Virus record (IMG/VR): IMGVR_UViG_3300028886_000037
Coordinates: 128,001-192,000 of that record
Source of the DNA: a virus
Lineage: Duplodnaviria; Caudoviricetes
Reading direction: 5' to 3' (one strand)
Length of the DNA stretch: 64,000 nucleotides
Part shown: one piece after another, positions 1-64,000 of the stretch
Layout of the letters: every line of letters begins with the position of its first letter
Numbering within the stretch: the first letter of the stretch is position 1
The notes under the pieces: generated by a model
Databases searched by the model: none
The model's input: the letters and a program-made list of their open reading frames with translations, nothing else
What the model was told of the DNA's origin: nothing
Position numbers and translations under genes: made by a program

Positions 1-252
1 GGCCTGTAAGCTCCTTTTCCAATGAAAGGTGGGCTATCTTTCTCTGCGAGGTCGATCATCATAGCTAGAAAATCAGTCATACATTTTCTCCTTTGTAGTG
101 CGGAATTGACATATCGTAGTGCATCATGTTCTCCCATGCCGATCCGTAGCGTGGCAGATATTCCTGACGGTAACGTGCGACGATCATCTCATGCACTCTC
201 TGTTGCATTTCGATGTCTCTCAGGTTGTACTCGATGAATGCCTTCCAGTCTG

Positions 253-543
253 TCATCGGTTAGCTCCCTTGATCACTACATATACTGTCGGATAGCGGAT
301 CTCTGGCGCACAAGGACGGGTAGCGCCCTTGCCGATGATCACGTTTGCTTTACGGAAGCACTTCTGGAGATTCTCTTGAAGATTAGAGATCTCATCAGAC
401 TTGGTCTGTGGAGTGAGAACAGCGCAGATGGCTCGTTTGCCGTCAAGAATTCCAGCAGTGACTCGTTCGAACGAGACGCCAGTCGTGTTCAATACGCCGA
501 CAGTTCTCTGGATGACCTTTCGTTCGTAGTAAGTGAGTGCCAT
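253..543 (-). CDS. hypothetical protein
   Basis: 96-aa ORF with GGAGG-like RBS, same strand as neighbours. Confidence 0.6.
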   Translation of the reverse strand: MALTYYERKVIQRTVGVLNTTGVSFERVTAGILDGKRAICAVLTPQTKSDEISNLQENLQKCFRKANVIIGKGATRPCAPEIRYPTVYVVIKGANR

Positions 544-601
544 TTCAAATTCCTCCGAGAATTAAGCGAGAACCTTCTTGATCATCGGAATGATCTGACC
601 G

Positions 602-1603
602 TTAAATTTTTTCAGTATTGATATATCTTATAATGTCATCAAGTCGATTCCAATCTGATATTCCACTTATTTTTGAAATGCATTTAAAGTTATCAAGCTT
701 AAGAAAGTGATTATTTCTCAGCTCTTCGTAGAACCCATTGACTAAAATTGCATTCCATACTTTTTCCACATCCATCTTAAACTTCTTATTCTTTACTTTT
801 ATCAAATTAAGAAAGCGAATTATGAGTATGGTTAAATATAAAGCCAATACGAAAATCATAAAACCATTTATAAATTTATAATCGTCTAATTTTCGATCTA
901 TATATTCTTTACTGTATTTGTCATAAGTTATTATGCGATCCTCTGTTGATACGAGATTGTTTTTGAAGAAAATAGAATCTTTCATTTCCGTAATTTTTGA
1001 ATGAGCTCTTTCTGCTGCTATTTTAACTGTTGTAGCCTTAATATATTCTGATTCAGAAACACTACCTTTTAATTTCACACCATCAGTCCATATAGTATCA
1101 CTCCATGCTGGTATATATCTTTCGTCATTGTACTTAACAATTTTAATACATTTTCCTAGGCATGCCTGCTTAATATCCTCATCGTACTCTCTTTTACAAA
1201 CGGAAATGCAATTATAGTCCTTTTTGATGTCGGTTTTAACGTCGGTATACCAAAATCCGGAATGATTTTTTATCCTTTTTATCTTAGCGAATTTTATATT
1301 CTTCTCTACGGAATCAATAATTGAATTAGCAATGCTTAAACCTATTGAGTCTTCGATTTTATCTAAATTTAATACCTTTATGTCTAAAGAGTCCATAACG
1401 GCTTTGTCATTTCTCAAAATTGTGAGATCTTTAGAAATAGAATTATTATAATAAATCAATCCAAAGATCGGCAAAATGAGAAATAGGATAAATCCCATAA
1501 TGGATTCTCCTCTTGCAGTCCAATTATCAAAAATATGGCCATTTTGATAGTCAGATTTTTCTGCGAAGAAAAATTTTATGATATATTTAATAAGTTTTTT
1601 CAT
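602..1603 (-). CDS. two-TM membrane protein, AT-rich
   Basis: hydrophobic segments IMGFILFLILPIFGLIYY and FMIFVLALYLTILII; much more AT-rich than flanks. Confidence 0.7.
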   Translation of the reverse strand: MKKLIKYIIKFFFAEKSDYQNGHIFDNWTARGESIMGFILFLILPIFGLIYYNNSISKDLTILRNDKAVMDSLDIKVLNLDKIEDSIGLSIANSIIDSVEKNIKFAKIKRIKNHSGFWYTDVKTDIKKDYNCISVCKREYDEDIKQACLGKCIKIVKYNDERYIPAWSDTIWTDGVKLKGSVSESEYIKATTVKIAAERAHSKITEMKDSIFFKNNLVSTEDRIITYDKYSKEYIDRKLDDYKFINGFMIFVLALYLTILIIRFLNLIKVKNKKFKMDVEKVWNAILVNGFYEELRNNHFLKLDNFKCISKISGISDWNRLDDIIRYINTEKI

Positions 1604-1648
1604 GTTTGGTCCTTGTTATTGAGTTTTACAAGTAAAATATAGGAAATT

Positions 1649-2359
1649 CTATGAGTTTTCTAAACCCTTAAATCTTGTAAAACCTCGATTTTTATATAGC
1701 TCGTTTCTCTCACTCATTCCTACATATTCCCACTGCAGCTTCTCGCCAGTCTTGGGATCGACTCCACAGTACTTCCTTTTGCCTTGACAGACGGAAGTTA
1801 TGTGAAATGCTTTGATATTGAAATATCTCTTCGCCTCACGAATTGAATCGAACACCTGTCCGGTCGTTATGCATCTGACTTTGCTCCAGATCTTCTCTTT
1901 CACCATCTTCTGCATCTTATCTCTGAAGACTTTGTTATTCCAGTTCTCTTTAGCAACTTCACTAGACCTTGCACGGCGATCTGGACGCTTATTGAACTCA
2001 ACAAAGTCCATTCCCCAATGATTTGCTTTAAGCTCTGCGGCAAATAGCTTCTTAGCATTCTCATACTCGTGAGCGCTGACTATCTTCTGGTATGGACTGT
2101 CTGCTTTCTTAGATCGGATTGACATCTGCCAGATCGCTGCATACATAGCTCTCGAAGGCCAAATCTTGCACAGCAGCTTGTGAGCGATGTAGTGCTCACG
2201 AGCAGTCAACAAGACAAGATTGTGCTTGTTTCTCTCATATTGAGGAAATAGTGATTTTGGGAATATGTGATGTTCTTCGAAGTACTCTTCTGAAGACTTT
2301 ATACGGTGCTTCGCTCTCGCAGAAAACACCAGACTGGTGTATATTGCTCTATAGTTCAT
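1649..2359 (-). CDS. free-standing HNH homing endonuclease with C-terminal NUMOD1-like domain
   Basis: EEHHIFPKS..NLVLLTAREHYIAHKLL; VRCITTGQVFDSIREA; TATAAATA upstream. Confidence 0.9.
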   Translation of the reverse strand: MNYRAIYTSLVFSARAKHRIKSSEEYFEEHHIFPKSLFPQYERNKHNLVLLTAREHYIAHKLLCKIWPSRAMYAAIWQMSIRSKKADSPYQKIVSAHEYENAKKLFAAELKANHWGMDFVEFNKRPDRRARSSEVAKENWNNKVFRDKMQKMVKEKIWSKVRCITTGQVFDSIREAKRYFNIKAFHITSVCQGKRKYCGVDPKTGEKLQWEYVGMSERNELYKNRGFTRFKGLENS

Positions 2360-2371
2360 TTTTTACCTTTT

Positions 2372-2464
2372 AGGCCACCTTCAATGGCCGTATAGGTTAT
2401 TTATACACAAAAGGTAAGGGAGAGATAGAGCATCTCTCCCAAATGGTTGAAGGCCATCTGTCCC
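2372..2464 (-). promoter_or_regulatory. structured endonuclease leader copy 1 (kissing loops, embedded late promoter)
   Basis: GGGACA-hairpin(loop CCTTCAA)-hairpin-CTTAC-TATAAATA-hairpin(loop TTGAAGG). Confidence 0.7.
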
Positions 2465-2472
2465 GTTTTTAT

Positions 2473-3570
2473 TTATAAGACCTTGTCGATCATTGGGATC
2501 ACCATCCCATGTTTGCTTATGACAGCCATCTTACCGATCTCGATGCCAAGATCCTTCATCTTAGCCATGTTGGAGAGCGAGACACGAGAGACGGTAGTGC
2601 CTTCGAGCTGGACCGGATTGATGATAGCGACTGGAGAGAGGGTAGAGCCAGCCATTTCCCAAGAGATGTCGATGATTTCAGAGACGGCAGTTTCGAGTTC
2701 CGGCTTGAGAGCCACGTCGCGCTTAGGAGTCTTGAGCTGGCGGTCTTCGCGGTCGATATCGTCTGCCTTGATGACGACGCCGTCGCAGTTGAACTTGATT
2801 TCTCCGTTAGCGATGCGTTCACGAAGATGTTCACGAATGTAGTCTGCAGAAGAGATGAGTTCCTTTGCTTCGACGGTGCAGTGCGGAGTGATCTCGAAGA
2901 AGCAGCTGTTAGAGAGCCAGTCCATGAGTTCGGTCTGAGTCTCGAATTCCTTTCCCATCACGTCGTAGCAGATCGCGTGGACGTATTGCAGATCGTTCTT
3001 GTCTTCAGTAGAGAGTGTTTCGAACTTGCGGTTGATGATGCCAGCGACAGCGTTGCGCGCGTTAGCGTTCTTGTGAGCGAAGCGAGCCTTGAACTCTTCG
3101 TTATAGATGACCATTTCGGCGCGAATGGAGCCAGTGAAGGACTGATCGATGGACTTCGGAAAGTTCATGAGGTTGAGAGTAGCAGTGCGATCGAGGCCAG
3201 TAGCGCCATCTCCTCGAGTGATAGCCTTGACGAACTTGCCATCGGCGTACTGGAGTTCCATGCTGGAGCCGTCGATCTTTAGTTCGAGGCTGTAGCGCTT
3301 TGCAGTCTTCTTCTTAGCAGCCCAGTCCTTGAGCTCGTCGATGTTTGCGCATTTAGCGAGGGTTCCAGTGGTCATGGTGTGATTGATCTTCTTTTCGTCG
3401 CAGTTGGAGTCGGCAGCAGCCATGCCGTTTGCGCAGAGAGGATCTGTCGGATCGATCTCTTTCAGACGGTTGATCAGAGCGTCATATTCAGAGTCGGTCA
3501 TGATTTCCTGACCGTTATAGTAAGCTTCGGCAGCCTTGAGGAGGAGTTCGCGGATCTGGTTCTTGTCCAT
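2473..3570 (-). CDS. ligA: NAD-dependent DNA ligase, N-terminal part (Ia, adenylation, OB domains)
   Basis: AYYNG..MTDSEYD, ELKIDG (KxDG), TRGDG, NARNAVAG, DGVVIK, VIP; stops after the OB fold. Confidence 0.93.
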   Translation of the reverse strand: MDKNQIRELLLKAAEAYYNGQEIMTDSEYDALINRLKEIDPTDPLCANGMAAADSNCDEKKINHTMTTGTLAKCANIDELKDWAAKKKTAKRYSLELKIDGSSMELQYADGKFVKAITRGDGATGLDRTATLNLMNFPKSIDQSFTGSIRAEMVIYNEEFKARFAHKNANARNAVAGIINRKFETLSTEDKNDLQYVHAICYDVMGKEFETQTELMDWLSNSCFFEITPHCTVEAKELISSADYIREHLRERIANGEIKFNCDGVVIKADDIDREDRQLKTPKRDVALKPELETAVSEIIDISWEMAGSTLSPVAIINPVQLEGTTVSRVSLSNMAKMKDLGIEIGKMAVISKHGMVIPMIDKVL

Positions 3571-3603
3571 GAGTTAGGTCCTTTTGTTGAGTTTTACATC
3601 TAT

Positions 3604-3635
3604 AATATATGTATTTTTAAGAGAAATCTAAACCC
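3604..3635 (-). promoter_or_regulatory. early sigma70-like promoter (representative of a repeated family)
   Basis: GGGTTTAGA-N17-TATATT; similar copies near 6498, 7757, 11180, 13148, 13905, 20824, 24100, 25960, 27501, 32322, 37153, 39225, 40275, 42802, 45237. Confidence 0.8.
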
Positions 3636-3651
3636 TCAAATTGAGATATCT

Positions 3652-4071
3652 TCATTCTCGTGATGCGCAGAGTCTTGTCGTGAGTAGGCTCGTTCCATAG
3701 CTTCTTTCCCATGTAGTGATGAACATCTCGAGCGCATCTTGCTCGTAATTTCCATTGCCGTCTGACTTTACGCCCACTGGGCTGTTCTGCTCAGTGAAGA
3801 AGCCTTTGACTGCTTGTCGGATCATATCTTCGTTCCAGAACAGACGACAGCACCCGAGGATGAAGTTGACTCGCTGATAGTATGGCTGTCCCGCCATCTC
3901 GAAGTTCTCAGCGTCGTCGATCTGGTTCTGCAGCTCGAATCCGCTGTTGTCTTCCAAGATCAAGTCTGCGATGTCGAACATAACTGGATCGATCTTATTC
4001 CAGTCGATGTCGCAACGGTCTAGAACGGCCTCATCGGTAGGAGTCACTAAAACGTCTAGGATCGATACCAT
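3652..4071 (-). CDS. hypothetical protein
   Basis: ORF abutting the upstream gene. Confidence 0.6.
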   Translation of the reverse strand: MVSILDVLVTPTDEAVLDRCDIDWNKIDPVMFDIADLILEDNSGFELQNQIDDAENFEMAGQPYYQRVNFILGCCRLFWNEDMIRQAVKGFFTEQNSPVGVKSDGNGNYEQDALEMFITTWERSYGTSLLTTRLCASRE

Positions 4072-4275
4072 TTAGCTCTCTACTAGGCAGTGCAATCCAC
4101 AGTGACATAGGCCAGGCTCTTTAGCCTTGATCTGGTCTCTGAATTGCTTACACATGCACTTGGTGTCTTTCGTCTTCATCAGGGCGCACGGACAGTAGCC
4201 GTCGTTGTCCTTGATCTTCTGCTCGAACGCTTTGACTTGCTCTTCGGTCCATTCGGGATTCTTGATAACTTTCAT
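4072..4275 (-). CDS. ferredoxin-thioredoxin reductase catalytic (beta) domain-like protein
   Basis: GYCPC..CMC..CHCGL cysteine pattern. Confidence 0.8.
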   Translation of the reverse strand: MKVIKNPEWTEEQVKAFEQKIKDNDGYCPCALMKTKDTKCMCKQFRDQIKAKEPGLCHCGLHCLVES

Positions 4276-4304
4276 AATTTCCTCTTTTGAGAGTATTTAT
4301 CGGC

Positions 4305-4859
4305 TTATTCCCAAAATATAGTCACAATTCCGTCGTTCGTCATTATTCTTGTAGTCATCTTCGTCATCCAGCGACCATTGCCGTAGCATACATCTGCGAT
4401 AGGGTACTCGTTCTTCAGCTCATATCCCTTGAACTCGACTGGATATTCCTGTTGAGTCTTCGGCATGTTGATGCGTCTGATGCGGTAAGAGCGCAACAGC
4501 TTGAGCTCTTCTGTGGTGAGATTGTAGAGATTCTCTATCCACCGTAACGCCGAGATCAGCGCGTCAACAGTGCCGATGTGATTCTCTATCACTTTCAGCA
4601 CCTCTTCGCTAGCTTGCTCTGACAATCCAGTAGCTACCTTGACGTGCTTTACTCTCCATCCTGGCTCTTCTGTGTACTTCATGATCGCAGCAGCGTAGAG
4701 CATAGCAGTCACGTCTCTGACGTCTCGACTCGGCAAGAACAGTCTGCGCTTCAACAGCAGCTCACCTAGGATCTGAGTCACCAGGTCTCTGTCGCCTATC
4801 GTGTTGATGACGTGAATCTCTAGCGGATCATATACTCCTTCGTCATTTGCCAAAATCAT
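4305..4859 (-). CDS. hypothetical, tandem paralog family (TAxL..; C-terminal W)
   Basis: TAMLYAAAIM; ends VTIFWE. Confidence 0.65.
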   Translation of the reverse strand: MILANDEGVYDPLEIHVINTIGDRDLVTQILGELLLKRRLFLPSRDVRDVTAMLYAAAIMKYTEEPGWRVKHVKVATGLSEQASEEVLKVIENHIGTVDALISALRWIENLYNLTTEELKLLRSYRIRRINMPKTQQEYPVEFKGYELKNEYPIADVCYGNGRWMTKMTTRIMTNDGIVTIFWE

Positions 4860-5511
4860 AGTTCTTCCATCTTATGTGTATGATCGCGTGAGGACCAGTT
4901 CCATACATAGTCTGTGCCCTGCAGCCATTGTCGTACCACTGTTCTCCGTTGTGGTTATAGTTAAGACACTTGATCTCGTAAGACTTGTAGAGCTTCTTTT
5001 CGAGGAAGTTGAGATCCCAGTGCTCGAAGTTTCCGAACTCTCTGACGGCAGATCGAAAGAAGTTCAACGGATAGTAGAGCTCACGATAAGTCCGTAGGAT
5101 GTTGTCTATGTCGGCGTCCGAGAATTGCTTTAAACGATCCGCTGCTGACTCGATGTGACCAGTCCATGCGAAGTCACGCACTGACCGTTCTGACAGCTCT
5201 AGAATGTATGCTAGAATCTCTCTAGTGTAGTGTCTGCGCTCGTATGAATCAAGCGTGTTCTCCATGAATGCGAAAGCCGTCAGGATGGCAGTTCTTCTCT
5301 GCAAGATCTGTTTCTCTGTTCTCGTGCGCTCGTACCATCCCTGGTCGTTGAACAGCTTGTCGAGATCTCGCTTGAGTAGAATGCTGCACATCAGAAACAA
5401 CCCATCAACTCCGATAGATTGATGGAGGTCGCACTGCAGCTCAGGAAATTCTCTAAATACGTGTTCTACCATACGACACTGATTCCTCTTCCGTAATAAG
5501 GAACGAAGCAC
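4843..5511 (-). CDS. hypothetical, tandem paralog family
   Basis: RRTAILTAFAFM; IHIRW; start may be the internal ATG. Confidence 0.65.
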   Translation of the reverse strand: MLRSLLRKRNQCRMVEHVFREFPELQCDLHQSIGVDGLFLMCSILLKRDLDKLFNDQGWYERTRTEKQILQRRTAILTAFAFMENTLDSYERRHYTREILAYILELSERSVRDFAWTGHIESAADRLKQFSDADIDNILRTYRELYYPLNFFRSAVREFGNFEHWDLNFLEKKLYKSYEIKCLNYNHNGEQWYDNGCRAQTMYGTGPHAIIHIRWKNYDFGK

Positions 5512-5978
5512 TTGTTGACGTTGTGAGTTCTGACTGCGGAACGCATCATAGTTACTCTGATTGACTTCTGGCCCTCTACTGACTGGACAGCGAGGTTCTT
5601 CCAGTCGACATTAGCGTTGAGATACTCATTTGCTCGCTTGACATGTTCTCTCGCTTCTGGAGTAGAGATGATCGCGTCAAGAAAGAGATTCATGCGCTCT
5701 CTGTCGGAGAAGTAGCCTCGGCAAGCGGAACCGAGCAGCCTCTCGATCAGCCAACGCTTGTCGAAGATCTGCTCACGCACAAGGGCGATTCCGATTAGCG
5801 TAGCCGTCCGGAACTTGCGTATCGAGATCTGATCAGTTTTTTCGAAAGTGTCTAAGTCTCTTTCGAAGCCGTCAAGATCCAATACGACAGTCTTTAGAAA
5901 ATAGCGGTAGAATCCAGCTAGATTCTCCCGCCATAGTCTTACTTCAAATTTTCGTTCTGGCAGTTCCATTAGTTCCAT
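5466..5978 (-). CDS. hypothetical, tandem paralog family
   Basis: RTATLIGIALV; ISVVW; start moved to MELMEL. Confidence 0.6.
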   Translation of the reverse strand: MELMELPERKFEVRLWRENLAGFYRYFLKTVVLDLDGFERDLDTFEKTDQISIRKFRTATLIGIALVREQIFDKRWLIERLLGSACRGYFSDRERMNLFLDAIISTPEAREHVKRANEYLNANVDWKNLAVQSVEGQKSIRVTMMRSAVRTHNVNKCFVPYYGRGISVVW

Positions 5979-5991
5979 TAGGCTATCTTCG

Positions 5992-6453
5992 TTAGTCCCA
6001 GATGATCTTGAACGGAACTTCAGTCTTCGGCTTGTGTTCGATGAAGCCGAGACGGACTTCATACTTACGAGCGGTCTTCATCTGGTCTTCGCCGACAGCA
6101 GTGTTAGTGAGCTTCTGAACCACTTCGCGCATGATCTTCTGGCCCTTAGCGTCCATCTTCATGTACGCGATGAAGTCCTTGACAGACTCTTCGTTCACTT
6201 CGTCGATGCGAGAAGTGTCGCAGAGATGTTCGATAGCGTGTCCCACAGCGTCAACGCCGATTTCCTGATCGATCAGGCAGAGTGCAGCGAGCAGAGCAGT
6301 GCGACGACGGCGCTTCTTTGCGGAAGTTGCGCGATCGTAGCCGTTCAGGCACTGAGCGAGCTTCTTGAGATTCGGGTTGAGGAGGAGGGAGGTTGCGCGT
6401 TCTGCATCATGGTCATCGATGTAGTCGTAGAGTTCGAGTGTGTTCTTTGCCAT
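5992..6453 (-). CDS. hypothetical, tandem paralog family
   Basis: RRTALLAALCLI; KIIWD; follows early promoter and AAGGA RBS. Confidence 0.7.
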   Translation of the reverse strand: MAKNTLELYDYIDDHDAERATSLLLNPNLKKLAQCLNGYDRATSAKKRRRRTALLAALCLIDQEIGVDAVGHAIEHLCDTSRIDEVNEESVKDFIAYMKMDAKGQKIMREVVQKLTNTAVGEDQMKTARKYEVRLGFIEHKPKTEVPFKIIWD

Positions 6454-6545
6454 TTTTGAGTCCTTTGTTGGCAGGTTGAACGAAAGTTTGTATTGTCAAT
6501 ATAGGTATTTCAAGAGAATTCGTAAACCCTATTTTAGAAAAATCT

Positions 6546-7203
6546 CTAAAAATTCCACCTCTTTGCTTGCTCTTTGTCCATTTCGATCAATGTCTTAGCG
6601 AGACGAACGTGGTCCTGCTTCAAGTTCTGTATCAGTTCCATCGTAGCCTCTCCAGTGATCTCGAGGTCCAGTTCGACGATCGCGTCTGTTAGAGTAGATT
6701 TGAAGTACTTGAACGATGGCGCCTCACGCTTGTAGCTGTTGTACATAGATAGCGGACCATAGGAGGTCTTGCGGTCGATCTCTTTCAGGCACCGGTCCAG
6801 CAGCTCTTCGTCGCCGAGTCCAGACGGCGTAGAAGTCTTGAACAAGAGCGACCAGAGCATGTCCACGTTGTTCATAGCACGCTTACGGATTCCGGGATTC
6901 TCGTTGTCGTCGTCGAACATGTAGATCGAATCTAGGTAGGACTGCGTAGAGCCCAGAATGTCGCTATAGAGGATGAACTTGATCTCCTTTGCGACTTTCC
7001 ATTCCTCTGGTGGCATATTGATGTAGTCAGCCTTTACGCGCAAAAGAAGCGATGTCTCTTTCTTCTCCGCTTCGAGCTCGAGAGAAGTTCCGTCACCATA
7101 CTCGACGTCAAGGAACGGGAACGTAGTCTCTAGCGAACGCTTGTATCGTGCCCGTCTCACATCAAGCATTCTCTTGAACTTGTCGATCGATACGCTGAAC
7201 ATT
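6546..7203 (-). CDS. hypothetical protein
   Basis: ORF; probable start MFSVSI coupled to upstream stop. Confidence 0.6.
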
Positions 7204-7756
7204 ATCGTCTCTCCAGTGACTTCTGAACTCTGTCTGCGATCTTGACTACGGCTTCTGGACTGAACTCGAGGATTCCGAACGGCGAGTTCTGCGGTGGAAT
7301 TCCTAGGCCAGCTCCCCACTTGAGAATCTCTGATACCGTCGAGTCGTCTAGTTTAACTACTGGATTGTAGTGTTTCTGGTGCCAGTACGTATCAGGTGAT
7401 ATGTGCATAGGATAGAGCTCGTTCAGATCTCTGGGATGTGTTCTACGGATCTCTTCGAAAAAGCTCTTAGCGCCAGTGCTCCACGGCTCTTTGATCCATC
7501 TGATGCGATACATCACGGACAGTCTTGACGACTTGACTTTGATTACAGATTGAAGGCTACGTGTCAGTCGGTATGTCTCTACGCTGTCTGGAAGAGTGAA
7601 GTCTGCCTTGAATGTGCCGTCATCGTCTTCAACCCGGAATTTCATTCTCGGATCGATCTGATTCAATTCGTGCACAATACGCGAGTACAGAAGCTTTACC
7701 GTTCTGCTTCCTTTCTCTTCATCAATTGTCATGTCGAAGTTGGTCATACATGTCAA
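7202..7756 (-). CDS. hypothetical protein
   Basis: ORF downstream of an early promoter. Confidence 0.6.
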   Translation of the reverse strand: MTCMTNFDMTIDEEKGSRTVKLLYSRIVHELNQIDPRMKFRVEDDDGTFKADFTLPDSVETYRLTRSLQSVIKVKSSRLSVMYRIRWIKEPWSTGAKSFFEEIRRTHPRDLNELYPMHISPDTYWHQKHYNPVVKLDDSTVSEILKWGAGLGIPPQNSPFGILEFSPEAVVKIADRVQKSLERR

Positions 7757-7858
7757 ATATAAGCAAAATGGCTCAGTTTGTAAACCCTATACAAACAGGA
7801 GACGGACAAAATCCGTCTCCAGGAACTCTTCCTACGCTAGCAGGTGAGCTATTTAGTC

Positions 7859-8524
7859 TTAGATGTGCCTAAGACAGTTACTGTCGAGATCGGCTACGAT
7901 TCGTTCATAGCTGACACCGCGATCGAGCTTACTTTGGATCATCTCGCGATTATTGTCGATCAGACAGTCGACTTCGTCCCAGTCGAATCCGCCTTCGTCG
8001 TGCAGATAGTTCTCGAACTCGTCAATTGGATCCATCAGCGGACCTACTGCTTCTCGAATGAGAGCAAATCCCTCGTTCTTGAGGAGCTTCTTAGCAGCTC
8101 TCAGCTTCTTGAGATTCTCTTCAGTGTCCTTGTCGTCTTTCTCTTTCGACGGAACTGCTTTAGCCTTCGGATTGTACAGAGGCTTAGGCAGACAGCCCTT
8201 GCCAGGACCGCCGTGAGGAATTCCCTGATTGAGTCCAGTAGGACCGCTTACGCCCATCGAGAAGTCCTCTTCGACCACGTTGCTTAGTTCACGAACGAAG
8301 TCGATGATGCAGTCAAGCTCTTCTCTAGAGGCGTCAGTAGCTACAGCTACGTACTTGCCTGCGCAGACAGTTCCGTTGACGTAGCCGTCAAGGTCGGAAA
8401 GTTCTCCCTTTCCCCAAATTGCCTTCGATAGCTCATTGCTGACGCGTGAAGCCGTTGTCGAGTTTCCGAACTCGAACAAGAGGCTCATGTACTTTTCATC
8501 GACTACGATATTTTCCCATTCCAT
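7859..8524 (-). CDS. hypothetical late protein, candidate internal head protein
   Basis: AAKKLLKNEG..LIREA motif; TATAAATA at 8844-8851. Confidence 0.55.
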   Translation of the reverse strand: MEWENIVVDEKYMSLLFEFGNSTTASRVSNELSKAIWGKGELSDLDGYVNGTVCAGKYVAVATDASREELDCIIDFVRELSNVVEEDFSMGVSGPTGLNQGIPHGGPGKGCLPKPLYNPKAKAVPSKEKDDKDTEENLKKLRAAKKLLKNEGFALIREAVGPLMDPIDEFENYLHDEGGFDWDEVDCLIDNNREMIQSKLDRGVSYERIVADLDSNCLRHI

Positions 8525-8527
8525 ATT

Positions 8528-8839
8528 TTACTCCTTGATGAGTTTCATACCCACAGAATTTAGAATTTTCTCTGCTTCTTGTAAACCCCTGTTTCTGAAG
8601 CACCAAGACTTTAGCCAGTCTGTGCAAGCGTCGAGCGCCTGCAGATTGTTGTCGAAAGCGAAAGTGAACGCGTTGCCGATACACCAGCATCCCATGAAGA
8701 ACTCACGATACTTGGACAGCTCGCCATTAAGGGCTTTAGAGAATTCGACTCTAACCTTGATGGCAGACTTTTGGCTGTTCATCTTGAATAGTGCGGAACA
8801 CTCGTCATCATCTACATCAATGTCTAAAAGTCTAATCAT
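8528..8839 (-). CDS. hypothetical protein
   Basis: ORF directly after a late promoter. Confidence 0.6.
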   Translation of the reverse strand: MIRLLDIDVDDDECSALFKMNSQKSAIKVRVEFSKALNGELSKYREFFMGCWCIGNAFTFAFDNNLQALDACTDWLKSWCFRNRGLQEAEKILNSVGMKLIKE

Positions 8840-8854
8840 ACATTATTTATATGA

Positions 8855-9430
8855 CTACCACTTTCTCCATTCATCGTAATTTTTGAAGGGATCTTTGTCG
8901 CTTATAGAGTATTGGCCAGGATAGTACCCGCCAGAAGAGAATGTACCAGGTTTGCTCAGATAGCTCTCAGCCTCTTCGACTTCCTTGGATTCCTCTTCTG
9001 GCTGATTTTCCTTGAGCTCGTGCATTTCCTTGGCGACCTGCATCTCGATCACTCTCTTAGCCTTCTCGATCTCATCGTCAGACTTTAATTCGGCCTTAGA
9101 GAAGAGATCGATCATGTCGTTCGCATTGTCGCTTACGACGCGCCAGATGTCAGAGAAAGCTGAGAGTCCGAGCTTGCTTCTCCAGACACGCAGTTCTTCC
9201 TTGTTTCTCACTGACGGGATCTTGATATAGGGGTCTGGATAGCTTACGACCCAGTTGTCGACAATGAGCTTAGCGATCTCACGGCACTCCATCGTGTCGC
9301 CGTTGATCTTGACTCGATAAGGGCACGTGTCGTCTGGCTTGCCGATCTCTAACTCTACTGCTGGCTCATTCAAGTACATGCGCACTGTGCCGTTGGCGAA
9401 CTGAATTCCTATGCTCTTAACTTTGCTCAT
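8855..9430 (-). CDS. hypothetical protein
   Basis: ORF with ATGA overlap. Confidence 0.6.
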   Translation of the reverse strand: MSKVKSIGIQFANGTVRMYLNEPAVELEIGKPDDTCPYRVKINGDTMECREIAKLIVDNWVVSYPDPYIKIPSVRNKEELRVWRSKLGLSAFSDIWRVVSDNANDMIDLFSKAELKSDDEIEKAKRVIEMQVAKEMHELKENQPEEESKEVEEAESYLSKPGTFSSGGYYPGQYSISDKDPFKNYDEWRKW

Positions 9431-9876
9431 ACTTCTTTACCTTTGAAGCGATCTACTAAGTCCTCTACTGTCTCTGGTGATGTCGATGGACTGATCATCG
9501 TGCACTTCATGACATATTCGTTGATCTTGTTGTACCAGATCGGCTTCAAGTTAGTTATGCGAGTCGAAGTGATGCCCTCATAGCGCAGAGGAAATGCCTG
9601 AGGCAGACGAGAATCTTCCTCGACAAGATATGACAATATCGACTTGATAGTCTCGAAGCCGTGCCTTACGATCCACTGTCCATCTTCCTTGACCTGAAAG
9701 AGGAGATCGTTTGGCTGAATGCCGAGGAGAACGTTCTCGACGAAGCTTCTGTTCTCTCGAACGTTCCAAGACTTAGTGTCCTGATGAAAGAGGATCTCAC
9801 CGTCGCGAACTTTGCGAGTGAGATCGAAGATCCTGACTGGAATCTGGTATATGACGGCTTCCTTTTCGTGGTACAT
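9427..9876 (-). CDS. degenerate DUF262 (GmrS/ParB-like) domain protein
   Basis: FHQ..W..RSFVENVLLGI..DGQWIVRHGFET follows the DUF262 pattern but lacks DGQQR. Confidence 0.6.
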   Translation of the reverse strand: MYHEKEAVIYQIPVRIFDLTRKVRDGEILFHQDTKSWNVRENRSFVENVLLGIQPNDLLFQVKEDGQWIVRHGFETIKSILSYLVEEDSRLPQAFPLRYEGITSTRITNLKPIWYNKINEYVMKCTMISPSTSPETVEDLVDRFKGKEV

Positions 9877-9880
9877 CTGC

Positions 9881-10273
9881 TTAGCCCTTCTTATTGCGTG
9901 CTAGACGAAGAGTCATAGCCTTTGCGTACTTCTTTAGATCTATCTCTGGAATCGCCTTAAGATCTTTGCTGAGAGGTTCGATGCATTTCGGAGCTAGATT
10001 CTCTACAAGGAACGTCATGGCTGGAACAGATAGTGTTTTGAGATTTAGAAGCTCTTTAGCTTTCTCCGAAATTATTTCGTCTCTTTTTGCCCAGACGAAA
10101 GCCTCATTGAAGCTTTTTGTCTTTCCATCTATCGATATCCGAGCTATATCGACGTATTTGTAAAATGTGCCATTGAGTGTGATACCTTTACTATCGATAG
10201 ATATGCTGGGATCAATGTATATCTGCCAGCATTGAACCCCGGTAAACGTCAATGTGTCCATGTAGATTTGCAT
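9881..10273 (-). CDS. hypothetical protein
   Basis: ORF in operon. Confidence 0.55.
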   Translation of the reverse strand: MQIYMDTLTFTGVQCWQIYIDPSISIDSKGITLNGTFYKYVDIARISIDGKTKSFNEAFVWAKRDEIISEKAKELLNLKTLSVPAMTFLVENLAPKCIEPLSKDLKAIPEIDLKKYAKAMTLRLARNKKG

Positions 10274-10283
10274 CGGCTTAGGC

Positions 10284-11147
10284 TCACTTGATCATAGAGA
10301 GGAAGTCTTCCGGGCTGATGATCTCGATTCCAAGAGACTTAGCCTTGACAGACTTAGACGAGGTAGAAGACGGATCTTCTTGGACGAGGAAGGAGAGACC
10401 CTTCTTGACGGAAGAGATGGTGCCGCCGTTAGCGATGACGAGTTCTTCGCACTTAGAGCGAGAGCCGATAGCTTCGGCCTTGCCAGTGAAGCAGAAGCTC
10501 TTTCCAGTGAGCTTGCCGTCCTTGACTTCGACCTTCTTTGCAGCTTCCAGCTTGACGAGGCCAGTCTTGATAGCGTTGACCATGTCTTCGCGCTTGAGGC
10601 AGAATTCGAAAGCGAACTTAGCGATCACGTCTTCGCTGACCATAGATGCGGGATGGTGCTTCTTGAGATCCTGAGCAGTTACGCCTGTCAGGACAGCTTC
10701 AGGATCTTCGTAGACGCCCTTGAACGGTGCCAGCTGATCGAGATCGAGGAACTTCTTTTCGCCGAAGCCGCGAAGATCGAACAGAGAGACGAACTTAGCG
10801 AGAGTCATCGGCTTAGCGAGAGCCTTGTGGAGATTCATGTGGATCTTGTAGCCGTTCTTGCTCATGATCACGTTGTAGAAGTCGGTGTTGCTCATCTGTA
10901 GGACTTCCGTGATGGTCTTCTTCTCAGCAGCGAGGTTCTCGATGAAGCCTTCGCCAGCGCCTTCGACTTCGAGCTTCGTGAAGAACTCGGCGAACATGTG
11001 CTTGACTTTGTTCTTGCAGCTCATGTTCTGGCACTCGACGAAGCCAGATTCTGTGATAGTGAGGTCTCCGCCGCAGCACGGGCAAGAGGTCGGAAGGTTG
11101 AGGTTCTTGGTGATGTAGTTGGCGAAGATCGGATGGCAGTTGATCAT
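10284..11147 (-). CDS. ligA: NAD-dependent DNA ligase, C-terminal part (Zn finger, HhH, BRCT)
   Basis: PTSCPCCG..CQNMSC; VEGAGE; LRGFGEK; LTGKSFCFTG..SKSVKAKSLGIEIISPEDF; start set at the ATG after the AAGGA RBS. Confidence 0.88.
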   Translation of the reverse strand: MINCHPIFANYITKNLNLPTSCPCCGGDLTITESGFVECQNMSCKNKVKHMFAEFFTKLEVEGAGEGFIENLAAEKKTITEVLQMSNTDFYNVIMSKNGYKIHMNLHKALAKPMTLAKFVSLFDLRGFGEKKFLDLDQLAPFKGVYEDPEAVLTGVTAQDLKKHHPASMVSEDVIAKFAFEFCLKREDMVNAIKTGLVKLEAAKKVEVKDGKLTGKSFCFTGKAEAIGSRSKCEELVIANGGTISSVKKGLSFLVQEDPSSTSSKSVKAKSLGIEIISPEDFLSMIK

Positions 11148-11257
11148 GTTGACGGTCCTTGTTTTAAGTTTGTATAACAAATATAAGAAAATCAGGGCTT
11201 TTCGTAAACCCTGATTTTTGAGATTTTCTTGATTTTTCTGAGCTTATCTACGCTTTC

Positions 11258-11551
11258 TCATATCTTGTACTCCTGCACCTTCAGACGATACGATCCAGAA
11301 TTTCCGTACTTGAAGAGAAATTCGTCATTTCCGTTCAACATCATCTGCTCAAGAAGATCGAGACGCTCGACCATCCTCCAAGATGAGCTGAACGGTACTT
11401 CGTGTTCTTCGTCTGGCGTGAAGACTCTAGGGCACATTCCAGATAGCGCACGAAGAGCCTCTTCTCTGAACTTAGACGCAAAATCTTCACGCTTGAAGCC
11501 GTGAGCCGCGATATGAGCATGATACTCGTCGGATTCGATTAGAAATAGCAT
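11258..11551 (-). CDS. hypothetical protein
   Basis: coupled ORF. Confidence 0.55.
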   Translation of the reverse strand: MLFLIESDEYHAHIAAHGFKREDFASKFREEALRALSGMCPRVFTPDEEHEVPFSSSWRMVERLDLLEQMMLNGNDEFLFKYGNSGSYRLKVQEYKI

Positions 11552-12033
11552 TAGCAGATCCTCTCAGCATACTGATTGTTTGACGCGAGCTCTACGCCGA
11601 GCACTTCGTCTTTGTGTTTCTCTTCTCCAGGCCGATAGCGTCCGAACTTTACGATGATGTTGTCGAACATCATGTTCAGATAGGTTATCTTCGGATCGAT
11701 CTCCTTAGGATTGTAGCCAGTGTAGATCACGACGACATCGTGAGTGACTTCACGGAACGCCTTGATCAAGCCGATCATTTCCTCCCAGCTGTCAAAGGGC
11801 TCTAAACCGGCGAATACGACCGCTTTTGTCAAATCGTTAGAAACATACCGGGCGACTACGTCCTCTGCTTCTACGACGATTCTACGCGCCTTAGCGAGCT
11901 CCCAGTTCTGACATACCTGATTGCCGTTCTCTGTGTCGCACTTGAACGAGCAGTAAGGAAAAGCTACCAGCATGTGCGGTAGCTTATATTCAGTGAAGCT
12001 CTCGTCGATGAGATCAACCAGCGTTAGTTTCAT
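11551..12033 (-). CDS. nrdG: anaerobic ribonucleotide reductase activase-like radical SAM protein
   Basis: CSFKC..CQN, AGLEPF, IYTGY, KFGRY, LASNNQ. Confidence 0.8.
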   Translation of the reverse strand: MKLTLVDLIDESFTEYKLPHMLVAFPYCSFKCDTENGNQVCQNWELAKARRIVVEAEDVVARYVSNDLTKAVVFAGLEPFDSWEEMIGLIKAFREVTHDVVVIYTGYNPKEIDPKITYLNMMFDNIIVKFGRYRPGEEKHKDEVLGVELASNNQYAERIC

Positions 12034-12529
12034 CGAAACCGACCTTGAAGTAGCTCTCCTGACCAGACAGGAATTCGATCAACTTGCTGCAGAGCTTCTG
12101 TGCGTTGCCGCGATCGATCTTGAAGTAGCGGCGTCCCGGTCTCCATTCATTCGGCTCCTTTGACGGAACGTTCTGATCTTCTGGACGATCAGACGGAGTC
12201 TCTGGCTGCTGCACCATATCTGGCGCTTCGAAGCCCGGAAACTCTTCACCGTTCGCCCAGTAGCGGTAGCGCACCTTCTCTTCATAGGTGAGGCTGAACC
12301 AGTGCTGATTGTAGAGTCTGTGGAGATTCTGGATGCGAGCAGAGAGCTTTCCGAGCTCTTTCTGATAGCACTCTGCGTACTCGATGACATTGTTGATCGA
12401 GAGAAGCGGATTGCTCAGCTTTTCTCTCAGCTGTCTCTTGAGAGCAGTGCGAGTCTTTTCGAGTTCATAGATCTTGTCGATGAACTTTTTCATCTTGACA
12501 TACTTTCCGTTTGTATATAAATCAGGCAT
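12014..12529 (-). CDS. hypothetical coiled-coil protein
   Basis: ORF overlapping neighbours. Confidence 0.55.
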   Translation of the reverse strand: MPDLYTNGKYVKMKKFIDKIYELEKTRTALKRQLREKLSNPLLSINNVIEYAECYQKELGKLSARIQNLHRLYNQHWFSLTYEEKVRYRYWANGEEFPGFEAPDMVQQPETPSDRPEDQNVPSKEPNEWRPGRRYFKIDRGNAQKLCSKLIEFLSGQESYFKVGFDETNAG

Positions 12530-12668
12530 TTTCGTTTCCTTTGTGTTTTAGTTTTCTCGTATACTTAGTTTTGTCTTTCACTACTCTAGTCCGAAGTGTG
12601 GAACCGTTGTTGGTACCACTGATGCGCTCGCTTCTGAGCCGTTCGGACTCTGTAGCCTTGTTAGCCAT
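12522..12668 (-). CDS. 48-aa basic peptide, ArfA/BrfA-like ribosome rescue factor candidate (not in ORF track)
   Basis: manual translation MANKATESERLRSERISGTNNGSTLRTRVVKDKTKYTRKLKHKGNENA; overlaps both neighbours by 8 nt. Confidence 0.55.
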   Translation of the reverse strand: MANKATESERLRSERISGTNNGSTLRTRVVKDKTKYTRKLKHKGNENA

Positions 12669-12837
12669 CCTTGACTCCGTTGTGCATAGCTAGCTTGAGT
12701 CGCTCTGGAATCACGCGAGTCTTGTTGCACACGTCACAGCAGTACCCGTTCTCTACGATCGGATATGCGCTATTGCCGTAGCCTACGTACTTCTGTCCGC
12801 AGAGGCAGCATGTAGAGAGTAAGTTGTGATCTTTCAT
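12661..12837 (-). CDS. 58-aa zinc-finger protein (not in ORF track)
   Basis: CCLCG..GYCCDVCNKTRVIPER; GGAG RBS; motif shared with 30853-31308. Confidence 0.7.
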   Translation of the reverse strand: MKDHNLLSTCCLCGQKYVGYGNSAYPIVENGYCCDVCNKTRVIPERLKLAMHNGVKDG

Positions 12838-12864
12838 AGTTATGCACTCCTCAGTTGTAGTTGA

Positions 12865-13104
12865 TCAGTTGCAGTTGAGAGCGATGTTCGAGATATAGTC
12901 ATCAGCTTTGAACTTCTTGATCGTAGATACGACGAAGTCGATCATGTGGAAGTCCATAGGATCTCCGATGTCGATGCGTCGTTCCCAAGGATGCCATTCG
13001 ATATCCGACAGCTGAGACTTGAGTTCGTCAAGTATCTCTTCGATGACGTCAGCGTCCAGTTCGTTATTGAAGCTGATATAGCCGAAAGTTCCAGATGTAG
13101 CCAT
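12865..13104 (-). CDS. hypothetical protein
   Basis: ORF after early promoter with AGGAG RBS. Confidence 0.6.
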   Translation of the reverse strand: MATSGTFGYISFNNELDADVIEEILDELKSQLSDIEWHPWERRIDIGDPMDFHMIDFVVSTIKKFKADDYISNIALNCN

Positions 13105-13184
13105 TTTGATCTCCTGTTGAAGTAGCCATTTAGTAGCTATTTAGTATAATATAGCTATTTATGGCAGATTTGTAAACCAAGTTC

Positions 13185-13874
13185 TTACCATTCCTTTGTG
13201 CCATCTGCGCCCTTGTGTTCGATCAGGGCTTCCATAGAGTCATACTTGACGTAGCCGCTTTCGTGAATCTTCGCAGCGCCGCTCTCGATAACAGCCTTGA
13301 TGTCTTCCCAGTCTGCCTTGAAGTCATCCACAGAAGTGTACTTCTTGCCGTTGATCTGGCACTGGAGATCGGGCCATTCCTGTTCGCAGTAGCCGTTCAC
13401 GTCGCGGCCCCAGCCGTAGTGAGTCGAAGAGTCGGTAGTGCGCTTCGGCTCGTAGACTCGAACGATCTCGTACCATTTGCCGTCTTGAGCCTTGTACATG
13501 AAAGCCGAGACCCAAGCGAGAGTCTGATGATGACCGTTTATGTGACCCTCATAGTTGGCGTAGACAGACGGATAGAGGAATTCGGCGGGCATAGAGTTCC
13601 AGGTCTCGGAGATCTTCTCCCACCGTTCGATCATCTTTGTCGCTTCGTTGTGAGCCTTGACGAGACGCTTTGCCTTGCGGATCTTCCTTGCGTTCTTGAC
13701 AGGATCAGTTTCCTTGTCGACGTTAGCAGTAGCGCGATCGGACTGCAGACGGAGCTTCTTTTCCTGTTCCCTCCAGTGTTCGAGAACCTTAGCGTTGTAA
13801 GCGCGACGGTCCTGACAGACGCAGTGCTTGCCAGTGAGTTCGTAGATGGAAGAGAGATCGGAAATAGTGACCAT
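13185..13874 (-). CDS. hypothetical early protein
   Basis: ORF after early promoter with AAGGAG RBS. Confidence 0.7.
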   Translation of the reverse strand: MVTISDLSSIYELTGKHCVCQDRRAYNAKVLEHWREQEKKLRLQSDRATANVDKETDPVKNARKIRKAKRLVKAHNEATKMIERWEKISETWNSMPAEFLYPSVYANYEGHINGHHQTLAWVSAFMYKAQDGKWYEIVRVYEPKRTTDSSTHYGWGRDVNGYCEQEWPDLQCQINGKKYTSVDDFKADWEDIKAVIESGAAKIHESGYVKYDSMEALIEHKGADGTKEW

Positions 13875-14045
13875 TGAAGGCTCCTTGTTGAAGTTACATG
13901 ATCAATATAGGTATTTCCCTGAGAAATCTAAACCCCTAAAATCAAGAAAATCTACAAAAATAGGCAGACACAGTCACTGCCATGTCTGCCTGTATCGTCC
14001 TATTTGGCCCAGAACGATATTTGTTTTTCGGCTTTATCTGTGTAG

Positions 14046-14130
14046 TCCTCCAGGAGAGACTCGAACTCTCACGGGCATATTGCCCACCTGCCCCTCAAGC
14101 AGGCCCCTATACCAATTCGGGTACCGGAGG
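14046..14130 (-). tRNA. tRNA-Leu(GAG)
   Basis: cloverleaf, CCTGC-TT GAG GG-GCAGG, long variable arm. Confidence 0.9.
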
Positions 14131-14134
14131 AAAA

Positions 14135-14277
14135 CGAGATTCATTTTAGCGGACCGCCTCCTTTAACCACTTGGATATCTCCGCGAATGAGGTTGTTATG
14201 CGGAGAGACAGGATTCGAACCTGCGAAGGCGCAAGCCAGCGGTTTTACAGACCCTGGGAATTGCTGTTAGAATCTCT
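14135..14277 (-). ncRNA. ACAGCA-scaffold RNA E1 carrying circularly permuted tRNA-Tyr(GTA)
   Basis: GAGATTC/GAATCTC terminal stem + ACAGCAA; tRNA 3' half precedes 5' half. Confidence 0.8.
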
Positions 14278-14279
14278 AG

Positions 14280-14352
14280 CAGGGAAGACAGGATTTGAAC
14301 CCATACCTCGCAGATTTGGAGTCTCGTGTGCTGCCAGTTGCACCACTTCCCT
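14280..14352 (-). tRNA. tRNA-Trp(CCA)
   Basis: CT CCA AA loop; AGGGAAG/CTTCCCT, G73; imperfect anticodon stem. Confidence 0.8.
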
Positions 14353-14469
14353 GAATGCCTCTTTTGATCAATTTCAGAACTTGATCCTGCTGGTGGTAGT
14401 TTTCGATCACAGTGAAGTATCTCGAATTCACTGCTCTCTAGAGCAGAGGCTGAACCTTATCATTCCATA

Positions 14470-14542
14470 TTGCCCGTGATGGACTCGAACCACCGAATAC
14501 ACGAGTCAGAGTCGTGTGCCTTACCAACTTGGCGAACGGGCA
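14470..14542 (-). tRNA. tRNA-Gln(CTG)
   Basis: CACGA-CT CTG AC-TCGTG. Confidence 0.9.
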
Positions 14543-14549
14543 GAAAAAC

Positions 14550-14932
14550 ATGATAGGGACGCCGATCGTTGCTCATTTAAGGCTTATTGATCAGCCGCTG
14601 CTTCGTGTCTCTTCTCTCTTGATCCGAATAGCAGCTTACAAAAGATCAGTCAACGGTTTCTCGTTGACGCTATCTGGTGTGACCAGCACTATCTCTATTC
14701 TTATTAGAGCAAGCACCAAGTTCTTCGTCTTGGAACTAGTAGAGACTGGCATGACCTTACTGAGCAGTTTGCCCAGGAGTTAGACCGATGTTCTGACCAT
14801 CAGCCAAGGGAGCTGAGATTCAAGCTGTGCTGCTCAGCTCTCGCCCTGTCCTCGTTAGCCAAGGCAATTTCCAGTTGCTCTACGCTGCATCGGTTTGTAG
14901 GAATTAAGCTTTAGAGTTGCTGTGCCTATCAT
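14550..14932 (-). ncRNA. ACAGCA-scaffold RNA E2 with ~360-nt structured cargo
   Basis: ATGATAGG/CCTATCAT stem + ACAGCAA; internal hairpins; no minus-strand ORF. Confidence 0.6.
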
Positions 14933-14936
14933 TAAG

Positions 14937-15069
14937 AATCTCTGATGACGCATTACTGAGCTATCCTTTACGCGTTCTCAGCCACTATTCCGCAACTTAT
15001 GCTACTGCACTAGCCCCAAAAGGATCTACCTTGGACGGGCTTTTACTTACATCATCTTCATCAGTGATT
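14937..15069 (-). ncRNA. GATGTAAGTA-type stem RNA, copy 1
   Basis: AATCACTGATGA/TCATCAGAGATT outer stem; motif shared with 20624-20677. Confidence 0.45.
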
Positions 15070-15072
15070 TAG

Positions 15073-15146
15073 TCCCATAGCCGAGATTCGAACCCGAACT
15101 TCATGCGCCACAAGCATGCGTGCTAACCAATTAACACTACTGCGGG
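15073..15146 (-). tRNA. tRNA-His(GTG)
   Basis: CATGC-TT GTG GC-GCATG. Confidence 0.85.
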
Positions 15147-15151
15147 GATGT

Positions 15152-15238
15152 GTAACGAGAGCGTGATGGTGGGCAGTTTAGAACTGCCAAGAATCCTTGC
15201 GGATCACCATCTTCATTTCACCATCACGTTCTCGTTAC
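15152..15238 (-). ncRNA. long hairpin enclosing a T-arm-like module
   Basis: 20-bp outer stem enclosing ATCC-GCAA-GGAT and GGCAG-TTCTAAA-CTGCC. Confidence 0.55.
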
Positions 15239-15242
15239 TTAG

Positions 15243-15316
15243 TAGCTCTGTCGGGACTTGAACCCGAATTTCTAGCTTGAGAGGCTAACGAACTAAACCA
15301 GTTATTCGACGGAGCC
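15243..15316 (-). tRNA. tRNA-Glu(CTC)
   Basis: TTAGC-CT CTC AA-GCTAG. Confidence 0.9.
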
Positions 15317-15321
15317 AAAGA

Positions 15322-15440
15322 CGAGATTCACTTTAGCGGGACTCGAACCCGTAACCTCTTCACTATTTCAGTGAAGTGCTCTACCAATTGAGCTATTTTC
15401 CCAACGGCGGAAAAAACCAGAGTTTGCTGTTGGAATCTCT
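15322..15440 (-). ncRNA. ACAGCA-scaffold RNA E3 carrying an acceptor-less tRNA body
   Basis: GAGATTC/GAATCTC + ACAGCAA; D arm, CTTCACT-GAAAT-AGTGAAG arm and T arm, no acceptor stem. Confidence 0.75.
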
Positions 15441-15442
15441 AG

Positions 15443-15514
15443 AGCACCTAGCGAGGATCGAACTCGCGACTACAGTTTGGAAGACTATCATGTTAGCCAC
15501 TACACCATAGACGC
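15443..15514 (-). tRNA. tRNA-Gly(TCC)
   Basis: CT TCC AA loop, U73. Confidence 0.9.
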
Positions 15515-15520
15515 GGATGT

Positions 15521-16210
15521 TTAATTTATAGAGGAGAGGGTGGGATTCGAACCCACGGAGGTTTCCTCCTCATATAATTTAGTAAAATCATTTCCATACT
15601 TATTTTCGACGTATTCTAAGTATGGCTTAATCTCTCTTTTCGTAATAATCGAAAGCTCTTTAGGAAATTGGTCATATTTTGCTTGCCACTGCTTAGACCA
15701 ATATCCCTTCAATTCAACATATTTTCCATCGACTATGAAGTCTGGAAGATAGTTATATTCTTTGCCTTCGAATATGTACTTAAACTTTTCTTTGTTCCTT
15801 TCGAATTTTATTCCGTGTTCAAGATTATATATCACGTATGCTAGTTCCCAAGAGCTGTCGCAGAAATATCCTTTATACCAACCCTTCTTTCCACGACCAG
15901 ATCCTTTACGATAGCCACCTAATGTGTGCCTAATCTTATTAGTCTCTTTTATCTTTTGTCGTGTTTCTTCCGTTTGGGCATGTTTCTTATATTCGACCCT
16001 TTCTGGATTCTTATAACATCTTTTTTCATGGAATCTCAGTGTATGCTTATATTCAAAATAGTTTCCGCAAAATTTACAATTTCCACCTTTATTAAATAGG
16101 AATTTCTTATGCTCTTTTTTATGATTTTCAGACTTATGTTTCTGAAGATCTCTTCTACTAGTACCGACATATTCACAGAATGAACATGGCCAAGTGTATG
16201 ATAATCTCAT
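15521..16210 (-). CDS. Zn-finger + PD-(D/E)XK homing endonuclease
   Basis: C2H2 fingers; DSSWE..YLPDF..VELKGY; AT-rich; reads into the tRNA fragment. Confidence 0.85.
   Translation of the reverse strand: MRLSYTWPCSFCEYVGTSRRDLQKHKSENHKKEHKKFLFNKGGNCKFCGNYFEYKHTLRFHEKRCYKNPERVEYKKHAQTEETRQKIKETNKIRHTLGGYRKGSGRGKKGWYKGYFCDSSWELAYVIYNLEHGIKFERNKEKFKYIFEGKEYNYLPDFIVDGKYVELKGYWSKQWQAKYDQFPKELSIITKREIKPYLEYVENKYGNDFTKLYEEETSVGSNPTLSSIN
15532..15571 (-). pseudogene. 3' fragment of disrupted tRNA-Ser
   Basis: variable arm, T arm and CCTCTCC, complementary to GGAGAGG at 16391-16397. Confidence 0.8.
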
Positions 16211-16230
16211 ATTACTCTCTCAAAGAAGTA

Positions 16231-16318
16231 AAGCGGGTGTCCGATTCGAACGGACGAGAGGTTTTAACCTCTGCTTGGGTTCAGGCCAAGTGCGATAAAC
16301 CAACTCCGCCAACCCGCC
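16231..16318 (-). tRNA. tRNA-Ser(TGA), nested inside the insertion
   Basis: CTTGG-CC TGA AC-CCAAG, long variable arm. Confidence 0.85.
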
Positions 16319-16354
16319 ATAAATTATTTATACAATCAAGACTAGTGCTTTTTG

Positions 16355-16397
16355 CCAGTTTCAAATCCGGATCCATAAACCACTCGGACACCTCTCC
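16355..16397 (-). pseudogene. 5' fragment of disrupted tRNA-Ser(TGA)
   Basis: GGAGAGG-TG-TCCGAGTGGTTTATGGA-TCCGGA TT TGA AA CTGG, then unrelated sequence. Confidence 0.8.
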
Positions 16398-16404
16398 AAA
16401 GTAG

Positions 16405-16492
16405 AGGCGGGTGCAGGATTCGAACCTGCGGCTCCTTTATGGGGAGCAACTCGTTAGCACCGAGCCGGTTTAGACCACTCACCCAACCCGCC
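16405..16492 (-). tRNA. tRNA-Ser(GCT)
   Basis: GCTCG-GT GCT AA-CGAGT, long variable arm. Confidence 0.9.
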
Positions 16493-16495
16493 ATA

Positions 16496-16569
16496 TCCAC
16501 CCGCTAGGACTTGAACCTAGAACCTCGGGGTTATGAGTCCCTTGCACCAACCAATTGTGCTACAGATGG
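16496..16569 (-). tRNA. tRNA-Met or Ile2 (CAT)
   Basis: CT CAT AA loop. Confidence 0.8.
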
Positions 16570-16574
16570 GAATC

Positions 16575-16707
16575 AAGATGTCATCTGTGCTCCCGGGGCT
16601 GGACTCGAACCAGCAGCCTTCTGGCGTCTTACTGAGGAAGGTCCTCTGCGACAGCCGTTCTAACCAGTTGAACGTACCCTGGAAAATAGAATTGCGGTTG
16701 ACATCTT
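16575..16707 (-). ncRNA. scaffold RNA E4 (ACCGCAA variant) carrying an Asn-like tRNA with an expanded anticodon arm
   Basis: AAGATGTCA/TGACATCTT stem; D and T arms intact, anticodon arm enlarged by about 20 nt. Confidence 0.7.
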
Positions 16708-16714
16708 TTATTAG

Positions 16715-16761
16715 AGCTACCAGCAGGACTCGAACCTGCGAAGGGATGAACCCAGCAGATT
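16715..16761 (-). pseudogene. orphan 3' tRNA half (U73, long variable arm; Cys-like)
   Basis: AATCTGC-variable arm-GCAGG TTCGAGT CCTGC-TGGTAGC-T, starting at the endonuclease stop. Confidence 0.75.
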
Positions 16762-17374
16762 ATAACAATTTACTGAGGATTCCCTCTATATAGGTTCGTT
16801 TAGCCTCTTTAGGAAGACGTTGGTATTCGGACCAATTACAGCGTCCTAATAGCGTCCATCCTTGCTCCTTTAAATTCTCTGTTCTTTCTTCATCATGTAA
16901 TTTTCCTTTTGATGTGTAATGCGTCTTGCCATCAACTTCAAAATAAAGCTTTTTATCAGGCCATGCAAAATCTAACCAATAGGGTTTTACATAATAGTTA
17001 TTTTCAAATTTTACGTTCTCATTTGTAAAAATGTTAAACCAACTTTGCTCAGCATAACTTCGTTTTCGTCTTCCTATCCATGAACTTGCGCGTCCTTCTC
17101 TATGTGCTTTTTTCATTCCGAGAGAAATTCTTTTGCATATAGCTTCGGTGTTTTTATGTCCTTTACATCGCAGCTTATTTGGATTCTTCTCGCAATGCAT
17201 TTCATGTCTAGTCATTTCACCACGAGTAATATGCTTGATTTTACCGCAGTATTTACATTTTAAATCATATTTAGGTGCTTGGCCATTTTTAATCTTATGT
17301 TCTTCGCTTTTATGCTTATAGAGCTTTCTACGTGATTCGATTTCAGCACCGCAATGTTCGCATACCCAAATCAT
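16760..17374 (-). CDS. Zn-finger + DUF559/Vsr-like homing endonuclease
   Basis: YWLDFAWP..FEVDGKTH. Confidence 0.85.
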   Translation of the reverse strand: MIWVCEHCGAEIESRRKLYKHKSEEHKIKNGQAPKYDLKCKYCGKIKHITRGEMTRHEMHCEKNPNKLRCKGHKNTEAICKRISLGMKKAHREGRASSWIGRRKRSYAEQSWFNIFTNENVKFENNYYVKPYWLDFAWPDKKLYFEVDGKTHYTSKGKLHDEERTENLKEQGWTLLGRCNWSEYQRLPKEAKRTYIEGILSKLL

Positions 17375-17396
17375 TTTTATTTCTCCATTTTAGCTT

Positions 17397-17478
17397 TATA
17401 GTCGTTCCAGCGACCATATTATTTATAGCAGTTAGAAGAACTGGAGATGTTCCTCAGCTGGCTGGAACCAGTTGTCCC
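17397..17478 (-). promoter_or_regulatory. structured endonuclease leader copy 2
   Basis: GGGACA-hairpin(TTCCAG)-CTGA-hairpin-CTAAC-TATAAATA-hairpin(CTGGAA). Confidence 0.7.
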
Positions 17479-17487
17479 ACTATAGTA

Positions 17488-17575
17488 AGCGCTCAGTTGG
17501 ATTTGAACCAACGTGGAGATTTCTCTCAGCGGCTTTGCAGGCCGTGGTCTTCGACCAGGCTCGACCCATGAGCGC
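17488..17575 (-). tRNA. tRNA-Cys(GCA) with long variable arm
   Basis: CGGC-CT GCA AA-GCCG, U73. Confidence 0.85.
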
Positions 17576-17586
17576 ATATTGTTTAG

Positions 17587-17660
17587 TACTCCGTCCAAGA
17601 TTCGAACTTGGATCAAGGGCTTCGTAGGCCCGTATGCTGAGTCCATTACACCAACGGAGC
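17587..17660 (-). tRNA. tRNA-Arg(ACG)
   Basis: CT ACG AA loop. Confidence 0.9.
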
Positions 17661-17665
17661 ATAGT

Positions 17666-17781
17666 CAAGATAACGTCTTTTGAGCTGAGTCCTGAGCCAC
17701 TAGACGACACCGGTATACGCCGATGACTGGATTCGAACCAGTGTTGCAGCTTTGGGATAGTGAAGATGCTGTTGTTATCTT
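17666..17781 (-). ncRNA. ACAGCA-scaffold RNA E5 carrying a circularly permuted tRNA (CCC, Gly-like)
   Basis: AAGATAAC/GTTATCTT; TCCCAA-AGCTG, T arm, acceptor closed by loop, D arm, CAGCT. Confidence 0.8.
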
Positions 17782-17785
17782 ATAG

Positions 17786-17868
17786 TCCTCCAGGAGGGAC
17801 TTGAACCCTCACGCCATTTCTGGCACCAGTTCCTAAGACTGGCGTGTCTGCGATTCCACCACCAGAGG
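17786..17868 (-). tRNA. tRNA-Leu(TAG)
   Basis: CCAGT-CT TAG GA-ACTGG. Confidence 0.9.
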
Positions 17869-17872
17869 ATAG

Positions 17873-17945
17873 TGCCACCCCTCCGTAACGATCGGAGATC
17901 CTCGGATTTTCAGTCCGTTGCATAGACCATCTTTGCTAGAGTGGC
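17873..17945 (-). tRNA. tRNA-Phe(GAA)
   Basis: CT GAA AA loop; atypical T loop ATCGTTA. Confidence 0.8.
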
Positions 17946-17950
17946 ATAAT

Positions 17951-18008
17951 CGAGATTCTTTTGTTTCTTAACCAAAAAGAAGATTTTAGAGTTGCTGTAA
18001 GAACCTCT
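17951..18008 (-). ncRNA. minimal ACAGCA-scaffold RNA E6
   Basis: GAGGTTCTT/AAGAATCTC + ACAGCAA. Confidence 0.65.
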
Positions 18009-18011
18009 TAG

Positions 18012-18085
18012 TCGGCAACCTTGGACTTGAACCAAGAACCTCTGCCTTATCAGAGCAGTGCTCTAACCAATTGAGCTAGATGCCG
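18012..18085 (-). tRNA. tRNA-Ile(GAT)
   Basis: CT GAT AA loop. Confidence 0.9.
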
Positions 18086-18096
18086 ATAAAAAATTT

Positions 18097-18165
18097 CAAG
18101 ATCCATTTTTCTAACGTAGTCTGATTACCAATCGGATGTTATAAGAATTTTGCAGTTAGGATCTT
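18097..18165 (-). ncRNA. scaffold RNA E7 (ACTGCAA variant)
   Basis: AAGATCC/GGATCTT stem. Confidence 0.6.
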
Positions 18166-18171
18166 TAGTAG

Positions 18172-18200
18172 TCTCCGATCAGGGATTCGAACCCCGGACC
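18172..18200 (-). pseudogene. 3' fragment of disrupted tRNA (Val-like)
   Basis: T arm + ATCGGAG-A, pairing with CTCCGGT at 18963-18969. Confidence 0.8.
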
Positions 18201-18211
18201 TGAAACTTTTA

Positions 18212-18285
18212 TCTTCGACCTAGGACTTGAACCTAGAACATCCGTCTTGTAAGGGCGGCGCTCTAACCAATTGAGCTAGCCGAAG
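18212..18285 (-). tRNA. tRNA-Val(TAC), nested inside the insertion
   Basis: CCGCC-CT TAC AA-GACGG; overlaps the endonuclease stop. Confidence 0.9.
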
Positions 18286-18919
18286 TTACGAACGATTTAA
18301 TTGATGAAATTGCCTCTGAAGTATTTCTCATTATGTACTTCCAAGTCAATCTCAGACATTTCCAACCGTTCTCTTTGCAATAAGTGTCTTTTTCGACATC
18401 CATTGCTTTTCTGCTGGGCCATTCATGTTGAGATCCATCAATTTCCAGATAGATCTTTAATTCTGGCCAAGCAAAATCCATGAACCATTTGCCAAAATGA
18501 TATTCTTCAACAAATGGAAAATTAGAAAGCTCCGTTTCGAGTAACCTCTTTGTCCATTCTTCAGCATAAGATCTTTTACATTTACTTCTCGACGACCACC
18601 AGATTCCGCCATTTTCTTTTATCTGTTTCTTACGAATTTCAGATAGCTTCTTCTTTGTGGCTTCAGTATGTTTAGATCCCAAGCGTAAGGCATTTTCGCC
18701 TGAATACCTTTTGCTAAAAGTTTCACTTGCTTGTTTTACTCTCGGATCATTATCCTTAGTTAGTCCTTTGTTCCAAGAAGGATGAGATTTAGAAAAGCCG
18801 TGTTCATCTTTGTGATGTTTCTGGAGTTCTCGTCTCGTTCTACCAACGAACGGACAATACTTGCAGCACCAGTCACCAGATGCGTTTTTCTGTTTTCTCT
18901 CTTTCTCATATCTTCCCAT
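18263..18919 (-). CDS. Zn-finger + NUMOD3 + DUF559-like homing endonuclease
   Basis: SWNKGLTK; WFMDFAWP..LEIDGSQH. Confidence 0.85.
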   Translation of the reverse strand: MGRYEKERKQKNASGDWCCKYCPFVGRTRRELQKHHKDEHGFSKSHPSWNKGLTKDNDPRVKQASETFSKRYSGENALRLGSKHTEATKKKLSEIRKKQIKENGGIWWSSRSKCKRSYAEEWTKRLLETELSNFPFVEEYHFGKWFMDFAWPELKIYLEIDGSQHEWPSRKAMDVEKDTYCKENGWKCLRLTWKYIMRNTSEAISSIKSFVTSASSIG

Positions 18920-18933
18920 ATTTTATTTATAGG

Positions 18934-18969
18934 AAGGATGGCACTCTGAACCAGCTGAGTTAACCGGAG
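18934..18969 (-). pseudogene. 5' fragment of disrupted tRNA (Val-like)
   Basis: CTCCGGT-TA-D arm-CCATC-CTT, then TATAAATA. Confidence 0.8.
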
Positions 18970-18975
18970 AGATAG

Positions 18976-19049
18976 TGCCCCACCAAGGACTTGAACCTTG
19001 AACTCTCTGCTTAAGAGGCAGATACTCTAACCAATTGAGTTAGTGAGGC
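18976..19049 (-). tRNA. tRNA-Lys(CTT)
   Basis: TCTGC-CT CTT AA-GCAGA. Confidence 0.9.
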
Positions 19050-19055
19050 ATATAG

Positions 19056-19128
19056 TTCCGGTAGCAGGGATCGAACCTGCGACTTTCTCCGTATGAAGGA
19101 GATGCTCTACCAACTGAGCTATACCGGG
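19056..19128 (-). tRNA. tRNA-Met(CAT)
   Basis: TCTCC-TT CAT AC-GGAGA. Confidence 0.85.
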
Positions 19129-19198
19129 GGGAAATCCACTGGCAGTTTGTGAGATACTGCCTAAACTCCTGAGGGCTACCTCAGAAAGCTAAAAGATA

Positions 19199-19270
19199 CG
19201 AGATAGAGTGGCCTTGCGCCACGAAACCGCATGATGGAGCAGAGGGGTGAAACTTGCTGTGTCTATCTCA
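19199..19270 (-). ncRNA. ACAGCA-scaffold RNA E8
   Basis: GAGATAGA/TCTATCTC + ACAGCAA; GCAA tetraloop hairpin. Confidence 0.65.
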
Positions 19271-19277
19271 AATTTAG

Positions 19278-19351
19278 TAGCGCCATCGGGACTCGAACCC
19301 GAATTTCCGACTTGAAAGGCCGGTGAACTGAACCAGTTATTCGATGGCGCC
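19278..19351 (-). tRNA. tRNA-Glu(TTC)
   Basis: CT TTC AA loop. Confidence 0.9.
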
Positions 19352-19356
19352 AAAAG

Positions 19357-19465
19357 CGAGATACGTTCTTTGTGTATAGCCCATCTGACTTTCGTCAGAC
19401 TTGCAGCTTTTCAGCTTATGGATTCGAACCACTTACAGTAAGAAATCATTGCTGTTTGTATCTCT
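19357..19465 (-). ncRNA. ACAGCA-scaffold RNA E9 with a T arm and two GAAA hairpins
   Basis: GAGATAC/GTATCTC; GTGG-TTCGAAT-CCAT; AGCT-GAAA-AGCT; TCTGAC-GAAA-GTCAGA. Confidence 0.7.
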
Positions 19466-19595
19466 TTTTCAAATGTGTCAGATACGGCGGATTCGAACCG
19501 CGATCTCAGACGTTGCGACATCTGGGACTTTTTGCACCGTCTCCACGACGGGACCGAAGCTACCTGCTTGTCAGAAGAGATAGAGTTCGCAACCT

Positions 19596-20414
19596 CTAAA
19601 ACTTCCTATCGGTACATATCCTACGCTTAGTAGCGGGACCGGGACTAGAGTCCCGGTCAGAAATGCTAAAACTTTCTTGAATTTTGATAGTCTGTAATAA
19701 TCTGAAAATTTCGTTTTCTCTTTCAATTTTAGAAAGTTTTTGAAATTCAGACCATCTAATTCTTTTTAAGAGCATCCAACCGTTTTCTATTAAAAATTCC
19801 GTTCTGATCTTGTCGTGTTCGATACCTTCTTTAGTATAGTGCTGTTCTCCATCAACTTCAATGTATATTTTTGATTTAGTCCATGCAAAATCTAAAGTAT
19901 ATCGGCCAACTTGATGTTGAGTTTCGGCATCTGTAAATATAGTTTCAAAATACTCTTCAGCATAAGATTTTCTTTTGTTTAACCAATTACAGTGTGTACC
20001 GCTAAGATTTTTAATAGCTGCATCTGATAATTTCCTTTTAGTTTCATCCGAAGTTTTATGACCTTGCCAAATTTGCTTATTCGGATTTTCTTTACAAAAC
20101 TTTTCGTGTCTTGTTAAATCGCAAGCTCTTTTATAAATTAAACCACAGAATTGACAAGGTATGTTTAAATCTGGATGATAGCCATAGAATTTACCTTTGA
20201 TTTCGTTAATATGTCCTTCTTTGCGATGCTGTTGTAATCTACTTCGTGAATGAAAATCATTGCCACAAATTGAACATTTCCAAATTTTAGAATTCTTTTG
20301 TATTCCTCTATTCGGATTTTTAAGACACTGCTTAGAAATGTGTGTTCCTAATTGTGCCCCAGTAGTAAACTCCATGTTACAAAATTTACATATATGTTTT
20401 ATTTCCAATTCCAT
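19596..20414 (-). CDS. multi-Zn-finger + DUF559-like homing endonuclease
   Basis: three C2H2-like fingers; YTLDFAW..IEVDGEQH; start MELEIK after TATAAATA. Confidence 0.85.
   Translation of the reverse strand: MELEIKHICKFCNMEFTTGAQLGTHISKQCLKNPNRGIQKNSKIWKCSICGNDFHSRSRLQQHRKEGHINEIKGKFYGYHPDLNIPCQFCGLIYKRACDLTRHEKFCKENPNKQIWQGHKTSDETKRKLSDAAIKNLSGTHCNWLNKRKSYAEEYFETIFTDAETQHQVGRYTLDFAWTKSKIYIEVDGEQHYTKEGIEHDKIRTEFLIENGWMLLKRIRWSEFQKLSKIERENEIFRLLQTIKIQESFSISDRDSSPGPATKRRICTDRKF
19631..19657 (-). pseudogene. degenerate 3' fragment of initiator-type tRNA
   Basis: CCGGG..CCCGG-TCCCGCT-A, same 3' end as the intact fMet. Confidence 0.55.
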
Positions 20415-20453
20415 ATAGTATTTATAACATGAGCTAACCACTGCTCTAAATTA

Positions 20454-20537
20454 TAGCGGGAGCCAGAGTCGGACTGGCACAAGCATTATCTGTCCCTGGG
20501 TTATGAGCCCAGTATCTTACCATTAGACTATCCCGCG
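20454..20537 (-). tRNA. initiator tRNA-fMet(CAT) with enlarged variable region
   Basis: C1 mismatch; CTGGG-CT CAT AA-CCCAG. Confidence 0.8.
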
Positions 20538-20544
20538 ATAATAG

Positions 20545-20619
20545 TGGACCGTAAGGGAATCGAACCCTTGACATCCAGCTTGCAAAGCTGGCGCTCTACC
20601 AAAACTGAGCTAACAGCCC
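20545..20619 (-). tRNA. tRNA-Ala(TGC)
   Basis: G3.U70; TT TGC AA. Confidence 0.9.
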
Positions 20620-20623
20620 GAAA

Positions 20624-20677
20624 GAATCTGTGAATGGCTCTGACCTCGAAAGGTTCTCCGTACTTACATCACAGATT
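20624..20677 (-). ncRNA. GATGTAAGTA-type stem RNA, copy 2
   Basis: AATCTGTGA/TCACAGATT outer stem. Confidence 0.45.
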
Positions 20678-20681
20678 TTAG

Positions 20682-20754
20682 CTGTCCCACCTGGACTCGA
20701 ACCAGGGACGGGGTGATTAACAGTCACCTACTCTACCAACTGAGCTATGGGACA
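20682..20754 (-). tRNA. tRNA-Asn(GTT)
   Basis: GGTGA-CT GTT AA-TCACC, G73. Confidence 0.9.
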
Positions 20755-20771
20755 TTAAAGATAAAGCCGAA

Positions 20772-20812
20772 GATTTCAATATGCAGATCGGATTCTCGAT
20801 CCAGATCTTTTT
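20772..20812 (-). promoter_or_regulatory. boxB/boxA-like leader (also 24049-24087 and 26360-26395)
   Basis: AGATC..hairpin..GATCTGCATATTGA repeated three times ahead of tRNA runs. Confidence 0.6.
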
Positions 20813-20894
20813 TGTTTGATTCTAATATAGAAACTTCTTTCGGGTTTGTAAACCCTCTTTCTCAGAATTTTTTGAGAAAGTTGTTTATTTATAG

Positions 20895-20967
20895 CTCCCT
20901 GTGGACGACTTGAACGACCGACATCGAAATTACAAATTTCGCGTTCTACCAACTGAACTAACAGGGA
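20895..20967 (-). tRNA. tRNA-Thr(TGT)
   Basis: CGAAA-TT TGT AA-TTTCG. Confidence 0.85.
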
Positions 20968-21052
20968 ATAAGAGCGCTGAGGATATGAGTGAAAAGCTAT
21001 CTCGAGTTCACAGTTCATCGGATATCCTCTCTAAGCATCCTCATCTTCACGT

Positions 21053-21127
21053 GATCGACGAGTGGATTGGAACCACCGCACCAGGCCCCGAATGGGCCTG
21101 CGCTCTACCATGCTGAGCTACGAAGAT
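21053..21127 (-). pseudogene. aberrant tRNA-like element (Pro-like)
   Basis: D and T arms present; 7-bp anticodon stem with 5-nt loop; poor acceptor stem. Confidence 0.55.
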
Positions 21128-21156
21128 ACGTCCTTGAATTCAGACGCTTAGATTAG

Positions 21157-21240
21157 TGGGTAAGGTAGGATTCGAACCTACTAAGCCCGAAGGCAACGGC
21201 TTTACAGGCCGCCCCAACTCACCATCGTTGGCGCTTACCC
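21157..21240 (-). tRNA. tRNA-Tyr(GTA)
   Basis: GCGGC-CT GTA AA-GCCGT, long variable arm. Confidence 0.9.
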
Positions 21241-21528
21241 TTGTACGGCCGGTCATTTATAGTCTTGTGACCGAAGACTTTACCCAACTCACGCTTATGC
21301 CGTTATTTTTCGCGATAGAACCATCACATGTGATGGTAGAATCGAATTCAAGATTCCAGCGGCCTGGTCAGGATGCTTATGCCTATGCTCTCCCCTGACT
21401 CCTTCACAGCCTTCGTCCGCTTGTCTATACGGACTTCTGCTGATCAACCAGTAAGCGCCCTTCCATTGGATCCAATTGACGGCGAAGTAGCGCTCAATGT
21501 AGCGGCCTTTGCAAGGATGGCGACTCCA

Positions 21529-22230
21529 CTATTGCCAGAGTCTCTCCTTCAATTCATAGCGGGACCGATGGGATTCGAACCCACAGCCTCCAGCCTTATT
21601 TTCATAAAGCATTTCTATTCGTTCAGTCCCGTATTTTTTATAAACGTACTCTAAATACTTTTTCATCTCTCTTCTATATAGGACGATTAACGGATATTTG
21701 AAAGTTCTTAATTTTTCCTCCCATCTATTATTTCTACGTCCTTTTATTTCATAATATGTATCGCCTATTTTAAAATCAGGATAGTATTTATGGATTTCTC
21801 CATTGCTTACATATTCAAAGCCTATTTTATTTCTCTCAAATTCTATTCCGTGATCTAAATTATAAATTACGAAAGCTAATTCCCAACGTGAATTGCAATA
21901 AAAGCCTTTATACCATCCAGAATAAATAGTACCAGATTTTTCTCTATAACCACCGCATCCAGCAGCTTTAGAAGTCTCTCTTAACTTCTCTTTTAATTCG
22001 TCCGTCATTCTATGCTTTCTATAGCAATCTTTACAAAATCCGGTCGAATTACGATTATCTAAAGATTTTCCGCAGTCTTTACAAAATCTCTTTTCAGTTT
22101 TTGAAAATAGTTTTGATAGTCTTCTCTTTAGTTCTTCTGTTCTTATTCTGCTATTAGCGCATGCTCTTGAGCAGAATCTTCCGCTTCCAAAAGAGCCATC
22201 ATGCTCTTTTCCACATTTTTCGCAGATCAT
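21529..22230 (-). CDS. Zn-finger + PD-(D/E)XK homing endonuclease
   Basis: CEKCG..RFCSRAC; NSRWE..YYPDF..YEIKGR. Confidence 0.85.
   Translation of the reverse strand: MICEKCGKEHDGSFGSGRFCSRACANSRIRTEELKRRLSKLFSKTEKRFCKDCGKSLDNRNSTGFCKDCYRKHRMTDELKEKLRETSKAAGCGGYREKSGTIYSGWYKGFYCNSRWELAFVIYNLDHGIEFERNKIGFEYVSNGEIHKYYPDFKIGDTYYEIKGRRNNRWEEKLRTFKYPLIVLYRREMKKYLEYVYKKYGTERIEMLYENKAGGCGFESHRSRYELKERLWQ
21560..21595 (-). pseudogene. orphan 3' half of tRNA (Asp-like)
   Basis: GGCTGG-AGGCT-GTGGG TTCGAAT CCCAT-CGGTCCC-G73, inside the endonuclease 3' end. Confidence 0.75.
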
Positions 22231-22254
22231 ATAGCCTCTTTTAACTTTATTTTA

Positions 22255-22339
22255 ACGAGGATCCTTCCATATCCTCGTATTATTTATAGAGGTTAGATCG
22301 AATGGCGAATTCGATCAGGAGGTGGAAGCCTCTTGTCCC
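22255..22339 (-). promoter_or_regulatory. structured endonuclease leader copy 3
   Basis: GGGACA-hairpin(CTTCCA)-CTGA-hairpin-CTAAC-TATAAATA-hairpin(TGGAAG). Confidence 0.7.
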
Positions 22340-22348
22340 TCTTTTTAA

Positions 22349-22422
22349 CGATGCCGGCGAGATTCGAACTCGCGTATGTCGGTTAGACAGACCGATGTGT
22401 TAGGCCACTTCACCACGGCACC
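22349..22422 (-). tRNA. tRNA-Asp(GTC)
   Basis: TCGGT-CT GTC TA-ACCGA, G73. Confidence 0.9.
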
Positions 22423-22427
22423 AGAGA

Positions 22428-23290
22428 CGAGATAGTTTTTCTTACGCGCTCTACCAGTTGAGCTACCTCACAGCATGGCTGCAAGGACGTTAAAATACAC
22501 ATCTCAATAATATCTTCCTATTAGTAATTTATCAGAACTAAAAGCCGATGAATTACAAATATATTCTTTATATTTTGGTATATAACACTTAAATAATCTT
22601 ACAATTTCTGGCAAAAGAGGAATGTTTTCTAATTTTGCAAATTCTCTAATTGACTTATAATTTCCAGAATGGAAATAGTCCCATAATTCCCTTGCTCTAT
22701 TAAATGCACTTATTTTACTTTTGTTAAAGAGTATACTATTTTCTCCTCTAAATAGATTTCTTCCAAGAACCCAATCCTTATTAGGTAAAATTTTGAATTT
22801 TTTGCATTCTCCATTGATTCTATTCGTATACCATTTAGTTCCGTATTGTGAATTTTTATTTCCTTTTTGTTTCAATTTCATACTTTCAGAAACGTATTTT
22901 GCAAATTCTGTTCTAAGCTTTTCGTATGCTCTAGAATTCATATAACGACTCTTATCTTCTGTAGGATGTCCTCTCATCCTCCAGAAGGCATACATCATTT
23001 TTCTTCTCTCATCTGTTCCCTTCTTGAATATCTTTACCAATAGCCAATGACAGAGGAAATGCTCTCTAGCAGTCAAAGGAACTAAGTTATCACGTTGATC
23101 CGATCCTCCTAAAGAACTAGGAAGAATATGATGTTCTTCATAATAACCTTCCGGTTTTCCTCTTATCTTTGCCCTATATACTATTTTCAGATAAACTTTT
23201 CTATAATCCATGTATTATTTATACATTTCATATCTCGAACCCGCAACATCGGTCTTAACAGGACATTTGAGAGTTGCTGTAACTACCTCT
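22428..23290 (-). ncRNA. ACAGCA-scaffold RNA E10 (permuted Asn-like tRNA) interrupted in its T loop by an HNH gene
   Basis: halves 23234-23290 and 22428-22489; GAGGTAGTT/AACTATCTC stem. Confidence 0.75.
22504..23211 (-). CDS. HNH homing endonuclease
   Basis: EEHHILPSSLGGSD..NLVPLTAREHFLCHWLL; TATAAATA upstream. Confidence 0.9.
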   Translation of the reverse strand: MDYRKVYLKIVYRAKIRGKPEGYYEEHHILPSSLGGSDQRDNLVPLTAREHFLCHWLLVKIFKKGTDERRKMMYAFWRMRGHPTEDKSRYMNSRAYEKLRTEFAKYVSESMKLKQKGNKNSQYGTKWYTNRINGECKKFKILPNKDWVLGRNLFRGENSILFNKSKISAFNRARELWDYFHSGNYKSIREFAKLENIPLLPEIVRLFKCYIPKYKEYICNSSAFSSDKLLIGRYY

Positions 23291-23340
23291 AAAATTCAAA
23301 CTGACCCTACTCACCTCAACGCGTCTTATTGGCTTTCAGT

Positions 23341-23412
23341 TAGCGCATGCGAGACTCGAACTCGCAGCCAGCGGCTTTCGACCGCCCGTTCTTCCATTGA
23401 ACGATATGCGTT
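23341..23412 (-). pseudogene. aberrant tRNA-like element (GAA in a non-canonical loop)
   Basis: D and T arms present; GGCGG-TC GAA AG-CCGCT lacks U33. Confidence 0.55.
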
Positions 23413-23427
23413 ATCAGTTAAACACAG

Positions 23428-23500
23428 CGCTGGAAGACAGGCTCGAACTGCCGATCGTCTGCTTACGAAGCAGCTGCTCTACCAGCTGAGCTATTCCAGC
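23428..23500 (-). tRNA. tRNA-Thr(CGT)
   Basis: TT CGT AA loop. Confidence 0.85.
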
Positions 23501-23700
23501 GAATAAGAGTACCGGACCCGAGTTTCTTTCCAGAGCGTCCTCTAGTCTTACGCTCGGGTCCTAGATCAAATCGTGCAGTATGGCAGTGAGGTTGGTCTCC
23601 TTCTCACATCTACGGCGCTAATGCTTAAATCGACCAAAGTGTCGAACCGTGCTCTTTTTATAGACATCTAAGCTATGCCTTGCACAATGTTGATCGTTAG

Positions 23701-23774
23701 TCGGGCATGCAGGATTCGAACCTGCGACCTGGTGCTCCCAAAGCATCCGCTCTACCAGACTGAGCTAATGCCCG
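23701..23774 (-). tRNA. tRNA-Pro(TGG)
   Basis: TT TGG GA loop; CGG/CCG-A acceptor. Confidence 0.9.
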
Positions 23775-23959
23775 ATGACGCCAGTACTAATTCTTGCATG
23801 AAAGTTCCTGACTTGCGAATCTCCTATACTGAAAGAAAATATATCCGCGACGATCGGATGCACTTTGTAGTCCACGTCCAGAGTATGCAACCTCCAGAGC
23901 GTAGAGCCTCTGTTCTTACCACAGTTCATTTTCTATCGCCAGTGTGATCGGCCATTTAG

Positions 23960-24033
23960 TGGACACAGATGGGGTTCGAACCCATGACCCTCTGCTTGCT
24001 AAGCAGATGTTCTACCAGCTGAACTACTGGCCC
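23960..24033 (-). tRNA. tRNA-Ala(AGC) with bulged acceptor
   Basis: TCTGC-TT AGC AA-GCAGA; G3.U70. Confidence 0.7.
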
Positions 24034-24167
24034 ATAAGAAGTTTCCGGTTTTTCAATATGCAGATCCGGTTCTCGACTGGATCTTTTGTTGTTGATCAAA
24101 ATATACTAAAACGAAGCGGAGTTGTAAATACCTCCGCTTCAAAAAATTTGAATTTTTTTGATGGAGG

Positions 24168-24575
24168 TTACCTGATAGGATCCTTGAGCATGTTTAGATA
24201 CTTCAGAGAGCAGAAGGCATCCTTCAGAACGTGGCGCTTGTTGTAGTACTTGATCTGCCATTCGAACTTGCGGTATGGACGGTAACCGAGCAGCTGAGCT
24301 TCTGTGCCGTCTTCGCAGCGGAACCAATGACCGATAGGACTCTGACCTTCTAGCGAAGTTCCCTTGAGCATATCCTTGAGCTGATCAAGAACATAGCCTG
24401 GAATCTTTGCGTCTCCCGAGGCGTCTACTTCTGCCAGCTCTAGAATGCACTTAGCTTCGTAGTCGCTGTACTTGAATGAGATTCCGTTGAGACGGAGGTT
24501 GTTCTCCTTTGCCCAGTCCTTGAGCACCGGATTGAGTTGTTCGCGGAGAGAGTCGCACTTGCTAGAATTGAACAT
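24168..24575 (-). CDS. hypothetical protein
   Basis: ORF with AAGGA RBS after TATAAATA. Confidence 0.65.
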   Translation of the reverse strand: MFNSSKCDSLREQLNPVLKDWAKENNLRLNGISFKYSDYEAKCILELAEVDASGDAKIPGYVLDQLKDMLKGTSLEGQSPIGHWFRCEDGTEAQLLGYRPYRKFEWQIKYYNKRHVLKDAFCSLKYLNMLKDPIR

Positions 24576-24608
24576 GTCTTTATCCTTGTTGTGTTTGTTT
24601 ATTTATAG

Positions 24609-24699
24609 TTGAGCAGGCTGGATTCGAACCAGCGACGGAGGAACTTCCTCTCTAGTGGCTTCAAAGGCCACCGCCTTGACCAGACTTGGCGACTGCCCA
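24609..24699 (-). tRNA. tRNA-Gln(TTG) with long variable arm
   Basis: GTGGC-CT TTG AA-GCCAC; U1-A72. Confidence 0.8.
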
Positions 24700-24705
24700 A
24701 GATAG

Positions 24706-24788
24706 TAGCCGAGGAGAGACTCGAACTCTCACGAGGTTGCCCTCCATGAATTTTAAGTTCACTGCGTCTTCCGTTCCGCCACTCGGCC
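24706..24788 (-). tRNA. tRNA-Leu(TAA)
   Basis: CT TAA AA loop, long variable arm. Confidence 0.9.
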
Positions 24789-24794
24789 AGATTC

Positions 24795-24986
24795 TTAGAA
24801 GAACTGGCGTTGTAACTTGAGCTGGCGCTTCTCAGCTTCGATCTTGTTTCGTTCCTTCTTGACCTTTCCGAGATCGATGCCTGCCTGCTTAGCGAAGCTC
24901 AGAGCCTTCTTTGACTGCTTAGCCCAGCGAGCGTTCTTCTGTTCCATCGTCTCTTCGACTCGTTCTTTCTTTTCCTTCGGTTTCAT
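24795..24986 (-). CDS. small basic protein
   Basis: 63-aa Lys/Arg-rich ORF, GGAG RBS, late promoter. Confidence 0.6.
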   Translation of the reverse strand: MKPKEKKERVEETMEQKNARWAKQSKKALSFAKQAGIDLGKVKKERNKIEAEKRQLKLQRQFF

Positions 24987-25019
24987 AAGATCTCCAAGTT
25001 TTTAGTGTTGTATTTATAG

Positions 25020-25091
25020 TGCGGGTGGCGGGGTTCGAACCCACGACTCGAAGATTAAAATTTAGTACTCTACCAACTGAGTTACACCCAC
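25020..25091 (-). pseudogene. tRNA-Lys(TTT) with broken anticodon stem
   Basis: acceptor, D and T arms intact; CTAAA cannot pair with TCTTC. Confidence 0.7.
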
Positions 25092-25200
25092 GAGTTCTGC
25101 TTCTTTATCCAAGGGATGCAGACAGACCTTGTACGATGAACGGCAGTTTGGTGTGAGCTCGTTCGGGGTATCATGTGAGCTCATTGCCGTTCGCTCATAG

Positions 25201-25280
25201 TACGCCAGGCGGGCTTCGAACCCGCATTTGCAGCTCCAGTTACGGCTAACGGATTAGAAGTCCGACCCGGCTACTGGCGT
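25201..25280 (-). ncRNA. D-armless tRNA-Arg(TCT)-like RNA
   Basis: acceptor, anticodon and T arms present; D-loop-like AACTGGA hairpin in the variable position. Confidence 0.7.
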
Positions 25281-25289
25281 ATGTGTTTC

Positions 25290-25574
25290 TTAGACGCGAG
25301 ATCGAATCTTCTTGAGATCGAACTTCATCGCGGGATAGGTGCAGAAGCCAGAGAAGCCGCAGACTTCGTCGAGTTCTTCAGCTACGCCGTCTTCCGTGAG
25401 AACTTTCACGATGTCGGGCCAGTTGTTGTCGTCAACGAAAGCGCAGTCTTTGGGGAGCTTTTCGCTCTGCCCTTGCAGATAGACGGTAGCGACGCCGTAA
25501 GGACTGCCATCGTCGTTGTTCGCCATCACAGCTAGAGTCTGGCCGTAGTCGTATTTCGATCTTACCCATTCCAT
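25290..25574 (-). CDS. DUF4313-like protein
   Basis: AFVDDNN..SGFCTYP..F motif. Confidence 0.7.
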   Translation of the reverse strand: MEWVRSKYDYGQTLAVMANNDDGSPYGVATVYLQGQSEKLPKDCAFVDDNNWPDIVKVLTEDGVAEELDEVCGFSGFCTYPAMKFDLKKIRSRV

Positions 25575-25577
25575 GTG

Positions 25578-25919
25578 TTAGTCCTCCAAGAAGTCTTCGA
25601 AGTGTTCTTCAGTGACCGGTTCCACGTACTCGTAATTGTCGGAGTGAACCGTAGTGCCGAGGAAGGTCTTGAAGTTGTTGGACCAGAAGCTGTCGCCGTC
25701 CACGTAAGCGTAGTACTTCGGGAAGCAGCCGACCTTCTGGTAGACGTGCTTCATGAGAGCCTTGCCCTCATCCACGTCCTTGACCGTAGCTTCGATTGCG
25801 TCATCTTGGCAGATAACTCCGAGCCAGGTCATGCGGGCAGTCGGATTGACTTCTTTAGCCGCAGCCTGAAGTTCTTTGAGGTGATTGGTTTTGCCGATGA
25901 AGACGATTCGAAAAAGCAT
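25578..25919 (-). CDS. hypothetical early protein
   Basis: ORF after early promoter. Confidence 0.65.
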   Translation of the reverse strand: MLFRIVFIGKTNHLKELQAAAKEVNPTARMTWLGVICQDDAIEATVKDVDEGKALMKHVYQKVGCFPKYYAYVDGDSFWSNNFKTFLGTTVHSDNYEYVEPVTEEHFEDFLED

Positions 25920-26018
25920 AGCTTATTTCCTTGTTGAAGGTTTATCTCTTTTACATTGTAATTATAGCTTTTTCTCGACGTTTTGTAAACCCCAAAAATG
26001 AAGTTTTTTTCAAAATAG

Positions 26019-26091
26019 TCAGCGTGAGTGGGAACGATCCACTGACCTCACCGCCCCGAACGGTGCGCTCTACCAGCTGAGCTACACGCTG
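26019..26091 (-). tRNA. tRNA-Pro(CGG)
   Basis: CACCG-TT CGG GG-CGGTG. Confidence 0.9.
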
Positions 26092-26098
26092 AAATTAG

Positions 26099-26174
26099 CT
26101 GGGAAGGCAGGATTCGAACCTGCGATTTCTAGGGCATTACAGTGCCGTGGCATACCAGACTTGCCGACAACCCA
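26099..26174 (-). pseudogene. aberrant tRNA (Gln-like body, 6-nt CTGTAA loop)
   Basis: D and T arms present; mismatched acceptor. Confidence 0.55.
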
Positions 26175-26180
26175 ATGTAG

Positions 26181-26255
26181 TGGAGACGAAGGGAATCGAA
26201 CCCTTCACAGCCTGATTGCAAGTCAAGCTCGCCATCCTTGGTAACATGCATCCCC
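26181..26255 (-). tRNA. tRNA-Ala(TGC) copy 2, atypical D arm
   Basis: GGGGATG/CGTCTCC-A; CT TGC AA. Confidence 0.75.
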
Positions 26256-26259
26256 ATAG

Positions 26260-26342
26260 TCGGTACGGAAGGACTCGAACCTTCACGCCTTGCGGCATTC
26301 GATTTTGAATCGAACGTGTCTACCCTATTCCACCACGTACCG
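26260..26342 (-). tRNA. tRNA-Leu(CAA)
   Basis: TTCGA-TT CAA AA-TCGAA. Confidence 0.9.
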
Positions 26343-26404
26343 ATAAAGATAAAGCCGAATTGTCAATATGCAGATCTGCTTCACGAGCCGATCTTGTAGG
26401 TATC

Positions 26405-26439
26405 AAAAGAAAAAGAGGAAGTCGAACTGACTTCCTCTT
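26405..26439 (-). terminator. intrinsic terminator with a competing antiterminator
   Basis: AAGAGGAAGTC-AGTTC-GACTTCCTCTT-TTTCTTTT. Confidence 0.8.
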
Positions 26440-26466
26440 GAAATTTCGATACCAGATGGAAGTCAG

Positions 26467-26598
26467 CTATGGACTGATTGGCTTTGCTGCGATGTTGTTG
26501 TCTCTGCAGGCCAATTCAAAATCGAGTCCGCTATTCGGCGCAACAGCCAATTTGTAGTTGGCTTTGCCTTGATAAGATGTGATAGCGGTCAATTTCAT
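26467..26598 (-). CDS. 43-aa candidate leader peptide (not in ORF track)
   Basis: MKLTAITSYQGKANYKLAVAPNSGLDFELACRDNNIAAKPISP; stop abuts the antiterminator. Confidence 0.5.
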   Translation of the reverse strand: MKLTAITSYQGKANYKLAVAPNSGLDFELACRDNNIAAKPISP

Positions 26599-26692
26599 TT
26601 TTGTGTCCAGTGCTGTTTCCAGCTTGTTACGTTTTATTTATACGACAATATAGATAACTTTTTGTGCTTTTCGATGTAAAACTTTGTTTACA

Positions 26693-27121
26693 TTACTTGA
26701 CGGCGTAGATTCCAGCTTCCTTGAGCAGCTGTAGTGCAGACTCTAGCTCTTTGCTCTCAGTCTTTTGCGTTTGCGGCTGCTGCTGAGACTGTTGCGTCTG
26801 CTGCCCCTGTTGCTGTGCGGGCTTCTGCTCAGCTGCCTTCTTGACGTAGTCTATGACCTGCAGAGAGCCGTCGAACTTCTTTACGTCCTTCGGATTCTTC
26901 TGATCCTGAACGACATACGTGATGTCGCTGTTAGCGGTCATAGCGCTCACCTTGTAGATGACAGTGAATCGATCATTGAGGACTACGCCCTCTGCTACCT
27001 TCGTTCCCTTCGGCTTTACTTTGATTCCGGCCTTCTTAGCGTCAACGCATACAGCGTTGATCATATTTGCCATGAGGAACTGGACTGGATCTTTCTTGAA
27101 CTTGTCTACGTTGACGTGCAT
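26693..27121 (-). CDS. late protein with Gln-rich linker, candidate internal head protein
   Basis: SALQLLKEAG motif; TATAAATA at 27150. Confidence 0.6.
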   Translation of the reverse strand: MHVNVDKFKKDPVQFLMANMINAVCVDAKKAGIKVKPKGTKVAEGVVLNDRFTVIYKVSAMTANSDITYVVQDQKNPKDVKKFDGSLQVIDYVKKAAEQKPAQQQGQQTQQSQQQPQTQKTESKELESALQLLKEAGIYAVK

Positions 27122-27193
27122 TTGAAAACCTCTTTAGATTTGTACTTGTTATTTATAGAAAAAAGACTCTCAGTTTCCCGAGAGTCTTGATAG

Positions 27194-27266
27194 CAGCGCC
27201 TACCGGAGTCGAACCGGTGTTACAGCCTTGAGAGGGCCGTGTCCTAGGCCACTAGACGAAGGCGCC
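27194..27266 (-). tRNA. tRNA-Glu(CTC) copy 2
   Basis: CGGCC-CT CTC AA-GGCTG. Confidence 0.9.
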
Positions 27267-27342
27267 GTAGCGAGATCAGTGTTGTTGCACTTACTTCACC
27301 TGTGCGGTACATCGCAGCCTTTTCAACTTTATCTCTTTGTAG

Positions 27343-27415
27343 TGACCAAGCCGGGAGTCGAACCCGGAGGTGCGGCTTAGAAGGCCGCTCGTTTATCCAG
27401 TTAACGGACCTGGCC
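27343..27415 (-). tRNA. tRNA-Arg(TCT)
   Basis: GCGGC-CT TCT AA-GCCGC. Confidence 0.9.
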
Positions 27416-27563
27416 ATATTGTTCCGCGACGGTCATCGTTCATGGGCATGCAGCATTACCAGTTTCGTCCATTGGCAGTTCTCGTTGGCGGAACGATCAT
27501 AATATAGAAAAGAAGTTCACCTTCGTAAACCCCTTCTCCATATTTTTTTAGTAGGCTCACCGG

Positions 27564-28190
27564 TTAGTAGTTCGAGATCTGACGGAACTTGTTAGTCGCC
27601 CACTTCGCGTAGAAGTACACGAACACGTCGATCTTGGACTTCATGATAGCCTGACCGAGCATCAAGAGATACGCGTAGAACTTCAGGATGCGGCGCCAGA
27701 ATGCCTTCTCGTCGACTAGAACCTGATCCTTCTTCCAGCTCTTGTTCTTCAAGCAGTTGGTAGCAGAAGTGAGGTACTCGTACACGCAGAGACGATTCTC
27801 GAATGTCATCGTGTAGTTGTCTTCGAAAATCTCATCTTCGTTGAACTGGTCCGGATGTACGCCTAGCAGAATCATCATCTCGGTAGCGAAGATCAGAGCG
27901 TCTTCGAACTCTTCCTTGACGTGTTCCCAGTTGCCCTCAGACTCAGCCATCTTCATCTCGCCGAGCTCTTCCATGACGCGCTGTGAGAGGATCTTGATGA
28001 TGAGCTGGTCGCGGGTGTTGTTGATGTCCAAGTTGCGGTGGATGTTGTATGGATTCTGCGGATCGTTCTCACCTTCGATCTTCACGTAAGCGTCGATGAG
28101 GCTGTCCTGCATCTTGAACATGCCAGCGATGATGCCCTGGTCCATGTACTTGACATACTCTTTGTTGTCTTTGTAGTCTGAAACGTTCAT
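27564..28190 (-). CDS. all-alpha NTP pyrophosphohydrolase (dCTPase/dUTPase-like)
   Basis: EELGE..KEEFEDALIF..LKNKSWK. Confidence 0.75.
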   Translation of the reverse strand: MNVSDYKDNKEYVKYMDQGIIAGMFKMQDSLIDAYVKIEGENDPQNPYNIHRNLDINNTRDQLIIKILSQRVMEELGEMKMAESEGNWEHVKEEFEDALIFATEMMILLGVHPDQFNEDEIFEDNYTMTFENRLCVYEYLTSATNCLKNKSWKKDQVLVDEKAFWRRILKFYAYLLMLGQAIMKSKIDVFVYFYAKWATNKFRQISNY

Positions 28191-28229
28191 TTTAGTTTTC
28201 CTTTCAAAAGTTAAGTAAAGCTTGTCTTC

Positions 28230-28784
28230 TTAGGCGAATGCGCCTGTTCCAAAATCTAGAATTTTCTTTACGTTCGCGGTATTCTCAATAGTCGCTTCGA
28301 ACCAGCCGTCAAACTTCTTGTAGTCAGAGTCCTTCGTCCAGTCGAAGATGAACAGAGGTCTGCCCTTGCAAGCGAGTTCGTTCTCGGTGAAGATCGTGTA
28401 CAGATCACGCAGCTTGTCGATGTTGTCGATGATGCCGTCCATCTGCTCGCGATCGCCAAAGTTCTTCACGGTGTCCATAGACGGGCATGCGTAGATGAAC
28501 ATGTCGATCTGAGAGAGGAAGTGATCCTTGTCGATGTACTCATCGTCAAATCGATCAGCGCCACGGAGAACGATGCCGTTCGTGAACTCTTCGATGATAG
28601 AGAATCTGTCGAACACGGACTTCTTGCCGTTGTTGAGATTTTCTTCTAGATAGTCAAGAACTTCTTTTGTCTGCATCTTCGGTCCGCCCTTTGATCGGAC
28701 GTACTCGAAACCGAACTTGTCGGCGATATGATTAGCCAAAGAAGTCTTGCCTGAATTGTCGCAACCGTATACTACTACATTCAT
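28230..28784 (-). CDS. dNMP (thymidylate-like) kinase
   Basis: P-loop GCDNSGKT; DRF. Confidence 0.85.
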   Translation of the reverse strand: MNVVVYGCDNSGKTSLANHIADKFGFEYVRSKGGPKMQTKEVLDYLEENLNNGKKSVFDRFSIIEEFTNGIVLRGADRFDDEYIDKDHFLSQIDMFIYACPSMDTVKNFGDREQMDGIIDNIDKLRDLYTIFTENELACKGRPLFIFDWTKDSDYKKFDGWFEATIENTANVKKILDFGTGAFA

Positions 28785-28873
28785 AAGTTTACCTTCTTTT
28801 GAAGTTAAATATAATCATTTATAGAACACAAAAATTCCGCCCTTGCGAGCGGAACTTCTAGTGGAAGATCAGA

Positions 28874-29563
28874 TTAGAAGATCGTGTCTTCGAAGTCCTT
28901 GCGGTAAGCGTGGAGCGAGAACACAGTCTGCTGGAAGTTTCCTACCTTCATGCCGACTTTCTCTGCTACGTACTCGAGTAGACGGATAGAGAGGTACACG
29001 TCATTGCAGAAGTGAGTGTAGATGTCGCAGGAGCGCATCACGTTGTGCATGTTGAGCTTTCCGCCACGATAGAAGAAGTGATAGCCAAGAGTGCAGGGAC
29101 AACGGCCAACTCCAGTGAACTTGTCTGGATCTTCGTTCGGATCCCACATCGAGAGCCAAGCCTGACGAGTCATCGGGTCGTTCTTGAGACACTGGATGAT
29201 CTTGTCTAGCTGCTTGTTGCGATGGTAGCGCTCGTTGTAAGTGTAGCTCTGCTTGCCGTTCATCAGGAACTCAGTCCAGACTTCAGCTCTGAGCTTCCAA
29301 GCTTCACCTGGGTTCATGTCCTCAGGTGCGATACGTTCGAGAAACTCAGCGTCTGCCCACGGCTGCGTAACGCCAGTGATGTCGGAGGACTTAGCGTTCT
29401 GGAGAACCCATGAGTAGTTCTGGATCTCCTTGGTCTCGAACATCGGGTTCTTCTCGATGTCCTTGTTCTGGTAGGTTTTAGTGTGAACGGAGATGCCGTT
29501 CTCAGACACATCGCGCTTGATTTCGCCGTATGCGTCTTTCCAGTTAGCGTAGATTCTTGCCAT
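28874..29563 (-). CDS. thymidylate synthase-family enzyme of the dCMP hydroxymethylase type
   Basis: PCT; MRSCDIYTHFCND with Asp at the dCMP-specificity position; SLHAY. Confidence 0.8.
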   Translation of the reverse strand: MARIYANWKDAYGEIKRDVSENGISVHTKTYQNKDIEKNPMFETKEIQNYSWVLQNAKSSDITGVTQPWADAEFLERIAPEDMNPGEAWKLRAEVWTEFLMNGKQSYTYNERYHRNKQLDKIIQCLKNDPMTRQAWLSMWDPNEDPDKFTGVGRCPCTLGYHFFYRGGKLNMHNVMRSCDIYTHFCNDVYLSIRLLEYVAEKVGMKVGNFQQTVFSLHAYRKDFEDTIF

Positions 29564-29671
29564 GTTAGTTATTCCTTATAAGGTTGCTTAAAATATAGTC
29601 ATTCTAGCAATAGAAAAAATTTCGCACCAAGAACGGGTAGACTTGATGCGAAATTGTGCAACATGTTGCAC

Positions 29672-29872
29672 TTATCGGTTAGATAGGATCTTAGATGCGC
29701 CAAAGACAGCTAATGCTCCGACGAGCGCTGATATGACGATCTTTCGGAAGATGTGCCTAGATTCCTTAGGTTCATCCCGATTCTGAGATTTGAGATCCTG
29801 ATATTCTTCTTTCGAGCCCACGAACGCGAAGCTCGGAGTGTCGAACATACTTTCATCACTTTCTGCAGTCAT
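29672..29872 (-). CDS. small membrane protein
   Basis: C-terminal hydrophobic helix. Confidence 0.55.
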   Translation of the reverse strand: MTAESDESMFDTPSFAFVGSKEEYQDLKSQNRDEPKESRHIFRKIVISALVGALAVFGASKILSNR

Positions 29873-29884
29873 TTTTGTCTCCTT

Positions 29885-30382
29885 TTAGAATTGATCTTTG
29901 TACTTCTTGTTAGGTTCGCCTTCGTTGATCCAGCCATTGACCTTGTCGTCCCATAGCTCGCTAAGGAAGCAGATCAGGCCGACGATCGGAATGCCGATGA
30001 TGAGTGCTACAATGATGAATCCAGCGATCGTTCCGACTATCCACAGAATTCCGAGCACCACGTAGAGGACTCCAGAGACTCCGAAGACGTTCTTGAGCTT
30101 GTTCGACTCTTCCCAGGCGTCGAAGTCCTGGCAGCTCATTCCCTTCTCGATGTAGTACTTGTCATCACGATTCTTGTCGAACTTGACTATCGCGTAGAGG
30201 TCAGTCTTTCCGTCGACGGTGATGACCTTCTCGGTCTTGCACTCTGGCATGTGAGCGAAGTAGCGTCCCTCGTTGTATACGTTGTAGCAAGCGAGAACGA
30301 CAGCTCCGACCAATAAAATGTAGAGGATCGGCTGACAGATCCACTTGATAGAGAATCTCAAAACTTTCTTGAACTTGCGCAT
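29885..30382 (-). CDS. membrane protein
   Basis: TM-loop-TM; similar layout to the next gene. Confidence 0.65.
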   Translation of the reverse strand: MRKFKKVLRFSIKWICQPILYILLVGAVVLACYNVYNEGRYFAHMPECKTEKVITVDGKTDLYAIVKFDKNRDDKYYIEKGMSCQDFDAWEESNKLKNVFGVSGVLYVVLGILWIVGTIAGFIIVALIIGIPIVGLICFLSELWDDKVNGWINEGEPNKKYKDQF

Positions 30383-30816
30383 TATGCTTCCTCCTCTTCG
30401 TCTTCAGTGTTTAGCCATTCGAGTAGTTTCTTGAACGCGGTGATGATTCCTCCGACGATCAACACGATCAGAGCTACGATCTCGACTAGCAAGAAGATTC
30501 CCCAGCAGATCCATGCAGTTTCTCCGTATTGTTCGATCATCTTAGGGTTAGCGTTGTACTCAGCGCAAGTGCTGTAAGACTTGATCTTCGTGATCGAAGC
30601 TCCATCTTCGGAGACTTCATAGGCTCGAAGCTCTCCGTCTTGGGTGCATAAAGGATCCTTACGGAGCTCGACGCACGTGCGGTGTTCCGCTTCTACCTCT
30701 GGAGCTGTAAAGACCATATAAGGGCCGATATTGAGCAAAAGAACAGCTATCGTGCAGATCGCGATGACTATCTTGTGCCGCTTGTTGAATTTGTGTGTAC
30801 ATCTCAGCGATGACAT
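30382..30816 (-). CDS. membrane protein
   Basis: TM-loop-TM. Confidence 0.65.
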   Translation of the reverse strand: MSSLRCTHKFNKRHKIVIAICTIAVLLLNIGPYMVFTAPEVEAEHRTCVELRKDPLCTQDGELRAYEVSEDGASITKIKSYSTCAEYNANPKMIEQYGETAWICWGIFLLVEIVALIVLIVGGIITAFKKLLEWLNTEDEEEEA

Positions 30817-30852
30817 TGTTACCTCTCGGTTTGAGTGAAATATAGAATTTCT

Positions 30853-31308
30853 CTACCATTCCTCTTTTCGCGCTACGGGAGTGTAGCGTTGAGGACCTGG
30901 CTGATAGTTAGACTTCTTGTTGCGGTCACGCCAACTAGGAAGCTGGTCGTGACTTGTGAGATGGAACTGGCCGCAGAGCTTGCAGAAGTACACGTACTTC
31001 TCTTTGCGGTCTTCATAGCCGTTCTGCTTGCTGCGGTTGCACATCAGGAGGGCATATTCCGCATCTTCCTTCTTCTTGTAGCCGATCTTTCCTGACGGAC
31101 AAGTCGAGTTCTCTTTCATCTCGGCTACGGGAATGAAGCCAGTCGCCTGATTAGCCTCTTCGCGACGCCATTCGCGAATCTTGGCTTCACGAGCGGGAAT
31201 CACTCGAGTTCTGAAGCAGTTGTCGCAGCAGACGCCTTCCGTGATCGGATCGGCTTTGCGGAAGTAGTGTTTGAGGAGGAATCCACAGATAGAGCAGTTT
31301 TGGGCCAT
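30853..31308 (-). CDS. double zinc-finger protein
   Basis: CSICG..CCDNC..RVIPAR; C..K..Y..YFCKLCGQFHLTS. Confidence 0.7.
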   Translation of the reverse strand: MAQNCSICGFLLKHYFRKADPITEGVCCDNCFRTRVIPAREAKIREWRREEANQATGFIPVAEMKENSTCPSGKIGYKKKEDAEYALLMCNRSKQNGYEDRKEKYVYFCKLCGQFHLTSHDQLPSWRDRNKKSNYQPGPQRYTPVARKEEW

Positions 31309-31380
31309 TTTTGAGTTTTTCTGTTTTTAAGGTGAAAAAGAAGCTGCACCCTCTGGTCTGGGTGCAGCGGGAGGAAAGGC

Positions 31381-32280
31381 TTATGCAGCCTTGGCAGCCT
31401 TCTTAGCGGCCTTCTTGTCAGCCTTGCGCTGTTCGAAGTAAGCCTTGATGGCTTCCAGCTTGTCGTGGCGAGTCTTGTCGTCCATAGCTTCGGCGATCGC
31501 CTGCTGCGGGAACATCTTGACTTCCACGACCTTGACGTTGGCGTTGGCCGGGATCTCAGCGCGACCCTGCCATTCCTGACGCTTCTTGGTGATGATGTCG
31601 GCGTCAGCTTCGACGTAGACGTAGTAGGTGAGAGATTCAGATCCGTCCTTCTTGTGGCGCATCAGAGTGGTGTGAGTGCCGATGAGAGACTTCATGTAGC
31701 CGTTGTAGGCGCTGATGAGAGTATCTTCGGTAGCGTCGATGAGCTGGTCACAGAAGCGGATGAACTCGGCTTCGAATTCGAACTTCTGACGACGGAGAGC
31801 GAGGATGACCGTCTTGACCTCTTCGTTCTTGATATACGGCATCAAGTCGTTGAAGGAGACAGAGTCGATGAGACGCATGTGATTGATCTTGATGGACTTC
31901 ATGTTGAAGTTGCCGCCGATGGACTTGTAGTACCACATGCGCTTGGAGTTCTTGTAAGTGTGGAAGTCCGGGTTGGCTTCGCGAAGATCGAAGATCTTGT
32001 TGCGGGGCTGGAGATGTTCGACGCCGTTAGCGAGAATATCGTAGTAGCGGGGACGGCCGAGAGTGTTAGCTTCGTTGAACTGAGTTTCGTTGTCGATGAC
32101 CAGATCGACGATGGACTGGAACTTAGCCATGCCCACGGTCTTCGGGATAGAGATGGCGCAGTTGCGCGGCCATTCAGAGTTGCGGAGGAAGCCACTGTAG
32201 GTCTTGTTCTTGAGACCGCGATAGTGGAGGTTGAAGGTTGCACCAGACTTGGTTTCGATGTTGTTGTCCCAGATATTCAT
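31381..32280 (-). CDS. hypothetical early protein
   Basis: own early promoter and terminator; strongly biased codon usage. Confidence 0.75.
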   Translation of the reverse strand: MNIWDNNIETKSGATFNLHYRGLKNKTYSGFLRNSEWPRNCAISIPKTVGMAKFQSIVDLVIDNETQFNEANTLGRPRYYDILANGVEHLQPRNKIFDLREANPDFHTYKNSKRMWYYKSIGGNFNMKSIKINHMRLIDSVSFNDLMPYIKNEEVKTVILALRRQKFEFEAEFIRFCDQLIDATEDTLISAYNGYMKSLIGTHTTLMRHKKDGSESLTYYVYVEADADIITKKRQEWQGRAEIPANANVKVVEVKMFPQQAIAEAMDDKTRHDKLEAIKAYFEQRKADKKAAKKAAKAA

Positions 32281-32445
32281 AGTTGATCCTTTTGAGGGAG
32301 GTTAGTTTTGTTTACGCAGTAAATATAGGTATTCCTTTGAGAAATCTAAACCCTATTTTTAGAAAAATCTCAATTTTTTTCTGCAACACAAGAAAAAAGC
32401 TGCCCAGTTAGGACAGCTTTTGTTAATAAGTTGTTTACAAACAGC

Positions 32446-33471
32446 TTATAGGCTGCTGATGTAAGCCTTCTTGAAGAGGAACGGGTAGTTGTCGAGCAGC
32501 TCTTCGCCGTACTCGGCTTCGAGACCGACAGCGTTCTCGGTGTAAGCGTCCACGAGCTTGATGAGATTCTGGATCGTCTCTTCCTCGTCAGCCTCTTCGT
32601 AGGTGCCGAGATCGATGCAGACATAGTTCTTGCCTGTCTGAGCGCCATACTTGACTCCACCGTCTCTCCAGTGAGCGCCCTTGAAGATCTCGCGGAGATA
32701 AGTCGGGACAGACTTGTCTTCTAGAGCAGCGTTGATCAAGTCAGCGACTTCGTCCGGATCGTAGTCGTAAGTCTTGATGAAGAGCACATCTTCCTTTGCC
32801 TCTGGCTTCTCGCCATCATATTCTCTAGCGAGATCAGCGATGTCGTTGTCTTCGTCCTTCTCCTTCACGACCTTGAAGCCCTTAGCCTCTACGATCCTCT
32901 GAGCCTCTTCGAGCTGCTCGTGAGTGATGACGCGATAGCCGTGCTTCTTAGCGACTTCGATAGCTTCGTCGATCTGGTCCTGAGTGATCACTTCGTGACT
33001 TGCAGACTTCTCAGCGATCTTGTTGACCTTGTAGCCCTCTGCCTCAACGATCTTGATAGCTTCGTCGATCATCTCCTGGGACGGCTTGCCGTCGATCTTC
33101 TCAGCCTTGCGGGCTTCGGACAGGAACTGCTGGAATGACTTGACAGGAACTGCGGTGGACTCGTTGTAGCCGATTCCAGCGCCCATGCCGTCACCCTTGA
33201 GCATGTAGTTGGCCAAGATCGTGTCGACTGCTGGAGTGGACTTAGCCGTGAGGATAGCAGTAGCGAACTTCTTAGCAGCTGGTGCAGAAGTGCCGTGGCC
33301 GATCATTTCCTTCAGGTCGGACATCAGAATGTCCTTAGCGATCTTGATGCCGCTGGAGTCAACGAGCTTGTCGAAGAAAGATCCAGCGATGTACTTCTTG
33401 CAAAGAGTAGCGATGGAGTTCTTCACGTCGCTGAGCTCTGCTTCAGTCAATGTTACTTCTTGTTCTTTCAT
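32446..33471 (-). CDS. late protein with three internal repeats, candidate internal head/core protein
   Basis: IDEAIKIVEAEGYKV / IDEAIEVAKKHGYRV / LEEAQRIVEAKGFKV; TATAAATA at 33515. Confidence 0.7.
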   Translation of the reverse strand: MKEQEVTLTEAELSDVKNSIATLCKKYIAGSFFDKLVDSSGIKIAKDILMSDLKEMIGHGTSAPAAKKFATAILTAKSTPAVDTILANYMLKGDGMGAGIGYNESTAVPVKSFQQFLSEARKAEKIDGKPSQEMIDEAIKIVEAEGYKVNKIAEKSASHEVITQDQIDEAIEVAKKHGYRVITHEQLEEAQRIVEAKGFKVVKEKDEDNDIADLAREYDGEKPEAKEDVLFIKTYDYDPDEVADLINAALEDKSVPTYLREIFKGAHWRDGGVKYGAQTGKNYVCIDLGTYEEADEEETIQNLIKLVDAYTENAVGLEAEYGEELLDNYPFLFKKAYISSL

Positions 33472-33517
33472 TTTAGAAACTCTCCTATGTGTTCGAACTT
33501 TAGGTTTCTATTGATAT

Positions 33518-34441
33518 TTATAGGGTGATGATGAAGGCTTCGTTGTTGTACTCGAACGACTTGAGAGCGCGAAGCTGTCCTTTGTGCGTTTCGGGCTCAT
33601 AGACCCATGTGTGAGGGTCGTCTGGATAGCCGTTCGGGTTACACAGGATCGTGATTTTAAAGCCCTTAGCGTTCGTGTATACCGCCCTTTTGGCCTCATG
33701 CACGTGTCCGCACAGCCAATAGGCGTCATGATCGAAGATCTCGAGGAATTCTCTAGCGTCGAAGTAGAAGACTGCGTTTAGAGGGTCGTTCCTGAAGTCG
33801 AACGAGATCCCAAGCTGGATCGGCGTAAAGTGAGTGACCATGACTTTCGGCTGCATGAGACACAGCGTTCTCATTCTGCTGCTCTCAGCTTCCCACAACG
33901 CGTCTGCGTTGAAGTCTTTTCCTCTCCAGTACTTTCCGTCATACCATGATCTCTTCCAGTACAGCTTCGTTCTCTCTGCCCACGCTGTGTCTGGACAGCA
34001 GCACTTGAAGTCCGGAAAACCCATAGTGCCAGCGATGTCGTCATAGAGCATCTTGTCTAGCACTCTCACGTTTCCGAGTCCATTGCCATACTCTACCAAA
34101 GCGTCGACTTTCTCTTGGCTCGACTTGAATGGCAGGTTGCTCCTACTCGGCGTAGCGTTTCCGCGAACAGTCATGTCGTGATTGCCGATGACGATGTAGA
34201 CCTTCTTGTACTTCTCAGACAGCCACTTGATCGTATAGCATGTTGACTGGTAGTCGTTCGTGATGTCGCCAGGGACGATGATTCCGTCAACATCTGTCGG
34301 GTACTCTCTGAGCTTCCAGATGTAGTCGAGCGTCTCTTGAATTACGCTCTCGTGCGGATCATAGCATTCCCAGCGCTTTCTATCGACTGCCATAGGAAAC
34401 CACAGATCTGTGTGGATGTCGCTTACGACGAAGTATCTCAT
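33518..34441 (-). CDS. calcineurin-like metallophosphoesterase
   Basis: SDIH, GD, GNHD, TH, GHVH. Confidence 0.9.
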   Translation of the reverse strand: MRYFVVSDIHTDLWFPMAVDRKRWECYDPHESVIQETLDYIWKLREYPTDVDGIIVPGDITNDYQSTCYTIKWLSEKYKKVYIVIGNHDMTVRGNATPSRSNLPFKSSQEKVDALVEYGNGLGNVRVLDKMLYDDIAGTMGFPDFKCCCPDTAWAERTKLYWKRSWYDGKYWRGKDFNADALWEAESSRMRTLCLMQPKVMVTHFTPIQLGISFDFRNDPLNAVFYFDAREFLEIFDHDAYWLCGHVHEAKRAVYTNAKGFKITILCNPNGYPDDPHTWVYEPETHKGQLRALKSFEYNNEAFIITL

Positions 34442-34857
34442 TATTCCCTCGGAAGCTTATCGACTGGAACGATCCTCCAAGCGTACTTGCCAGCGTACCA
34501 AGCAGCGAAGCTCTTAGCGTCGTTCATGTCGTTCCACTTCAGAACATCATCCTGAGTGCACTTGTTGCTGAAGAGAAGCTTGTGATTCGTCGGATATGCC
34601 TTCTCTCCTTCGAAGTCCCATTCGATGGTCCATGCTCCTGGCTCAGTCTTGCCGTCATACTCTTCGACTTTGGCTTCAGCCAGAACTCGGATCTCATGGT
34701 CGATCTTCTTGAGGCGTTCCTGGTACTGGATCAGGGCATACTTCACGCCGTCGTTCATCGGAATGCTCTCCGACTTGAGAATCTTGACTGCGAGGTTGAT
34801 CTTCCTCTGCTCAGCTACAAGTTCCTCTCTCTTCTGGATCTGTTCGTTTCTCGTCAT
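34441..34857 (-). CDS. hypothetical protein
   Basis: coupled ORF. Confidence 0.6.
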   Translation of the reverse strand: MTRNEQIQKREELVAEQRKINLAVKILKSESIPMNDGVKYALIQYQERLKKIDHEIRVLAEAKVEEYDGKTEPGAWTIEWDFEGEKAYPTNHKLLFSNKCTQDDVLKWNDMNDAKSFAAWYAGKYAWRIVPVDKLPRE

Positions 34858-35395
34858 GTTCTTTTTCCTTTATAAGTTCGTTCAATCTCTTGTTTTCTCT
34901 CAGCAGCGCTCTAACATCCTTGAACAGAGTGTTGTTAGAGAACTTGTCGTCAAACTCATCACAGAAGTCTTTAAGTCTTACGATCGAGTCTTCCAGAGTG
35001 TCTGGCTCATCCTCGTCTTCGTCGTGCTTCACTAGACTCTCAGCGCACTTTGTGATCTGGTCTGTGTAGTCTTTGAATTTATCAAAGTCGAACCTGACTC
35101 TCTTCTGTCCGTTCATCTCGAAGAACTCAGACATCAAGAAGTCTCTAGCCTTCGGGAACTTGTCAGTGAAGTACTTGTACAGACGCATGTTCGTGTAAGT
35201 GCAGCTGTCTTCCTCTGATTCCCATAAGCGTGTCGTGATAGCGCCGACGATGGCAGTCTTGTAGTACAAGTGCCAGCAGTTTACGCCGTTCAGATGGATG
35301 CACGCTAGATCGAATCCAGCATTTGCGAAGATCAACCTGAAGAGATACGACGTGTCAGTTAGCTTGTCAAATTGAGTCTTCTCTTCTACGGTCAT
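34811..35395 (-). CDS. hypothetical protein
   Basis: coupled ORF. Confidence 0.6.
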   Translation of the reverse strand: MTVEEKTQFDKLTDTSYLFRLIFANAGFDLACIHLNGVNCWHLYYKTAIVGAITTRLWESEEDSCTYTNMRLYKYFTDKFPKARDFLMSEFFEMNGQKRVRFDFDKFKDYTDQITKCAESLVKHDEDEDEPDTLEDSIVRLKDFCDEFDDKFSNNTLFKDVRALLRENKRLNELIKEKEHDEKRTDPEERGTCS

Positions 35396-35841
35396 TTGAG
35401 CTTCAACTCTCTAAATACGAGTTCTTTGAATATGTCCCAGTTCTCTTTGAGCTGAGTGTAGATGTCGATCTTTCGATCTGAGCCATCTTTAGGAGGCCAA
35501 GCCGATACGATCACTTCATACTCGCACTTAGCCCAGAAGTAGTACATGCACTGACGGTCAAGCTGCTTTTCGACAGTGTACTTGATCAGCTCGTCCATGT
35601 TCTTGCATCTCTTGAACTCGATACTCCAGGTCAGCTCTTCTTTGAAGAACTTTCTCAGCTCTGGCTGAATCTCGTCGAATCCGATCTTGTAAGCGTAGAG
35701 CTTTTCGCATTTCCTCAGCTTCTTGATCGTCTTAGACAGCTCTCTCTTGATGACAGACCACTGTCCGAAGTCGAACCAGTTCTGGAACTCGATAGTGTTC
35801 CCGTTGAAGTTCTCGTATAGTACTTTGAATGTAGGTTTCAT
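35392..35841 (-). CDS. hypothetical phage protein
   Basis: MYYFWAKCEYEV..KIDIYTQL. Confidence 0.65.
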   Translation of the reverse strand: MKPTFKVLYENFNGNTIEFQNWFDFGQWSVIKRELSKTIKKLRKCEKLYAYKIGFDEIQPELRKFFKEELTWSIEFKRCKNMDELIKYTVEKQLDRQCMYYFWAKCEYEVIVSAWPPKDGSDRKIDIYTQLKENWDIFKELVFRELKLK

Positions 35842-35909
35842 ATTATGCCTTCCATAGTAAATCTACAAAAATTCCAGCGATTCTGTAAAACCGCTGGACT
35901 TGTAAACTT

Positions 35910-36920
35910 TTATAAACCTAGGATCTTGCTAGCGAGTCTAGAAGCCAGATCGAAATGGATACGGATGCCGCAGTCATCGAGCATCTGCTCCAGCGTCTCA
36001 GCTACGTACTCCTGATCAACATCCTGTGATTCCATCTTCTCGGAGACGTACTCAGCGATGTCACGCGCGTCGTCGTATCTCAGATCTTCGATGTTGTCAT
36101 AGAGAATCTCTGTGATCTTCATCATCTTCTCGAAGTGATAGTCAGCTCCAGATTCCTTGACGAGCTTCTTTCCAGACTTCTTGATAATCTCGTTAGCTTC
36201 AGCGAGCTCGTAGAGACCCTTGTTCTCCTTGAAGTACTCGACGACCTTCTGGACGGAGTTGAACTTGTGCTTGTTTATGACGAACTTGTTGCGGATGAGC
36301 GATACGATCCTGTGGCCGCTAGAGATAGGAATGTCGTTCCACTTCTTGCATGCTTCTTGAGAGAACTCCAGATTAGTCTCCAAGTAGTCGCCCTTGCGGT
36401 TGCTTCTGATGCGGCATGGAAGTCCCAGTTTCTCTAGCTCTTCCTTCAGTTCGTTCAGACTCAGCTGCTCTTCTGCAGGAATCGCGAAGTAGTCAATTCG
36501 CTTCTTGAGACCCATTCTGCGATCTGCGAGAACTTCTGACACAGCGCTAGAAGGACTTTCGTTCTGAAGCCACTTAGTCTCGTACTTGTCTCTTCTACCG
36601 AAGATCGGAAGCCAGCTGACTGGAACCTTTCCGCCAGTTCTCTCGAGCTCCTTGTTCGGGATGATTCCAGCGACCCATGAGCTGTCATAGAGTCCCTCTG
36701 CTTCGATCTGCTTCTTGAACTCTTGGTAAGCATCGAAGCTGAAGTTCTCGTCGTTAAGCTTGAGACAGTAGAACGTGTGGTCTCCGCCGTCAGCAGAGCA
36801 CTTGCCGTTCTGATTCATCAGGTATGTCATGAAAGTGTCGAAGGTCTTCTTCTCGCGCTTCTCGACAACTAGATGACCAGTCGACTCGAGCAGCTTCTTA
36901 GCCTCATCAAATTCGCTCAT
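35910..36920 (-). CDS. late protein, candidate internal head protein
   Basis: EAKKLLESTG and EANEIIKKSG motifs; TATAAATA at 36941. Confidence 0.65.
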   Translation of the reverse strand: MSEFDEAKKLLESTGHLVVEKREKKTFDTFMTYLMNQNGKCSADGGDHTFYCLKLNDENFSFDAYQEFKKQIEAEGLYDSSWVAGIIPNKELERTGGKVPVSWLPIFGRRDKYETKWLQNESPSSAVSEVLADRRMGLKKRIDYFAIPAEEQLSLNELKEELEKLGLPCRIRSNRKGDYLETNLEFSQEACKKWNDIPISSGHRIVSLIRNKFVINKHKFNSVQKVVEYFKENKGLYELAEANEIIKKSGKKLVKESGADYHFEKMMKITEILYDNIEDLRYDDARDIAEYVSEKMESQDVDQEYVAETLEQMLDDCGIRIHFDLASRLASKILGL

Positions 36921-36951
36921 AGAAATTCCTCTTTATAGGATATTTATAGAG

Positions 36952-37119
36952 CTATGCGTACCACTTCTTGATGTCGTGGAACGCCTTTACGATCGAATCT
37001 TCGCCGAGTTGTTCGAGAATGTCGCACAGCAGATTGTCAGCTCTTACGTGTGCGACTTCAGTGTCGGAATTATAGCGAAGCTTGATGAGTTCTTCGAGTT
37101 CACGTTGGAATTTTGTCAT
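36952..37119 (-). CDS. 55-aa phage protein (not in ORF track)
   Basis: MTKFQRELEELIKL..DTEVAHVRADNLLCDIL..KKWYA; early promoter and AAGGA RBS. Confidence 0.65.
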   Translation of the reverse strand: MTKFQRELEELIKLRYNSDTEVAHVRADNLLCDILEQLGEDSIVKAFHDIKKWYA

Positions 37120-37199
37120 AGTTCTGGTCCTTTTGTGAAGTTTGACATAAACAATATAGGTATTTCCAGAGAATTTGTAAACGGTATAAATAAACTAAA

Positions 37200-37952
37200 T
37201 TGAAATTGAGTGATATTATGCTAAGATTATCAGAGTGCATCAACGAAGGTTTCTTCGGAAACGGCTACGACAGATACAAGAGAAAGGTTCTAGACGCGCT
37301 TGCCTCGATCGGAATCGTCATCGACGAAGACAAGATGAAGAAGGCAGAAGACTGGATCCGAGACTTCTACGCTGACAAGATGAACGCCTACGACTGCGCT
37401 TCTGCTGTCAGAGACGAGTTCAGACGCTATAGAGCTCCAGTGACGGAAGCTTTCGAGAACTACGCTACCGAGATCATCAACAGCGCACCGCAGTCTAAGC
37501 GCAAGAACGCAGTAGATCTCATCAAGTCTATGGACAACATCAAGAAGGCTCACTTCGATCACTGCATCATGAGCATCGCCGAGAAAAAGAAGATGGATCC
37601 GAAGGGCGTAGTCAAAGCTAGAGGCTTCGACATCATGGAGCTCGTCAATGACGGAAAGCAGGCGCCGTCTCAGATCGTAGATTCGATCTCCAGACATCTG
37701 CTCGACACTAAAGAGCCCATGTCCGTCAAAGAAGCGCTTGAGATCATCAAAGAGTCTGGAAAGGTCGCATCGATGAGTGACTACATCGACATGGTCAAGG
37801 ATGAGCTCATCAGGATGGACTTTGGAGAATCTTACACAGACAGTCTAGTAGACAGATACTACCGCAAGACGATCGCTTTCTATTTCAACGAGGGTTTCAC
37901 TCCAGAAGAGACAGCAGAACATATTCGTGCTCTTGAAGACGATGAAGCTTAA
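37200..37952 (+). CDS. late protein, candidate internal head protein
   Basis: TATAAATA at 37185; INEG, VTEA, EALEIIKESG. Confidence 0.65.
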   Translation: MKLSDIMLRLSECINEGFFGNGYDRYKRKVLDALASIGIVIDEDKMKKAEDWIRDFYADKMNAYDCASAVRDEFRRYRAPVTEAFENYATEIINSAPQSKRKNAVDLIKSMDNIKKAHFDHCIMSIAEKKKMDPKGVVKARGFDIMELVNDGKQAPSQIVDSISRHLLDTKEPMSVKEALEIIKESGKVASMSDYIDMVKDELIRMDFGESYTDSLVDRYYRKTIAFYFNEGFTPEETAEHIRALEDDEA

Positions 37953-37956
37953 TAGA

Positions 37957-37985
37957 AAAGAGACGGCGAGAAACCGTCTCTTTTT
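37957..37985. terminator. bidirectional terminator
   Basis: AAAAGAGACGG..CCGTCTCTTTT between convergent genes. Confidence 0.8.
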
Positions 37986-38015
37986 GTGTCCAAACCAACT
38001 TTGTTAATAAGTTGT

Positions 38016-39191
38016 TTACATTCTGTCTACAGCATCTTGGTAGATCTTTTCGATCTCGCCACGGAGAATGTCGCCGAAGACGGGACCAGGCTCATAGCCC
38101 TCTGCCTTGAGACGGTCAGAGATTGCAGTCTGGTCGATCTCGATCTTAGCGAGCTGCAGAGCTTCGGGAATCCTCATAGCCCAGTCGGGAAGTTCACGCT
38201 GATCGAGAATGCTGATGAAAGTTTCCCAGTCTCCCTTGACGAACTGAACCATCTCGGTCCAGCTCATCAGTTCCTCTCGATTGGACAAGAATCTCTTATA
38301 CCACTTCAGCTGCTTCTTCTCTTCTCTCGTGAGCAGGCAGAGCTCTGCCTGACGATCCCACTGCTGACTGAACATAGTCATCATCACGAAGACAGAAGTC
38401 TTGCCGAAAGAGGGAGCCCTGAGCGCTGCGACATGAAGAGCGTGCAGATCGATCCATTCGAACATGGGGCAGACGTCCGTGATTCCAGTCTTGCTCAGAA
38501 TGTTGAGGAACAGCTGGAATCCGCACTCTTTGTTCTTGACAGCAGAGATCTCTTTGCGGATTCTCTCGTTAGAGAGACCCTTAGTCAGAGCAGCGTTGTC
38601 CTTCATAGCCTTGTACGTGTCGGGCTCGATCTCGTACCCGAAGTTGACAGCGAAACGTGCGCCACGGAGAATCCGGAGAGAGTCTTCCTTGAATCGCTTG
38701 TCGGGATCACCGACAGCACGCAGAACGTGATCTTCGATGTCGTGAATGCCGTCGAAAGGATCGATGATGTTTCCTTCGCCATCCATGCCCATAGCGTTGA
38801 TCGTGAAGTCACGACGGGCAGCGTCTTCCTTGAAGTCTCTCGTGAAAGCCACAGTGTCTGGATGACGACCGTCAGAGTAGTCGCCGTCAGTACGGAACTG
38901 AGTCACTTCGAACGGATAGCCGTAGATGTTGAAGACCAAGATAGTTCCGTGAGCTTCGCCGTTGTTAGACTCAGTGCGGAAGTTCTTCTTGAGCGCGTCG
39001 ATTGGCATGTTAGTCGCTATGTCCACGTCGTGCAGATCCAAGACGTTAGTCTGGCCGAGCTCGACGCGAACCATGTCTCTCACCGAGCCGCCGACGATGT
39101 AAGCTTCGTGACCGTAGTCGCGGATTCTCTTGCAGAGATCCATAGCGCAGTTGAGCGCAGAAGACTGGAAGCGGTTAGTGTTGATTTTCAT
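38016..39191 (-). CDS. cca: CCA-adding tRNA nucleotidyltransferase (class II)
   Basis: VGGSVRD, DVDIAT, RRDFTINA, EDSLRILRGARF; own early promoter. Confidence 0.9.
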   Translation of the reverse strand: MKINTNRFQSSALNCAMDLCKRIRDYGHEAYIVGGSVRDMVRVELGQTNVLDLHDVDIATNMPIDALKKNFRTESNNGEAHGTILVFNIYGYPFEVTQFRTDGDYSDGRHPDTVAFTRDFKEDAARRDFTINAMGMDGEGNIIDPFDGIHDIEDHVLRAVGDPDKRFKEDSLRILRGARFAVNFGYEIEPDTYKAMKDNAALTKGLSNERIRKEISAVKNKECGFQLFLNILSKTGITDVCPMFEWIDLHALHVAALRAPSFGKTSVFVMMTMFSQQWDRQAELCLLTREEKKQLKWYKRFLSNREELMSWTEMVQFVKGDWETFISILDQRELPDWAMRIPEALQLAKIEIDQTAISDRLKAEGYEPGPVFGDILRGEIEKIYQDAVDRM

Positions 39192-39678
39192 TAGTTGGTC
39201 CTCTTGTTGAAGGTTACGCTTCAAATATATGAAAATCCTGTCTGTTTGTAAATAGCAGTCTTCCATTTTTAGTAATTTTTAGTCCGACATTTTAAGCCGT
39301 AGCGCTGGAACGAAGCACAACTCAATGATGCTGTCGGTAAGCGTGCGCCGTTCGCGATGGAACTCCTCTCGCACGAATGAACGAACATGGAGTATCGAAG
39401 CACGATTGTAGCTATTCGTGCACACAGCCGCCATTAGCGCCTGAAGATGTAGCTGGAATACAGGATGACCGATCCATAAGCTTCAGGGTGAGTCTACTCA
39501 TAAGTCGACGGGCGAAGGAGTCAGCAAAAGACGTTCTTCAGAGGTCAGAGACAGTGAGATTCCTGAATAGGCTCATTGTCTCTGGGCTCTGGATGTAGCA
39601 AAAGAAAGCTCAGCTCCGCTTCGCAACAGAAAAACCTCAGGATCAGATCCTGAGGTTTTGTAAATTTATCGTTACGTG

Positions 39679-40242
39679 TTATGCGATGTCGGTGAGCTTG
39701 TCCCAGCCTTCGGAATGCTGCTTTGGATATGCGTCCTGATATTCCTGGTAAGTCTTTCGCAGATCGTCGTAGTGACGATCGCGGACTTTCACGTCGAGAT
39801 CTAAGACGATCGGTTCAGAGACCTTGATGAGCTTCTTGAAGGACAGAGAGCCGTAAGTCGTGTAGTCGTCGCAGTGACGGATAGCCGTGCGTTCTGCTTC
39901 CTTCTGAGTCTTAGCGTAGACTTCGTCAGTGCGGACAGAGCAGCCGAGCTGCGGGTTGTAGCGGTTGTATTCATAGATCCAGCGGCGTAGCGGATTCTTG
40001 ACCTTGCGCTTCCTTTCACGCTTCGGCTTCTCTTCTAAGCCGTTGATGTTGTCGGCGTTAGCGCAGTTAGCGCCCTTCTCGTTGAGCGGATAGCATCCGA
40101 CTCCCTTGATGATGAAGCAGAGATCTTCGTCGTGTTCGGATACGATCTCAGCGTTGTACTTCTTGAGAAGCTTTGCGAGATCCTTGCGGAAGTCGAGATT
40201 GTCGTTGAGGGTCGGGTGCTGGGAGCGGTCGAGATTGGTCAT
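39679..40242 (-). CDS. hypothetical early protein
   Basis: promoter/RBS block nearly identical to that of the ligase C-half. Confidence 0.65.
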   Translation of the reverse strand: MTNLDRSQHPTLNDNLDFRKDLAKLLKKYNAEIVSEHDEDLCFIIKGVGCYPLNEKGANCANADNINGLEEKPKRERKRKVKNPLRRWIYEYNRYNPQLGCSVRTDEVYAKTQKEAERTAIRHCDDYTTYGSLSFKKLIKVSEPIVLDLDVKVRDRHYDDLRKTYQEYQDAYPKQHSEGWDKLTDIA

Positions 40243-40474
40243 AGTTTTGGTCCTTGTTTTAAGTTTGTATAACAAATATAGGTAAAACTATGAGAAATCT
40301 AAACCCTTTGGATTGAGATTTTCTTGATTTTCTTGACTGTTAGAAGATCCAGATGCCGATCAGGCACAAGATGTTTGATTCTGTACTTTACACTCTGATC
40401 GGGTTGATAGCTTCTGATGATCTCTCGATCTCTGTAGTACTCATCTAATACTTCGTCAGTTAAACTTCCCATAA

Positions 40475-40696
40475 TTATGCCTCTTCTATATCGCCTTCAT
40501 CGCTGATGATAAAGCCTTCAGGAATTATGCCTTCCGTGATTGGAGTTATCTCGGATGATCTTACACGATGTCGAATAGCTAATTTCGCGCTTACGGTCTC
40601 TTTCCATTCGTCCTCAGCAGCTCCATAGCTATCGAACTGCTCTACGAACGCCTCGCCTTTCGGATCTTTGTGAATAAAGAAGTACTTTCTCTGCAT
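40475..40696 (-). CDS. hypothetical protein
   Basis: ORF in operon. Confidence 0.55.
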   Translation of the reverse strand: MQRKYFFIHKDPKGEAFVEQFDSYGAAEDEWKETVSAKLAIRHRVRSSEITPITEGIIPEGFIISDEGDIEEA

Positions 40697-40699
40697 AAC

Positions 40700-42367
40700 C
40701 TATCTCTTACGCTTATCTCTCACTAGGTTTGCGTACTCGACCTGCTGTCCAAGGAACTCATACAGTTCCCCGCGTTCTACAGACTTGATAGAGACTTCCT
40801 TCGGTGCCGCCTTTACGAGCTTCATGCGGATGTCTTCATAGTACTGACGATATTCGATCGTAGTCGAGTTGATGATCATGTCCCAGCGGAATCCGCCATT
40901 TGCTCTTATGCGCTGCTCTTCGTCGTTGAGCTTCGAGTAAGCGATTGCCGTGAATTCCTCTTTTCCACCGACATAGTTAGTGACCTTGATCTGGTCTGGA
41001 TAGTCGGTCATAGCGTCAAGCGCAGTCTGCTTTGCCTCTTCGTAAGTCATTATGCCTTCCTTGTGTGAACTGTTCACCGCCTTTAGGCTGTGAGCTTCTA
41101 GTTTTCGCTTCAACGGAGCCACTTGTGCTAACCCAGTAAAACCGGGAGGCATAGAGGCGGCTACCTCAGCGGAGGCGTGTTCCACGCACTCAGCACGTTT
41201 AGTCGTGCCAAACAAGAGTACATTACAGGCGGAATGCCAATCCCTCGGCTTAGTATAGCCGCAATCGCAGTGATATGTGCGTTCATCCAAGCCAATGGTA
41301 TTTACAGCACCGCAAACTGGGCACATCTTGGTAGTCGGTAACCACTTTGACAGCACGAATGCACGGTCTGTCTTAACAAGCATCTTGATTTTCTGCTTGA
41401 GAGCACCCATACACGAATGCTGAACTTGCTTACCAAACCAAGTCTGGCTCCAGTTCTTAATCTGTTCGTCCTGTATGTAGATGACATCATAATTAGACAC
41501 AAGGTCGTGATAGATTTTGTTGCAGATGTCCTTGCGGATATTCGCAACATGTTCATGCTCACGGGCAAGCTGCTTCCTACAGTTCCACCGCCGCTTGGAG
41601 TCCTTCTCTTTCTTGTGCCTGTTGAGCATCTTGCTCAGGTACTTTAGGTACTCGGTTTCTTGCACTTTGCAATCGTAGGTCTTGTTGTCCGATGTCGTTA
41701 TCGTATTCTTGATGCCGAAGTCCAGACCGACATTCTTTCGAGTGCGGTTTCTCTGCTCCTTCGGCAACATAGTCGTGAGTTTTACATAGTAGCCGGACGC
41801 CTTGCGGATTAGCTTGGCATCTGCTATCTCGTATTCCTCAAACTCTATCTGATGCAAGCCGTTCACCTTCAATTTCCTGAAGCCAGGAATGGTGATATGG
41901 CTTGCATCCAAAATCCTCGTGAAACCTGTAATGATGGGAATGCAGTTCACTTCGCTCTTGAACTTCAACGCGCCGACCTTCATCCCCTTGGCTTTCGCCT
42001 TGGCAAGGTTGACAATATCCGTCTTCTTCTGTGCTACAGTAGCACGATGAAGCACCGATGGTAATGTGACCGTATCCGTTATCGGGTTCTTGCCCTTGTC
42101 GTAGTGGACTACATCCTTGTGTTCGGTGTACTTGTAGTCGAATATACTGTTATCTGGATTGTCCTTCGACAATGACAACATATCGTTGATTACCCACTTC
42201 GCTTCCTTGAAGCACTGGGACAGCTTCTGGAATGTTTCCTTCGGATTGTGCCTTATGGAAACCTTCAGCTCGAACACTCGGCATATCTGCGTCTTACGAC
42301 GGGCATGAGTCTCTGCCATGCTCGCCTTAATCTTTGCCTTTGTATCTTCGCTTCTTACTGCTTCCAT
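40700..42367 (-). CDS. tnpB: TnpB RNA-guided endonuclease reading in frame into a downstream phage gene (MTYEEA, start 41050)
   Basis: VGLDFGIK, PTTKMCPVCG..YHCDCG..RDWHSACN. Confidence 0.9.
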   Translation of the reverse strand: MEAVRSEDTKAKIKASMAETHARRKTQICRVFELKVSIRHNPKETFQKLSQCFKEAKWVINDMLSLSKDNPDNSIFDYKYTEHKDVVHYDKGKNPITDTVTLPSVLHRATVAQKKTDIVNLAKAKAKGMKVGALKFKSEVNCIPIITGFTRILDASHITIPGFRKLKVNGLHQIEFEEYEIADAKLIRKASGYYVKLTTMLPKEQRNRTRKNVGLDFGIKNTITTSDNKTYDCKVQETEYLKYLSKMLNRHKKEKDSKRRWNCRKQLAREHEHVANIRKDICNKIYHDLVSNYDVIYIQDEQIKNWSQTWFGKQVQHSCMGALKQKIKMLVKTDRAFVLSKWLPTTKMCPVCGAVNTIGLDERTYHCDCGYTKPRDWHSACNVLLFGTTKRAECVEHASAEVAASMPPGFTGLAQVAPLKRKLEAHSLKAVNSSHKEGIMTYEEAKQTALDAMTDYPDQIKVTNYVGGKEEFTAIAYSKLNDEEQRIRANGGFRWDMIINSTTIEYRQYYEDIRMKLVKAAPKEVSIKSVERGELYEFLGQQVEYANLVRDKRKR

Positions 42368-42400
42368 AAAATGGTTTCTTGACTATACTTATAGTTTAGA
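41065..42400 (-). mobile_element. non-autonomous IS200/IS605- or IS607-type tnpB element
   Basis: right end GAAGCTCACAGCCTAAAGGCGGTGAACAGTTCAC; no tnpA seen; left end approximate. Confidence 0.7.
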
Positions 42401-42481
42401 ATGTTTACTCAAAAATATAACTATTTTTAGCGTCCATGAAATGTTATTTATTTATTACATTTGCAATCGGTGGGTCTTACC

Positions 42482-42772
42482 CTACGCCTTCCTTGTGTTA
42501 GCGAGGATCACGCCGATCTTCTTTCCCTTCGGCAGTTCTTTTCCAGTGTAAGTTCCGATCTCTTCGATTGACTTGAATCCCTGATACGAGTTCATGCGGA
42601 ACGCAACGCCCACGATCGGCATCTTAGCTTTCTTTGTCTCGTCCCACGGAAGGAATCCCTGATGGAACTCATCTTCGTGTTCACGAATCGTATCTTCGTC
42701 CTTTGCGACCATGACAGCGCTGATGAAGTCATCATAGTCAGAATCCGATAGAAGCACTTTGAAAATCTTCAT
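42482..42772 (-). CDS. hypothetical early protein
   Basis: early promoter and AAGGAG RBS. Confidence 0.65.
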   Translation of the reverse strand: MKIFKVLLSDSDYDDFISAVMVAKDEDTIREHEDEFHQGFLPWDETKKAKMPIVGVAFRMNSYQGFKSIEEIGTYTGKELPKGKKIGVILANTRKA

Positions 42773-42870
42773 ATTTACTCCTTTTGCCTAGTTTGTAATC
42801 AAAATATACGAAAGTTTCTATATTTCGTAAACCGATCATGCTATAAATAAACTGATTATTGAGGAAATTT

Positions 42871-43662
42871 ATGGAATTCACTAAAGCAAAAGAACTTCTA
42901 GAGAGCATGGGCTCAAAAGTCATCTTGGAGAGCTACATTGATCTATTCGGAGTCTTGAAAGTCGATCGAGAGAATCTGAAGAGATCTCAGATCAAACACA
43001 TAAACGATGCAAAGCGTGAGATTCAGACATTCCTAGATGACGAGAACTTCTACGATCATCCGGGTAGAGCGATCGACTACGCAGTCAAGCAGTTGAGAAA
43101 CTATGGAGCATTCACTGGATCCGACATGTCTGATGAGGAGTTCAAGGACAGAGTTGGAATCACCGACAAGCGTGAAGAGTTCCATAAGCAGATCGAAGAC
43201 TTCAAGGCTGCTAACAAGGCTAACAGAGAGCAGTTCGAATCAGATCTCGTCAAGGGCGCAGACATGGAGCTGATCGAGTCAGACGGCTATCGCACTGTCA
43301 TCGCATACAAGGACTTCGATCCGAAGACTATCCGTTTCGACATCGCTTGGACTCACGGAGACCTAGACACTGGCAAGAGACCGTCTATCGATGGACTCTA
43401 TCCGCACGGCTGGGTCGAGCTCGGCTACAGCACTCTTGGACATCGTGAGAACGCGCCAGAGATTCCTAACTGGACTGCTGGAGATCACAGAGTCAAGAAC
43501 TGGCCAGTCACTGCATCGGTAGAAGTTCTCAAAGAGATTCACGACTTCTTGAAGAGCCATCCTGAGGACGTCGAAGATCAGATCGGTTCTGAGAAGGCTA
43601 ACGCAGAAGACATCGCAAGAGATATTGCAAACTACAAGGGACGCAACTGGTCTGGAGACTAA
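42871..43662 (+). CDS. late protein, candidate internal head protein
   Basis: TATAAATA at 42842; KAKELLESMG..ILES. Confidence 0.65.
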   Translation: MEFTKAKELLESMGSKVILESYIDLFGVLKVDRENLKRSQIKHINDAKREIQTFLDDENFYDHPGRAIDYAVKQLRNYGAFTGSDMSDEEFKDRVGITDKREEFHKQIEDFKAANKANREQFESDLVKGADMELIESDGYRTVIAYKDFDPKTIRFDIAWTHGDLDTGKRPSIDGLYPHGWVELGYSTLGHRENAPEIPNWTAGDHRVKNWPVTASVEVLKEIHDFLKSHPEDVEDQIGSEKANAEDIARDIANYKGRNWSGD

Positions 43663-43663
43663 T

Positions 43664-44491
43664 ATGAGCTTGGTAGATTCAGCACTCAAATCTGCTCGGA
43701 AACTCGTTGACGGCATGGGAAACGGCGGAGTCGCTGCAGTTCACGCATCCAACAAGCTATTCGGAGACGGTTTCGAGCTAACTTGTCTAGGCTGGGCAAT
43801 TCGTGGAGTCGACCCAGTCAATCTCTGCTCTTGGGAGGAAGTCAATCACGTCGGTGATAATAAGCCCAACGAGCTCGGATTCGTAAGAGACTTCAGCTAT
43901 AAGTACAAGATCAATGCCGTTCACTACTACGGCTATCCGTCAAAGTTGCAAGAGACACAGTTCTTCGTGGACGATCTCGGCCCACTCAAGACTAAATTAA
44001 GAGAGTACAAGAGGGAAGATATGAAAGAGAAAATGACAGTTTCAGAGGCAATGGAGATTCTCAAGGAATCTGGAAAGAAAGCTATCAACGAGAGCTACCT
44101 TGAACAGGTGAACGTAGAAGAACTCTACTCGCTCGCACTCGAGTCGCTGTTCTTCGCTGACCAAGTTCATCTATGGCACTGGACATGCAAGAGTGGTTTC
44201 CATCACACCCATCTACAGGAAGTCTACGAGTCGCTCAGAGACTTCGCAGATGAGCTCGTGGAGATCTGCTTGGCTTCTGGAAAGAAGTTCCAGGTGAAGG
44301 CCAATACGAGAGAGCTTGGCGGGGACGGAGAGTTCGACGTCCAGGACGCTATCGACGAGATCGAAGAGTTCATCGACGAGATTCAGGCTACTGCTAAGGT
44401 CTTCAAGGAAGAGTCCGAGATCACTACGCTGATCGACGACGAAGCTAAGGCGCTGACTAAAGAGATCGGACTGCTAAAGTCCTTCAGCTAG
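43664..44491 (+). CDS. protein with C-terminal ferritin/Dps-like four-helix domain
   Basis: QVHLWHW..HTHLQEVYESL..DELVE; internal EAMEILKESG motif. Confidence 0.7.
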   Translation: MSLVDSALKSARKLVDGMGNGGVAAVHASNKLFGDGFELTCLGWAIRGVDPVNLCSWEEVNHVGDNKPNELGFVRDFSYKYKINAVHYYGYPSKLQETQFFVDDLGPLKTKLREYKREDMKEKMTVSEAMEILKESGKKAINESYLEQVNVEELYSLALESLFFADQVHLWHWTCKSGFHHTHLQEVYESLRDFADELVEICLASGKKFQVKANTRELGGDGEFDVQDAIDEIEEFIDEIQATAKVFKEESEITTLIDDEAKALTKEIGLLKSFS

Positions 44492-44570
44492 CGTTTGATT
44501 ACAAATTCGACAACAAAAATGCTGTGATCAACTCACAGCATTTTCTATTTGTTACATCTCTATTTTACTT

Positions 44571-44891
44571 CTACGCTTGCGCGTTTTTTGAGTTTTCCTC
44601 AATGTAATCGCGAGTTGCACACTCAGCGTCTACCTTGAAGTTCGTTACGTTGTATAGTGCCTTGGCTAGAACCTTGGCCATGCAGTTTCGGCAGAGATCA
44701 GGACGTTCGACTGCCTTCTGGTAGGGAGCGCACAGATCACTGAAGCGGATCCTCACGTGGCTCACCTGATCCATGAAGTAAGCATACGGAGTTTCAAGGT
44801 CACGAGCGAGTTCTGCGACTTCGTACTGTGTCATTTCCTTGTCGCAGATGTCGCATACGATCTTTTCGATCTTTATCTCTTTGGTGGACAT
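44571..44891 (-). CDS. zinc-finger protein
   Basis: CDIC..DLCRNC. Confidence 0.65.
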   Translation of the reverse strand: MSTKEIKIEKIVCDICDKEMTQYEVAELARDLETPYAYFMDQVSHVRIRFSDLCAPYQKAVERPDLCRNCMAKVLAKALYNVTNFKVDAECATRDYIEENSKNAQA

Positions 44892-45202
44892 TATGCTTCC
44901 TCCTTCTTGGGTTCGGTAGTTTCGACGCCTTCTGGAAGATCATACATGAGCGTGTAGATAGCGATCACAACGTCGTCGTAACCGTTATTGTGACGATCTA
45001 CGGTGTAAGTCGTAACCTTGATGTCCTTGACGATCGCGTTGTTCTTTTCGATCCAACGGTTGATCTTCTTGTCGATCTCCTTCTCGGCGACGTATGGATG
45101 ATTTCTGTCTACCTTAACTTTCTGTTTCCAGTCGTCGGCGTTGTTGTGTAAGTCGTTGCCGCAGCAGTTGGAGAGACAGAACTGAAAGTTCTTGATTTTC
45201 AT
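44891..45202 (-). CDS. hypothetical early protein
   Basis: start MKIKNF after early promoter and AAGGA RBS. Confidence 0.6.
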   Translation of the reverse strand: MKIKNFQFCLSNCCGNDLHNNADDWKQKVKVDRNHPYVAEKEIDKKINRWIEKNNAIVKDIKVTTYTVDRHNNGYDDVVIAIYTLMYDLPEGVETTEPKKEEA

Positions 45203-45425
45203 AGTTGTTGGTGTCCTTGTTGAAGTTACGCCTATAATATACGTATTTTCAAGAGAATCGTAAACCCTACAGAGAGAAGCTAAGAGACTTCGTGCAAAGG
45301 CGAGAAGAGAGAAGCGCAAAGAACAGACTAGCAGCTCCAGTCCAGCTCCAGCTAACGACGAAGAGAAGCCGAGAGCGCCGAGAGAGATCGATCCAGCAGC
45401 TCCAGTCGACATCTCTAGCGGGTTC

Positions 45426-46208
45426 TTGAGAGTTCAGTGGAGAAACTTCAACGAGAAGTACTTCGGAGGAGAGCTGAGAGAGCCGAAGTTCTTCATGCCG
45501 AAGAGCGGAAAAGGATCTCTCGGACAGTGCACTCACGACTTCGACGCGTATGAGAACAAGCTCTTCTGTTCGACTATACGCGTAAACGAGAAGGTCGAGA
45601 ACTACCATACTTTCAGAAACACAATGGTCCACGAGATGGTCCATCAGTGGGCTTACCAGCAGCTTGGAGAGTCTGACATCAGATCAGCTAACATCTACGG
45701 CCAGGCGAGAAGCCGAAAGTGGTGGAACGCTCTGACACGTCCGATGGGCAAGGATGGACATCACGGCATCTGGCTCCAGAAGTGCGAAGAGCTGATGAGC
45801 GAGTACCCGTATCTGAAGCTGACGAAGTTCGGACAGACTGACGAGCTAGAAGATACTGGAGAAGAGAAGGGCGCAGCCATCGAAGCCACGAAGGGAAACC
45901 ACATCGTTCTCTGCGAGCCTGGTGGGGGAAGACACAAGTACTTCTACTACATCACAGACAGCGGATTCCAAGAGCTCAAGAAAGACATCGAAGCTGGAAT
46001 CAAGAAGGGAAAGTGGGTCGAGTACGAGTTCGATCCAGAGAAGCTCGCGAAAGAGAAGCTCACTCCAGTCTCGCATCCTGGAAGCAGCGCATGGAAGGGA
46101 AGCTATCTCGACGATCTGCTAGATCGAGGCGTCGTGAACGAGTGGAAGTCGAAGTACCTCGGCGGCGAGAAGACATCTGGCAGAAGAAGCCGATTCAGAC
46201 TATGGTAA
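45426..46208 (+). CDS. SprT-like zinc metalloprotease
   Basis: FNEKYFGGEL..HEMVHQW..HHGIW. Confidence 0.8.
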   Translation: MRVQWRNFNEKYFGGELREPKFFMPKSGKGSLGQCTHDFDAYENKLFCSTIRVNEKVENYHTFRNTMVHEMVHQWAYQQLGESDIRSANIYGQARSRKWWNALTRPMGKDGHHGIWLQKCEELMSEYPYLKLTKFGQTDELEDTGEEKGAAIEATKGNHIVLCEPGGGRHKYFYYITDSGFQELKKDIEAGIKKGKWVEYEFDPEKLAKEKLTPVSHPGSSAWKGSYLDDLLDRGVVNEWKSKYLGGEKTSGRRSRFRLW

Positions 46209-46223
46209 GGAGATAAATAAAAT

Positions 46224-46538
46224 ATGAAGATGACATTTGAACAATCGAAAGAGATCCTCGAGAGCGCTGGCCTCACTGTAGAGGAAGATACGCTAAAAGA
46301 GAAGAGCAAGCTCGCAGATACCTTCATTCATTCTATCTGGCTAGAGATCGAAAAATACTTCTCAGGAAAAACTTCAAAGTATTTTAAATACGACGAAATA
46401 GAGATCATGCGTCAAATAATGGCTTCTGTATATGAATATGCACAAAGAACGTGTGAATTGGACGGAAGACCTTGTAACTTGGAAACGTTAAAACAAGTAA
46501 TAAAAGACGCATACGACTCAAACCGTACAGGAAAGTAA
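46224..46538 (+). CDS. late protein with the shared N-terminal motif
   Basis: QSKEILESAG. Confidence 0.6.
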   Translation: MKMTFEQSKEILESAGLTVEEDTLKEKSKLADTFIHSIWLEIEKYFSGKTSKYFKYDEIEIMRQIMASVYEYAQRTCELDGRPCNLETLKQVIKDAYDSNRTGK

Positions 46539-46566
46539 GATTCAGCTAGATCAAGCACTACGTCTG

Positions 46567-46884
46567 TTGAGAGAAAACCACTATGTCTGCAATGCGGCTG
46601 GACATAGTGGCTTTGAACTCGACTATCCGTCAGTCGACTACTATAGAGAGCAGATCAAGATCGAATTGAAGAAGCTCGGCTACAATACCGTCGACTGGGT
46701 TGACTGGGAGTGCTGGACCAAGTTGATAAACGACTTGTACAGTGACGAGAAAGACGTCGAAGATGCAGCTGAGATTCTCAGAGATTATGAGAACGAAGAG
46801 CAGATGCGAGCTCAGGAAGAGCAAGCGCAAGAAGAGCAGCTGATGAACAACTACGACTTCGATCACGGAGACTGGATCTACTAG
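46567..46884 (+). CDS. acidic hypothetical protein
   Basis: ORF; start uncertain. Confidence 0.5.
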   Translation: MRENHYVCNAAGHSGFELDYPSVDYYREQIKIELKKLGYNTVDWVDWECWTKLINDLYSDEKDVEDAAEILRDYENEEQMRAQEEQAQEEQLMNNYDFDHGDWIY

Positions 46885-46888
46885 CCTA

Positions 46889-47734
46889 TTACACGATGCT
46901 CATAGTCTCAGTGCAGAAGACTGACTTTCCGGTGTTGTCTCGTATAATTCTCGCTTCTCTCAGAGAACTCTCAATAAAGAAAATATAATATGGATCTTTA
47001 TATATCTCGGCCTTATATTCTCCATATTTTCCCCAGATTCTCCTCTCATAAGCACTACTCATATTTAACATGACTAATCTGTCATATTTTATATCATTTT
47101 TATTCAGCCAGTTCTCTGTCTCTTTACGATATTTCTCTAATCTGCAAGTTACTAGTGTGTTTATTTTAACAGTAGGAATAAATCTGGGCTCTACTGTAGA
47201 TAAAAATTTGATATAATTAGCACCGTCATCATTCTCTTCTGGATAAGGATCACGACAAAGTACACCATCTATATCCATGCAAGATCGAGATAATATCATT
47301 TCATGATGGAACAAGTTCCATTCAAATACTCTAAGACCATCTATAACTTCGCAGAATATATCTACTTCACTTTTACTTGTGCTTCTAACATACACTGCAG
47401 CGAATAGAAAATTATACGGAATTCCTTTCAATTTAGCTTTCGCTTTTCCAATTGCGCTGCCACTTGATACGCTATCGTCTATCACCAGTACCTTTCGGAT
47501 CTTGTGATCTTTAATATAATTTCCTCTATATCCACAGGCATATACCTTTCCTTCAAGAAACGACTCTATGTCAGTATATGGCTTATTCATATATAGTGCT
47601 AATAGGTTTGCTGGTAGCATTCCGCTTCGAGGTACACCTACAATAAGGTCAATATCTTTTGGAAATTTAGAGATCGATGATAGTATCGTCTTATTCAATT
47701 GTGAAACAGATCTAAATTGTACGCTTTCTGACAT
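46889..47734 (-). CDS. phosphoribosyltransferase + HAD-like phosphatase fusion
   Basis: GVPRSG, VLVIDDSVSSG (PRPP loop), MDIDGVL. Confidence 0.8.
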   Translation of the reverse strand: MSESVQFRSVSQLNKTILSSISKFPKDIDLIVGVPRSGMLPANLLALYMNKPYTDIESFLEGKVYACGYRGNYIKDHKIRKVLVIDDSVSSGSAIGKAKAKLKGIPYNFLFAAVYVRSTSKSEVDIFCEVIDGLRVFEWNLFHHEMILSRSCMDIDGVLCRDPYPEENDDGANYIKFLSTVEPRFIPTVKINTLVTCRLEKYRKETENWLNKNDIKYDRLVMLNMSSAYERRIWGKYGEYKAEIYKDPYYIFFIESSLREARIIRDNTGKSVFCTETMSIV

Positions 47735-47747
47735 ATTTACTCTAAAT

Positions 47748-48602
47748 CTAAAAATTACTATTGGATTTCCATAAATTCAAAATTCTTGTATCAATTTCTG
47801 ATTTATAATTGTACAGATCTCTATATTTAGTCGGAAAATCCTTCAAGAAGTTCTTTGCACCAGGACTCTTACGGTTCTTACACTTATATTGCCATTCCTC
47901 TTCGGACACGAACTGATAATGATACAATATCAAGTCAGAATCGGACTCTGTTGGTGTGATCTGCCAGCTTCGCTCTACTGGCTTCATGTTGGAGGTATGT
48001 CCTGGACTATATTTTCCATCTACGAGCGGATCATGTGTAGAGTGGCTGAGACGATCAGACCATTCGTACTTGCGAGATGTGTGAACAAATGTCTTCACTG
48101 GCAGATTGCCAGCTTGCCATACCATGCTAGCACGATCTGACCATGCAGTAGCGTTCTCGATTCTGTGTTCAGACTGTCTCTTCTCAATATGCTTCTCTGG
48201 GAACATATTTCTCCATCCTACGCATATCTTGAACCATCCAGCGTATATATTTGGCATCCCATTCAGCCACTGTTTGATAAACTCGTTTACATTGTTCTTG
48301 TACTTATCAGAGACATATAGATACTCGTCGTCATCAATAGGTAGAACCCACCATGCTTGACTTTCATTATTGATGTATCTATCGTACAGGTTGTACTGGT
48401 CAGGCCATCCTTTCACTAGCTCATAGCTAACTCGGTCTCCGTACTTGTCACATACAGATTTAATGTCGACTAAGCTCTCGTTGTCGAAGATCTTACAGTG
48501 ATCGAATCCAATAACATCTAAGTGCCAATGCATCCAGTCCTTAAAATCTTGAAGATTGTAAGACTTAGTTAGCAGAACGACTTCAGTTAGATAGTTCTTC
48601 AT
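47748..48602 (-). CDS. GT-A glycosyltransferase (GT2/GT92-like)
   Basis: WMHWH..GFDH..FDNES; PIDDDEY; LYHY. Confidence 0.8.
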   Translation of the reverse strand: MKNYLTEVVLLTKSYNLQDFKDWMHWHLDVIGFDHCKIFDNESLVDIKSVCDKYGDRVSYELVKGWPDQYNLYDRYINNESQAWWVLPIDDDEYLYVSDKYKNNVNEFIKQWLNGMPNIYAGWFKICVGWRNMFPEKHIEKRQSEHRIENATAWSDRASMVWQAGNLPVKTFVHTSRKYEWSDRLSHSTHDPLVDGKYSPGHTSNMKPVERSWQITPTESDSDLILYHYQFVSEEEWQYKCKNRKSPGAKNFLKDFPTKYRDLYNYKSEIDTRILNLWKSNSNF

Positions 48603-48608
48603 ACGATT

Positions 48609-49241
48609 CTATTTACTCATAAAATTCTTTATCTTGTCGCTGTATACTTGAGCATACCATCGAGGGAATCTATTACCAGCGCCTTTATATCCTCCTCCTC
48701 TTCCATGTGGGTCATAAATTACCAACAGATTTTCTTTAGGAGGCAAATCACTAAGCTTCGTATTGTAAGTGATCACTGCAACCTTATACTTCAGCTCAGG
48801 AAGATTATAAATTTTACTAAATGCTTTTTCATCATAGTCTAAATGCTCCCATTCGATAACGAACATCGGTTGATTTTTACTATCAAGCATTTTCTTGACA
48901 TGCTCACGATATTTTAATACAATATACTCCCAAATCTTGCAGTAGTGTACATCGCATTCGCGAATAGTTGGCTGCTTAGCATTTGGGTCATAAATCATGT
49001 GAATATAGGTTAGCTTAACCTTCTTATCAATCGTCAGTTCGAATACTTCTTGCCCTTTAGTGTATGGATGCTGGCGATGCGTAAGTTCTATATCTTCCCA
49101 ATTTATGTTTTCATAATCAGTAAGTAAGTTATAGAATGAGTCGAAGTTCATGTCAATCCAAGTAAATGGATTTGTATTTCCGAATCCCCACATCCTTAAA
49201 AGAAAGTTACTTATACAGCAATTACCAATTAAATTCATCAC
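48609..49241 (-). CDS. DUF1919-like polysaccharide-biosynthesis protein
   Basis: LIGNCCIS..NPF..YIH. Confidence 0.55.
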   Translation of the reverse strand: MMNLIGNCCISNFLLRMWGFGNTNPFTWIDMNFDSFYNLLTDYENINWEDIELTHRQHPYTKGQEVFELTIDKKVKLTYIHMIYDPNAKQPTIRECDVHYCKIWEYIVLKYREHVKKMLDSKNQPMFVIEWEHLDYDEKAFSKIYNLPELKYKVAVITYNTKLSDLPPKENLLVIYDPHGRGGGYKGAGNRFPRWYAQVYSDKIKNFMSK

Positions 49242-50521
49242 ACTCCTTTAAAGAGTTGATCGATTCTAGTTCTAGTGATGAAGTCGAAGTAGCTCTTTAC
49301 GCATAGATTTATGCACTGAACACCGTCCATCTCTGATCCTTCACTTAGACCTTCGATCTCGTCATGGAAAATGTAAGGAACACGTTGAGGATCTTCGACT
49401 GCCTGCTTGACATGAATGTTCATCATCTTAGCAAGAACGCCATAGTAGATGTCGTCATGATTGCTGTCAACGATCTGAGGGTTCAGCGCAAGAAGACCAT
49501 ATTCTCCAAAGCAGTTAGGCGGATATAAGCAAGCGGGACCATGACCGAAGAAAAATACCTTAGTGTTAGTGTCTCTCTTGTAAGTCCAGATCGCTTTCTT
49601 GTCTCTCAGCCACTTCTCGTATAGCACCTTCACGTAGTCTTCTTTGTACAGACAGTCATCGTCTGCGCTGACTACTGGGAAATTCTTGTAACGTTCTAGA
49701 GTGTATAGGACTTTCTTGAATGATCGAACATTCCCACGAGTCCACTGGATCTCTACTTTGCCATCTCTTGCGTACTGGAGCAGATCGAACGGCAGATCAT
49801 CTGCCATGTTCGGAAATTCCTCGCCAGATAGAGTCAATACGATCTTGTAAGGGTTGCAGTGATCTAGAATACTCTCGATGGTCTTGCCCACTGTATTGAT
49901 TCGCTTCTTCCACGAAGTGAGACTGACGATGACTGGTAGCTTTCCTTCTGGTACTGCATCTTCGTTCTGCGATCCGAATATGTATCTCTCTGTCATCTGC
50001 CAGACCTGATTGCCCTCTTCGTACATCAGCGGACCAACTACATCTACATTAGCTTCAGAAAGCATTGACTGTTCGAACCAATAGCGATCTTCGTGCACTT
50101 TTAGAACTTTCAAGATATTCTCAGCTGCTTTGACGTTTAGAACGAAACCATTGTACCAGCAGATCTTGCGTTTAGGTGCTACGAATAGAGCAGAAGCTGC
50201 TGCCTCATTTCTTTCATCAACTACTTTGAAGTATGTATCTCTCTCATTAGTGAATACACGACGCCACATCTCTCTTACGATGGGCTGAGCTCTGTTTGGC
50301 ATAGCAGCGCCCTTAGTGTGAAGATACAGCACGGATTCACGACTCTCTAGAGCGACTTCACATGCTCTCTTAATGAACGGCAGCTCAAATTCCACATCGT
50401 TTGGCGGATCGACTTCAACAGTCTCGACATCATAGAACGGCTCAAGCCAAGCAAGCATCTCTTCTTTGATTAGTAGTCCAGCTTCGGTCTTCAGGACGCC
50501 AAGCACGCATTTTCTCTTCAT
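49238..50521 (-). CDS. two-domain glycosyltransferase-like protein
   Basis: VLYLHTKG domain + VIVSLTSW..RSFKK..SADDDCLY..DDIY. Confidence 0.75.
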   Translation of the reverse strand: MKRKCVLGVLKTEAGLLIKEEMLAWLEPFYDVETVEVDPPNDVEFELPFIKRACEVALESRESVLYLHTKGAAMPNRAQPIVREMWRRVFTNERDTYFKVVDERNEAAASALFVAPKRKICWYNGFVLNVKAAENILKVLKVHEDRYWFEQSMLSEANVDVVGPLMYEEGNQVWQMTERYIFGSQNEDAVPEGKLPVIVSLTSWKKRINTVGKTIESILDHCNPYKIVLTLSGEEFPNMADDLPFDLLQYARDGKVEIQWTRGNVRSFKKVLYTLERYKNFPVVSADDDCLYKEDYVKVLYEKWLRDKKAIWTYKRDTNTKVFFFGHGPACLYPPNCFGEYGLLALNPQIVDSNHDDIYYGVLAKMMNIHVKQAVEDPQRVPYIFHDEIEGLSEGSEMDGVQCINLCVKSYFDFITRTRIDQLFKGV

Positions 50522-53500
50522 CAGTTGAATTCCTTTTAAAAGTTACGCTCTATTTATAGTTGCCTTCTCTCAAGTCTTTCTCGAGTCGGTCATGCTCATC
50601 ACGCAGCTCTATGTACTTGTCACTTCCAAACGGGCAGCAGTGCATCAATTGACATAGCTGTCCGAGTCGATCAGTCAGCTCGCTGAATGTCTTCTGATTA
50701 TCACTCTTCTCCATAGTGCTGACTATATTGATGTCATCCTTCGTGATCATCCTATTGCTATCCTCTCTACATAAGGGTCTATCGGGTCAGTGACTGTTCT
50801 TTCATAATTCAGTGCATAATTGCATTTTGGACACTCCCATCTGATCCAGCCTGGTCCGAAATAAACATAAGCATTAAGTAAGTTTACTTTTTCTTTGCAT
50901 TTTTCACACTTAGGCATCTCTGCTTCTCCATACGATCTTCTTGACGCGTTTCTTTTCGGGCTGCCAACGGATCTTCAACCAGTCCACTGCCTCATCCAGA
51001 GTATTGAAGTATTCTGTTCTAGCTAGCTCGCCGCAGTCAGTCCAGAAGTAGTGCCACCAGATGAACCATACTTTCGGAAAGAATCCCTTTCCCTCATAGG
51101 TTATGACGCGCTTGGGCAGCTTTCTCATCAACCATTTCCACATACTCGTTTCCTCAATGAAAGTCTATACTGACTAGAGACTCTGTCTCATGAACTTGCT
51201 CCCATGCCTTAGCAGCTTCATCGTATCTGTCGAACTTAGTGCAACCGACTTCAGAATTTAGCCAAGTCACGAATTTTTCCGTCTCCGAGGTAGAACTTCT
51301 TATCTCCATGTTTGTCTATGTAATATAGAAAATACTCAGGATGTTTCATCTTCATTCGAGCTCTCACTCGTCCTCATCCCTGTTCTCCTCTTGCCACTTC
51401 TTGTAAGCTTCAGCTCTGTGCTTGTTGAAGGTCTTCAGATCGACTTCTTGCAGCTTCGAGTAGTCACGGTTGCACCAGTAGTCCACATACAGATTGCCGT
51501 CCTTGCCGATGTTGAACATCTCTTCTGATGCGTAGTTGATCTCAGCGAACGGCGTGATGCGCATATCCTTCAAGTCCTCATCGTCCTGTAGATGAGAGTA
51601 GTCAGGGAATTCCCATCTGATTCCATGCTTCTCTATCTTCTCGTAGATGAACTCCTGCCAGAGCTTAGAATCGTTCCAGTACTTGTTGTCTCTGTCGCTT
51701 CTGAGACCAAGAATCTTGATCATGTATGTTCCGCCGTGCGGCGACTTGAAGCATCTTCCGATTAGCTTCTGAACTGTCTCTTCTGGAGCATCGAAGAAGT
51801 CCATAATGCGCTGAAAGAAGTAGTCATCCAAGTCGAACGGCTTTCCGTCTCTCGTCAATCCGAGTCCCTCTGGAAAGTCTTCTACCTTCGAATTCAACTC
51901 GAACAGCTGCTGAATGCTCATGTCTTCTAGTTTCATCGTTACACCTTATATCCCTTGATCGTGTAAGTTTTGTCGTATGGGTTGTAAGCGAAGTTCTGAT
52001 TGTCGTATTCGAACTCGTTCTTGTCTATAGCGCTCAACAGCTTCTCATACTCTGCTTCGTCGATTTGATTCCAGTCGAAGTCGTAGAATACTACCGTGCT
52101 GTCGTCAGGGAAGTGGAGTATAGGCGGCTTAGCTTTAGATACAGGCTTGATCTGCGGAATGTAACCAGGAAGAAGAACAGGTCTCGGCTTTCCAGACTTA
52201 GTCCATGCGCACTTCCAGGCTAGCATGATAGTCGGTAGCTTGTCTTCTCGGAGAGCTTTTCTCATTAGGTTCAGGCAGTGCCAGTGGACTGGATCTGACT
52301 CTTGGCTCATAGTCATAGTTACAATTTCACTCATTTCTCTTTCCTCAGTAATGGACAGCGCTTCGGACGATGGTACTCCAAGCCGTCATATCCGATGTTT
52401 TCTCTCTGGTAGCGGTTCTTGTTGTGAGAAGTCTTCACGACTTCGAAGCTAGCGAGATCGATGTTGAAGTTTCCTAGACCGCAGTACCGTCTCCAGTTGT
52501 GCGGAGTGTTCTTTAGCTCTACTTCTACAAAGTGTTCGCAGTCTTCGCAACCTTTCAACTGTGATGTGCCCATATCCATGCTCCTGGCTCGTAGTTAGGA
52601 TCGTCCCAGCCGTGGACGAAATAGTTTCCGTAAGGATCATTAGGGTTGAGCTCGAGATAGCGTCTGAACTCAGGATCTTCACGTTTCATTCGCTCGATGG
52701 TCTCGTTGGTCAAGTTAGTCATCTTGTCTCATCAGCTTATTGATCAAACGAGTGCATTCTTCTTTGCCCTCTTCGGATTCTAGCTTCTTTCTAGCTTCCA
52801 GAATATAATCTAACCATTCTTCGATATTATCGTTGATCTGTCTGTCGTGAAGCTTTCTAGCATCGTCTTCAGAGACTTCGGACATATCTAACAGAACCTT
52901 GTCAGCTACTTCCTCAGACAGAAGCGTCTTGTTCGTTATCTCGAAGCAGACCTTGTAGTCTCTAGTGACGAAGATCCAGCCCCGGAAGTCAGAGTCGCAG
53001 TCTTTAGAGAGCTCCTCAAGGTTTATGTGCTTTCCGAAATTGTCGATCACTAAGTCATCGAACTTGTCGAGCTCGTCGTCGAACTTCGATCTCATATCCT
53101 TATCGTCTGGATCTATCGCCTCAGAGTTCTTACATACGCCAGATCTGGCCCATGCGTAATAGCCCCATTCAGAATAGTCATTGTCGCCCAGTGTACAGAG
53201 TATTATGATCTTCTTGTCTGGACCATAAGTCTCGAATAGTCTGTCTACTTCTCTCGTAAATCTGTTCATCCTTCGTCTCCAGTCTCGTTGATCTGTACCG
53301 TCGTGTCGATCTCGCCGACGAACATTCTGTCCTCGTCAGTGAAGTCGAACCAACTGCATTCCTTGTAGAATTTTCGCATCTTGGTCATAGTAGCTTTAGC
53401 TCTGCCCTTATTGGGATAGTGAGTAGCCTGACTCAAGTCATCTTCCCAGTGACCAGCGTTCCCTTTGCCACTCCAGTAGTGAATTTCACCATTCCAGCCA

Positions 53501-55571
53501 GAGTGATCAGGTCTCGGCTGACAACAGAGTACCCAAGTCTTCAGTTTTGCATCAATCATTGGTCATATCTCCAGTTAGTGTAGTTGAAGCAGAATCCTAA
53601 GATCCAGAACGATCCGTCATAGCACCGGTCTCTACCCTTCTTTGCACCGTTGTTGTGAAAGCGCAAGAAGCAGCGTAGAGTGTGTCTGGGACACCACTGG
53701 ATGCAGAAGGTCTTCGTGTTGTGATCCCACCACTTCTCGAACAGCGTCATATCTTTCCTTCCAGATAGGCGTTGACCATGTCAATAGAGTCGTAGCCGTT
53801 AGCGATGAAGTTCAGAATCTGTCCAGTGTCATACTTCTCGTTGATAGCTATCAGCGTATCCTGCTCTTCTTTCCTGAAGGAGTCTAGCTCGTCGATGGCT
53901 TTCATGTTCTCAGCTTCAGCAGTCTTCTTGATGTCGCTCAGCTTCGCGTCCATTCCATACAGAGTCTGAAGATGACCCACTGTCGATACGACCTCGAACT
54001 GTGCGCTCATCGCGTCTGTGAGCTCTTTGCACTTCTTTTTGTACTCTTCTTTGTTCTCGATCATTTTTGACTCCAGTTGTTTTCTATCCAAATATAGATA
54101 AAGCTGCTGTGTTTGGCACTATGCATCCTCGAACTTGACAGTAGAAGTTGCTTTCAAGATCTTGATCTCCACATAGTCGCCATATTTGGCCTTCAGAGGC
54201 TTGATTCCCCAGTTGCCGAGATGTCCACTAGAGGCGCTAGTCGGACCTAGCAGATAAGCAGCAGCGCCGTGAGAAGAGTAGTGCATAGCCTTCGACACGT
54301 CATCTGTCCACTTGTTTCGGTTCTTGTTCCAGAACAGCACGCTCGGCTCCATAGCTGGAAGACTGATGATAGCCGCGATCACATAGCAGCTAGTCTCTGT
54401 TTTCTTGTACATTTGCCTTCTCCTTCTTAGCGTCTCTCAATTTACAGAACGCTGTCGCGATAGTTCCAGTCACTCTGAAGTTAGTTCCATCGTAGATGTC
54501 GAAACTGAATCCTCGTTCAGATGGAACGCCACAGCCGTCATAGACCGTCTCCCAGAACTTCTCGCGGAGAGGATAGTCTGGCAGATCGAATCCCTCGTCA
54601 GTCTGATTCTCGTACCAGAACTCACGAAGCTTCACGTTCTCTTTGAGGAACTTCACGACACCATTTGACGGAAAGAACTGGATAGCGATGTAGTTGACGC
54701 CGTCCAGAGTCCTGGGAAAGACCATAGCCTGAAGCTGATAGTCCCAGACTCCGCCCTTGAACGGATCTTTCGTATCTTTCTCGATAGCCTTCATCACGTC
54801 GAATCGGTCTTCTATGTCCTTGTAGAACGAGTCCCAACGGATCATGTCTTTCGGAACCCACTCGATGAACTTATCACGCAGATCGGCTAGATATGATCTC
54901 GCTTTGTCCAAGTCTCCAAATTCTGCATTCTCCTTGAAGAGATATGCGTAAAATACTTTCGTTGACATTATGCCCAACCTCTCTCTGAAAGCTTATCTTT
55001 GGTAGATTTTTCGATCTCGAACGGAACTTTCGTATCCTTGTAGAATATGATCAAACGGTCTTTGATCTCGCGGAAGTCCACGATCTCGCAGCTCTGATGA
55101 TCATCGATCCACTTCTGCAAGCAGCCCTCAAGAGACGCTAGCATGTAGCAGTCGATGTTCTCGACATATACTTTCAATCCTTTGCACTTCATCTGATCTC
55201 GATTCCTCCTCTAGCCTCTGGAACGCCTAGCTGCTTGTCCAGAAAGTCTGAGATCTCAGAACGACCTTCTGGAGTCCAGTCGGCAGTGTCATAGGATTCT
55301 TTGAGTGTCTTAGCGATGTTGTCTATCGATTCCTTGCAGAGGTTTAGCCTCACAGAATCTCCGACCATCGGTCTAGGCTCATCAGTCTTATCCTGCACGT
55401 CGTGATCAGGCGCTCTCATCTCTTCAGCGAACTCGATTCCATCTGAGATTCCGCAGATGTAGCCCTTGACGCTCTGAAGGATCCACTTCGGATCAGCTTG
55501 CTGCTCCTCTGACTGTTCGATGAAGTCGAGAATCTTGTTCGCGAACTCGTTAACTTTTGCTTCTGCTGCTG

Positions 55572-55820
55572 TCATACTGCCTCCCTTACGATGAAGCCCA
55601 GGACGAACCCGAGCATAACTCCTATCAGAATGTAGCCAGCGATGGGTCCGTTGTCCATTTGATTCACTTCAACGATAGAGTCTGGAACAGCCGTCGTAGC
55701 GACCGTGTCGGTGCTGCGATGGCTTGAGTGATGCATCGGATTTAGCGGACTTATCGGATTCGCTGGATTCATCATGCTAAATGGACTCGCTGGATGTGCT
55801 GGATTCATTATCGGATTCAT
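55572..55820 (-). CDS. small membrane protein with NPxxPxSP repeats
   Basis: MNPAHPASP/MNPANPISP + C-terminal TM. Confidence 0.6.
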   Translation of the reverse strand: MNPIMNPAHPASPFSMMNPANPISPLNPMHHSSHRSTDTVATTAVPDSIVEVNQMDNGPIAGYILIGVMLGFVLGFIVREAV

Positions 55821-55821
55821 T

Positions 55822-56349
55822 CTATTCTCCCAAGTAAGATACGCCGTTCACATAGTAGTCGCAGTTGTGCACAGCGAAATTGTGACACTCGGCCAAGAAT
55901 TCGTGAAGCTGTCTGGGAAGCACGAACTTCTGCTCGCCACGCTCATCGTCTGTGCCTTCGAAAGTCACGACGAAGCTTCCAGGCTCTGGTACGGGCTGCT
56001 CTTCAGTATTGGCGAAGTCGACGAGTTCTAGACCATCATATTTCAGAATGAAGAAAAAGTCATTCTCTCCGATTGCAGTTCTACCGTGATGTCCGATCAA
56101 GCACTCGTTCTTTTCGAGTTCAGGTGCGAGATAGACCTTGATGACTCCATTGAGAGTTCCCAAGTAGCCATATTCAGAGACTTTATCCGGACGTTCGGCC
56201 ATGAAGATCGGATCAGCATTGAGAGCAGTTCCTACAGCTTCGCCCACATAGAGACAGTCGCCACAGTAGTTGCACTTTGCTTGACAGTCGTTAGCAGCGT
56301 GCAGGATAGTAGCGATGAGGCGTCCAATTCTAGCACGGCTCCACGTCAT
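55822..56349 (-). CDS. stand-alone fragment resembling the T4 gp23-type capsid A-domain
   Basis: YLGTLNGVIKVYLAP..CLIGHHG vs gp23 FAGVLGGKYRVYIDQ..FTVGYKG. Confidence 0.55.
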   Translation of the reverse strand: MTWSRARIGRLIATILHAANDCQAKCNYCGDCLYVGEAVGTALNADPIFMAERPDKVSEYGYLGTLNGVIKVYLAPELEKNECLIGHHGRTAIGENDFFFILKYDGLELVDFANTEEQPVPEPGSFVVTFEGTDDERGEQKFVLPRQLHEFLAECHNFAVHNCDYYVNGVSYLGE

Positions 56350-58829
56350 TCCATCGTTCTATGCTAGAGTGAAGTTTCTCGGTTCTGCATTTTCCTTTAG
56401 TTTCTTGATGTCGATCATTTGTGTTCCTTTTTTTTGAATTTCCCTGTCCTTTATGCTCGATGGCGGAAGTTGCCTTTCTCATCTTTCACGATCTCGTCGA
56501 CGAATTCGAACTTCCGTCTGATCTTGATAACTGCATGGTCGTGTGAAAACTTGTGATGAGTCTTGTAAAAAGTCATCATTCTGTAAGCGCTTCTAGGAGA
56601 CCTGAAGGTTTTAGCTGCAGGAAGAAAGTCTGTCACTGGTACATTTTCTCCGATATACATAGCTTTTCCGGGCTGTTCTGGTCTCTCGAACTTGACTACA
56701 TAGATGAAATCTTGGATCATATTATTAGGATTTGATCTGTTTTTCCAAGTACCTTATGTACTTTTCAAGTTTCTTGATGTATTGGTCTCTATCGTCGCAT
56801 GCGTTGTACCAAGCACTAAGAGACGCCATCTCTTCGATGTCGCCTATGCACTCGTACTCAGGCTTTTCTGGTTTCTTTACACTTCTCATTTTCAATAATT
56901 CCTGTGATCTCGAAGGTGCGCTTCACTCGCAGAATTACGAAGTCATGTGCGAACCCGTTGTTGCGAGAGTGATACGATACGGATTGATTAGCGTTCTTCA
57001 TAGTCTTGAAGAACTTAGCTTCTGAGAGCTCGGTCGTGTAGTAAGCGTCCTGACTGATATACTGCAAAATATCTTCGCCGTCTTTGCCACACGGCATCTT
57101 GCACTGTACTACGAAGTTCTCTAGTGTGATCATTATAACCCCAGTTTGCTCTTGAGGTCAGCCAATACTGCTGGATCTTCAATATCGGTGACGTTGTTGA
57201 TCTCTTTGTCCATGTCGATGATATAGTCTTCCTTCTGGAAACGCTTGAGAACGACCTGAGGGCCAAACGTGTCTCGATTGATCTTACGCTGGTAAACTAC
57301 GCCGTGCATATCGTTCTTGAGGAGCCACTGTCTCATCTGCTCGTCTTGAGGGTTCGATACGATGTCGACTAAGAGACTCTTCGTTGTCGGATTGATGTGA
57401 AGATGATGGATCTTGTCAGAGTTCCGGTCGATAGAAATTCTAGAGTACACTCTCATCATGCCGATGAAAGAATCTTCGCCTAGGACGAACTCCATGCTGC
57501 TCGATGGTTGAGCTATCCAGCCGCCGTCGTCGTTCGAGTGGACCTCTTCCTCACGCACTGCGACAGACAGCATGATTCCGCCGTCCCTGACGTTGGGTGT
57601 GTGCCATTGGAGAATGCTCGGAATGTACCACTGCTTGAGTTTCTCATATTCCATGAGTTTCGGTATGAAGTATAGATCGATTCCTTCATTAGCTGTCGCC
57701 CATTCCTTGCGCTCCCAGTCATTCGCTTCATCCATAGACACTTTTCTGAAGCGCATAATCGGTTCGGCATTAGTTTCTTCGCTCATAAGTTCCTCTTGTT
57801 TTTGTACAATCTAGAAAAAAGCGGTGCAAAACTAAATAGCCTTGCACCACATTTTCTTTGATTTTACGTATTTTTAAGCGGGAATGAACGAAATGTGGAT
57901 GTCTGTGATCTGATTGTCATCTTGTCTCTTGACTTTTATGGAGTCGACCGAGACTAGATTGATTCCTAGCTGATTGACGATGAATTCGCCGAGCTTGTTC
58001 GCTGCAGGATCTTCTTTCATATCTTGCATGAGATTGTTCTGCTTTTTCATGTACTTGTCCACGTCGAAGGGGAGTTCGACATGCAGCGAGTAGCCGTTGT
58101 TGATGACGCCATACTTCACCTTGCAGTCTTCCTTGCATTTCTTCATCGCTTCACGTAGTCTTTCCCAAGACTTCTGAGAGACATCATACTCCAGAACGCC
58201 ATCGGCATAGTCTAGAAAGTCGTAGAGTCTCTCTTCGAGATTTGTTAGTTCACGTTTGATCATACTCTTTCCTCTTCTTTAGTCTTCTTTAGGAGCGAAC
58301 GGGTTCTTGATGACCTTAGCCTTAGTGCTCTTCAACTGGCCAGGATCGTCGTCCCAGATGTGAAGATGGTCATACTGGAATGTTCCGGAGAAGGATCCAG
58401 TCAGCGAGAGTGCGATGCCGAAGCCCTCGTTAGCCATAGCTGTCAGAAGCTCGATGTTATCTTGCGTAGGAATGACCTTCACTTCTGCGTAGATAGTGCC
58501 CTGCCATTCCTCTTTCTCGTCTGGATTCCTGACGAGCTCGGGTCTGCGAACGAAGAACATCGGCTTGCCGTTCACTTCGAGGATCATCTTGCCAAGGATC
58601 CAGTAGCGATGATCTTCAGTCGTCAGATATTCGGCATCCATGCCCTTGAGAGAGTCAAAAGCAGTTCCACCGCCAAATCCGCCATAGTACATGTAGTTCG
58701 ATCCGAAGGAAACCTTGATCCATAGCTCGTCTGAATTGTTCTGATCTTTTTCACAGACCCAACGCCCTTCGCGAGTCTTAAGTATCTCTTTCAGCATCTT
58801 GCTCGTGATTAGCGGTCTGAATAGATTGT

Positions 58830-60161
58830 CTAGCATTCTTCATTCTCCATAGGCTTAATTCTATCTACGATAGCTCGTTCAAGTTCGTGAAGCTTCTCGT
58901 AGGAACAGATCATTCCCTGCCATAGACCTTTTCGTTCGCCATATCCCTTTTCTGATAAGACGGCAAAGTAGGACCCTGGCAGGACTTCATCTCTGTTCTC
59001 GAAGTACACGCAGTATTCTTTATATCCGTTCTCGTATCTGATGTAGTGGCAGCTTCCGTTGTCCTCGCGCTTGTACTCGATCCGGTAGTTGTAGAGCAGC
59101 TTCTCGATTTTCTCGATTGGCATCTTCCAGACGGGAATATCCTCACTCTCTTCTGACTGTTCCTTAACAGGTTCTTTAGGAGCCTCTTCTGGCTGTTCGT
59201 TGTTAGCCTCTTTAGGCTTTTCATCTTCCAGAATCGAATCGAGCTCAGCGAGATATTTCTCCATGCTCTCTGGATTGAACACGTCGTCTCGGTAGATTAC
59301 GCAACCGACCTTTACATCTGGATCTATGTCGAACTTGCTGATCGTAACGAGGTTGCTCAGATCTTGTTTCAGTTCGAACTTGATTCTGTACTTGTGATTG
59401 CCGAGTTCGAATCTTACTGTATAGGCAGATCCATAGTCTTTAGCCTCAAATGGAAGTCCGTGATCATTCAGCTTTCTCTCAGTGAGTTCAGCTACGCAGT
59501 CCCACTCGACCCTGGTAGGTTCTAGCTTCTTGAAACCTATCTGGTCGTCTTTTCTGACAGCGCCCGCCTTAGCCATCTTAGCTTTCTGACAGCAGACCCC
59601 ATGAATGCACTCGCCGCATGTCTCTGTGCTAGGAATGCAGATATCCGGATCGAACACGTACTTGTCTCCGACCTTTTCTGCTACCTGAAAGTATCTCGGA
59701 TCCTTAGGTTGTTCATCTACTGGAGACAGATCGCTAAGGTAGCGCTCCTGGAACTCTTCATCAGTCTCTTGATTATCATCAGGCTGTGTCTCTTCGGTCT
59801 TACCCACGATGCTGTCGAATCCAGCTACGCCCATCATGTGTTCCTCGAACTCGATTAGCGTGACCGTGTCAGCGTCAACATATCGGATGAGAATGTAGCC
59901 AGGCTTGTTCATCGGATGGAAGATGTCGGGAATGAGCTCGAACTGATTACCCTCGATCTGACCCTGCCACAGCATATTGCCAATTGGCTCTAGACGCATG
60001 ATGAGACTCAGCGCCGTGAGAATGTCTGGCGTAGTGATCATCACGAATCTGCGCTTCAGATTAGCAGTGATCTTGATGAATTCGGTGATCTGACGGAACT
60101 TGTCGATCGGAAACAAGTCGTCTGACGGTTGAAAGTGAAATGTGCTCTTTAAGATTTTCAT
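58830..60161 (-). CDS. multidomain acidic hypothetical protein
   Basis: 443-aa ORF; N-terminus weakly gp23-A-domain-like; CGECIHGVCC. Confidence 0.6.
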   Translation of the reverse strand: MKILKSTFHFQPSDDLFPIDKFRQITEFIKITANLKRRFVMITTPDILTALSLIMRLEPIGNMLWQGQIEGNQFELIPDIFHPMNKPGYILIRYVDADTVTLIEFEEHMMGVAGFDSIVGKTEETQPDDNQETDEEFQERYLSDLSPVDEQPKDPRYFQVAEKVGDKYVFDPDICIPSTETCGECIHGVCCQKAKMAKAGAVRKDDQIGFKKLEPTRVEWDCVAELTERKLNDHGLPFEAKDYGSAYTVRFELGNHKYRIKFELKQDLSNLVTISKFDIDPDVKVGCVIYRDDVFNPESMEKYLAELDSILEDEKPKEANNEQPEEAPKEPVKEQSEESEDIPVWKMPIEKIEKLLYNYRIEYKREDNGSCHYIRYENGYKEYCVYFENRDEVLPGSYFAVLSEKGYGERKGLWQGMICSYEKLHELERAIVDRIKPMENEEC

Positions 60162-62051
60162 AGTTATTCCTCTGTGCTCTCTATCCAGAAGTCAGCGCTT
60201 ACGAGCGCATCACGCTCGTCTAGATGGTAAGTGCGATTCCTGAGCTTGAAGTTGTTCTTTTCAAGAACATTTTTGATCATAGTGTCGATTGGTGCTAGAT
60301 CTGTGTACTTGTTTGAGGGACGGATCTTGATCATGCCCTTCACGATGGGTTCGTAGCATTGATGACGGAATCTCGTCATCTCTCTAGAGTGGCCAGGCGT
60401 CTGCTCGGCATCGTCGATGATGTCAAGCTTACTGCATAGAACTCCGCTTAGCTTAAATTTCATAGTTTGGTGTCCTTGAGTTGATCTTGAATTCTTTCGA
60501 CATAGCGTCGATCTCTCGGTAAGTGTTTCCGATCAAGACGAACATGCCGTCGTCTGGAAGCTTGTTCTCTTCCCACTGTTTCTGAACACGATAAGCGTTT
60601 ACGACGGTCATCAGATTCTCTTGAAGAGTCTTGAACTCCTCTTCCGCATCCTGATGGTAACGGATCTCGATGTTGAACGCTTCGTGATCCGTGTCTTTAG
60701 CCTTCGTGATCATCACCACGAGCTTGTAGTCATCAAGTATCTTTTTTACAATTTCCATGTGTTTTTCCTGTGACTCCGCAGTCGAAGATCATCTGGATCG
60801 GTCTTCCTTGCTTTGTCCTGTTCAGCCACGGCACATCGAGCTTGAAGTGTCTGACACGGCCTTCGATCTCTTTCTGCAAATCCCAGCCGTTCTTGTTTGA
60901 ACGGAAGCTGAAAGTCTGAATTACAGTAGATCCGCCTCCATCAGACGTGTAGAACGTGACCATGTAGACGTGATGTCTATCTCCCTTCATTTTTTCTTTA
61001 CCTCTCTGTCGTATTGCTGATTGAGACGAAAAAGCATCGTGTCGACTTCCTCGGGCTGGAGTCTAGCCAACCAGTCGACTAAGCTCTTCTTTACGTTCTC
61101 TTTCACGGTTCGCCCTTTAGGAAGCTCTTCACCATCTCGTCCTGCGCTTCTCGAACACGATTCACGATCTCTCTCACTTCGTCTTCTGTGTACTCACGCT
61201 CGATCTCGTCCAGATCGACTCTGACCTGCTGAGAGTTGAAGATAGAGAAGTCGACCTTCTCGAAGTTGTGGTCTACGATGTGATTCGCAGCGTCGAATCC
61301 GTCTGGATTCATGTTGACGTCGAGAACACGTCCCTCGAACTCGATAGTAGTCTCCCAGCAGTATCTTACGCCAGTCACGTACAGGAAGTAGTATCGGTAG
61401 ATCAGCTCATGCTTGTTCAACGGAGACAGTCCACGCCAGTACTGCTTGACGCGAATGATCTTGCCCTTGTACTGCTTCAGTGCAGCTTCCTTGCGGTTGT
61501 TGCCCTGACTGTTTCTGTACTCGTCCAGCTCGTTCTGCTTCGCATTGAGCTGCTCTTTGAGCTGATCACGTTCTGCTTTCAGTCTCAGTTCTGTCTCATC
61601 GATATGCTTTGAGAATCCCTTAATCATCATTTATCACCTCTCGGCCAGTAGAATAGAAATATAGCTAAATTTGCGATACCCAGGAATAGTGCATAGAGGA
61701 TGTAGAGCAGGATGTAGACTGTGATCTTCAGAATGTACCAGCCGCTCATCCACTGAGCAGCTTCGATGAAGAACCAGCCTCTGTCTGTCGGCTCGTCTGT
61801 CCTGTTAGTCACGTTTCCGTGTGTCTCGTACTTCAGATCGCATGCGCCGAGTCCGTAGAAGAACAGCATCAGAACTGCGTTTCCTATCAGCACTGATCCA
61901 AGGAGAGCAGGAGCGAAGCCCATGATGACTCCAGGAAGAGAGTACCCCAATGAGACGATAGCTGCGAACAGAACCCAAGCGAACGCAGTAGATCTCCGAA
62001 AGAAGTCCTTTCCAGCGTACTCTAGCGGAGTTTCGATTCGGTAGTATTGCT

Positions 62052-62639
62052 TCACGGCAGACTCCAAGTTAGTGCGACTTGCCTGTCGATTACGTGACAT
62101 GTCTCTCTGACGGTCATTTCATTGTCGCCAGCCAACAGAGCGATGGGACACTTGATTGGCACTTCTGGACGTATAGCACGGATAGCGAAGATGGTCGATA
62201 CGATCTGCTCTTCGATCTTAGTTCCAGCGATCACGATGTCAGAGTAAGTCATGATGTTGTTAGCCCAGTCGTGCCAGGTCTGACCATAAGCTTCGACAGT
62301 GCGGAACTTGCAGCTCTTCTCGTTCTTCTGCTGGAGCACCGGAAGCAGATCGGGAACGATCTGCCATCCCTCGGACCACTTGATGCAGTGTTCAGCGAAG
62401 CCCGTGTAGATGTACTCGCGCATCTGATCCCACGGCTTGACGTCTGGAATGCAAGCTAGACCGTCTTTTATCTGATCTTCGGTTAGGCGTGTCTCTTTTA
62501 CGACAATTATGTCACCGTCCCAATTTTGCACATAATCGGCGATTCTAGGGAGAACTGGCGTCATCCGGGTATTCCCAAAGGGAAGGCGGAAAAAGTCGTT
62601 CTGCACGCCCGTAAGGACCAATAAACGGTTAGGCTGCAT
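62052..62639 (-). CDS. isochorismatase/nicotinamidase-fold protein, probably inactive
   Basis: LLVLTGVQNDF, HCIKWSEGWQI, IVIAG; catalytic Asp and Cys absent. Confidence 0.7.
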   Translation of the reverse strand: MQPNRLLVLTGVQNDFFRLPFGNTRMTPVLPRIADYVQNWDGDIIVVKETRLTEDQIKDGLACIPDVKPWDQMREYIYTGFAEHCIKWSEGWQIVPDLLPVLQQKNEKSCKFRTVEAYGQTWHDWANNIMTYSDIVIAGTKIEEQIVSTIFAIRAIRPEVPIKCPIALLAGDNEMTVRETCHVIDRQVALTWSLP

Positions 62640-63040
62640 CCTCTCCCTCCGTTTCGAGTTTCTTTAGGATCGTTTTTGCCTGTTTAGCGAGCTTCTCGCC
62701 CATAGCAGCAGAGTATTTGTCCATGATTTCGAGAAGCGCTAGCTTCACTTCCTTCTTGAACTGCTGGTCGTCCTTCATGATGAAGCTAGTAGCGCTCTTC
62801 TTTTCTTTCCACCACAGAATGTCAGTCATGGTGAAGTCGAAGATGCCTATATTGCTATCGGCACTCGGATTGAGCTTCTTGTTGCCGAGCTTCTGACGAA
62901 CTTCGAACGGCAGATTCTCGGTCAGATATTCTGCGAGCTTCAAGAACTCCTGCCAGCGGCGTTCGTTCTCTTTCTCGCTATATGTGAAAAATTCGATCAA
63001 TGCGTCAAAGAATTTCATTGTTTCTCCTTAGAATTTCTCA

Positions 63041-63433
63041 TTAGTCGTGAGGTCTGTCTCCGTGTGCGAACTGATCAAGATACTTGATCAACTTCTCGTC
63101 TCCGATGTAGTCTGATTCTGGAATGCAGCCGAGGAAGTTGACTAAGAGCTGACCGAAACGCCAGTCTGGGAAGTAGTCCTTGTGAAGATCTCGGAACTTG
63201 TCGTAAGTGGAAGAGTCGAACTTAACCTTTCCGTCCCACTCTGGCTGTGTGCGTTTAGTAGCCCACTTTTCGACATCTTTGAGATACTCATCTTCTTCAG
63301 GGAAGAAAGGATCTCGATTATAGTCCTTCAAGAAGCCATATATGAACTGTTCGAACGTGAGATCGGGACAGTAAGTCGATTGGATCTTCTGGAGTTCAGC
63401 GTAGAATTTGTAGAGTCGGTTTGGATCACGCAT
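63041..63433 (-). CDS. internally duplicated DUF1040/YihD-like protein
   Basis: MRDPNR..PDLTFEQF and PDWRFGQL repeats. Confidence 0.6.
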   Translation of the reverse strand: MRDPNRLYKFYAELQKIQSTYCPDLTFEQFIYGFLKDYNRDPFFPEEDEYLKDVEKWATKRTQPEWDGKVKFDSSTYDKFRDLHKDYFPDWRFGQLLVNFLGCIPESDYIGDEKLIKYLDQFAHGDRPHD

Positions 63434-64000
63434 TGTAAGTCTCCGTTGCGGGCTTCTTTCCCTTCTTGATGATTGCAGTGTTCGGCTTCTTTGCCTGTTC
63501 GTAGTGAACGAGAGTCTTGTCTTCCTCGCCAGCGAGCCAGTCACCCCAGTATTCCTGAACTCGGTTGCCAGTGTCGAGCGCATATTCGATAGCTAGAATG
63601 AGCTTCTTCTTTACGTTCTTCCAGTCGGCGAGGCAGTAGTCCATGTTGTATGCGAAGCACGCGAGATCGTCTGGATTGCACTTGATTCCATCTTCTGTGA
63701 TCCGGATATTAGGAATCTTACAAATTCGAGTGAGATAGGGCAGAAACTTTCCGTTGACCGGTGCGTACTTGAACTGTATGAACCAGTCCTTGTTTGCGAA
63801 GCTGTCGAGATAGAAGCTCTTGCGCTTCATCTTGTGGCGCTTCGCTTGTTCTTCAGGATCGTCGGTGGGTACGACAGCTTCGACCTGATACTTCAGGCGA
63901 TACTCCTTGATGATGTCACAGGTTTCTCGGTAGATTTCAGCTCCGCTGATAGAGCGGAAGTTATCAAAGATTGACATAGTTAGTCCTTCAGCTTAAATTG

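Follow-up and report, generated by a model that had tools for sequence, protein, structure and literature searches.

What would a leader do that stands, in nearly the same form, before three different nuclease genes of one phage? Homing endonucleases harm their own phage unless they are kept quiet until late infection, and the only described means to that end of which we know is to cover the ribosome-binding site with a simple hairpin. The genome studied here (247,923 bp) is that of a T4-like phage, with a Gp23-family capsid protein among its products, and it contains three copies of a leader of about 105-120 nt, all on the minus strand and each in front of a homing endonuclease gene. Positions below are those of the window, i.e. 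the whole stretch of 64,000 nt that was analysed. At all three sites the parts follow in the order GGGACA, hairpin 1, hairpin 2, CT(A/T)AC, the box TATAAATA, hairpin 3 and ATG, and loop 1 is exactly complementary to loop 3, with CCUUCAA/UUGAAGG at site 1, UUCCAG/CUGGAA at site 2 and CUUCCA/UGGAAG at site 3. The first-pass annotation had described these positions, this order and this complementarity, and all of them hold on the minus strand at each site. The element actually starts 5-8 nt upstream of GGGACA, earlier than had been read, where the 5' flank and the first GG pair with the CC+N immediately ahead of the promoter. This closing helix (P0), missed before, turns the 5' part into a three-way junction of P0, hairpin 1 and hairpin 2. 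Downstream of the promoter, hairpin 3 is followed by an A-rich spacer, a Shine-Dalgarno (SD) sequence and the AUG.

The pattern GGGACA-N(45-75)-TATAAATA has four matches in the window and 0.00 in shuffles, and our covariance models R1 and R2, run over the whole genome, match exactly the three sites with 52-105 bits; chance is therefore no explanation for the layout. The fourth match of the pattern is without such hairpins. Further nuclease genes in the window have no leader of this kind, and the tnpB leader of the same genome differs in having its promoter ahead of all its hairpins, being matched by neither R1 nor R2. A 4-kb query yielded no Megablast match in the phage collection, and a scan for sigma-70 promoters and terminators gave nothing usable.

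Site 1 precedes an HNH-type homing endonuclease ORF of 236 aa (1649-2359; phrog_655, E 9e-33; phrog_12434, HNH), and R2 matches it at 2407-2473. The 5' strand of P0 (AAAA-C-GG with one bulge, 2463-2469) pairs with 2409-2414, and is followed by hairpin 1 (AUGG, loop CCUUCAA, CCAU; 2443-2457), hairpin 2 (9 bp, loop GCUCU; 2418-2440), UUACCUUUU (2409-2417), which comprises the third joiner (J3) and the 3' strand of P0, the promoter box TATAAATA (2398-2405), hairpin 3 (GGCCA, loop UUGAAGG, UGGCC; 2373-2389) and the SD region AAAAGGUAA (2363-2371). The idea that the nuclease of site 1 splits a ligase gene was rejected, as the ORF at 602-1603 is not a ligase and the C-terminal ligase part lies at 10284-11180. 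Site 2 precedes a DUF559 (Vsr-like) endonuclease ORF of 204 aa (16760-17374; PF04480, 35.6 bits). Here P0 pairs UAUAGUGG (17477-17484, the first GG of GGGACA included) with CUGCUAUA (17424-17431), a pairing that covaries in relatives and overlaps the first 4 nt of the T4-type late promoter box TATAAATA (17420-17427); hairpin 1 (CUGG, loop UUCCAG, CCAG) is at 17458-17471, hairpin 2 (7 bp, loop AUCUCCA) at 17435-17455, hairpin 3 (GUCG, loop CUGGAA, CGAC), the kissing partner of loop 1, at 17401-17414, and the SD region UGGAGA at 17382-17387. Site 3 precedes an ORF of 233 aa (21529-22230) whose PDF...EIK motif assigns it to the PD-(D/E)XK type. Its P0 pairs AGAGG (22338-22342) with CCUCU (22288-22292), for which the SD sequence AGAGG is an alternative partner; hairpin 1 (GAGG, loop CUUCCA, CCUC) is at 22319-22332, hairpin 2 (8 bp, loop UCGCC) at 22296-22316, the box TATAAATA at 22281-22288, hairpin 3 (7 bp, 8-nt loop AUGGAAGG) at 22256-22277, and the SD AGAGG with GGCUA, the target of loop 2, at 22232-22239. 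Upstream of sites 2 and 3 lies the 3' end of a tRNA, 3-6 nt before the start of the element. The three nucleases had been called unrelated; sites 2 and 3 indeed have no pairwise similarity, while the Vsr-like and the PD-(D/E)XK enzymes may share a superfamily.

About 40 relatives were found in viral and metagenome contigs, with strong covariation among them; 32 distinct leaders have the design of the window. A looser pattern scan gave 119 or more loci, almost all of them by chance, and R1 retained 2 of the 76 screened. Promoter-less look-alikes in GC-rich phages (L229, L231, L220 and L216) were rejected because their R2 scores stay at the level of the search pattern; L222 (38.5 bits with R2) may be a real member without the T4-type box. 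At least five nuclease families stand behind the leaders, so that the module is portable, as had been suggested. In L004 and L016, which are from sister phages, the leaders are 97% identical while the ORFs behind them are unrelated, the similarity ending at the ATG; the leader is thus a recombination boundary.

The relatives bear first on the kissing pair. In 30 of the 32 distinct leaders a perfect 6-nt complement of loop 1 is found in loop 3, 8-13 nt past the promoter, with at least 16 different codes (14 of six nt and two of 7 nt). All six pairs of the kissing helix covary, with 97.9% of cells paired; cognate loops match over 6-7 nt, whereas non-cognate ones match mostly over 2-3 nt and at most 5. 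The three copies of the window, taken alone, show only modest compensatory change, because they have a common UUCCA/UUCAA core, and it is the relatives that supply the strong covariation which the annotation had expected. Judged from this covariation, the kissing of loop 1 with loop 3 is real. A complementarity that flanks a promoter might also belong to the DNA, as an inverted repeat serving as operator, as homing or recombination site or as cruciform; I-TevI does repress its own late promoter through an operator (PMC2988022), and the recombination boundary in L004 and L016 would suit such an element. The stems of hairpins 1 and 3 are, however, mutually non-complementary, which indicates loop-loop kissing rather than the DNA inverted repeat that an inverted duplication would give. 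In addition, the alignment holds six G-U pairs and, outside one mis-aligned row, no A-C pairs, so that the pairs are kept as in RNA of this strand; the orientation to the gene is fixed; and nucleases of at least five families cannot share one operator. We regard a DNA-level element as extremely improbable.

A second contact, also missed before, gives the kissing pair a putative route to translational control. Loop 2 is complementary, over a short 4-7 nt, to the SD or start-codon region: its best match within the initiation region is 5.07 nt on average, whereas permuted loops give 3.71 ± 0.15 nt (none of 1000 as high). Loop and target change together between relatives, as in UUCACU/AGUGAA, AUAUCC/GGAUAU, GAACCU/AGGUUC and UAUUCUC/GAGAAUA, and in UAAUCA/UGAUUA, which lies over the AUG. 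L028 is without hairpin 3, and its loop 2 pairs across 7 nt at the SD. In a sister design (L010, L021 and L227) the roles are swapped, with loop 1 pairing to 6-8 nt of the SD/AUG and loop 2 kissing loop 3. Within the window the contact is clearest at site 2, where UCUCCA pairs with UGGAGA over 6 nt at -8.3 kcal/mol. At site 3, UCGCC faces GGCUA over 5 positions with one mismatch, and the near-identical relative L008 has the loop UAGCC, which matches GGCUA at the SD perfectly; at site 1 the complement of loop 2 is 5-6 nt at codons 4-5, away from the SD.

The classical alternative, a nested hairpin over the SD, was weighed as the mechanism throughout and dropped for sites 2 and 3, where the probability of the SD being unpaired is nearly equal in the long and the late RNA (0.85 and 0.87 at site 2; 0.58 and 0.49 at site 3). 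As nested folding leaves the SD unmasked at these two sites, any repression there must come from the loop contacts. At site 1 the same probability is 0.35 in the long RNA against 0.88 in the late RNA, and UUACCUUUU can form an alternative nested 9-bp helix with the SD region at 2363-2371. Overall, an alternative fold in which the initiation region pairs with the 3' strand of P0 is marginal (5.2 nt on average against 4.8 nt; 33 of 1000 shuffles reach as much), but it is clear in site 1, L004, L016 and L021.

The late promoter had been placed between the kissing partners, and this holds throughout the family: each member has a TATAAATA-like box after P0 and ahead of hairpin 3, at a constant position, in keeping with the I-TevI-like early/late switch that had been proposed. 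The window contains 19 copies of the box where 1.1 would be expected, and 50 of the 55 copies in the genome are followed by a same-strand ORF within 150 nt. We favour, as rather likely, an RNA clamp with two points of contact, which would keep read-through transcripts from being translated and which late transcripts would lack. Long transcripts would read through from upstream tRNA or ligase genes; in these, loop 1 would kiss loop 3 through 6-7 bp as an anchor, and loop 2 would pair with the SD/start-codon region over 4-7 bp as a mask, so that ribosome binding would be hindered. Transcripts started late at the internal promoter would be without the junction, leaving the initiation site free and the nuclease to be made late. 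On this view the shorter late transcript is probably the only one from which the nuclease gene is translated. Covariation shows the helices, the kissing pair and the contact made by loop 2, and the position of the promoter is constant; that the pairings repress translation and that the TATAAATA box fires late are the steps that we infer.

The same contacts could also be read without a switch in time, the junction part of long RNAs being an address-coded, antisense-like RNA on late mRNAs with the matching loop 3 and SD flank, or the fold lowering translation or changing stability of all transcripts regardless of timing. Antisense control usually begins with kissing loops, and two re-codable contacts would give a specificity of roughly 11-13 nt. 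Site 1, moreover, has a second TATAAATA at 2477-2470, 1 nt ahead of P0, so that its late RNA could still carry hairpins 1 and 2, a point that also speaks against the timed clamp. One genome does not, however, keep its codes orthogonal: UUCCA/UGGAA is common to sites 2 and 3, with cross duplexes of -5.2 to -6.0 kcal/mol, and in contig G003 (loci L025, L031, L033 and L035) the code CUCUAA occurs twice. The kissing partners, moreover, are always in cis: about 60 nt separate them, and the promoter falls within that stretch. A trans-acting or constitutive throttle is hence quite unlikely.

The clamp set out above accounts less readily for the junction core. RNAalifold predicts, unaided, P0 and the three hairpins, with changes on both sides in 13 of 18 pairs. 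Paired cells amount to 96.8% in 16 leaders, whereas shuffles give 71.9% and slid controls no more than 49%; for the junction alone, in 38 leaders, the figure is 89.8% against 62.7%. While every stem covaries, the joiners GACAR, YU and UWA, present at all three sites (52-66 bits), are invariant or nearly so together with the adjoining G-C pairs. Such strictly conserved joiner nucleotides seem to exceed what a passive clamp would need. They would suit a regulated one, in which a protein or small ligand held by the core, for instance a translational repressor, a chaperone or a late factor of the phage, sets the docking of the loops, the leader being a sensor and more than a switch by promoter position. 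Some members (L170, L200 and L015) likewise keep the junction without hairpin 3; L170 and L200, which lack hairpin 3 or sit ahead of a tRNA gene, also count against the simple clamp. On the other side, constancy of the joiners would follow just as well if their role were only to set the geometry that directs two loops at two targets, no riboswitch or protein-binding family of Rfam matches, and the internal promoter is kept in all members. We consider a regulated clamp unlikely.

A compact pseudoknotted fold with conserved unpaired nucleotides may also call to mind a self-cleaving ribozyme, or a nuclease processing site, that would cut the nuclease message free of the tRNA or ligase transcript upstream, a reading which the first-pass annotation had offered and for which we find no support. 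The start of sites 2 and 3 so soon after a tRNA would fit it, as would a Pistol ribozyme that lies, in an unrelated contig, directly ahead of the weak look-alike L231. That look-alike scores only 23 bits with R2, about the level of the search pattern, and the Pistol ribozyme was set aside as a separate element. Rfam gave no match in 30 kb at E ≤ 1; in the 161-nt searches the best matches have 12-23 bits against gathering scores of 34-90, none being a ribozyme, and allowing E up to 10 brought out no ribozyme model at any of the three sites. The core is also unfit for a hammerhead, with GAAA absent. Cleavage or processing is thus very improbable.

On the whole, neither Rfam nor the papers searched contain this leader family, and the clamp that we favour has three partial counterparts. 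The T-even homing endonuclease genes I-TevI, I-TevII, I-TevIII and segB, and mobE of Aeh1, have hairpins that sequester the ribosome-binding site with an embedded late or middle promoter, segB lying in a tRNA cluster (PMC2988022, PMC2330249). Like them, our leaders are 5' leaders of nuclease genes inside an early/middle unit, sites 2 and 3 in a tRNA cluster as segB is; upstream RNA would mask the ribosome-binding site, and a TATAAATA-type promoter would yield a late transcript without the masking arm. The T-even switch is one nested stem with the SD/AUG, whereas here we find a three-way junction, two loop contacts and conserved nucleotides; among our sites an SD/AUG in a stable nested stem is shown only by site 1, and not by sites 2 and 3. 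Conserved hairpins with TATAAATA were also reported before Vsr-like and GIY-YIG endonuclease genes in 'fractured genes' of marine metagenomes (Dassa et al. 2009; PMC2677866). Those conserved leaders, too, are common to free-standing nucleases from different families of uncultured T4-like phages and include the late box, but by their description they are simple hairpins, two motifs forming a stem, with no junction, kissing loops or variable codes reported.

Kissing-loop antisense control is known from CopA/CopT of plasmid R1 and from hok/sok. There, too, fast recognition takes place over 6-7 nt between hairpin loops closed by G-C pairs and leads to a block of the ribosome-binding site, as it would here; those RNAs act in trans and come from opposite strands, while here one sense transcript holds both partners and relief would come from the internal promoter.

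It is of interest what such a leader means for the phages that carry it. The end served elsewhere by a simple hairpin appears to be reached here by a modular RNA with two re-codable loop contacts and a conserved three-way junction, found with nucleases of at least five families and passed on as a cassette. A further reading, that of a programmable two-address RNA regulator whose core binds a factor or which acts in trans on any message with the matching loop-3 code and SD flank, is unlikely; if true, selfish nucleases in co-infecting phages would be silenced or released by code. The clamp itself, if borne out, would be a natural, compact and programmable translational control, and would serve as a clean model of how a short anti-SD loop, with kissing loops to aid it, outruns the ribosome.

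At all three sites, which lie on the minus strand of the window, we find the order of parts described in the first-pass annotation: GGGACA, hairpin 1 (H1), hairpin 2 (H2), CT(A/T)AC, the T4-type late promoter box TATAAATA, hairpin 3 (H3) and ATG, with an A-rich spacer and a Shine-Dalgarno sequence (SD) between the last two. Site 1 lies past the stop codon of a ligase fragment and precedes an HNH-type homing endonuclease ORF (1649-2359, minus strand; phrog_655). Sites 2 and 3 lie in a 37-tRNA array, start a few bases past tRNA-Cys and tRNA-Asp respectively, and precede a DUF559 Vsr-like nuclease ORF (16760-17374, minus strand) and a nuclease ORF with a PDF...EIK motif (21529-22230, minus strand), the latter sharing 38% identity with the leaderless ORF 15521-16210. 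The spaced pattern of GGGACA and TATAAATA has four matches in the window and none in shuffles, the fourth being without hairpins. Loops 1 and 3 are exact complements as claimed: CCUUCAA/UUGAAGG, UUCCAG/CUGGAA and CUUCCA/UGGAAG, the last within AUGGAAGG. On the whole source record (247,923 bp, 47% G+C, with a Gp23-family capsid gene), our two covariance models of the leader family match only these three copies, with 104.8, 100.3 and 55.1 bits for R1 and 66.3, 60.2 and 51.6 bits for R2.

Scanning viral and metagenome contigs by pattern and then screening with the models gave about 40 distinct leaders. For 16 of them RNAalifold, unaided, returns four helices, namely H1, H2, H3 and a closing helix P0 that the first reading had missed. 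P0 pairs the 4-8 nt ahead of GGGACA and its first GG with CC plus N just ahead of the promoter, for example AUAUAUGG/CCAUAUAU, AAAUCGG/CCGAUUU, and AUACAG/CUGUAU with AG:CU in place of GG:CC; 31 of the 32 leaders have a P0 of 4 bp or more. Since P0 closes H1 and H2, the 5' domain is a three-way junction, the joiners of which are conserved (GACAR, YU and UWA). Across the 16 leaders the share of paired cells is 96.8%, compared with 71.9% in shuffles and no more than 49% with partners slid; across 38 junction domains it is 89.8% compared with 62.7%. In the kissing helix, all six pairs are changed on both sides and 97.9% of cells are paired, all unpaired ones originating from mis-registered 7-nt loops (site 1) and an 8-nt loop (site 3). 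In the strict-pattern set of 32 distinct leaders, a perfect 6-nt complement of loops 1 and 3 is present 8-13 nt past the promoter in 30, with a chance below 1% per leader; these leaders use 14 six-nt codes (loop 1/loop 3 pairs), besides which there are two 7-nt codes. The relatives thus support the proposed kissing, the strength of which as a plain duplex is about -6 to -8 kcal/mol. The alignment holds six G-U pairs and no genuine A-C pair, in keeping with RNA of the minus-strand sense, that of the genes. The H1 and H3 stems bear no relation to each other, so complementarity is restricted to the loops; kissing predicts this, and an inverted DNA duplication as source of the loop match does not. 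The suggestion of a ribozyme or processing element found no backing: no Rfam family, whether ribozyme or other, gave a match, even when the three sites were searched as 161-nt segments. On an unrelated contig, L231:7069-7118 (minus strand) matches the Rfam Pistol ribozyme with 55 bits, above the gathering score; the Pistol consensus includes AUAAAUA, which is also the T4 late-box core, and a weak junction look-alike (R2, 23 bits) directly follows.

The TATAAATA box occurs in the window at 17 times the expected frequency, lies ahead of a same-strand ORF in 50 of 55 genomic copies, and in the leaders is always found, in a like form, between P0 and H3, hence between the kissing partners as first described. 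At site 1 a second TATAAATA (2470-2477, minus strand), 1 nt 5' of the P0 strand, overlaps the stop codon of the ligase; a late transcript begun there would include hairpins 1 and 2 without P0, which blurs a pure early/late reading at this site. Four genes have TATAAATA, 4 nt and ATG in succession (8844-8851, 18924-18931, 20419-20426 and 23216-23223, all minus strand), an arrangement predicting a late start on or beside AUG and possibly leaderless messages; three of them are nuclease-like ORFs without junction leader. In addition, junction and late box occur directly 5' of a tRNA gene (L200:3293-3460, plus strand) and, without hairpin 3, ahead of an ORF with no nuclease match (L170:1395-1486, minus strand). 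These two may be relics left when a nuclease gene was lost, or the module may have further uses.

Behind leaders of the family we find at least five gene types, GIY-YIG, DUF559, phrog_655 HNH-type, classical HNH and DUF7487/endonuclease-I-like, bearing out the view of a portable leader ahead of differing nuclease families. The relatives L004 and L016 are syntenic, with flank identity of 86-89% and leader identity of 97%; their similarity ends at the ATG, and the ORFs behind are unrelated. A segment of contig G009 is 97% identical to site 3, its gene and tRNA-Asp, with flanks of only 73-82%. As to the surrounding genes, the NAD-dependent DNA ligase consists of two pieces in reversed order (10284-11180 and 2473-3570, both minus strand), its C-terminal part (phrog_3869 positions 387-654) being transcribed about 6.7 kb ahead of the adenylation and OB-fold part; ORF 602-1603, also considered, is not ligase. 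In the tRNA array, the ARAGORN predictions include a tRNA whose anticodon, UUA, is stop-reading and an unusual tRNA-like gene of unclear anticodon (25019-25091 and 26098-26174, both minus strand), and a transposase-like ORF is present at 40700-42367 (minus strand; phrog_506, E 1e-44).

As a second contact, the H2 loop matches the initiation region by complementarity, the best match averaging 5.07 nt compared with 3.71 ± 0.15 nt when loops are permuted (0/1000). Loop 2 and target covary among relatives: UUCACU/AGUGAA in L209, a site 3 relative with identical kissing code and ORF start, AUAUCC/GGAUAU in L178, GAACCU/AGGUUC in L088, UAUUCUC/GAGAAUA in L173, and UAAUCA/UGAUUA over the AUG in L184 and L008. 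At site 2 the pair is UCUCCA/UGGAGA. At site 3 it is UCGCC and GGCUA, mismatched at one position, and the L008 copy 97% identical to this site has the perfect complement UAGCC. At site 1 loop 2, GCUCU(A), matches codons 4-5, and the SD can also lie under a nested 9-bp helix, UUACCUUUU/AAAAGGUAA. In a sister design (L010 twice, L021 and L227) the loop roles are exchanged, loop 1 lying over 6-8 nt of the SD or AUG and loop 2 kissing loop 3; in L028, which is without H3, loop 2 covers the SD directly. The leaders at L004:1978-2098 (minus strand) and L016:176-296 (plus strand) differ at three positions only, two of which, A-to-U in the hairpin-2 loop and U-to-A in the conserved AAAGNUAAAA motif, retain a 5-bp pairing (UAACU/AGUUA and UAUCU/AGAUA). 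These paired changes hint at a further contact between that loop and motif.

When nested folding is compared at sites 2 and 3, the SD is equally open in the long and the late RNA; therefore, any repression must come from loop contacts. Action in trans is disfavoured, because the codes are non-orthogonal in this genome (cross duplexes up to -6.0 kcal/mol) and one relative uses the same code twice, both of which point to cis action. The invariance of the joiners would allow for a factor bound to the junction core. Simple ribosome-binding-site hairpins with embedded late promoters have been described (PMC2988022, PMC2330249), as have conserved hairpins upstream of metagenomic nuclease genes (PMC2677866). 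I-TevI, segB and mobE (PMC2988022, PMC2330249) share the regulatory logic proposed here but differ from the present junction leader in RNA architecture, and our literature searches turned up no account of homing endonucleases under kissing or loop-loop control. The kissing pair would form once H3 is made and would keep the short anti-SD loop beside the SD, where it could compete with the ribosome; transcripts begun at the internal late box, by analogy with T4, would be without the junction. We infer that the leader is a two-point RNA clamp on translation initiation, of which both the repression and its timing are predicted.

What the first reader, a model, noticed from the sequence alone, without database searches (positions are those of the whole stretch)
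14135..23290. Family of ten ACAGCA-scaffold RNAs with interchangeable, often tRNA-derived cargo (Y-RNA/YrlA-like system)
Seen: ten minus-strand elements between tRNAs (14135, 14550, 15322, 16575, 17666, 17951, 18097, 19199, 19357, 22428-23290) share one layout. Each has a 7-9 bp terminal stem whose sequence varies while pairing is kept (GAGATTC/GAATCTC, ATGATAGG/CCTATCAT, AAGATGTCA/TGACATCTT, AAGATAAC/GTTATCTT, AAGATCC/GGATCTT, GAGATAGA/TCTATCTC, GAGATAC/GTATCTC). ACAGCA(A) (variants ACCGCAA, ACTGCAA) follows within 0-2 nt, then a cargo of ~35-360 nt: permuted tRNAs, an acceptor-less tRNA, a lone T arm, or other hairpins. Several start just after a tRNA 3' end. Known: bacterial Y RNAs have a protein-binding terminal stem (Ro60/Rsr) plus an effector module, which in YrlA mimics tRNA. 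Inference: a modular phage RNP system with one protein-binding handle and many tRNA-mimic effectors, for example decoys for anticodon nucleases or adaptors for RNA repair. The handle differs from the canonical Ro60 motif and no TROVE gene is in this window.
Basis: partly seen in the sequence, partly recalled or inferred. Interest (0 to 1): 0.95.

Follow-up and report, generated by a model that had tools for sequence, protein, structure and literature searches.

The report
Phage Y-like RNAs, Ro60-shaped partner
A large cattle-rumen phage hides ten small RNA genes among its tRNA genes. Each is closed by the same short "handle" and most carry tRNA look-alike parts, and the same handle marks the gene of a Ro60-shaped ring protein in many phages and gut bacteria, so these RNAs are probably that protein's undescribed partners.

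Summary
Confirmed. All ten elements have a 7-bp terminal helix, exactly 2 nt, then AC(A/C/T)GCA, with a G after the helix (10 seen, 0.4 expected in shuffles). The 248-kb phage has no TROVE hit. About 55 kb away it has a DUF2828/DUF7788 gene whose model folds like Ro60 (Z 23), just downstream of an RNA ligase gene and with an eleventh handle in its leader. Among related DUF2828 genes, 81 of 153 have a handle just upstream, against 0-1 of about 140 at control positions. The stems covary: 206 pair with their own arm, 28 when arms are swapped. Cargoes include inside-out tRNAs with a sealed acceptor and an anticodon loop, acceptor-less tRNAs, anticodon stem-loops and a conserved 383-nt RNA. One copy is broken by a homing endonuclease gene. 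They fail YrlA's motif and Rfam tests but share its topology. The handle matches Dictyostelium Class I RNAs in sequence and register. Best reading: Y-like partner RNAs of a Ro60-like ring, acting as tRNA decoys or repair adaptors; binding is inferred. I found no paper on the RNA family. This scan noted the same family before in at least 38 other genomes.

The parts
14136..14276 (-). E1: handle + circularly permuted tRNA-Tyr(GTA) mimic (anticodon loop, V arm, T arm, acceptor sealed by a ~15-nt loop, D arm)
   Evidence: re-ordered, ARAGORN calls tRNA-Tyr(gta); ortholog in G002 with a different acceptor stem
14550..14932 (-). E2: handle + ~360-nt multi-hairpin cargo; member of a conserved ~380-nt subfamily lying between tRNA-His and tRNA-Gln
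   Evidence: fold z -3.95; 18 of 104 and 34 of 83 predicted pairs with changes on both sides; distant homologs L011 and L012, E 6e-22 and 2e-16, within 3 kb of DUF2828 genes; no Rfam match
15323..15439 (-). E3: handle + hairpin + acceptor-less tRNA body (D arm, extended anticodon-position hairpin, T arm)
   Evidence: (tRNA model positions 7-64 only)
16575..16707 (-). E4: handle (ACCGCAA variant) on the acceptor ends of a normal-order tRNA-like body with an expanded anticodon region
17667..17781 (-). E5: handle + circularly permuted tRNA-Gly(CCC) mimic with sealed acceptor
   Evidence: re-ordered, ARAGORN calls tRNA-Gly(ccc); the G002 ortholog has degenerate T and D loops
17952..18007 (-). E6: minimal 56-nt member, handle + one hairpin; weak match to Dictyostelium Class I RNA
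18098..18165 (-). E7: handle (ACTGCAA variant) + anticodon-arm-like hairpin
   Evidence: near-identical in G002
19200..19269 (-). E8: handle + two short hairpins
19358..19464 (-). E9: handle + lone T arm + two GNRA-tetraloop hairpins
   Evidence: fold z -4.17; orthologs
22429..23289 (-). E10: handle + permuted tRNA mimic (GTT anticodon loop, T arm, sealed acceptor, D arm), interrupted in the T loop by a homing endonuclease gene
   Evidence: the intact G002 ortholog re-ordered is called tRNA-Thr(ggt)
22504..23211 (-). HNH-type homing endonuclease ORF inserted in E10 (not part of the RNA design)
   Evidence: phrog_655 E 3.9e-40; absent in relatives
24100..24128 (-). sigma70-like promoter heading the array; a second copy at 20824-20852, and a terminator-like hairpin at 13962-13991 closes the array
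   Evidence: consensus scan only
38016..39266 (-). CCA-adding tRNA nucleotidyltransferase gene, candidate accessory enzyme. Three further parts lie outside the window, on the minus strand of the same genome: the DUF2828/DUF7788 Ro60-like gene (G000 205863-207368), an eleventh handle in its leader (G000 207399-207454) and an Rnl1-type RNA ligase gene (G000 207680-208855)
   Evidence: for the outside parts

Best explanation
The ten elements are small RNA genes of a Y-RNA-like ribonucleoprotein system. SHOWN: they share a covarying 7-bp clamp helix plus ACAGCAA, they sit between the tRNA genes of one array, and the same handle is tied to DUF2828 genes, whose product has the Ro60 ring + vWA fold in a predicted model. 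INFERRED (about 0.75): the RNAs are cut out of the polycistronic tRNA transcript by processing of the neighbouring tRNAs, and the phage DUF2828 protein binds the handle as Ro60 binds the Y-RNA stem. The copy in the gene's own leader would then give feedback repression when free protein exceeds the RNAs. INFERRED (about 0.45): the cargoes are tRNA mimics (whole L-shapes with a sealed acceptor, acceptor-less bodies, anticodon stem-loops, T arms) that occupy or recruit tRNA-recognising host proteins. They would act as decoys for tRNA-cleaving defence nucleases, or as adaptors that bring tRNA-shaped substrates and the phage's RNA ligase and CCA enzyme to the ring, keeping translation running during infection. 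E10 is probably inactivated by the endonuclease insertion.
For: Handle: 10 seen vs 0.42 expected. Among 383 unselected ACAGCAA sites upstream of DUF2828 genes, 206 pair with their own 5' arm vs 28 +/- 5 with swapped arms, and the count peaks at register 0. Link to the protein: 81 of 153 DUF2828 genes have a handle ending within 150 nt upstream (a few overlapping the start) vs 0-1 of 136-147 at control offsets. Handles number 289 vs 38 (viral loci) and 156 vs 22 (prokaryote-genome loci) on the gene strand vs the opposite strand. In relative L012 the handle-rich tRNA array, including the E2 homolog, lies directly upstream of the DUF2828 gene. T5, ET08 and phiCbK lack DUF2828 and have no ACAGCAA handle in their tRNA arrays. 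Protein: pLDDT 90.7; all 13 Foldseek hits at E<=0.001 are Ro60/Rsr; Z 23.0 over 405 residues to Ro60-RNA 1yvp; MIDAS-like DGSGS at 295-299 and 19 basic positions conserved in at least 90% of homologs, 16 of them in the N-terminal ring. Cargo: anticodon stem-loops in 54 of 223 de-duplicated members vs 7.7 +/- 2.7 shuffled, with Lys-UUU the commonest (9 vs 0.35); T arms in 56 of 359 vs 0.1. Literature: the homologous Bas63 gp130 (30% identical, E 4e-65) counters the Ppl defence system, and the authors guessed that Y RNAs hide among its tRNAs (bioRxiv 10.1101/2024.10.10.617714); I find two handle RNAs there. ROT/TROVE proteins of jumbo phages are listed among RNA repair components (PMC7824862).
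Against: In this genome the ten RNAs are about 55 kb from the protein gene, not within 4 kb as for YrlA. DUF2828-positive Aeh1 showed no handle in the stretches scanned, and about a quarter of the prokaryote-genome loci had none nearby. E8 and the large E2 show no tRNA-like part, so the decoy idea cannot cover every member. The loci are partly related, so counts overstate independent events. The negative control is only three phages.
Confidence: 0.7

Rival explanations
1. Same RNP, different job. As in the RYPER complex, the RNAs gate the ring's cavity or tether it to a host exoribonuclease (PNPase) to degrade or mature structured RNA, and the tRNA look only recruits processing and modifying enzymes that stabilise the RNA.
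For: This is the demonstrated role of Y RNAs in Deinococcus and Salmonella (PMC4201824) and was shown in vitro for phage phiLo Ro60 (PMC12135203). The fold is shared.
Against: It does not explain why one phage keeps ten different cargoes or why intact anticodon loops are enriched.
Confidence: 0.25
2. The handle is only a cis signal, such as a processing or stability site in the tRNA polycistron or an operator in the DUF2828 mRNA, and the 'cargo' is not released as a stable partner RNA.
For: Copies abut tRNA genes, and one sits in the leader next to the ribosome-binding site. In KVP40 a 6-of-7-pair version appears to overlap the start codon.
Against: The helix closes around conserved, covarying cargo up to 360 nt long. 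Many relatives have tandem free-standing copies far from tRNAs.
Confidence: 0.1
3. E1, E5 and E10 are true circularly permuted tRNA genes that are cut and re-ligated, for example by the phage RNA ligase, into working tRNAs.
For: Re-ordered, they are called tRNA-Tyr(GTA), -Gly(CCC) and -Thr(GGT). The genome has an Rnl1 ligase and a CCA enzyme and no conventional tRNA-Gly(CCC).
Against: The other seven members have no permuted tRNA. Conventional tRNA-Tyr(GTA) and -Asn(GTT) are present. The E5 ortholog has degenerate T and D loops. E10 orthologs switch anticodon loop between GTT, GGT and GAT.
Confidence: 0.07
4. The elements are debris of tRNA duplications and homing-endonuclease invasions, with a repeated selfish motif.
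For: Six endonuclease ORFs break tRNA genes in this array, and one breaks E10.
Against: Compensatory changes in handle and cargo, synteny in relatives, and the tight link to DUF2828 genes in unrelated phages and bacteria.
Confidence: 0.03

Closest known systems
YrlA / bacterial and phage Y RNAs with Ro60 (Rsr) (Rfam RF02553; Chen et al. 2014, PMC4201824; phage phiLo Ro60 with Yrl1/Yrl2, PMC12135203)
   Same: Terminal helix joining the 5' and 3' ends, a conserved 5' motif, and a tRNA-like module in the order T arm, sealed acceptor, D arm (E1, E5, E10). Genetic link to a HEAT-ring + vWA protein.
   Different: The motif is ACAGCAA after a 7-bp helix, not GNCGAA. The partner is DUF2828/DUF7788 (10-16% identity to solved Ro60s, no PF05731 match). 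There are ten copies per genome with many cargo types, the permuted members keep an anticodon loop, one cargo is 360 nt, a copy sits in the protein's own leader, and no element reaches the RF02553 cut-off.
Dictyostelium Class I RNAs (Rfam RF01414; Kjellin et al. 2021, PMC7919456)
   Same: Short terminal stem kept by structure rather than sequence, a conserved ~11-nt motif right after its 5' strand, and a variable interior. E6 matches 10 consecutive consensus bases, with ACAGCAA starting at position 10 in both.
   Different: Class I RNAs are eukaryotic, 42-65 nt long and driven by the DUSE promoter, with no tRNA cargo described. Their reported binder is an RRM protein. E6 scores 20.3 bits against a cut-off of 41.5.
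Felixounavirus Bas63 gp130 and the mycobacteriophage 'Ro-like RNA binding protein' (PHROG 850; bioRxiv 10.1101/2024.10.10.617714)
   Same: Same protein family (30% identity; 709 cultured-phage records). Ro60 likeness already noted, and Y RNAs among the tRNAs were speculated.
   Different: In the passages I read, that work names no partner RNA, motif or structure.
Large ornate phage RNAs GOLLD and ROOL (for E2 only)
   Same: A large, multi-hairpin, covarying RNA in a phage tRNA array.
   Different: No Rfam match. It is shorter (about 380 nt) and closed by the ACAGCAA handle.

Membership tests
YrlA Y RNA (RF02553) | GNCGAAN0-1G motif near the 5' end | tested here: not met
   Absent from the first 30 nt of all ten; definition from PMC4201824
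YrlA Y RNA (RF02553) | Score above the Rfam gathering cut-off (69 bits) | tested here: not met
   Best overlaps with elements 18.8-20.4 bits; intact E10 ortholog 38.2 bits on the tRNA-like part only; genome-wide none over cut-off
YrlA Y RNA (RF02553) | tRNA-like domain in the order T arm, closed acceptor stem, D arm | tested here: met
   E1, E5 and E10 or its ortholog; not in the other seven
YrlA Y RNA (RF02553) | Encoded within 4 kb of a TROVE-domain (PF05731) gene, same strand | tested here: not met
   No PF05731 match in the genome; the DUF2828 gene is on the same strand but about 55 kb from the array
YrlA Y RNA (RF02553) | Physical binding to the Ro60 ortholog | not testable with these tools
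   No RNA-protein assay or RNA-protein complex prediction is offered
Ro60/Rsr protein family (for the DUF2828 partner) | HEAT-repeat ring followed by a vWA domain with a MIDAS motif | tested here: met
   Z 23.0, rmsd 4.0, 405 aligned to 1yvp; Foldseek E about 1e-7 to Ro60; DGSGS 295-299, T368 and D399 invariant or nearly so. Predicted model, not a solved structure
Ro60/Rsr protein family (for the DUF2828 partner) | Sequence match to TROVE PF05731 or to solved Ro60 chains | tested here: not met
   only a sub-threshold vWA_Ro60 hit, E 0.0096
Dictyostelium Class I RNA (RF01414) | Short terminal stem with the conserved 11-nt motif next to its 5' strand | tested here: met
   E6 aligns over the motif in the same register; definition in PMC7919456
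Dictyostelium Class I RNA (RF01414) | Score above the gathering cut-off (41.5 bits) | tested here: not met
   20.3 bits, E6 only
Dictyostelium Class I RNA (RF01414) | DUSE promoter about 60 nt upstream, dictyostelid genome | tested here: not met
   The source is a phage record and the upstream DNA is tRNA genes
Circularly permuted tRNA genes (red and green algae, Thermofilum; from memory) | 3' half upstream of 5' half, re-ordering to a full cloverleaf | tested here: met
   (E1, E5, E10 ortholog)
Circularly permuted tRNA genes (red and green algae, Thermofilum; from memory) | Maturation to a charged tRNA through a circular intermediate | not testable with these tools
   Only assembled contigs, no raw small-RNA reads, were on offer
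GOLLD / ROOL large phage RNAs (for E2) | Match to the Rfam models | tested here: not met
   No match in E2 or its homologs at E up to 0.5-10

The most novel reading that the evidence does not exclude
DUF2828/DUF7788 is a second, widespread Ro60 lineage with its own RNA class. One protein-binding handle carries a phage-specific library of tRNA mimics (inside-out tRNAs displaying anticodon loops, lone anticodon stem-loops, T arms, and a 380-nt structured RNA) that neutralises tRNA-targeting immunity. The same handle survives in eukaryotes as the unexplained Class I RNAs of social amoebae.
Probability: 0.3. Interest if true: 0.92.

Novelty: new variant of a known kind. Interest (0 to 1): 0.76.

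Why it matters
It names candidate RNA partners for a protein family found in 709 cultured phage records and many gut bacteria, whose Ro60 likeness was noted but whose RNAs were only guessed at. It gives a minimal 56-nt binding element and a laboratory system (Bas63 in E. coli, where the protein already has a counter-defence phenotype) in which binding, autoregulation and the decoy idea can be tested at once. It shows that part of the 'spacer' in phage tRNA arrays is a structured RNA class missed by tRNA finders and Rfam. It also offers a concrete hypothesis for what Dictyostelium Class I RNAs bind. This genome adds an unusually rich set of cargo types and a conserved 380-nt member.

Tried and rejected
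Rfam at gathering threshold found only tRNAs and one cow-rumen-2 RNA in the window. TROVE PF05731 and RtcB PF01139 were not found in the genome (a 98%-complete linear record). Sequence searches of the PDB with the protein or its profile found no Ro60, so the likeness rests on the predicted fold. T4 rnaC and rnaD were checked as possible known members and do not carry the handle. E2 has no blastn match among cultured phages. A possible twelfth copy at about G000 111050-111083 has almost no loop, lies in a 158-codon ORF and is missed by model R1, so I left it out. Model R1, built from 54-62-nt members, finds only short members and missed the Felix O1-type and KVP40 elements, so its negatives are weak. 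Pair counts on alignment A2 are circular because rows were chosen for pairing; the swap test is the valid covariation test. RNA-library contigs from four studies cover E1-E3, E8, E9 and the empty E10 site of relatives, but contigs cannot show strand, ends or level, so this does not show discrete transcripts. Literature searches (DUF2828; YrlA + phage; Ro60 + phage + Y RNA; Ro60-like + phage; ACAGCAA) found no description of the RNA family. The library lacks most subscription papers, and the 2020 Annual Review on bacterial Ro60 could not be read. No complex prediction was run because the tool does not take RNA.

Full report
Source. The window is positions 128001-192000 of a 247,923-bp phage record. 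Near-identical sequence occurs mostly in bovine-gut metatranscriptomes. The finding lies in a minus-strand array of 37 ARAGORN tRNA genes, with promoter-like sites at 24128 and 20852 and a terminator-like hairpin at 13991.

Observation. All ten elements are real. The layout is stricter than reported: a 7-bp helix, exactly two bases, AC(A/C/T)GCA, the cargo, the 3' strand, then G. Ten such elements occur in 9.4 kb against 0.42 +/- 0.63 in 300 dinucleotide shuffles. Eight end 5-7 nt before a tRNA gene and five begin 2-7 nt after one, so normal tRNA processing could release them (inference). Rfam has no family for them.

Cargo. E1, E5 and E10 are inside-out tRNAs: anticodon loop, T arm, acceptor stem closed by a loop, D arm, with the handle entering through a break in the 5' strand of the anticodon arm. 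Re-ordered, ARAGORN calls them tRNA-Tyr(GTA), tRNA-Gly(CCC) and, for the intact ortholog of E10, tRNA-Thr(GGT). E3 is an acceptor-less tRNA body, E4 a normal-order body held by its acceptor ends, E9 a lone T arm with two tetraloop hairpins, E7 an anticodon-arm-like hairpin, and E6 and E8 simple hairpins. E10 is split in its T loop by a homing endonuclease gene. Two relatives have it intact, and an RNA-library contig joins across the gene with other letters between the two sides, which points to a strain without the insertion rather than to splicing. E2 is a 383-nt RNA (z -3.95) with close homologs and distant ones (E 6e-22 and 2e-16). The distant ones also lie between tRNA-His and tRNA-Gln and show many compensatory changes. 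The complete relative G002 keeps the same elements in the same order, with compensatory changes, and has three more.

Partner protein (outside the window, same genome). There is no TROVE match. A DUF2828/DUF7788 gene lies at G000 205863-207368 on the same strand, directly downstream of an Rnl1-type RNA ligase gene at G000 207680-208855. An eleventh handle (G000 207399-207454) ends 30 nt before its start codon. The AlphaFold model (pLDDT 90.7) matches only Ro60/Rsr structures at E<=0.001 and scores Z 23.0 over 405 residues against the Ro60-RNA complex 1yvp, at 10-16% identity to solved Ro60s. It has a MIDAS-like motif and many conserved basic residues in the ring. The family is common in cultured phages (709 records; often annotated 'RNA-binding protein' or 'Ro-like RNA binding protein').

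Link between handle and protein. Around 165 DUF2828 loci, handles are seven times more frequent on the gene's strand than on the other (445 vs 60). 81 of 153 genes have one ending within 150 nt upstream of the start, against 0-1 of 136-147 at control offsets. In a test free of selection for pairing, 206 of 383 ACAGCAA sites pair with their own upstream 7-mer, against 28 +/- 5 when arms are swapped between sites. In relative L012 the handle-rich tRNA array sits directly before the gene, which bridges the 55-kb gap in this genome. T5, ET08 and phiCbK lack DUF2828 and have no ACAGCAA handle in their tRNA arrays. KVP40, Felix O1-type phages and mycobacteriophage Silverleaf have both. Aeh1 has the protein but showed no handle. 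The loci are partly related and the control set is small.

tRNA mimicry is family-wide. Anticodon stem-loops occur in 54 of 223 de-duplicated members (7.7 expected), Lys-UUU most often (9 vs 0.35), and T arms in 56 of 359 (0.1 expected). From my own knowledge, tRNA-Lys(UUU) is the target of PrrC and PARIS. That fits a decoy role but does not prove one.

Mechanism. The most likely reading is a Y-RNA-like RNP. The Ro60-shaped DUF2828 ring grips the handle (about 0.75), the leader copy gives feedback control, and the cargoes present tRNA shapes as decoys for tRNA-cleaving defences or as adaptors for repair by the phage's ligase and CCA enzyme (about 0.45). A RYPER-like tether to an exoribonuclease is the main alternative (about 0.25). 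The homolog Bas63 gp130 (30% identical) was found to counter the Ppl defence, and those authors speculated that some of its 'tRNAs' are Y RNAs. Two handle RNAs, one a permuted tRNA mimic, lie in that array.

Comparison with known families. It works like YrlA (PMC4201824) but is not a member: no GNCGAA motif, scores far below the cut-off, and a different protein family. The handle matches Dictyostelium Class I RNAs in sequence and register (PMC7919456) but scores below that family's cut-off, and common descent is untested. I found no paper describing the RNA class. Earlier notes of this scan report the same family in at least 38 other genomes. I had found the DUF2828 gene and its leader copy before reading them; the leads to follow the Class I match and the Felix O1-type phages came from them and were checked here.

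Verdict. A real, conserved, apparently unpublished class of structured phage RNAs with a strongly linked Ro60-fold protein. It is a new variant of the Ro60/Y RNA kind, with binding and function still to be shown. Interest 0.76.

Noticed in passing
window 15521-16210, 16760-17374, 18263-18919, 19596-20441, 21529-22230, 22504-23211 (-): Six endonuclease-like ORFs (DUF559, HNH and others). Most are preceded by a T4-like late promoter TATAAATA or a near match. They break tRNA genes; e.g. the cassette at 18200-18933 splits a tRNA-Val(TAC) and carries a replacement tRNA-Val. RNA-library contigs of a relative lack three of them.
   Followed up: partly
window 14045-27415 (-): Most tRNA genes end in N-CTA instead of N-CCA, and the phage encodes a CCA-adding enzyme (38016-39266).
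   Followed up: partly
window 14936-15068, 15150-15238, 14356-14466, 20969-21050 (-): Further long hairpin elements between tRNAs without the handle. The first is conserved in G002 but absent in other relatives.
   Followed up: no
window 21250-21555 (-): A ~300-nt non-coding stretch with no Rfam match, covered by a deep RNA-library contig; a candidate further structured RNA.
   Followed up: no
window 24128-24045 and 20852-20770 (-): Two copies of the same promoter followed by a similar leader with a hairpin.
   Followed up: no
window 39394-39500 (+): cow-rumen-2 RNA (RF02947, 98 bits) next to the CCA-adding enzyme gene.
   Followed up: no
window 25019-25091 (-): tRNA with anticodon TTA (ochre suppressor-like) called by ARAGORN.
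   Followed up: no
window 40700-42367 (-): 555-aa TnpB/Cas12f-like gene (OrfB_IS605 + TNB domains).
   Followed up: no
L242 (Vibrio phage KVP40, NC_005083 about 169700-177500, -): Handle RNAs of 87, 213 and 247 nt in the tRNA array, and a motif copy whose 3' arm appears to overlap the start codon of the DUF2828 gene.
   Followed up: partly
L247:22240-22296 and 22782-22906 (Bas63, MZ501086): Two handle RNAs in the tRNA array just downstream of gp130; the longer one is a permuted tRNA mimic.
   Followed up: partly
L012:4382-4606: Two handle elements in tandem, the second an E4-like tRNA body with an ACCGCAA motif.
   Followed up: no

Follow-up and report, generated by a model that had tools for sequence, protein, structure and literature searches.

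A rotated tRNA-Tyr in a large cattle-rumen phage: most likely a tRNA mimic, neither a decayed nor a regular tRNA gene

The window analyzed here is a stretch of 64,000 nucleotides (positions 128,001 to 192,000 of the IMG/VR virus record IMGVR_UViG_3300028886_000037, Caudoviricetes), and its minus strand carries a tRNA array in which a rotated tRNA body forms the cargo of a 141-nt element (14276-14136, minus strand). The element is closed by a 7-bp stem and UA-ACAGCAA, to which we refer as the handle, and in reading order its features and neighbors are:

14279-14352, minus strand: tRNA-Trp(cca), the upstream neighbor, with the same synteny in contigs L157-L159
14270-14276, minus strand: handle 5' strand GAGAUUC, pairing with 14142-14136
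14261-14267, minus strand: ACAGCAA handle motif, 2 nt (UA) past the stem
14251-14254, minus strand: local copy of the anticodon-stem 5' strand, GGGU (GGGT), whose GGU is able to pair with 14243-14241
14244-14250, minus strand: anticodon loop CUGUAAA, with the GUA anticodon at 14248-14246
14239-14243, minus strand: anticodon-stem 3' strand ACCGC, with 5/5 pairs to the distal GCGGT at 14157-14153
14225-14238, minus strand: long variable arm of 14 nt, a class II feature, with a GGC/GCC stem and UUGC loop in the ARAGORN drawing
14208-14224, minus strand: T arm GCAGG/UUCGAAU/CCUGU, from ARAGORN and the helix table
14207, minus strand: extra C at the boundary of T stem and acceptor strand, kept in L155, L157, L158 and L159, and T in Type B elements
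14199-14206, minus strand: acceptor 3' strand UCUCCGC plus A73, 7/7 Watson-Crick with 14184-14178, CCA not encoded
14185-14198, minus strand: linker of 14 nt, making a 15-nt acceptor-closing loop when A73 is counted
14178-14184, minus strand: acceptor 5' strand GCGGAGA, with a predicted RNase P cleavage site directly 5' of G14184
14159-14175, minus strand: D arm TCC/AAGTGGTTAAA/GGA (in RNA, UCC/AAGUGGUUAAA/GGA)
14153-14157, minus strand: distal anticodon-stem 5' strand GCGGU (positions 27-31), then CC
14136-14142, minus strand: handle 3' strand GAAUCUC, then G14135 and UUUU
14045-14130, minus strand: tRNA-Leu(gag), the downstream neighbor
13962-13991, minus strand: intrinsic terminator closing the tRNA array transcript, a 12-bp stem and T run

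The minus strand encodes, at 14254-14150, a complete class II tRNA-Tyr(GUA) whose parts follow one another as 3' half, 15-nt linker, 5' half. Neither ARAGORN nor Rfam calls it in this native order; once un-permuted (...GCGGT joined to CTGTAAA...), it is called by ARAGORN as an 84-nt tRNA-Tyr(gta). The initial annotation had recognized a permuted tRNA-Tyr(GTA) with the 3' half before the 5' half, which direct reading and the ARAGORN call on the rotated sequence bear out, as well as GGTC at both ends, which is indeed present twice (14253-14250 and 14155-14152), and an intact tRNA-Tyr at 21157, which we locate as an ordinary tRNA-Tyr(gta) at 21156-21240. Its span, 14150-14254, took in the tRNA body and left out the flanking 7-bp stem and ACAGCAA (14276-14261 and 14142-14136), and its anatomy, correct overall, overlooked the single additional nucleotide that parts the T stem from the acceptor strand. 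A TA separates the acceptor 5' strand (14184-14178) from the D arm, and the distal GCGGU sits 1 nt (G) past the D arm, like in a genuine tRNA. Across the whole 248-kb genome, a strict pattern of T arm, 7/7 acceptor hairpin and D arm returned only the rotated-Tyr site and two poor chance matches. Nearest-neighbor folding gives a local hairpin a lower energy (MFE -43.7 kcal/mol) than the full cloverleaf (-33.0), and thermodynamic folding is unable to decide which anticodon stem, local or distal, is formed.

The rotated-Tyr element is carried by four independent metagenome assemblies. L157, L158 and L159, which come from separate metagenome projects, have the same element after tRNA-Trp, and a further contig, L155, also from a separate project, holds a diverged ortholog with a wholly different yet paired acceptor stem (CGGCTCC/GGAGTCG) and a compensated closing stem (GAGATCC/GGATCTC), the rotated body of which is also called tRNA-Tyr(gta) by ARAGORN. 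About 20 further large phages also have rotated Tyr bodies, in which the stems of the D arm, anticodon arm and acceptor are compensated. In the helix table, our element and the Type A elements share the D loop, which is identical, and the T arm, with the D, anticodon and acceptor stems compensated, the D stem fully so (UCC/GGA vs. GGG/CCC). The T stem is 100% paired across relatives, with three compensated pairs; the local 3-bp anticodon stem, which contributes to the GGTC redundancy, is 100% paired in 13 elements; and the distal anticodon helix is 92.5% paired across related elements, with two pairs altered on both sides and position 27:43 covarying between types (A:U, C:G, G:C). In a MAFFT alignment, which was not fitted to the structure, 84.7% of the cells were paired, compared with 75.9% in shuffles (0/500 reached 84.7%) and 34-55% with slid partners, and 15 pairs were altered on both sides where 8.0 were expected. 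Sequence and length of the linker vary among relatives (ATAACTACC.., ATAATAACCTCTTC, ATACGA).

CCA is encoded in 0/67 tRNA genes of our phage's lineage and is also absent from our mimic, and ACCA lies inside the mimic in Type A (45/45) and Type B (31/44) phages, encoded within the acceptor loop and conserved there. Judged from these sequences, the 3' tail of the mimic matches the tRNA gene style of each phage, and the CCA within the acceptor loop of the relatives predicts opening by RNase P.

A search by the radical-SAM neighbor for related loci recovered only L003, the sole close IMG/VR relative, which has neither the rotated-Tyr element nor tRNA-Leu(gag); the element is therefore dispensable. 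L003 retains CTAGAGAT after tRNA-Trp and then resumes at an AGAT microhomology, which suggests a loss in L003 rather than a gain in our phage. A search by the 229-aa neighbor ORF yielded no loci, IMG/VR exact-match scans with the junction, the unpermuted parent anticodon arm and the 5' half gave no matches, and BLAST against cultivated phages returned generic tRNA similarity only.

The handle is not confined to the rotated tRNA. In our element, leader and trailer pair as a plain stem of 7 bp, accompanied by ACAGCAA and an A-rich internal loop, and ten minus-strand inter-tRNA elements of the array follow the same plan of stem, 0-2 nt, ACAGCAA ... stem-G, in which the inner stem bases, and hence the closing stem, covary. 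ACAGCAA is common to 10/10 array elements, with ACCGCAA, ACTGCAA and ACAGCAT as variants, and is invariant in alignment A1. The siblings of our element are:

14550-14932, minus strand: sibling handle element, 383 nt
15323-15439, minus strand: sibling handle element with a normal-order tRNA-like cargo without acceptor stem (Rfam partial tRNA match, model positions 7-64)
16575-16707, minus strand: sibling handle element, found in L003 too
17667-17781, minus strand: sibling handle element with a permuted tRNA body without anticodon loop
17952-18007, minus strand: sibling handle element with a small hairpin cargo
18098-18165, minus strand: sibling handle element
19199-19270, minus strand: sibling handle element
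19358-19464, minus strand: sibling handle element with a T-arm cargo
22429-23289, minus strand: sibling handle element split by an ORF, 861 nt

As a handle we counted a 6-9 bp terminal stem of covarying sequence with 0-2 nt and then ACAGCAA after its 5' strand, as found at 14276-14136. Genome-wide, 11/12 strict handle elements lie within the tRNA array or beside the DUF2828 gene described below. Using a strict stem finder with a shuffled control, a closing stem was present at 91/151 motif sites and at 13/151 after shuffling, and at least 119 other viral contigs carry a handle with a T-loop after it. When circularized, 39 cargos yield tRNA calls by ARAGORN; since ARAGORN on circles invents anticodons at arbitrary joins, only cargos with one dominant anticodon were taken to hold real anticodon hairpins. 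A Tyr-type cargo sits on the handle in 24 further contigs. The lineage-specific pattern AGRT-NNNN-ACAGCAA has only one site in eight cultivated phages, because stem sequences vary between phage groups, and a literature search for ACAGCAA returned primers only. The ACAGCAA-handle small RNAs of large phages are an uncatalogued and widespread family.

About 65 kb from the rotated-Tyr element, the genome encodes a DUF2828/DUF7788 protein (68.8 bits to DUF2828 in the genome search; as protein, 97.7 bits to DUF2828 and 138.7 bits to DUF7788). Its AF2 model (pLDDT 82, pTM 0.82) was used for a structure search, in which 13/13 matches at E <= 0.001 were Ro60/TROVE with full-length alignment, and the protein also has a weak vWA_Ro60 match (E 0.0097); based on the predicted model, it has a Ro60 fold. 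The DUF2828/DUF7788 Ro60-fold family has more than 6,400 members, which sequence annotation does not call Ro60, and the Pfam TROVE domain is absent from our genome at E <= 0.1. The gene adjoins an Rnl1-type RNA ligase and an AAA_33 kinase, and an Rnl2-type ligase is also encoded in the genome. Handle elements stand in a tRNA array, and the gene of the Ro60-fold protein stands beside tRNA-repair enzymes.

DUF2828 is present in 37/50 handle-bearing records, and in 21/22 of those at least 90% complete, compared with 3/8 cultivated tRNA-rich large phages as a control. In our phage and in KVP40 alike, the DUF2828 gene has a handle element immediately upstream; Felix O1 and GAP32 have DUF2828, but by the criterion used the 1.3 kb preceding the gene contain no handle. 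No paper tying DUF2828 to RNA was found in the literature. From co-occurrence and adjacency, we infer that the DUF2828 protein binds the handle, and the handle-bearing small-RNA family of phages probably partners this Ro60-shaped protein.

Y RNAs with tRNA-like domains and their Ro60 partners are known from bacteria and a few phages. For some jumbo phages, the general concept of a TROVE protein with a tRNA-like partner has been published (PMC7824862). Like our element, YrlA, the Y RNA type that accompanies Ro60/Rsr in bacteria and mycobacteriophages (RF02553; PMC4201824; Wang et al. [quoted passage not shown] In both cases a Ro60-fold protein, in ours the putative partner, is encoded with RNA-repair enzymes, and the YrlA model, aligned on our element, places T arm, acceptor hairpin and D arm in YrlA order. 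The rotated order in our element has the consequence that the acceptor stem is capped by the 15-nt loop and that the RNA ends exit the body at the anticodon stem, and its topology, as read from the sequence, is that of the bacterial YrlA Y RNAs. The YrlA of M. smegmatis, whose acceptor stem likewise has 7 bp, undergoes cleavage by RNase P and acquires CCA (Chen et al. 2014, PMC4201824).

Our element nevertheless departs from YrlA in several respects. GNCGAA(N0-1)G, the Ro-binding motif in the YrlA terminal module (PMC4201824), is absent from 14276-14255 and 14152-14131 by direct reading, our handle being stem-NN-ACAGCAA. RF02553 scores our element at 14.5 bits against a gathering threshold of 69 and made no YrlA calls on ten related loci. 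The putative partner here is DUF2828/DUF7788, not Pfam TROVE, and the cargo comprises an entire tRNA-Tyr, including anticodon arm, GUA and long variable arm, in which the anticodon-stem 5' strand is present twice. Whereas YrlA is single and next to rsr, our elements stand as ten copies in a tRNA array and have interchangeable cargo. A YrlA match of 28.5 bits at 21079-21203 was rejected, as it covers two adjacent tRNAs.

A comparable layout occurs in the dictyostelid Class I RNAs (RF01414; 42-65 nt; Kjellin et al. 2021, PMC7919456), which have a short covarying end-joining stem, a conserved single-stranded motif immediately after the 5' strand and a variable body. However, they carry no tRNA body, and the likeness is one of layout, the motif letters not being printed in the text of PMC7919456. 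RF01414 had no match at E <= 10 or E <= 1 (Rfam; 13900-14500, 14100-14300, 14500-23400).

Taken together, we consider it likely that the rotated-Tyr element mimics a tRNA in the manner of YrlA as part of a Ro/Y-type particle, and that RNase P probably opens it. This reading is supported by data on the sequence anatomy, compensated conservation, family membership, protein fold and co-occurrence, and from it would follow the expression, processing, binding and biological role proposed here. The element would be co-transcribed with the tRNA array, its 5' end freed by the 3' processing of tRNA-Trp and its 3' end by RNase P at the 5' end of tRNA-Leu. The Ro60-shaped DUF2828/DUF7788 protein of the phage would then bind the handle, while the tRNA-shaped body would offer tRNA-Tyr features to tRNA-binding enzymes. 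RNase P would probably open the acceptor loop and a CCA end would be made, after the precedent of M. smegmatis YrlA, giving a two-piece RNA whose helices would keep the pieces together. Such a particle would most likely serve tRNA damage, repair or surveillance in infection, not decoding.

Several observations count against the mimic reading. The complete TyrRS identity set and the CCA of the relatives equally fit genuine tRNA function; there is no Pfam TROVE and no GNCGAA in the handle, and the YrlA model stays well below its gathering threshold (14.5 vs. 69 bits); and folding favors the local hairpin, and L003 is without the element. The initial annotation had also favored a mimic over a ligation-dependent precursor. 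Our data favor the mimic as well, on the different grounds of the handle family, the YrlA topology and the Ro60-shaped protein; its being non-chargeable is not established, as the body keeps G1:C72, A73, GUA and the long variable arm. Also bearing on chargeability are the ACCA in the acceptor loop of relatives and the CCA that M. smegmatis YrlA receives (PMC4201824).

Alternatively, the element might be a true circularly permuted gene for a decoding tRNA-Tyr matured via ligation, which we regard as unlikely. Here, cuts after GGU in both GGUC copies would allow the kinase and Rnl1 to join U31 to C32, and a circular or handle-free intermediate would follow, whose acceptor loop RNase P and 3' processing would open. 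Nothing is missing from the body, which has every elbow nucleotide, an acceptor stem of 7 bp with G1:C72 and A73, the GUA anticodon and a long variable arm. The redundancy coincides precisely with 31/32 and is seen again in relatives, as GGA in Type A and as CGGTC in L155. The covarying distal strand 1 nt past the D arm and the conservation of CCA in relatives fit as well, and so do the encoded Rnl1, Rnl2-type ligase and kinase, with Rnl1 adjoining the handle-associated protein; to our knowledge, a ligase of this kind has hitherto been known only in tRNA repair. However, many cargos of the family cannot become tRNAs, being small hairpins or lacking an anticodon loop or an acceptor stem. L138 is without the distal strand and Type B pairs 4/5 there, the extra nucleotide that separates the T stem from the acceptor stem has been conserved, and a C-C mismatch at 2:71 persists in Type A. 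An ordinary tRNA-Tyr(GTA) is present in the same array, and L003 manages without the element. Moreover, no endonuclease is known for the two cuts, and neither the tRNA splicing endonuclease PF01974 (E <= 0.1) nor RtcB was found in the genome by Pfam.

Circularly permuted tRNA genes occur in Cyanidioschyzon merolae, some green algae and Thermofilum pendens (cited in PMC3400036 and PMC4238349). They resemble our element in having the 3' half upstream, a short linker at the acceptor end and a full cloverleaf once rotated, and in being opened in or near the anticodon arm with a leader that pairs with the trailer. The analogy, drawn in the initial annotation, nevertheless fails, since ours has no bulge-helix-bulge and no splicing endonuclease in the genome, and its isoacceptor is also supplied by the ordinary copy at 21156-21240. 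In addition, it has a terminal redundancy of 3-5 nt, and fellow members of its family cannot become tRNAs. A permuted tRNA-like gene has a precedent in the bacterial world in the two-piece tmRNA, which is encoded by circularly permuted ssrA genes in some alpha- and beta-proteobacteria and cyanobacteria, and in which, once the acceptor-end linker has been removed, a two-piece RNA remains that is functional and has a CCA end able to be charged. In contrast to our element, tmRNA has no anticodon arm, has an mRNA module, acts on the ribosome with SmpB and has no Ro60-type partner. It is, in our estimate, improbable that a tRNA-assembly pathway yielding a working tRNA-Tyr is made up of the handle, Ro60-shaped protein, kinase and Rnl1 ligase or, in a milder version, that the two-piece RNA opened by RNase P is tyrosine-charged while still bound in the particle. 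If true, the assembly pathway would be the first case of a permuted tRNA gene matured outside archaea and eukaryotes.

A cis-acting role as a tRNA-operon spacer, with the closing stems as processing or stability signals (e.g., RNase III or RNase E sites) and the cargo as harmless debris, is quite improbable. It would agree with the position of the elements between same-strand tRNAs without a promoter of their own, with the highly variable cargo, and with the abundance of homing-endonuclease ORFs and tRNA fragments in the array. However, the cargo helices are compensated across distant phages, the single-stranded ACAGCAA is conserved though a duplex cleavage site alone would not require one, one handle element lies outside the array beside the DUF2828 gene, and the co-occurrence with the Ro60-fold protein is strong.

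We rejected a functionless rearrangement relic, either a unit-length piece of a tandem tRNA-Tyr pair or homing-endonuclease debris, as highly improbable, since the handle family and the compensated orthologs contradict it. DUF559/Vsr-like endonuclease ORFs do occur in the array, L003 has a truncated tRNA-Gln beside an inserted ORF and is missing the element, and the 4-nt GGTC redundancy looks like the scar of a staggered cut. Yet four independent assemblies and a diverged ortholog with a replaced but paired acceptor stem carry the element, homologous rotated Tyr bodies with compensated stems are found in about 20 other phages, the body is embedded in a conserved handle, and the CTAGAGAT remnant and AGAT microhomology suggest a loss in L003. 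An assembly artefact joining two tRNA halves, a concern of the initial annotation for which nothing speaks beyond the odd arrangement, can be given almost no weight, since the same element with the same synteny follows tRNA-Trp in the separate-project contigs L157, L158 and L159 and therefore is not an assembly error, the arrangement is also present in L155, and the same architecture recurs in many other phage contigs.

The tRNA mimic proposed here presents an entire tRNA-Tyr, with its full set of identity elements, on a handle that differs from that of the known Y RNAs, is very widespread and accompanies a Ro60-fold family. For annotation, this implies that rotated phage tRNAs are not necessarily pseudogenes or permuted genes of the algal style. 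If the mimic reading is true, many of the "spacers" in phage tRNA arrays would be tRNA-mimic genes that supply a viral Ro/Y-type particle, and phage tRNA arrays, anticodon-nuclease defence and RNA repair would become connected.

The initial annotation described a circularly permuted tRNA-Tyr(GTA) at 14150-14254, and this description proved accurate when the sequence was read base by base: after rotation, the body was called by ARAGORN as an 84-nt tRNA-Tyr(gta), and in its native order it gave no call with ARAGORN or Rfam. Read on the minus strand from 14254 to 14150, it begins with GGGU, the anticodon loop CUGUAAA and ACCGC, continues with a 14-nt variable arm, the T arm (GCAGG/UUCGAAU/CCUGU), one extra C, UCUCCGC, A73, 14 further linker nucleotides, GCGGAGA and UA, and closes with the D arm (UCC/AAGUGGUUAAA/GGA), G, GCGGU and CC, with one copy of a duplicated GGUC at each end. 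It has a 7-bp acceptor stem, G1:C72 and A73. A strict whole-genome scan for a T arm followed by a 7/7 acceptor hairpin and a D arm returned this site alone, plus two poor chance matches. The extra nucleotide that separates the acceptor 3' strand from the T stem, and that would kink the acceptor/T coaxial stack, is conserved as C (at 14207 and in related contigs L155 and L157-L159), is U in one class of related Tyr elements (Type B) and is absent from another (Type A).

The source record is a jumbo phage, since it spans 247,923 bp and is estimated to be 98% complete. In the window, ARAGORN found 37 tRNA genes in a minus-strand array (14045-27415), intermixed with ORFs of endonuclease type (DUF559/Vsr-like, zinc-finger and NUMOD3). 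CCA is encoded in 0/67 distinct tRNA genes of this lineage (window array plus the related contig L003), most of which carry CUA directly after the discriminator, resembling a conserved trailer. A tRNA with the ochre-suppressor-type anticodon UUA (25019-25091, minus strand) may point to late-infection recoding or suppression of stop codons, and another ARAGORN call has a 2-nt "anticodon" (26098-26174, minus strand). An ORF of 229 aa without a Pfam match (13185-13874, minus strand) is an insertion relative to L003, with flanks that align on either side, and a cow-rumen-2 RNA (RF02947; 39394-39500, plus strand; 98 bits, gathering score 66) fits a rumen origin. The main RNA features are as follows:

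13991-13962: terminator with a 12-bp stem at the end of the tRNA array
14276-14136, minus strand: the element, a putative 141-nt small-RNA gene with the rotated tRNA-Tyr body as cargo
17667-17781, minus strand: second handle-borne rotated tRNA body
21156-21240: intact tRNA-Tyr, an ordinary gene in the same array, as initially annotated
Genome 207454-207399, minus strand, outside the window: small handle element that immediately precedes the DUF2828 gene, in the same orientation

The cargo is clamped by a handle, that is, a 7-bp closing stem and an ACAGCAA motif. The leader GAGAUUC (14276-14270) is complementary to the trailer GAAUCUC (14142-14136), and this helix is present in the minimum free energy (MFE) fold. 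Ten inter-tRNA elements on the minus strand of the window start with (A/U)AGAGAU-nnn, 0-2 nt and ACAGCAA and end with nnn-AUCUC-G, and their inner stem bases covary (UUC/GAA, AGG/CCU, GUC/GAC, AAC/GUU and others). Twelve strict elements occur genome-wide, ten in the array and one upstream of the DUF2828 gene. The handle-then-T-loop pattern matches at least 119 viral contigs, with about ten estimated by chance, and the elements fall into two length clusters (54-93 nt and 100-140 nt). Strict Watson-Crick closing stems were found at 91/151 motif sites, compared with 13/151 when the downstream sequence was shuffled, and ARAGORN called 39 cargos as tRNAs once circularised, many with a single stable anticodon (Phe-GAA, Arg-ACG, Leu-UAA, Asn-GUU, Cys-GCA, Gln-UUG and Thr-UGU, among others). 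Because the closing stems exceed the shuffles and the circularised cargos give tRNA calls, these sequence patterns indicate that rotated tRNA bodies on the ACAGCAA handle recur across large phages.

Cargos vary. The body at 17667-17781 has a T arm (ACUGG/UUCGAAU/CCAGU), a D arm, a 6-bp acceptor hairpin and CAGCU/AGCUG resembling an anticodon stem, without an anticodon loop, and resembles the classic YrlA layout more closely than the Tyr element does. A partial tRNA (Rfam model positions 7-64; 15335-15396, minus strand) is a normal-order tRNA-like handle cargo without an acceptor stem. An unrelated, G+C-rich contig, L154 (Ga0209431_10160919), has on its minus strand, from about 510, a small element resembling the handle family (CCCCG ... 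ACAGCAA ... CGGGG), with a perfect tRNA-Tyr anticodon arm as its sole cargo (GCGGU CUGUAAA ACCGC).

The Tyr cargo itself is conserved. The pattern of handle, CUGUAAA and T loop was found in 24 further viral contigs, and those parsed comprise several sequence types with a single architecture: handle, ACAGCAA, spacer, short local strand, CUGUAAA, anticodon 3' strand and variable region, followed by T arm, 7-bp acceptor stem with a 5-15-nt loop, D arm, 1 nt, distal anticodon 5' strand, A-rich stretch and handle. The D loop (AAGUGGUUAAA) and T arm are common to the window element and Type A; what sets the two apart is paired changes, in the D stem (UCC/GGA vs. GGG/CCC), at 27:43 and 31:39 of the anticodon stem, and in the acceptor stem. 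In a MAFFT alignment of 13 distinct Tyr elements, scored against column shuffles and slid partners, 84.7% of cells were paired under the proposed structure, compared with 75.9% in column shuffles (0/500 as high) and 34-55% with slid partners, and both-sided changes occurred in 15 pairs vs. 8.0 expected.

Two stems are conserved at the opening of the circle, a local one of 3 bp (GGU with ACC) and a distal one of 5 bp (GCGGU with ACCGC). The terminal redundancy is GGA in Type A and CGGUC in L155; contig L138 has the local strand only, and Type B has 4/5 distal pairs. Energy models routinely under-rate tRNA folds, and here they favour the local hairpin (MFE -43.7 kcal/mol vs. -33.0 and -31.1 kcal/mol for cloverleaves with the distal and local stem, respectively). 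If the stem were composite, distal at 27-28 and local at 29-31, its 5 bp would carry a closed loop of 7 nt, and the handle would leave mid-stem.

In its alignment with the Rfam YrlA model, the element presents a stem, the T arm, the acceptor hairpin, the D arm and a stem, successively; the match reaches just 14.5 bits (gathering score 69), and ten related loci gave no YrlA call. As aligned, the topology is YrlA-like, short of YrlA family membership. The YrlA of M. smegmatis, the one with a 7-bp acceptor stem as in the element, is a substrate of RNase P both in vivo and in vitro, and CCA is added to its 5' cleavage piece (Chen et al., 2014, PMC4201824). The mimic's 3' tail follows the style of the tRNA genes: the window mimic lacks CCA, as the lineage's tRNA genes do, whereas CCA is encoded by 45/45 tRNA genes in Type A phages and 31/44 in Type B, and both types of mimic have ACCA right after the acceptor strand, within the loop. 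Opening of the loop, which would expose the CCA, would account for its conservation at such a position. We consider the element most likely to be a Y-RNA/YrlA-type tRNA mimic.

Searches of the genome for Pfam TROVE, RtcB and splicing endonuclease returned none. The genome encodes the following proteins:

DUF2828 + DUF7788 protein, 501-520 aa: adjacent to Rnl1, weak vWA_Ro60 match
Rnl1-type ligase, 81 bits: adjoins the DUF2828/DUF7788 gene
Rnl2-type ligase
AAA_33 kinase

An AlphaFold2 model of the DUF2828/DUF7788 protein, built from 36 homologs (pLDDT 82, pTM 0.82), has a Ro60 fold: all 13 structure matches with E <= 0.001 were Ro60/TROVE structures with full-length alignment, including Xenopus and human Ro60, D. 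radiodurans Rsr and Thermus phage phiLo Ro60. DUF2828 is present in 37/50 handle-bearing viral records and in 21/22 of those at least 90% complete, the exception being a motif match without a closing stem. Among eight cultivated tRNA-rich large phages, it occurs in KVP40, GAP32 and Felix O1 and is absent from T4, T5, S-H9-1, Phass-1 and phiKZ. In KVP40 (reverse strand, 1247-1286), an element with a 6-bp stem, UU and ACAGCAA lies over the DUF2828 gene start, and none was found within 1.3 kb upstream of the gene in Felix O1 or GAP32. The handle elements beside the gene in KVP40 and the present genome could be autoregulatory sites at which the protein binds its own mRNA. Our literature search found no paper tying DUF2828 to RNA; the general idea of a ROT/TROVE protein working with tRNA-like RNA in RNA repair has been raised for some jumbo phages (PMC7824862).

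Alternatively, the element might be a true permuted tRNA, cut at both GGU^C sites and ligated by Rnl1 into a mature tRNA. This is attractive, given a redundancy exactly at 31/32 and an encoded Rnl1 ligase, but it is weakened by relatives in the family that carry cargo unable ever to become a tRNA, by the conserved extra nucleotide, by the presence of an ordinary tRNA-Tyr gene in the array and by the lack of a candidate endonuclease. A rearrangement relic was favoured at first because the array is endonuclease-rich and L003, the sole IMG/VR relative found via a flanking protein, lacks the element (and tRNA-Leu(gag)) and has a broken tRNA-Gln. In L003 (7993-8840), one tRNA-Gln(ctg) is truncated within its T arm (about 8040); an inserted ORF comes next, then a different full tRNA-Gln(ctg), an arrangement that looks like an endonuclease cassette that broke a tRNA gene and brought a replacement. 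However, exact-match scans of IMG/VR for the junction, an unpermuted parent and the 5' half gave no matches, and the relic is ruled out by near-identical copies after tRNA-Trp in three separate metagenome assemblies (L157, L158 and L159, the last being a 298-kb contig) and by a diverged, compensated ortholog, L155. In L155, which also rotates to a tRNA-Tyr(gta), the acceptor stem is wholly different but paired (CGGCUCC/GGAGUCG), the handle is compensated (GAGAUCC/GGAUCUC), and the extra C, A73, T arm and anticodon arm are retained. Next to tRNA-Trp, L003 retains the following CUAGAGAU and picks up again at an AGAU microhomology, so that the absence there looks like a deletion. An assembly artefact, one of the refuting cases named in the initial annotation, is excluded by the same separate assemblies and ortholog, and the element is therefore neither artefact nor neutral relic.

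For the Y-RNA/YrlA-type mimic, expression, processing and binding are predicted as follows. The element would be co-transcribed with the tRNAs and released by tRNA-Trp and tRNA-Leu processing, its handle would be bound by the Ro60-like DUF2828/DUF7788 protein, and tRNA enzymes would recognise the tRNA-Tyr-shaped body, with RNase P opening the acceptor loop and a CCA end being made. The particle might serve in tRNA surveillance, repair or as a decoy during infection. What is new relative to Y RNA and YrlA is a different handle, a different and unannotated putative partner with a predicted Ro60 fold, and a complete rotated tRNA-Tyr as cargo.
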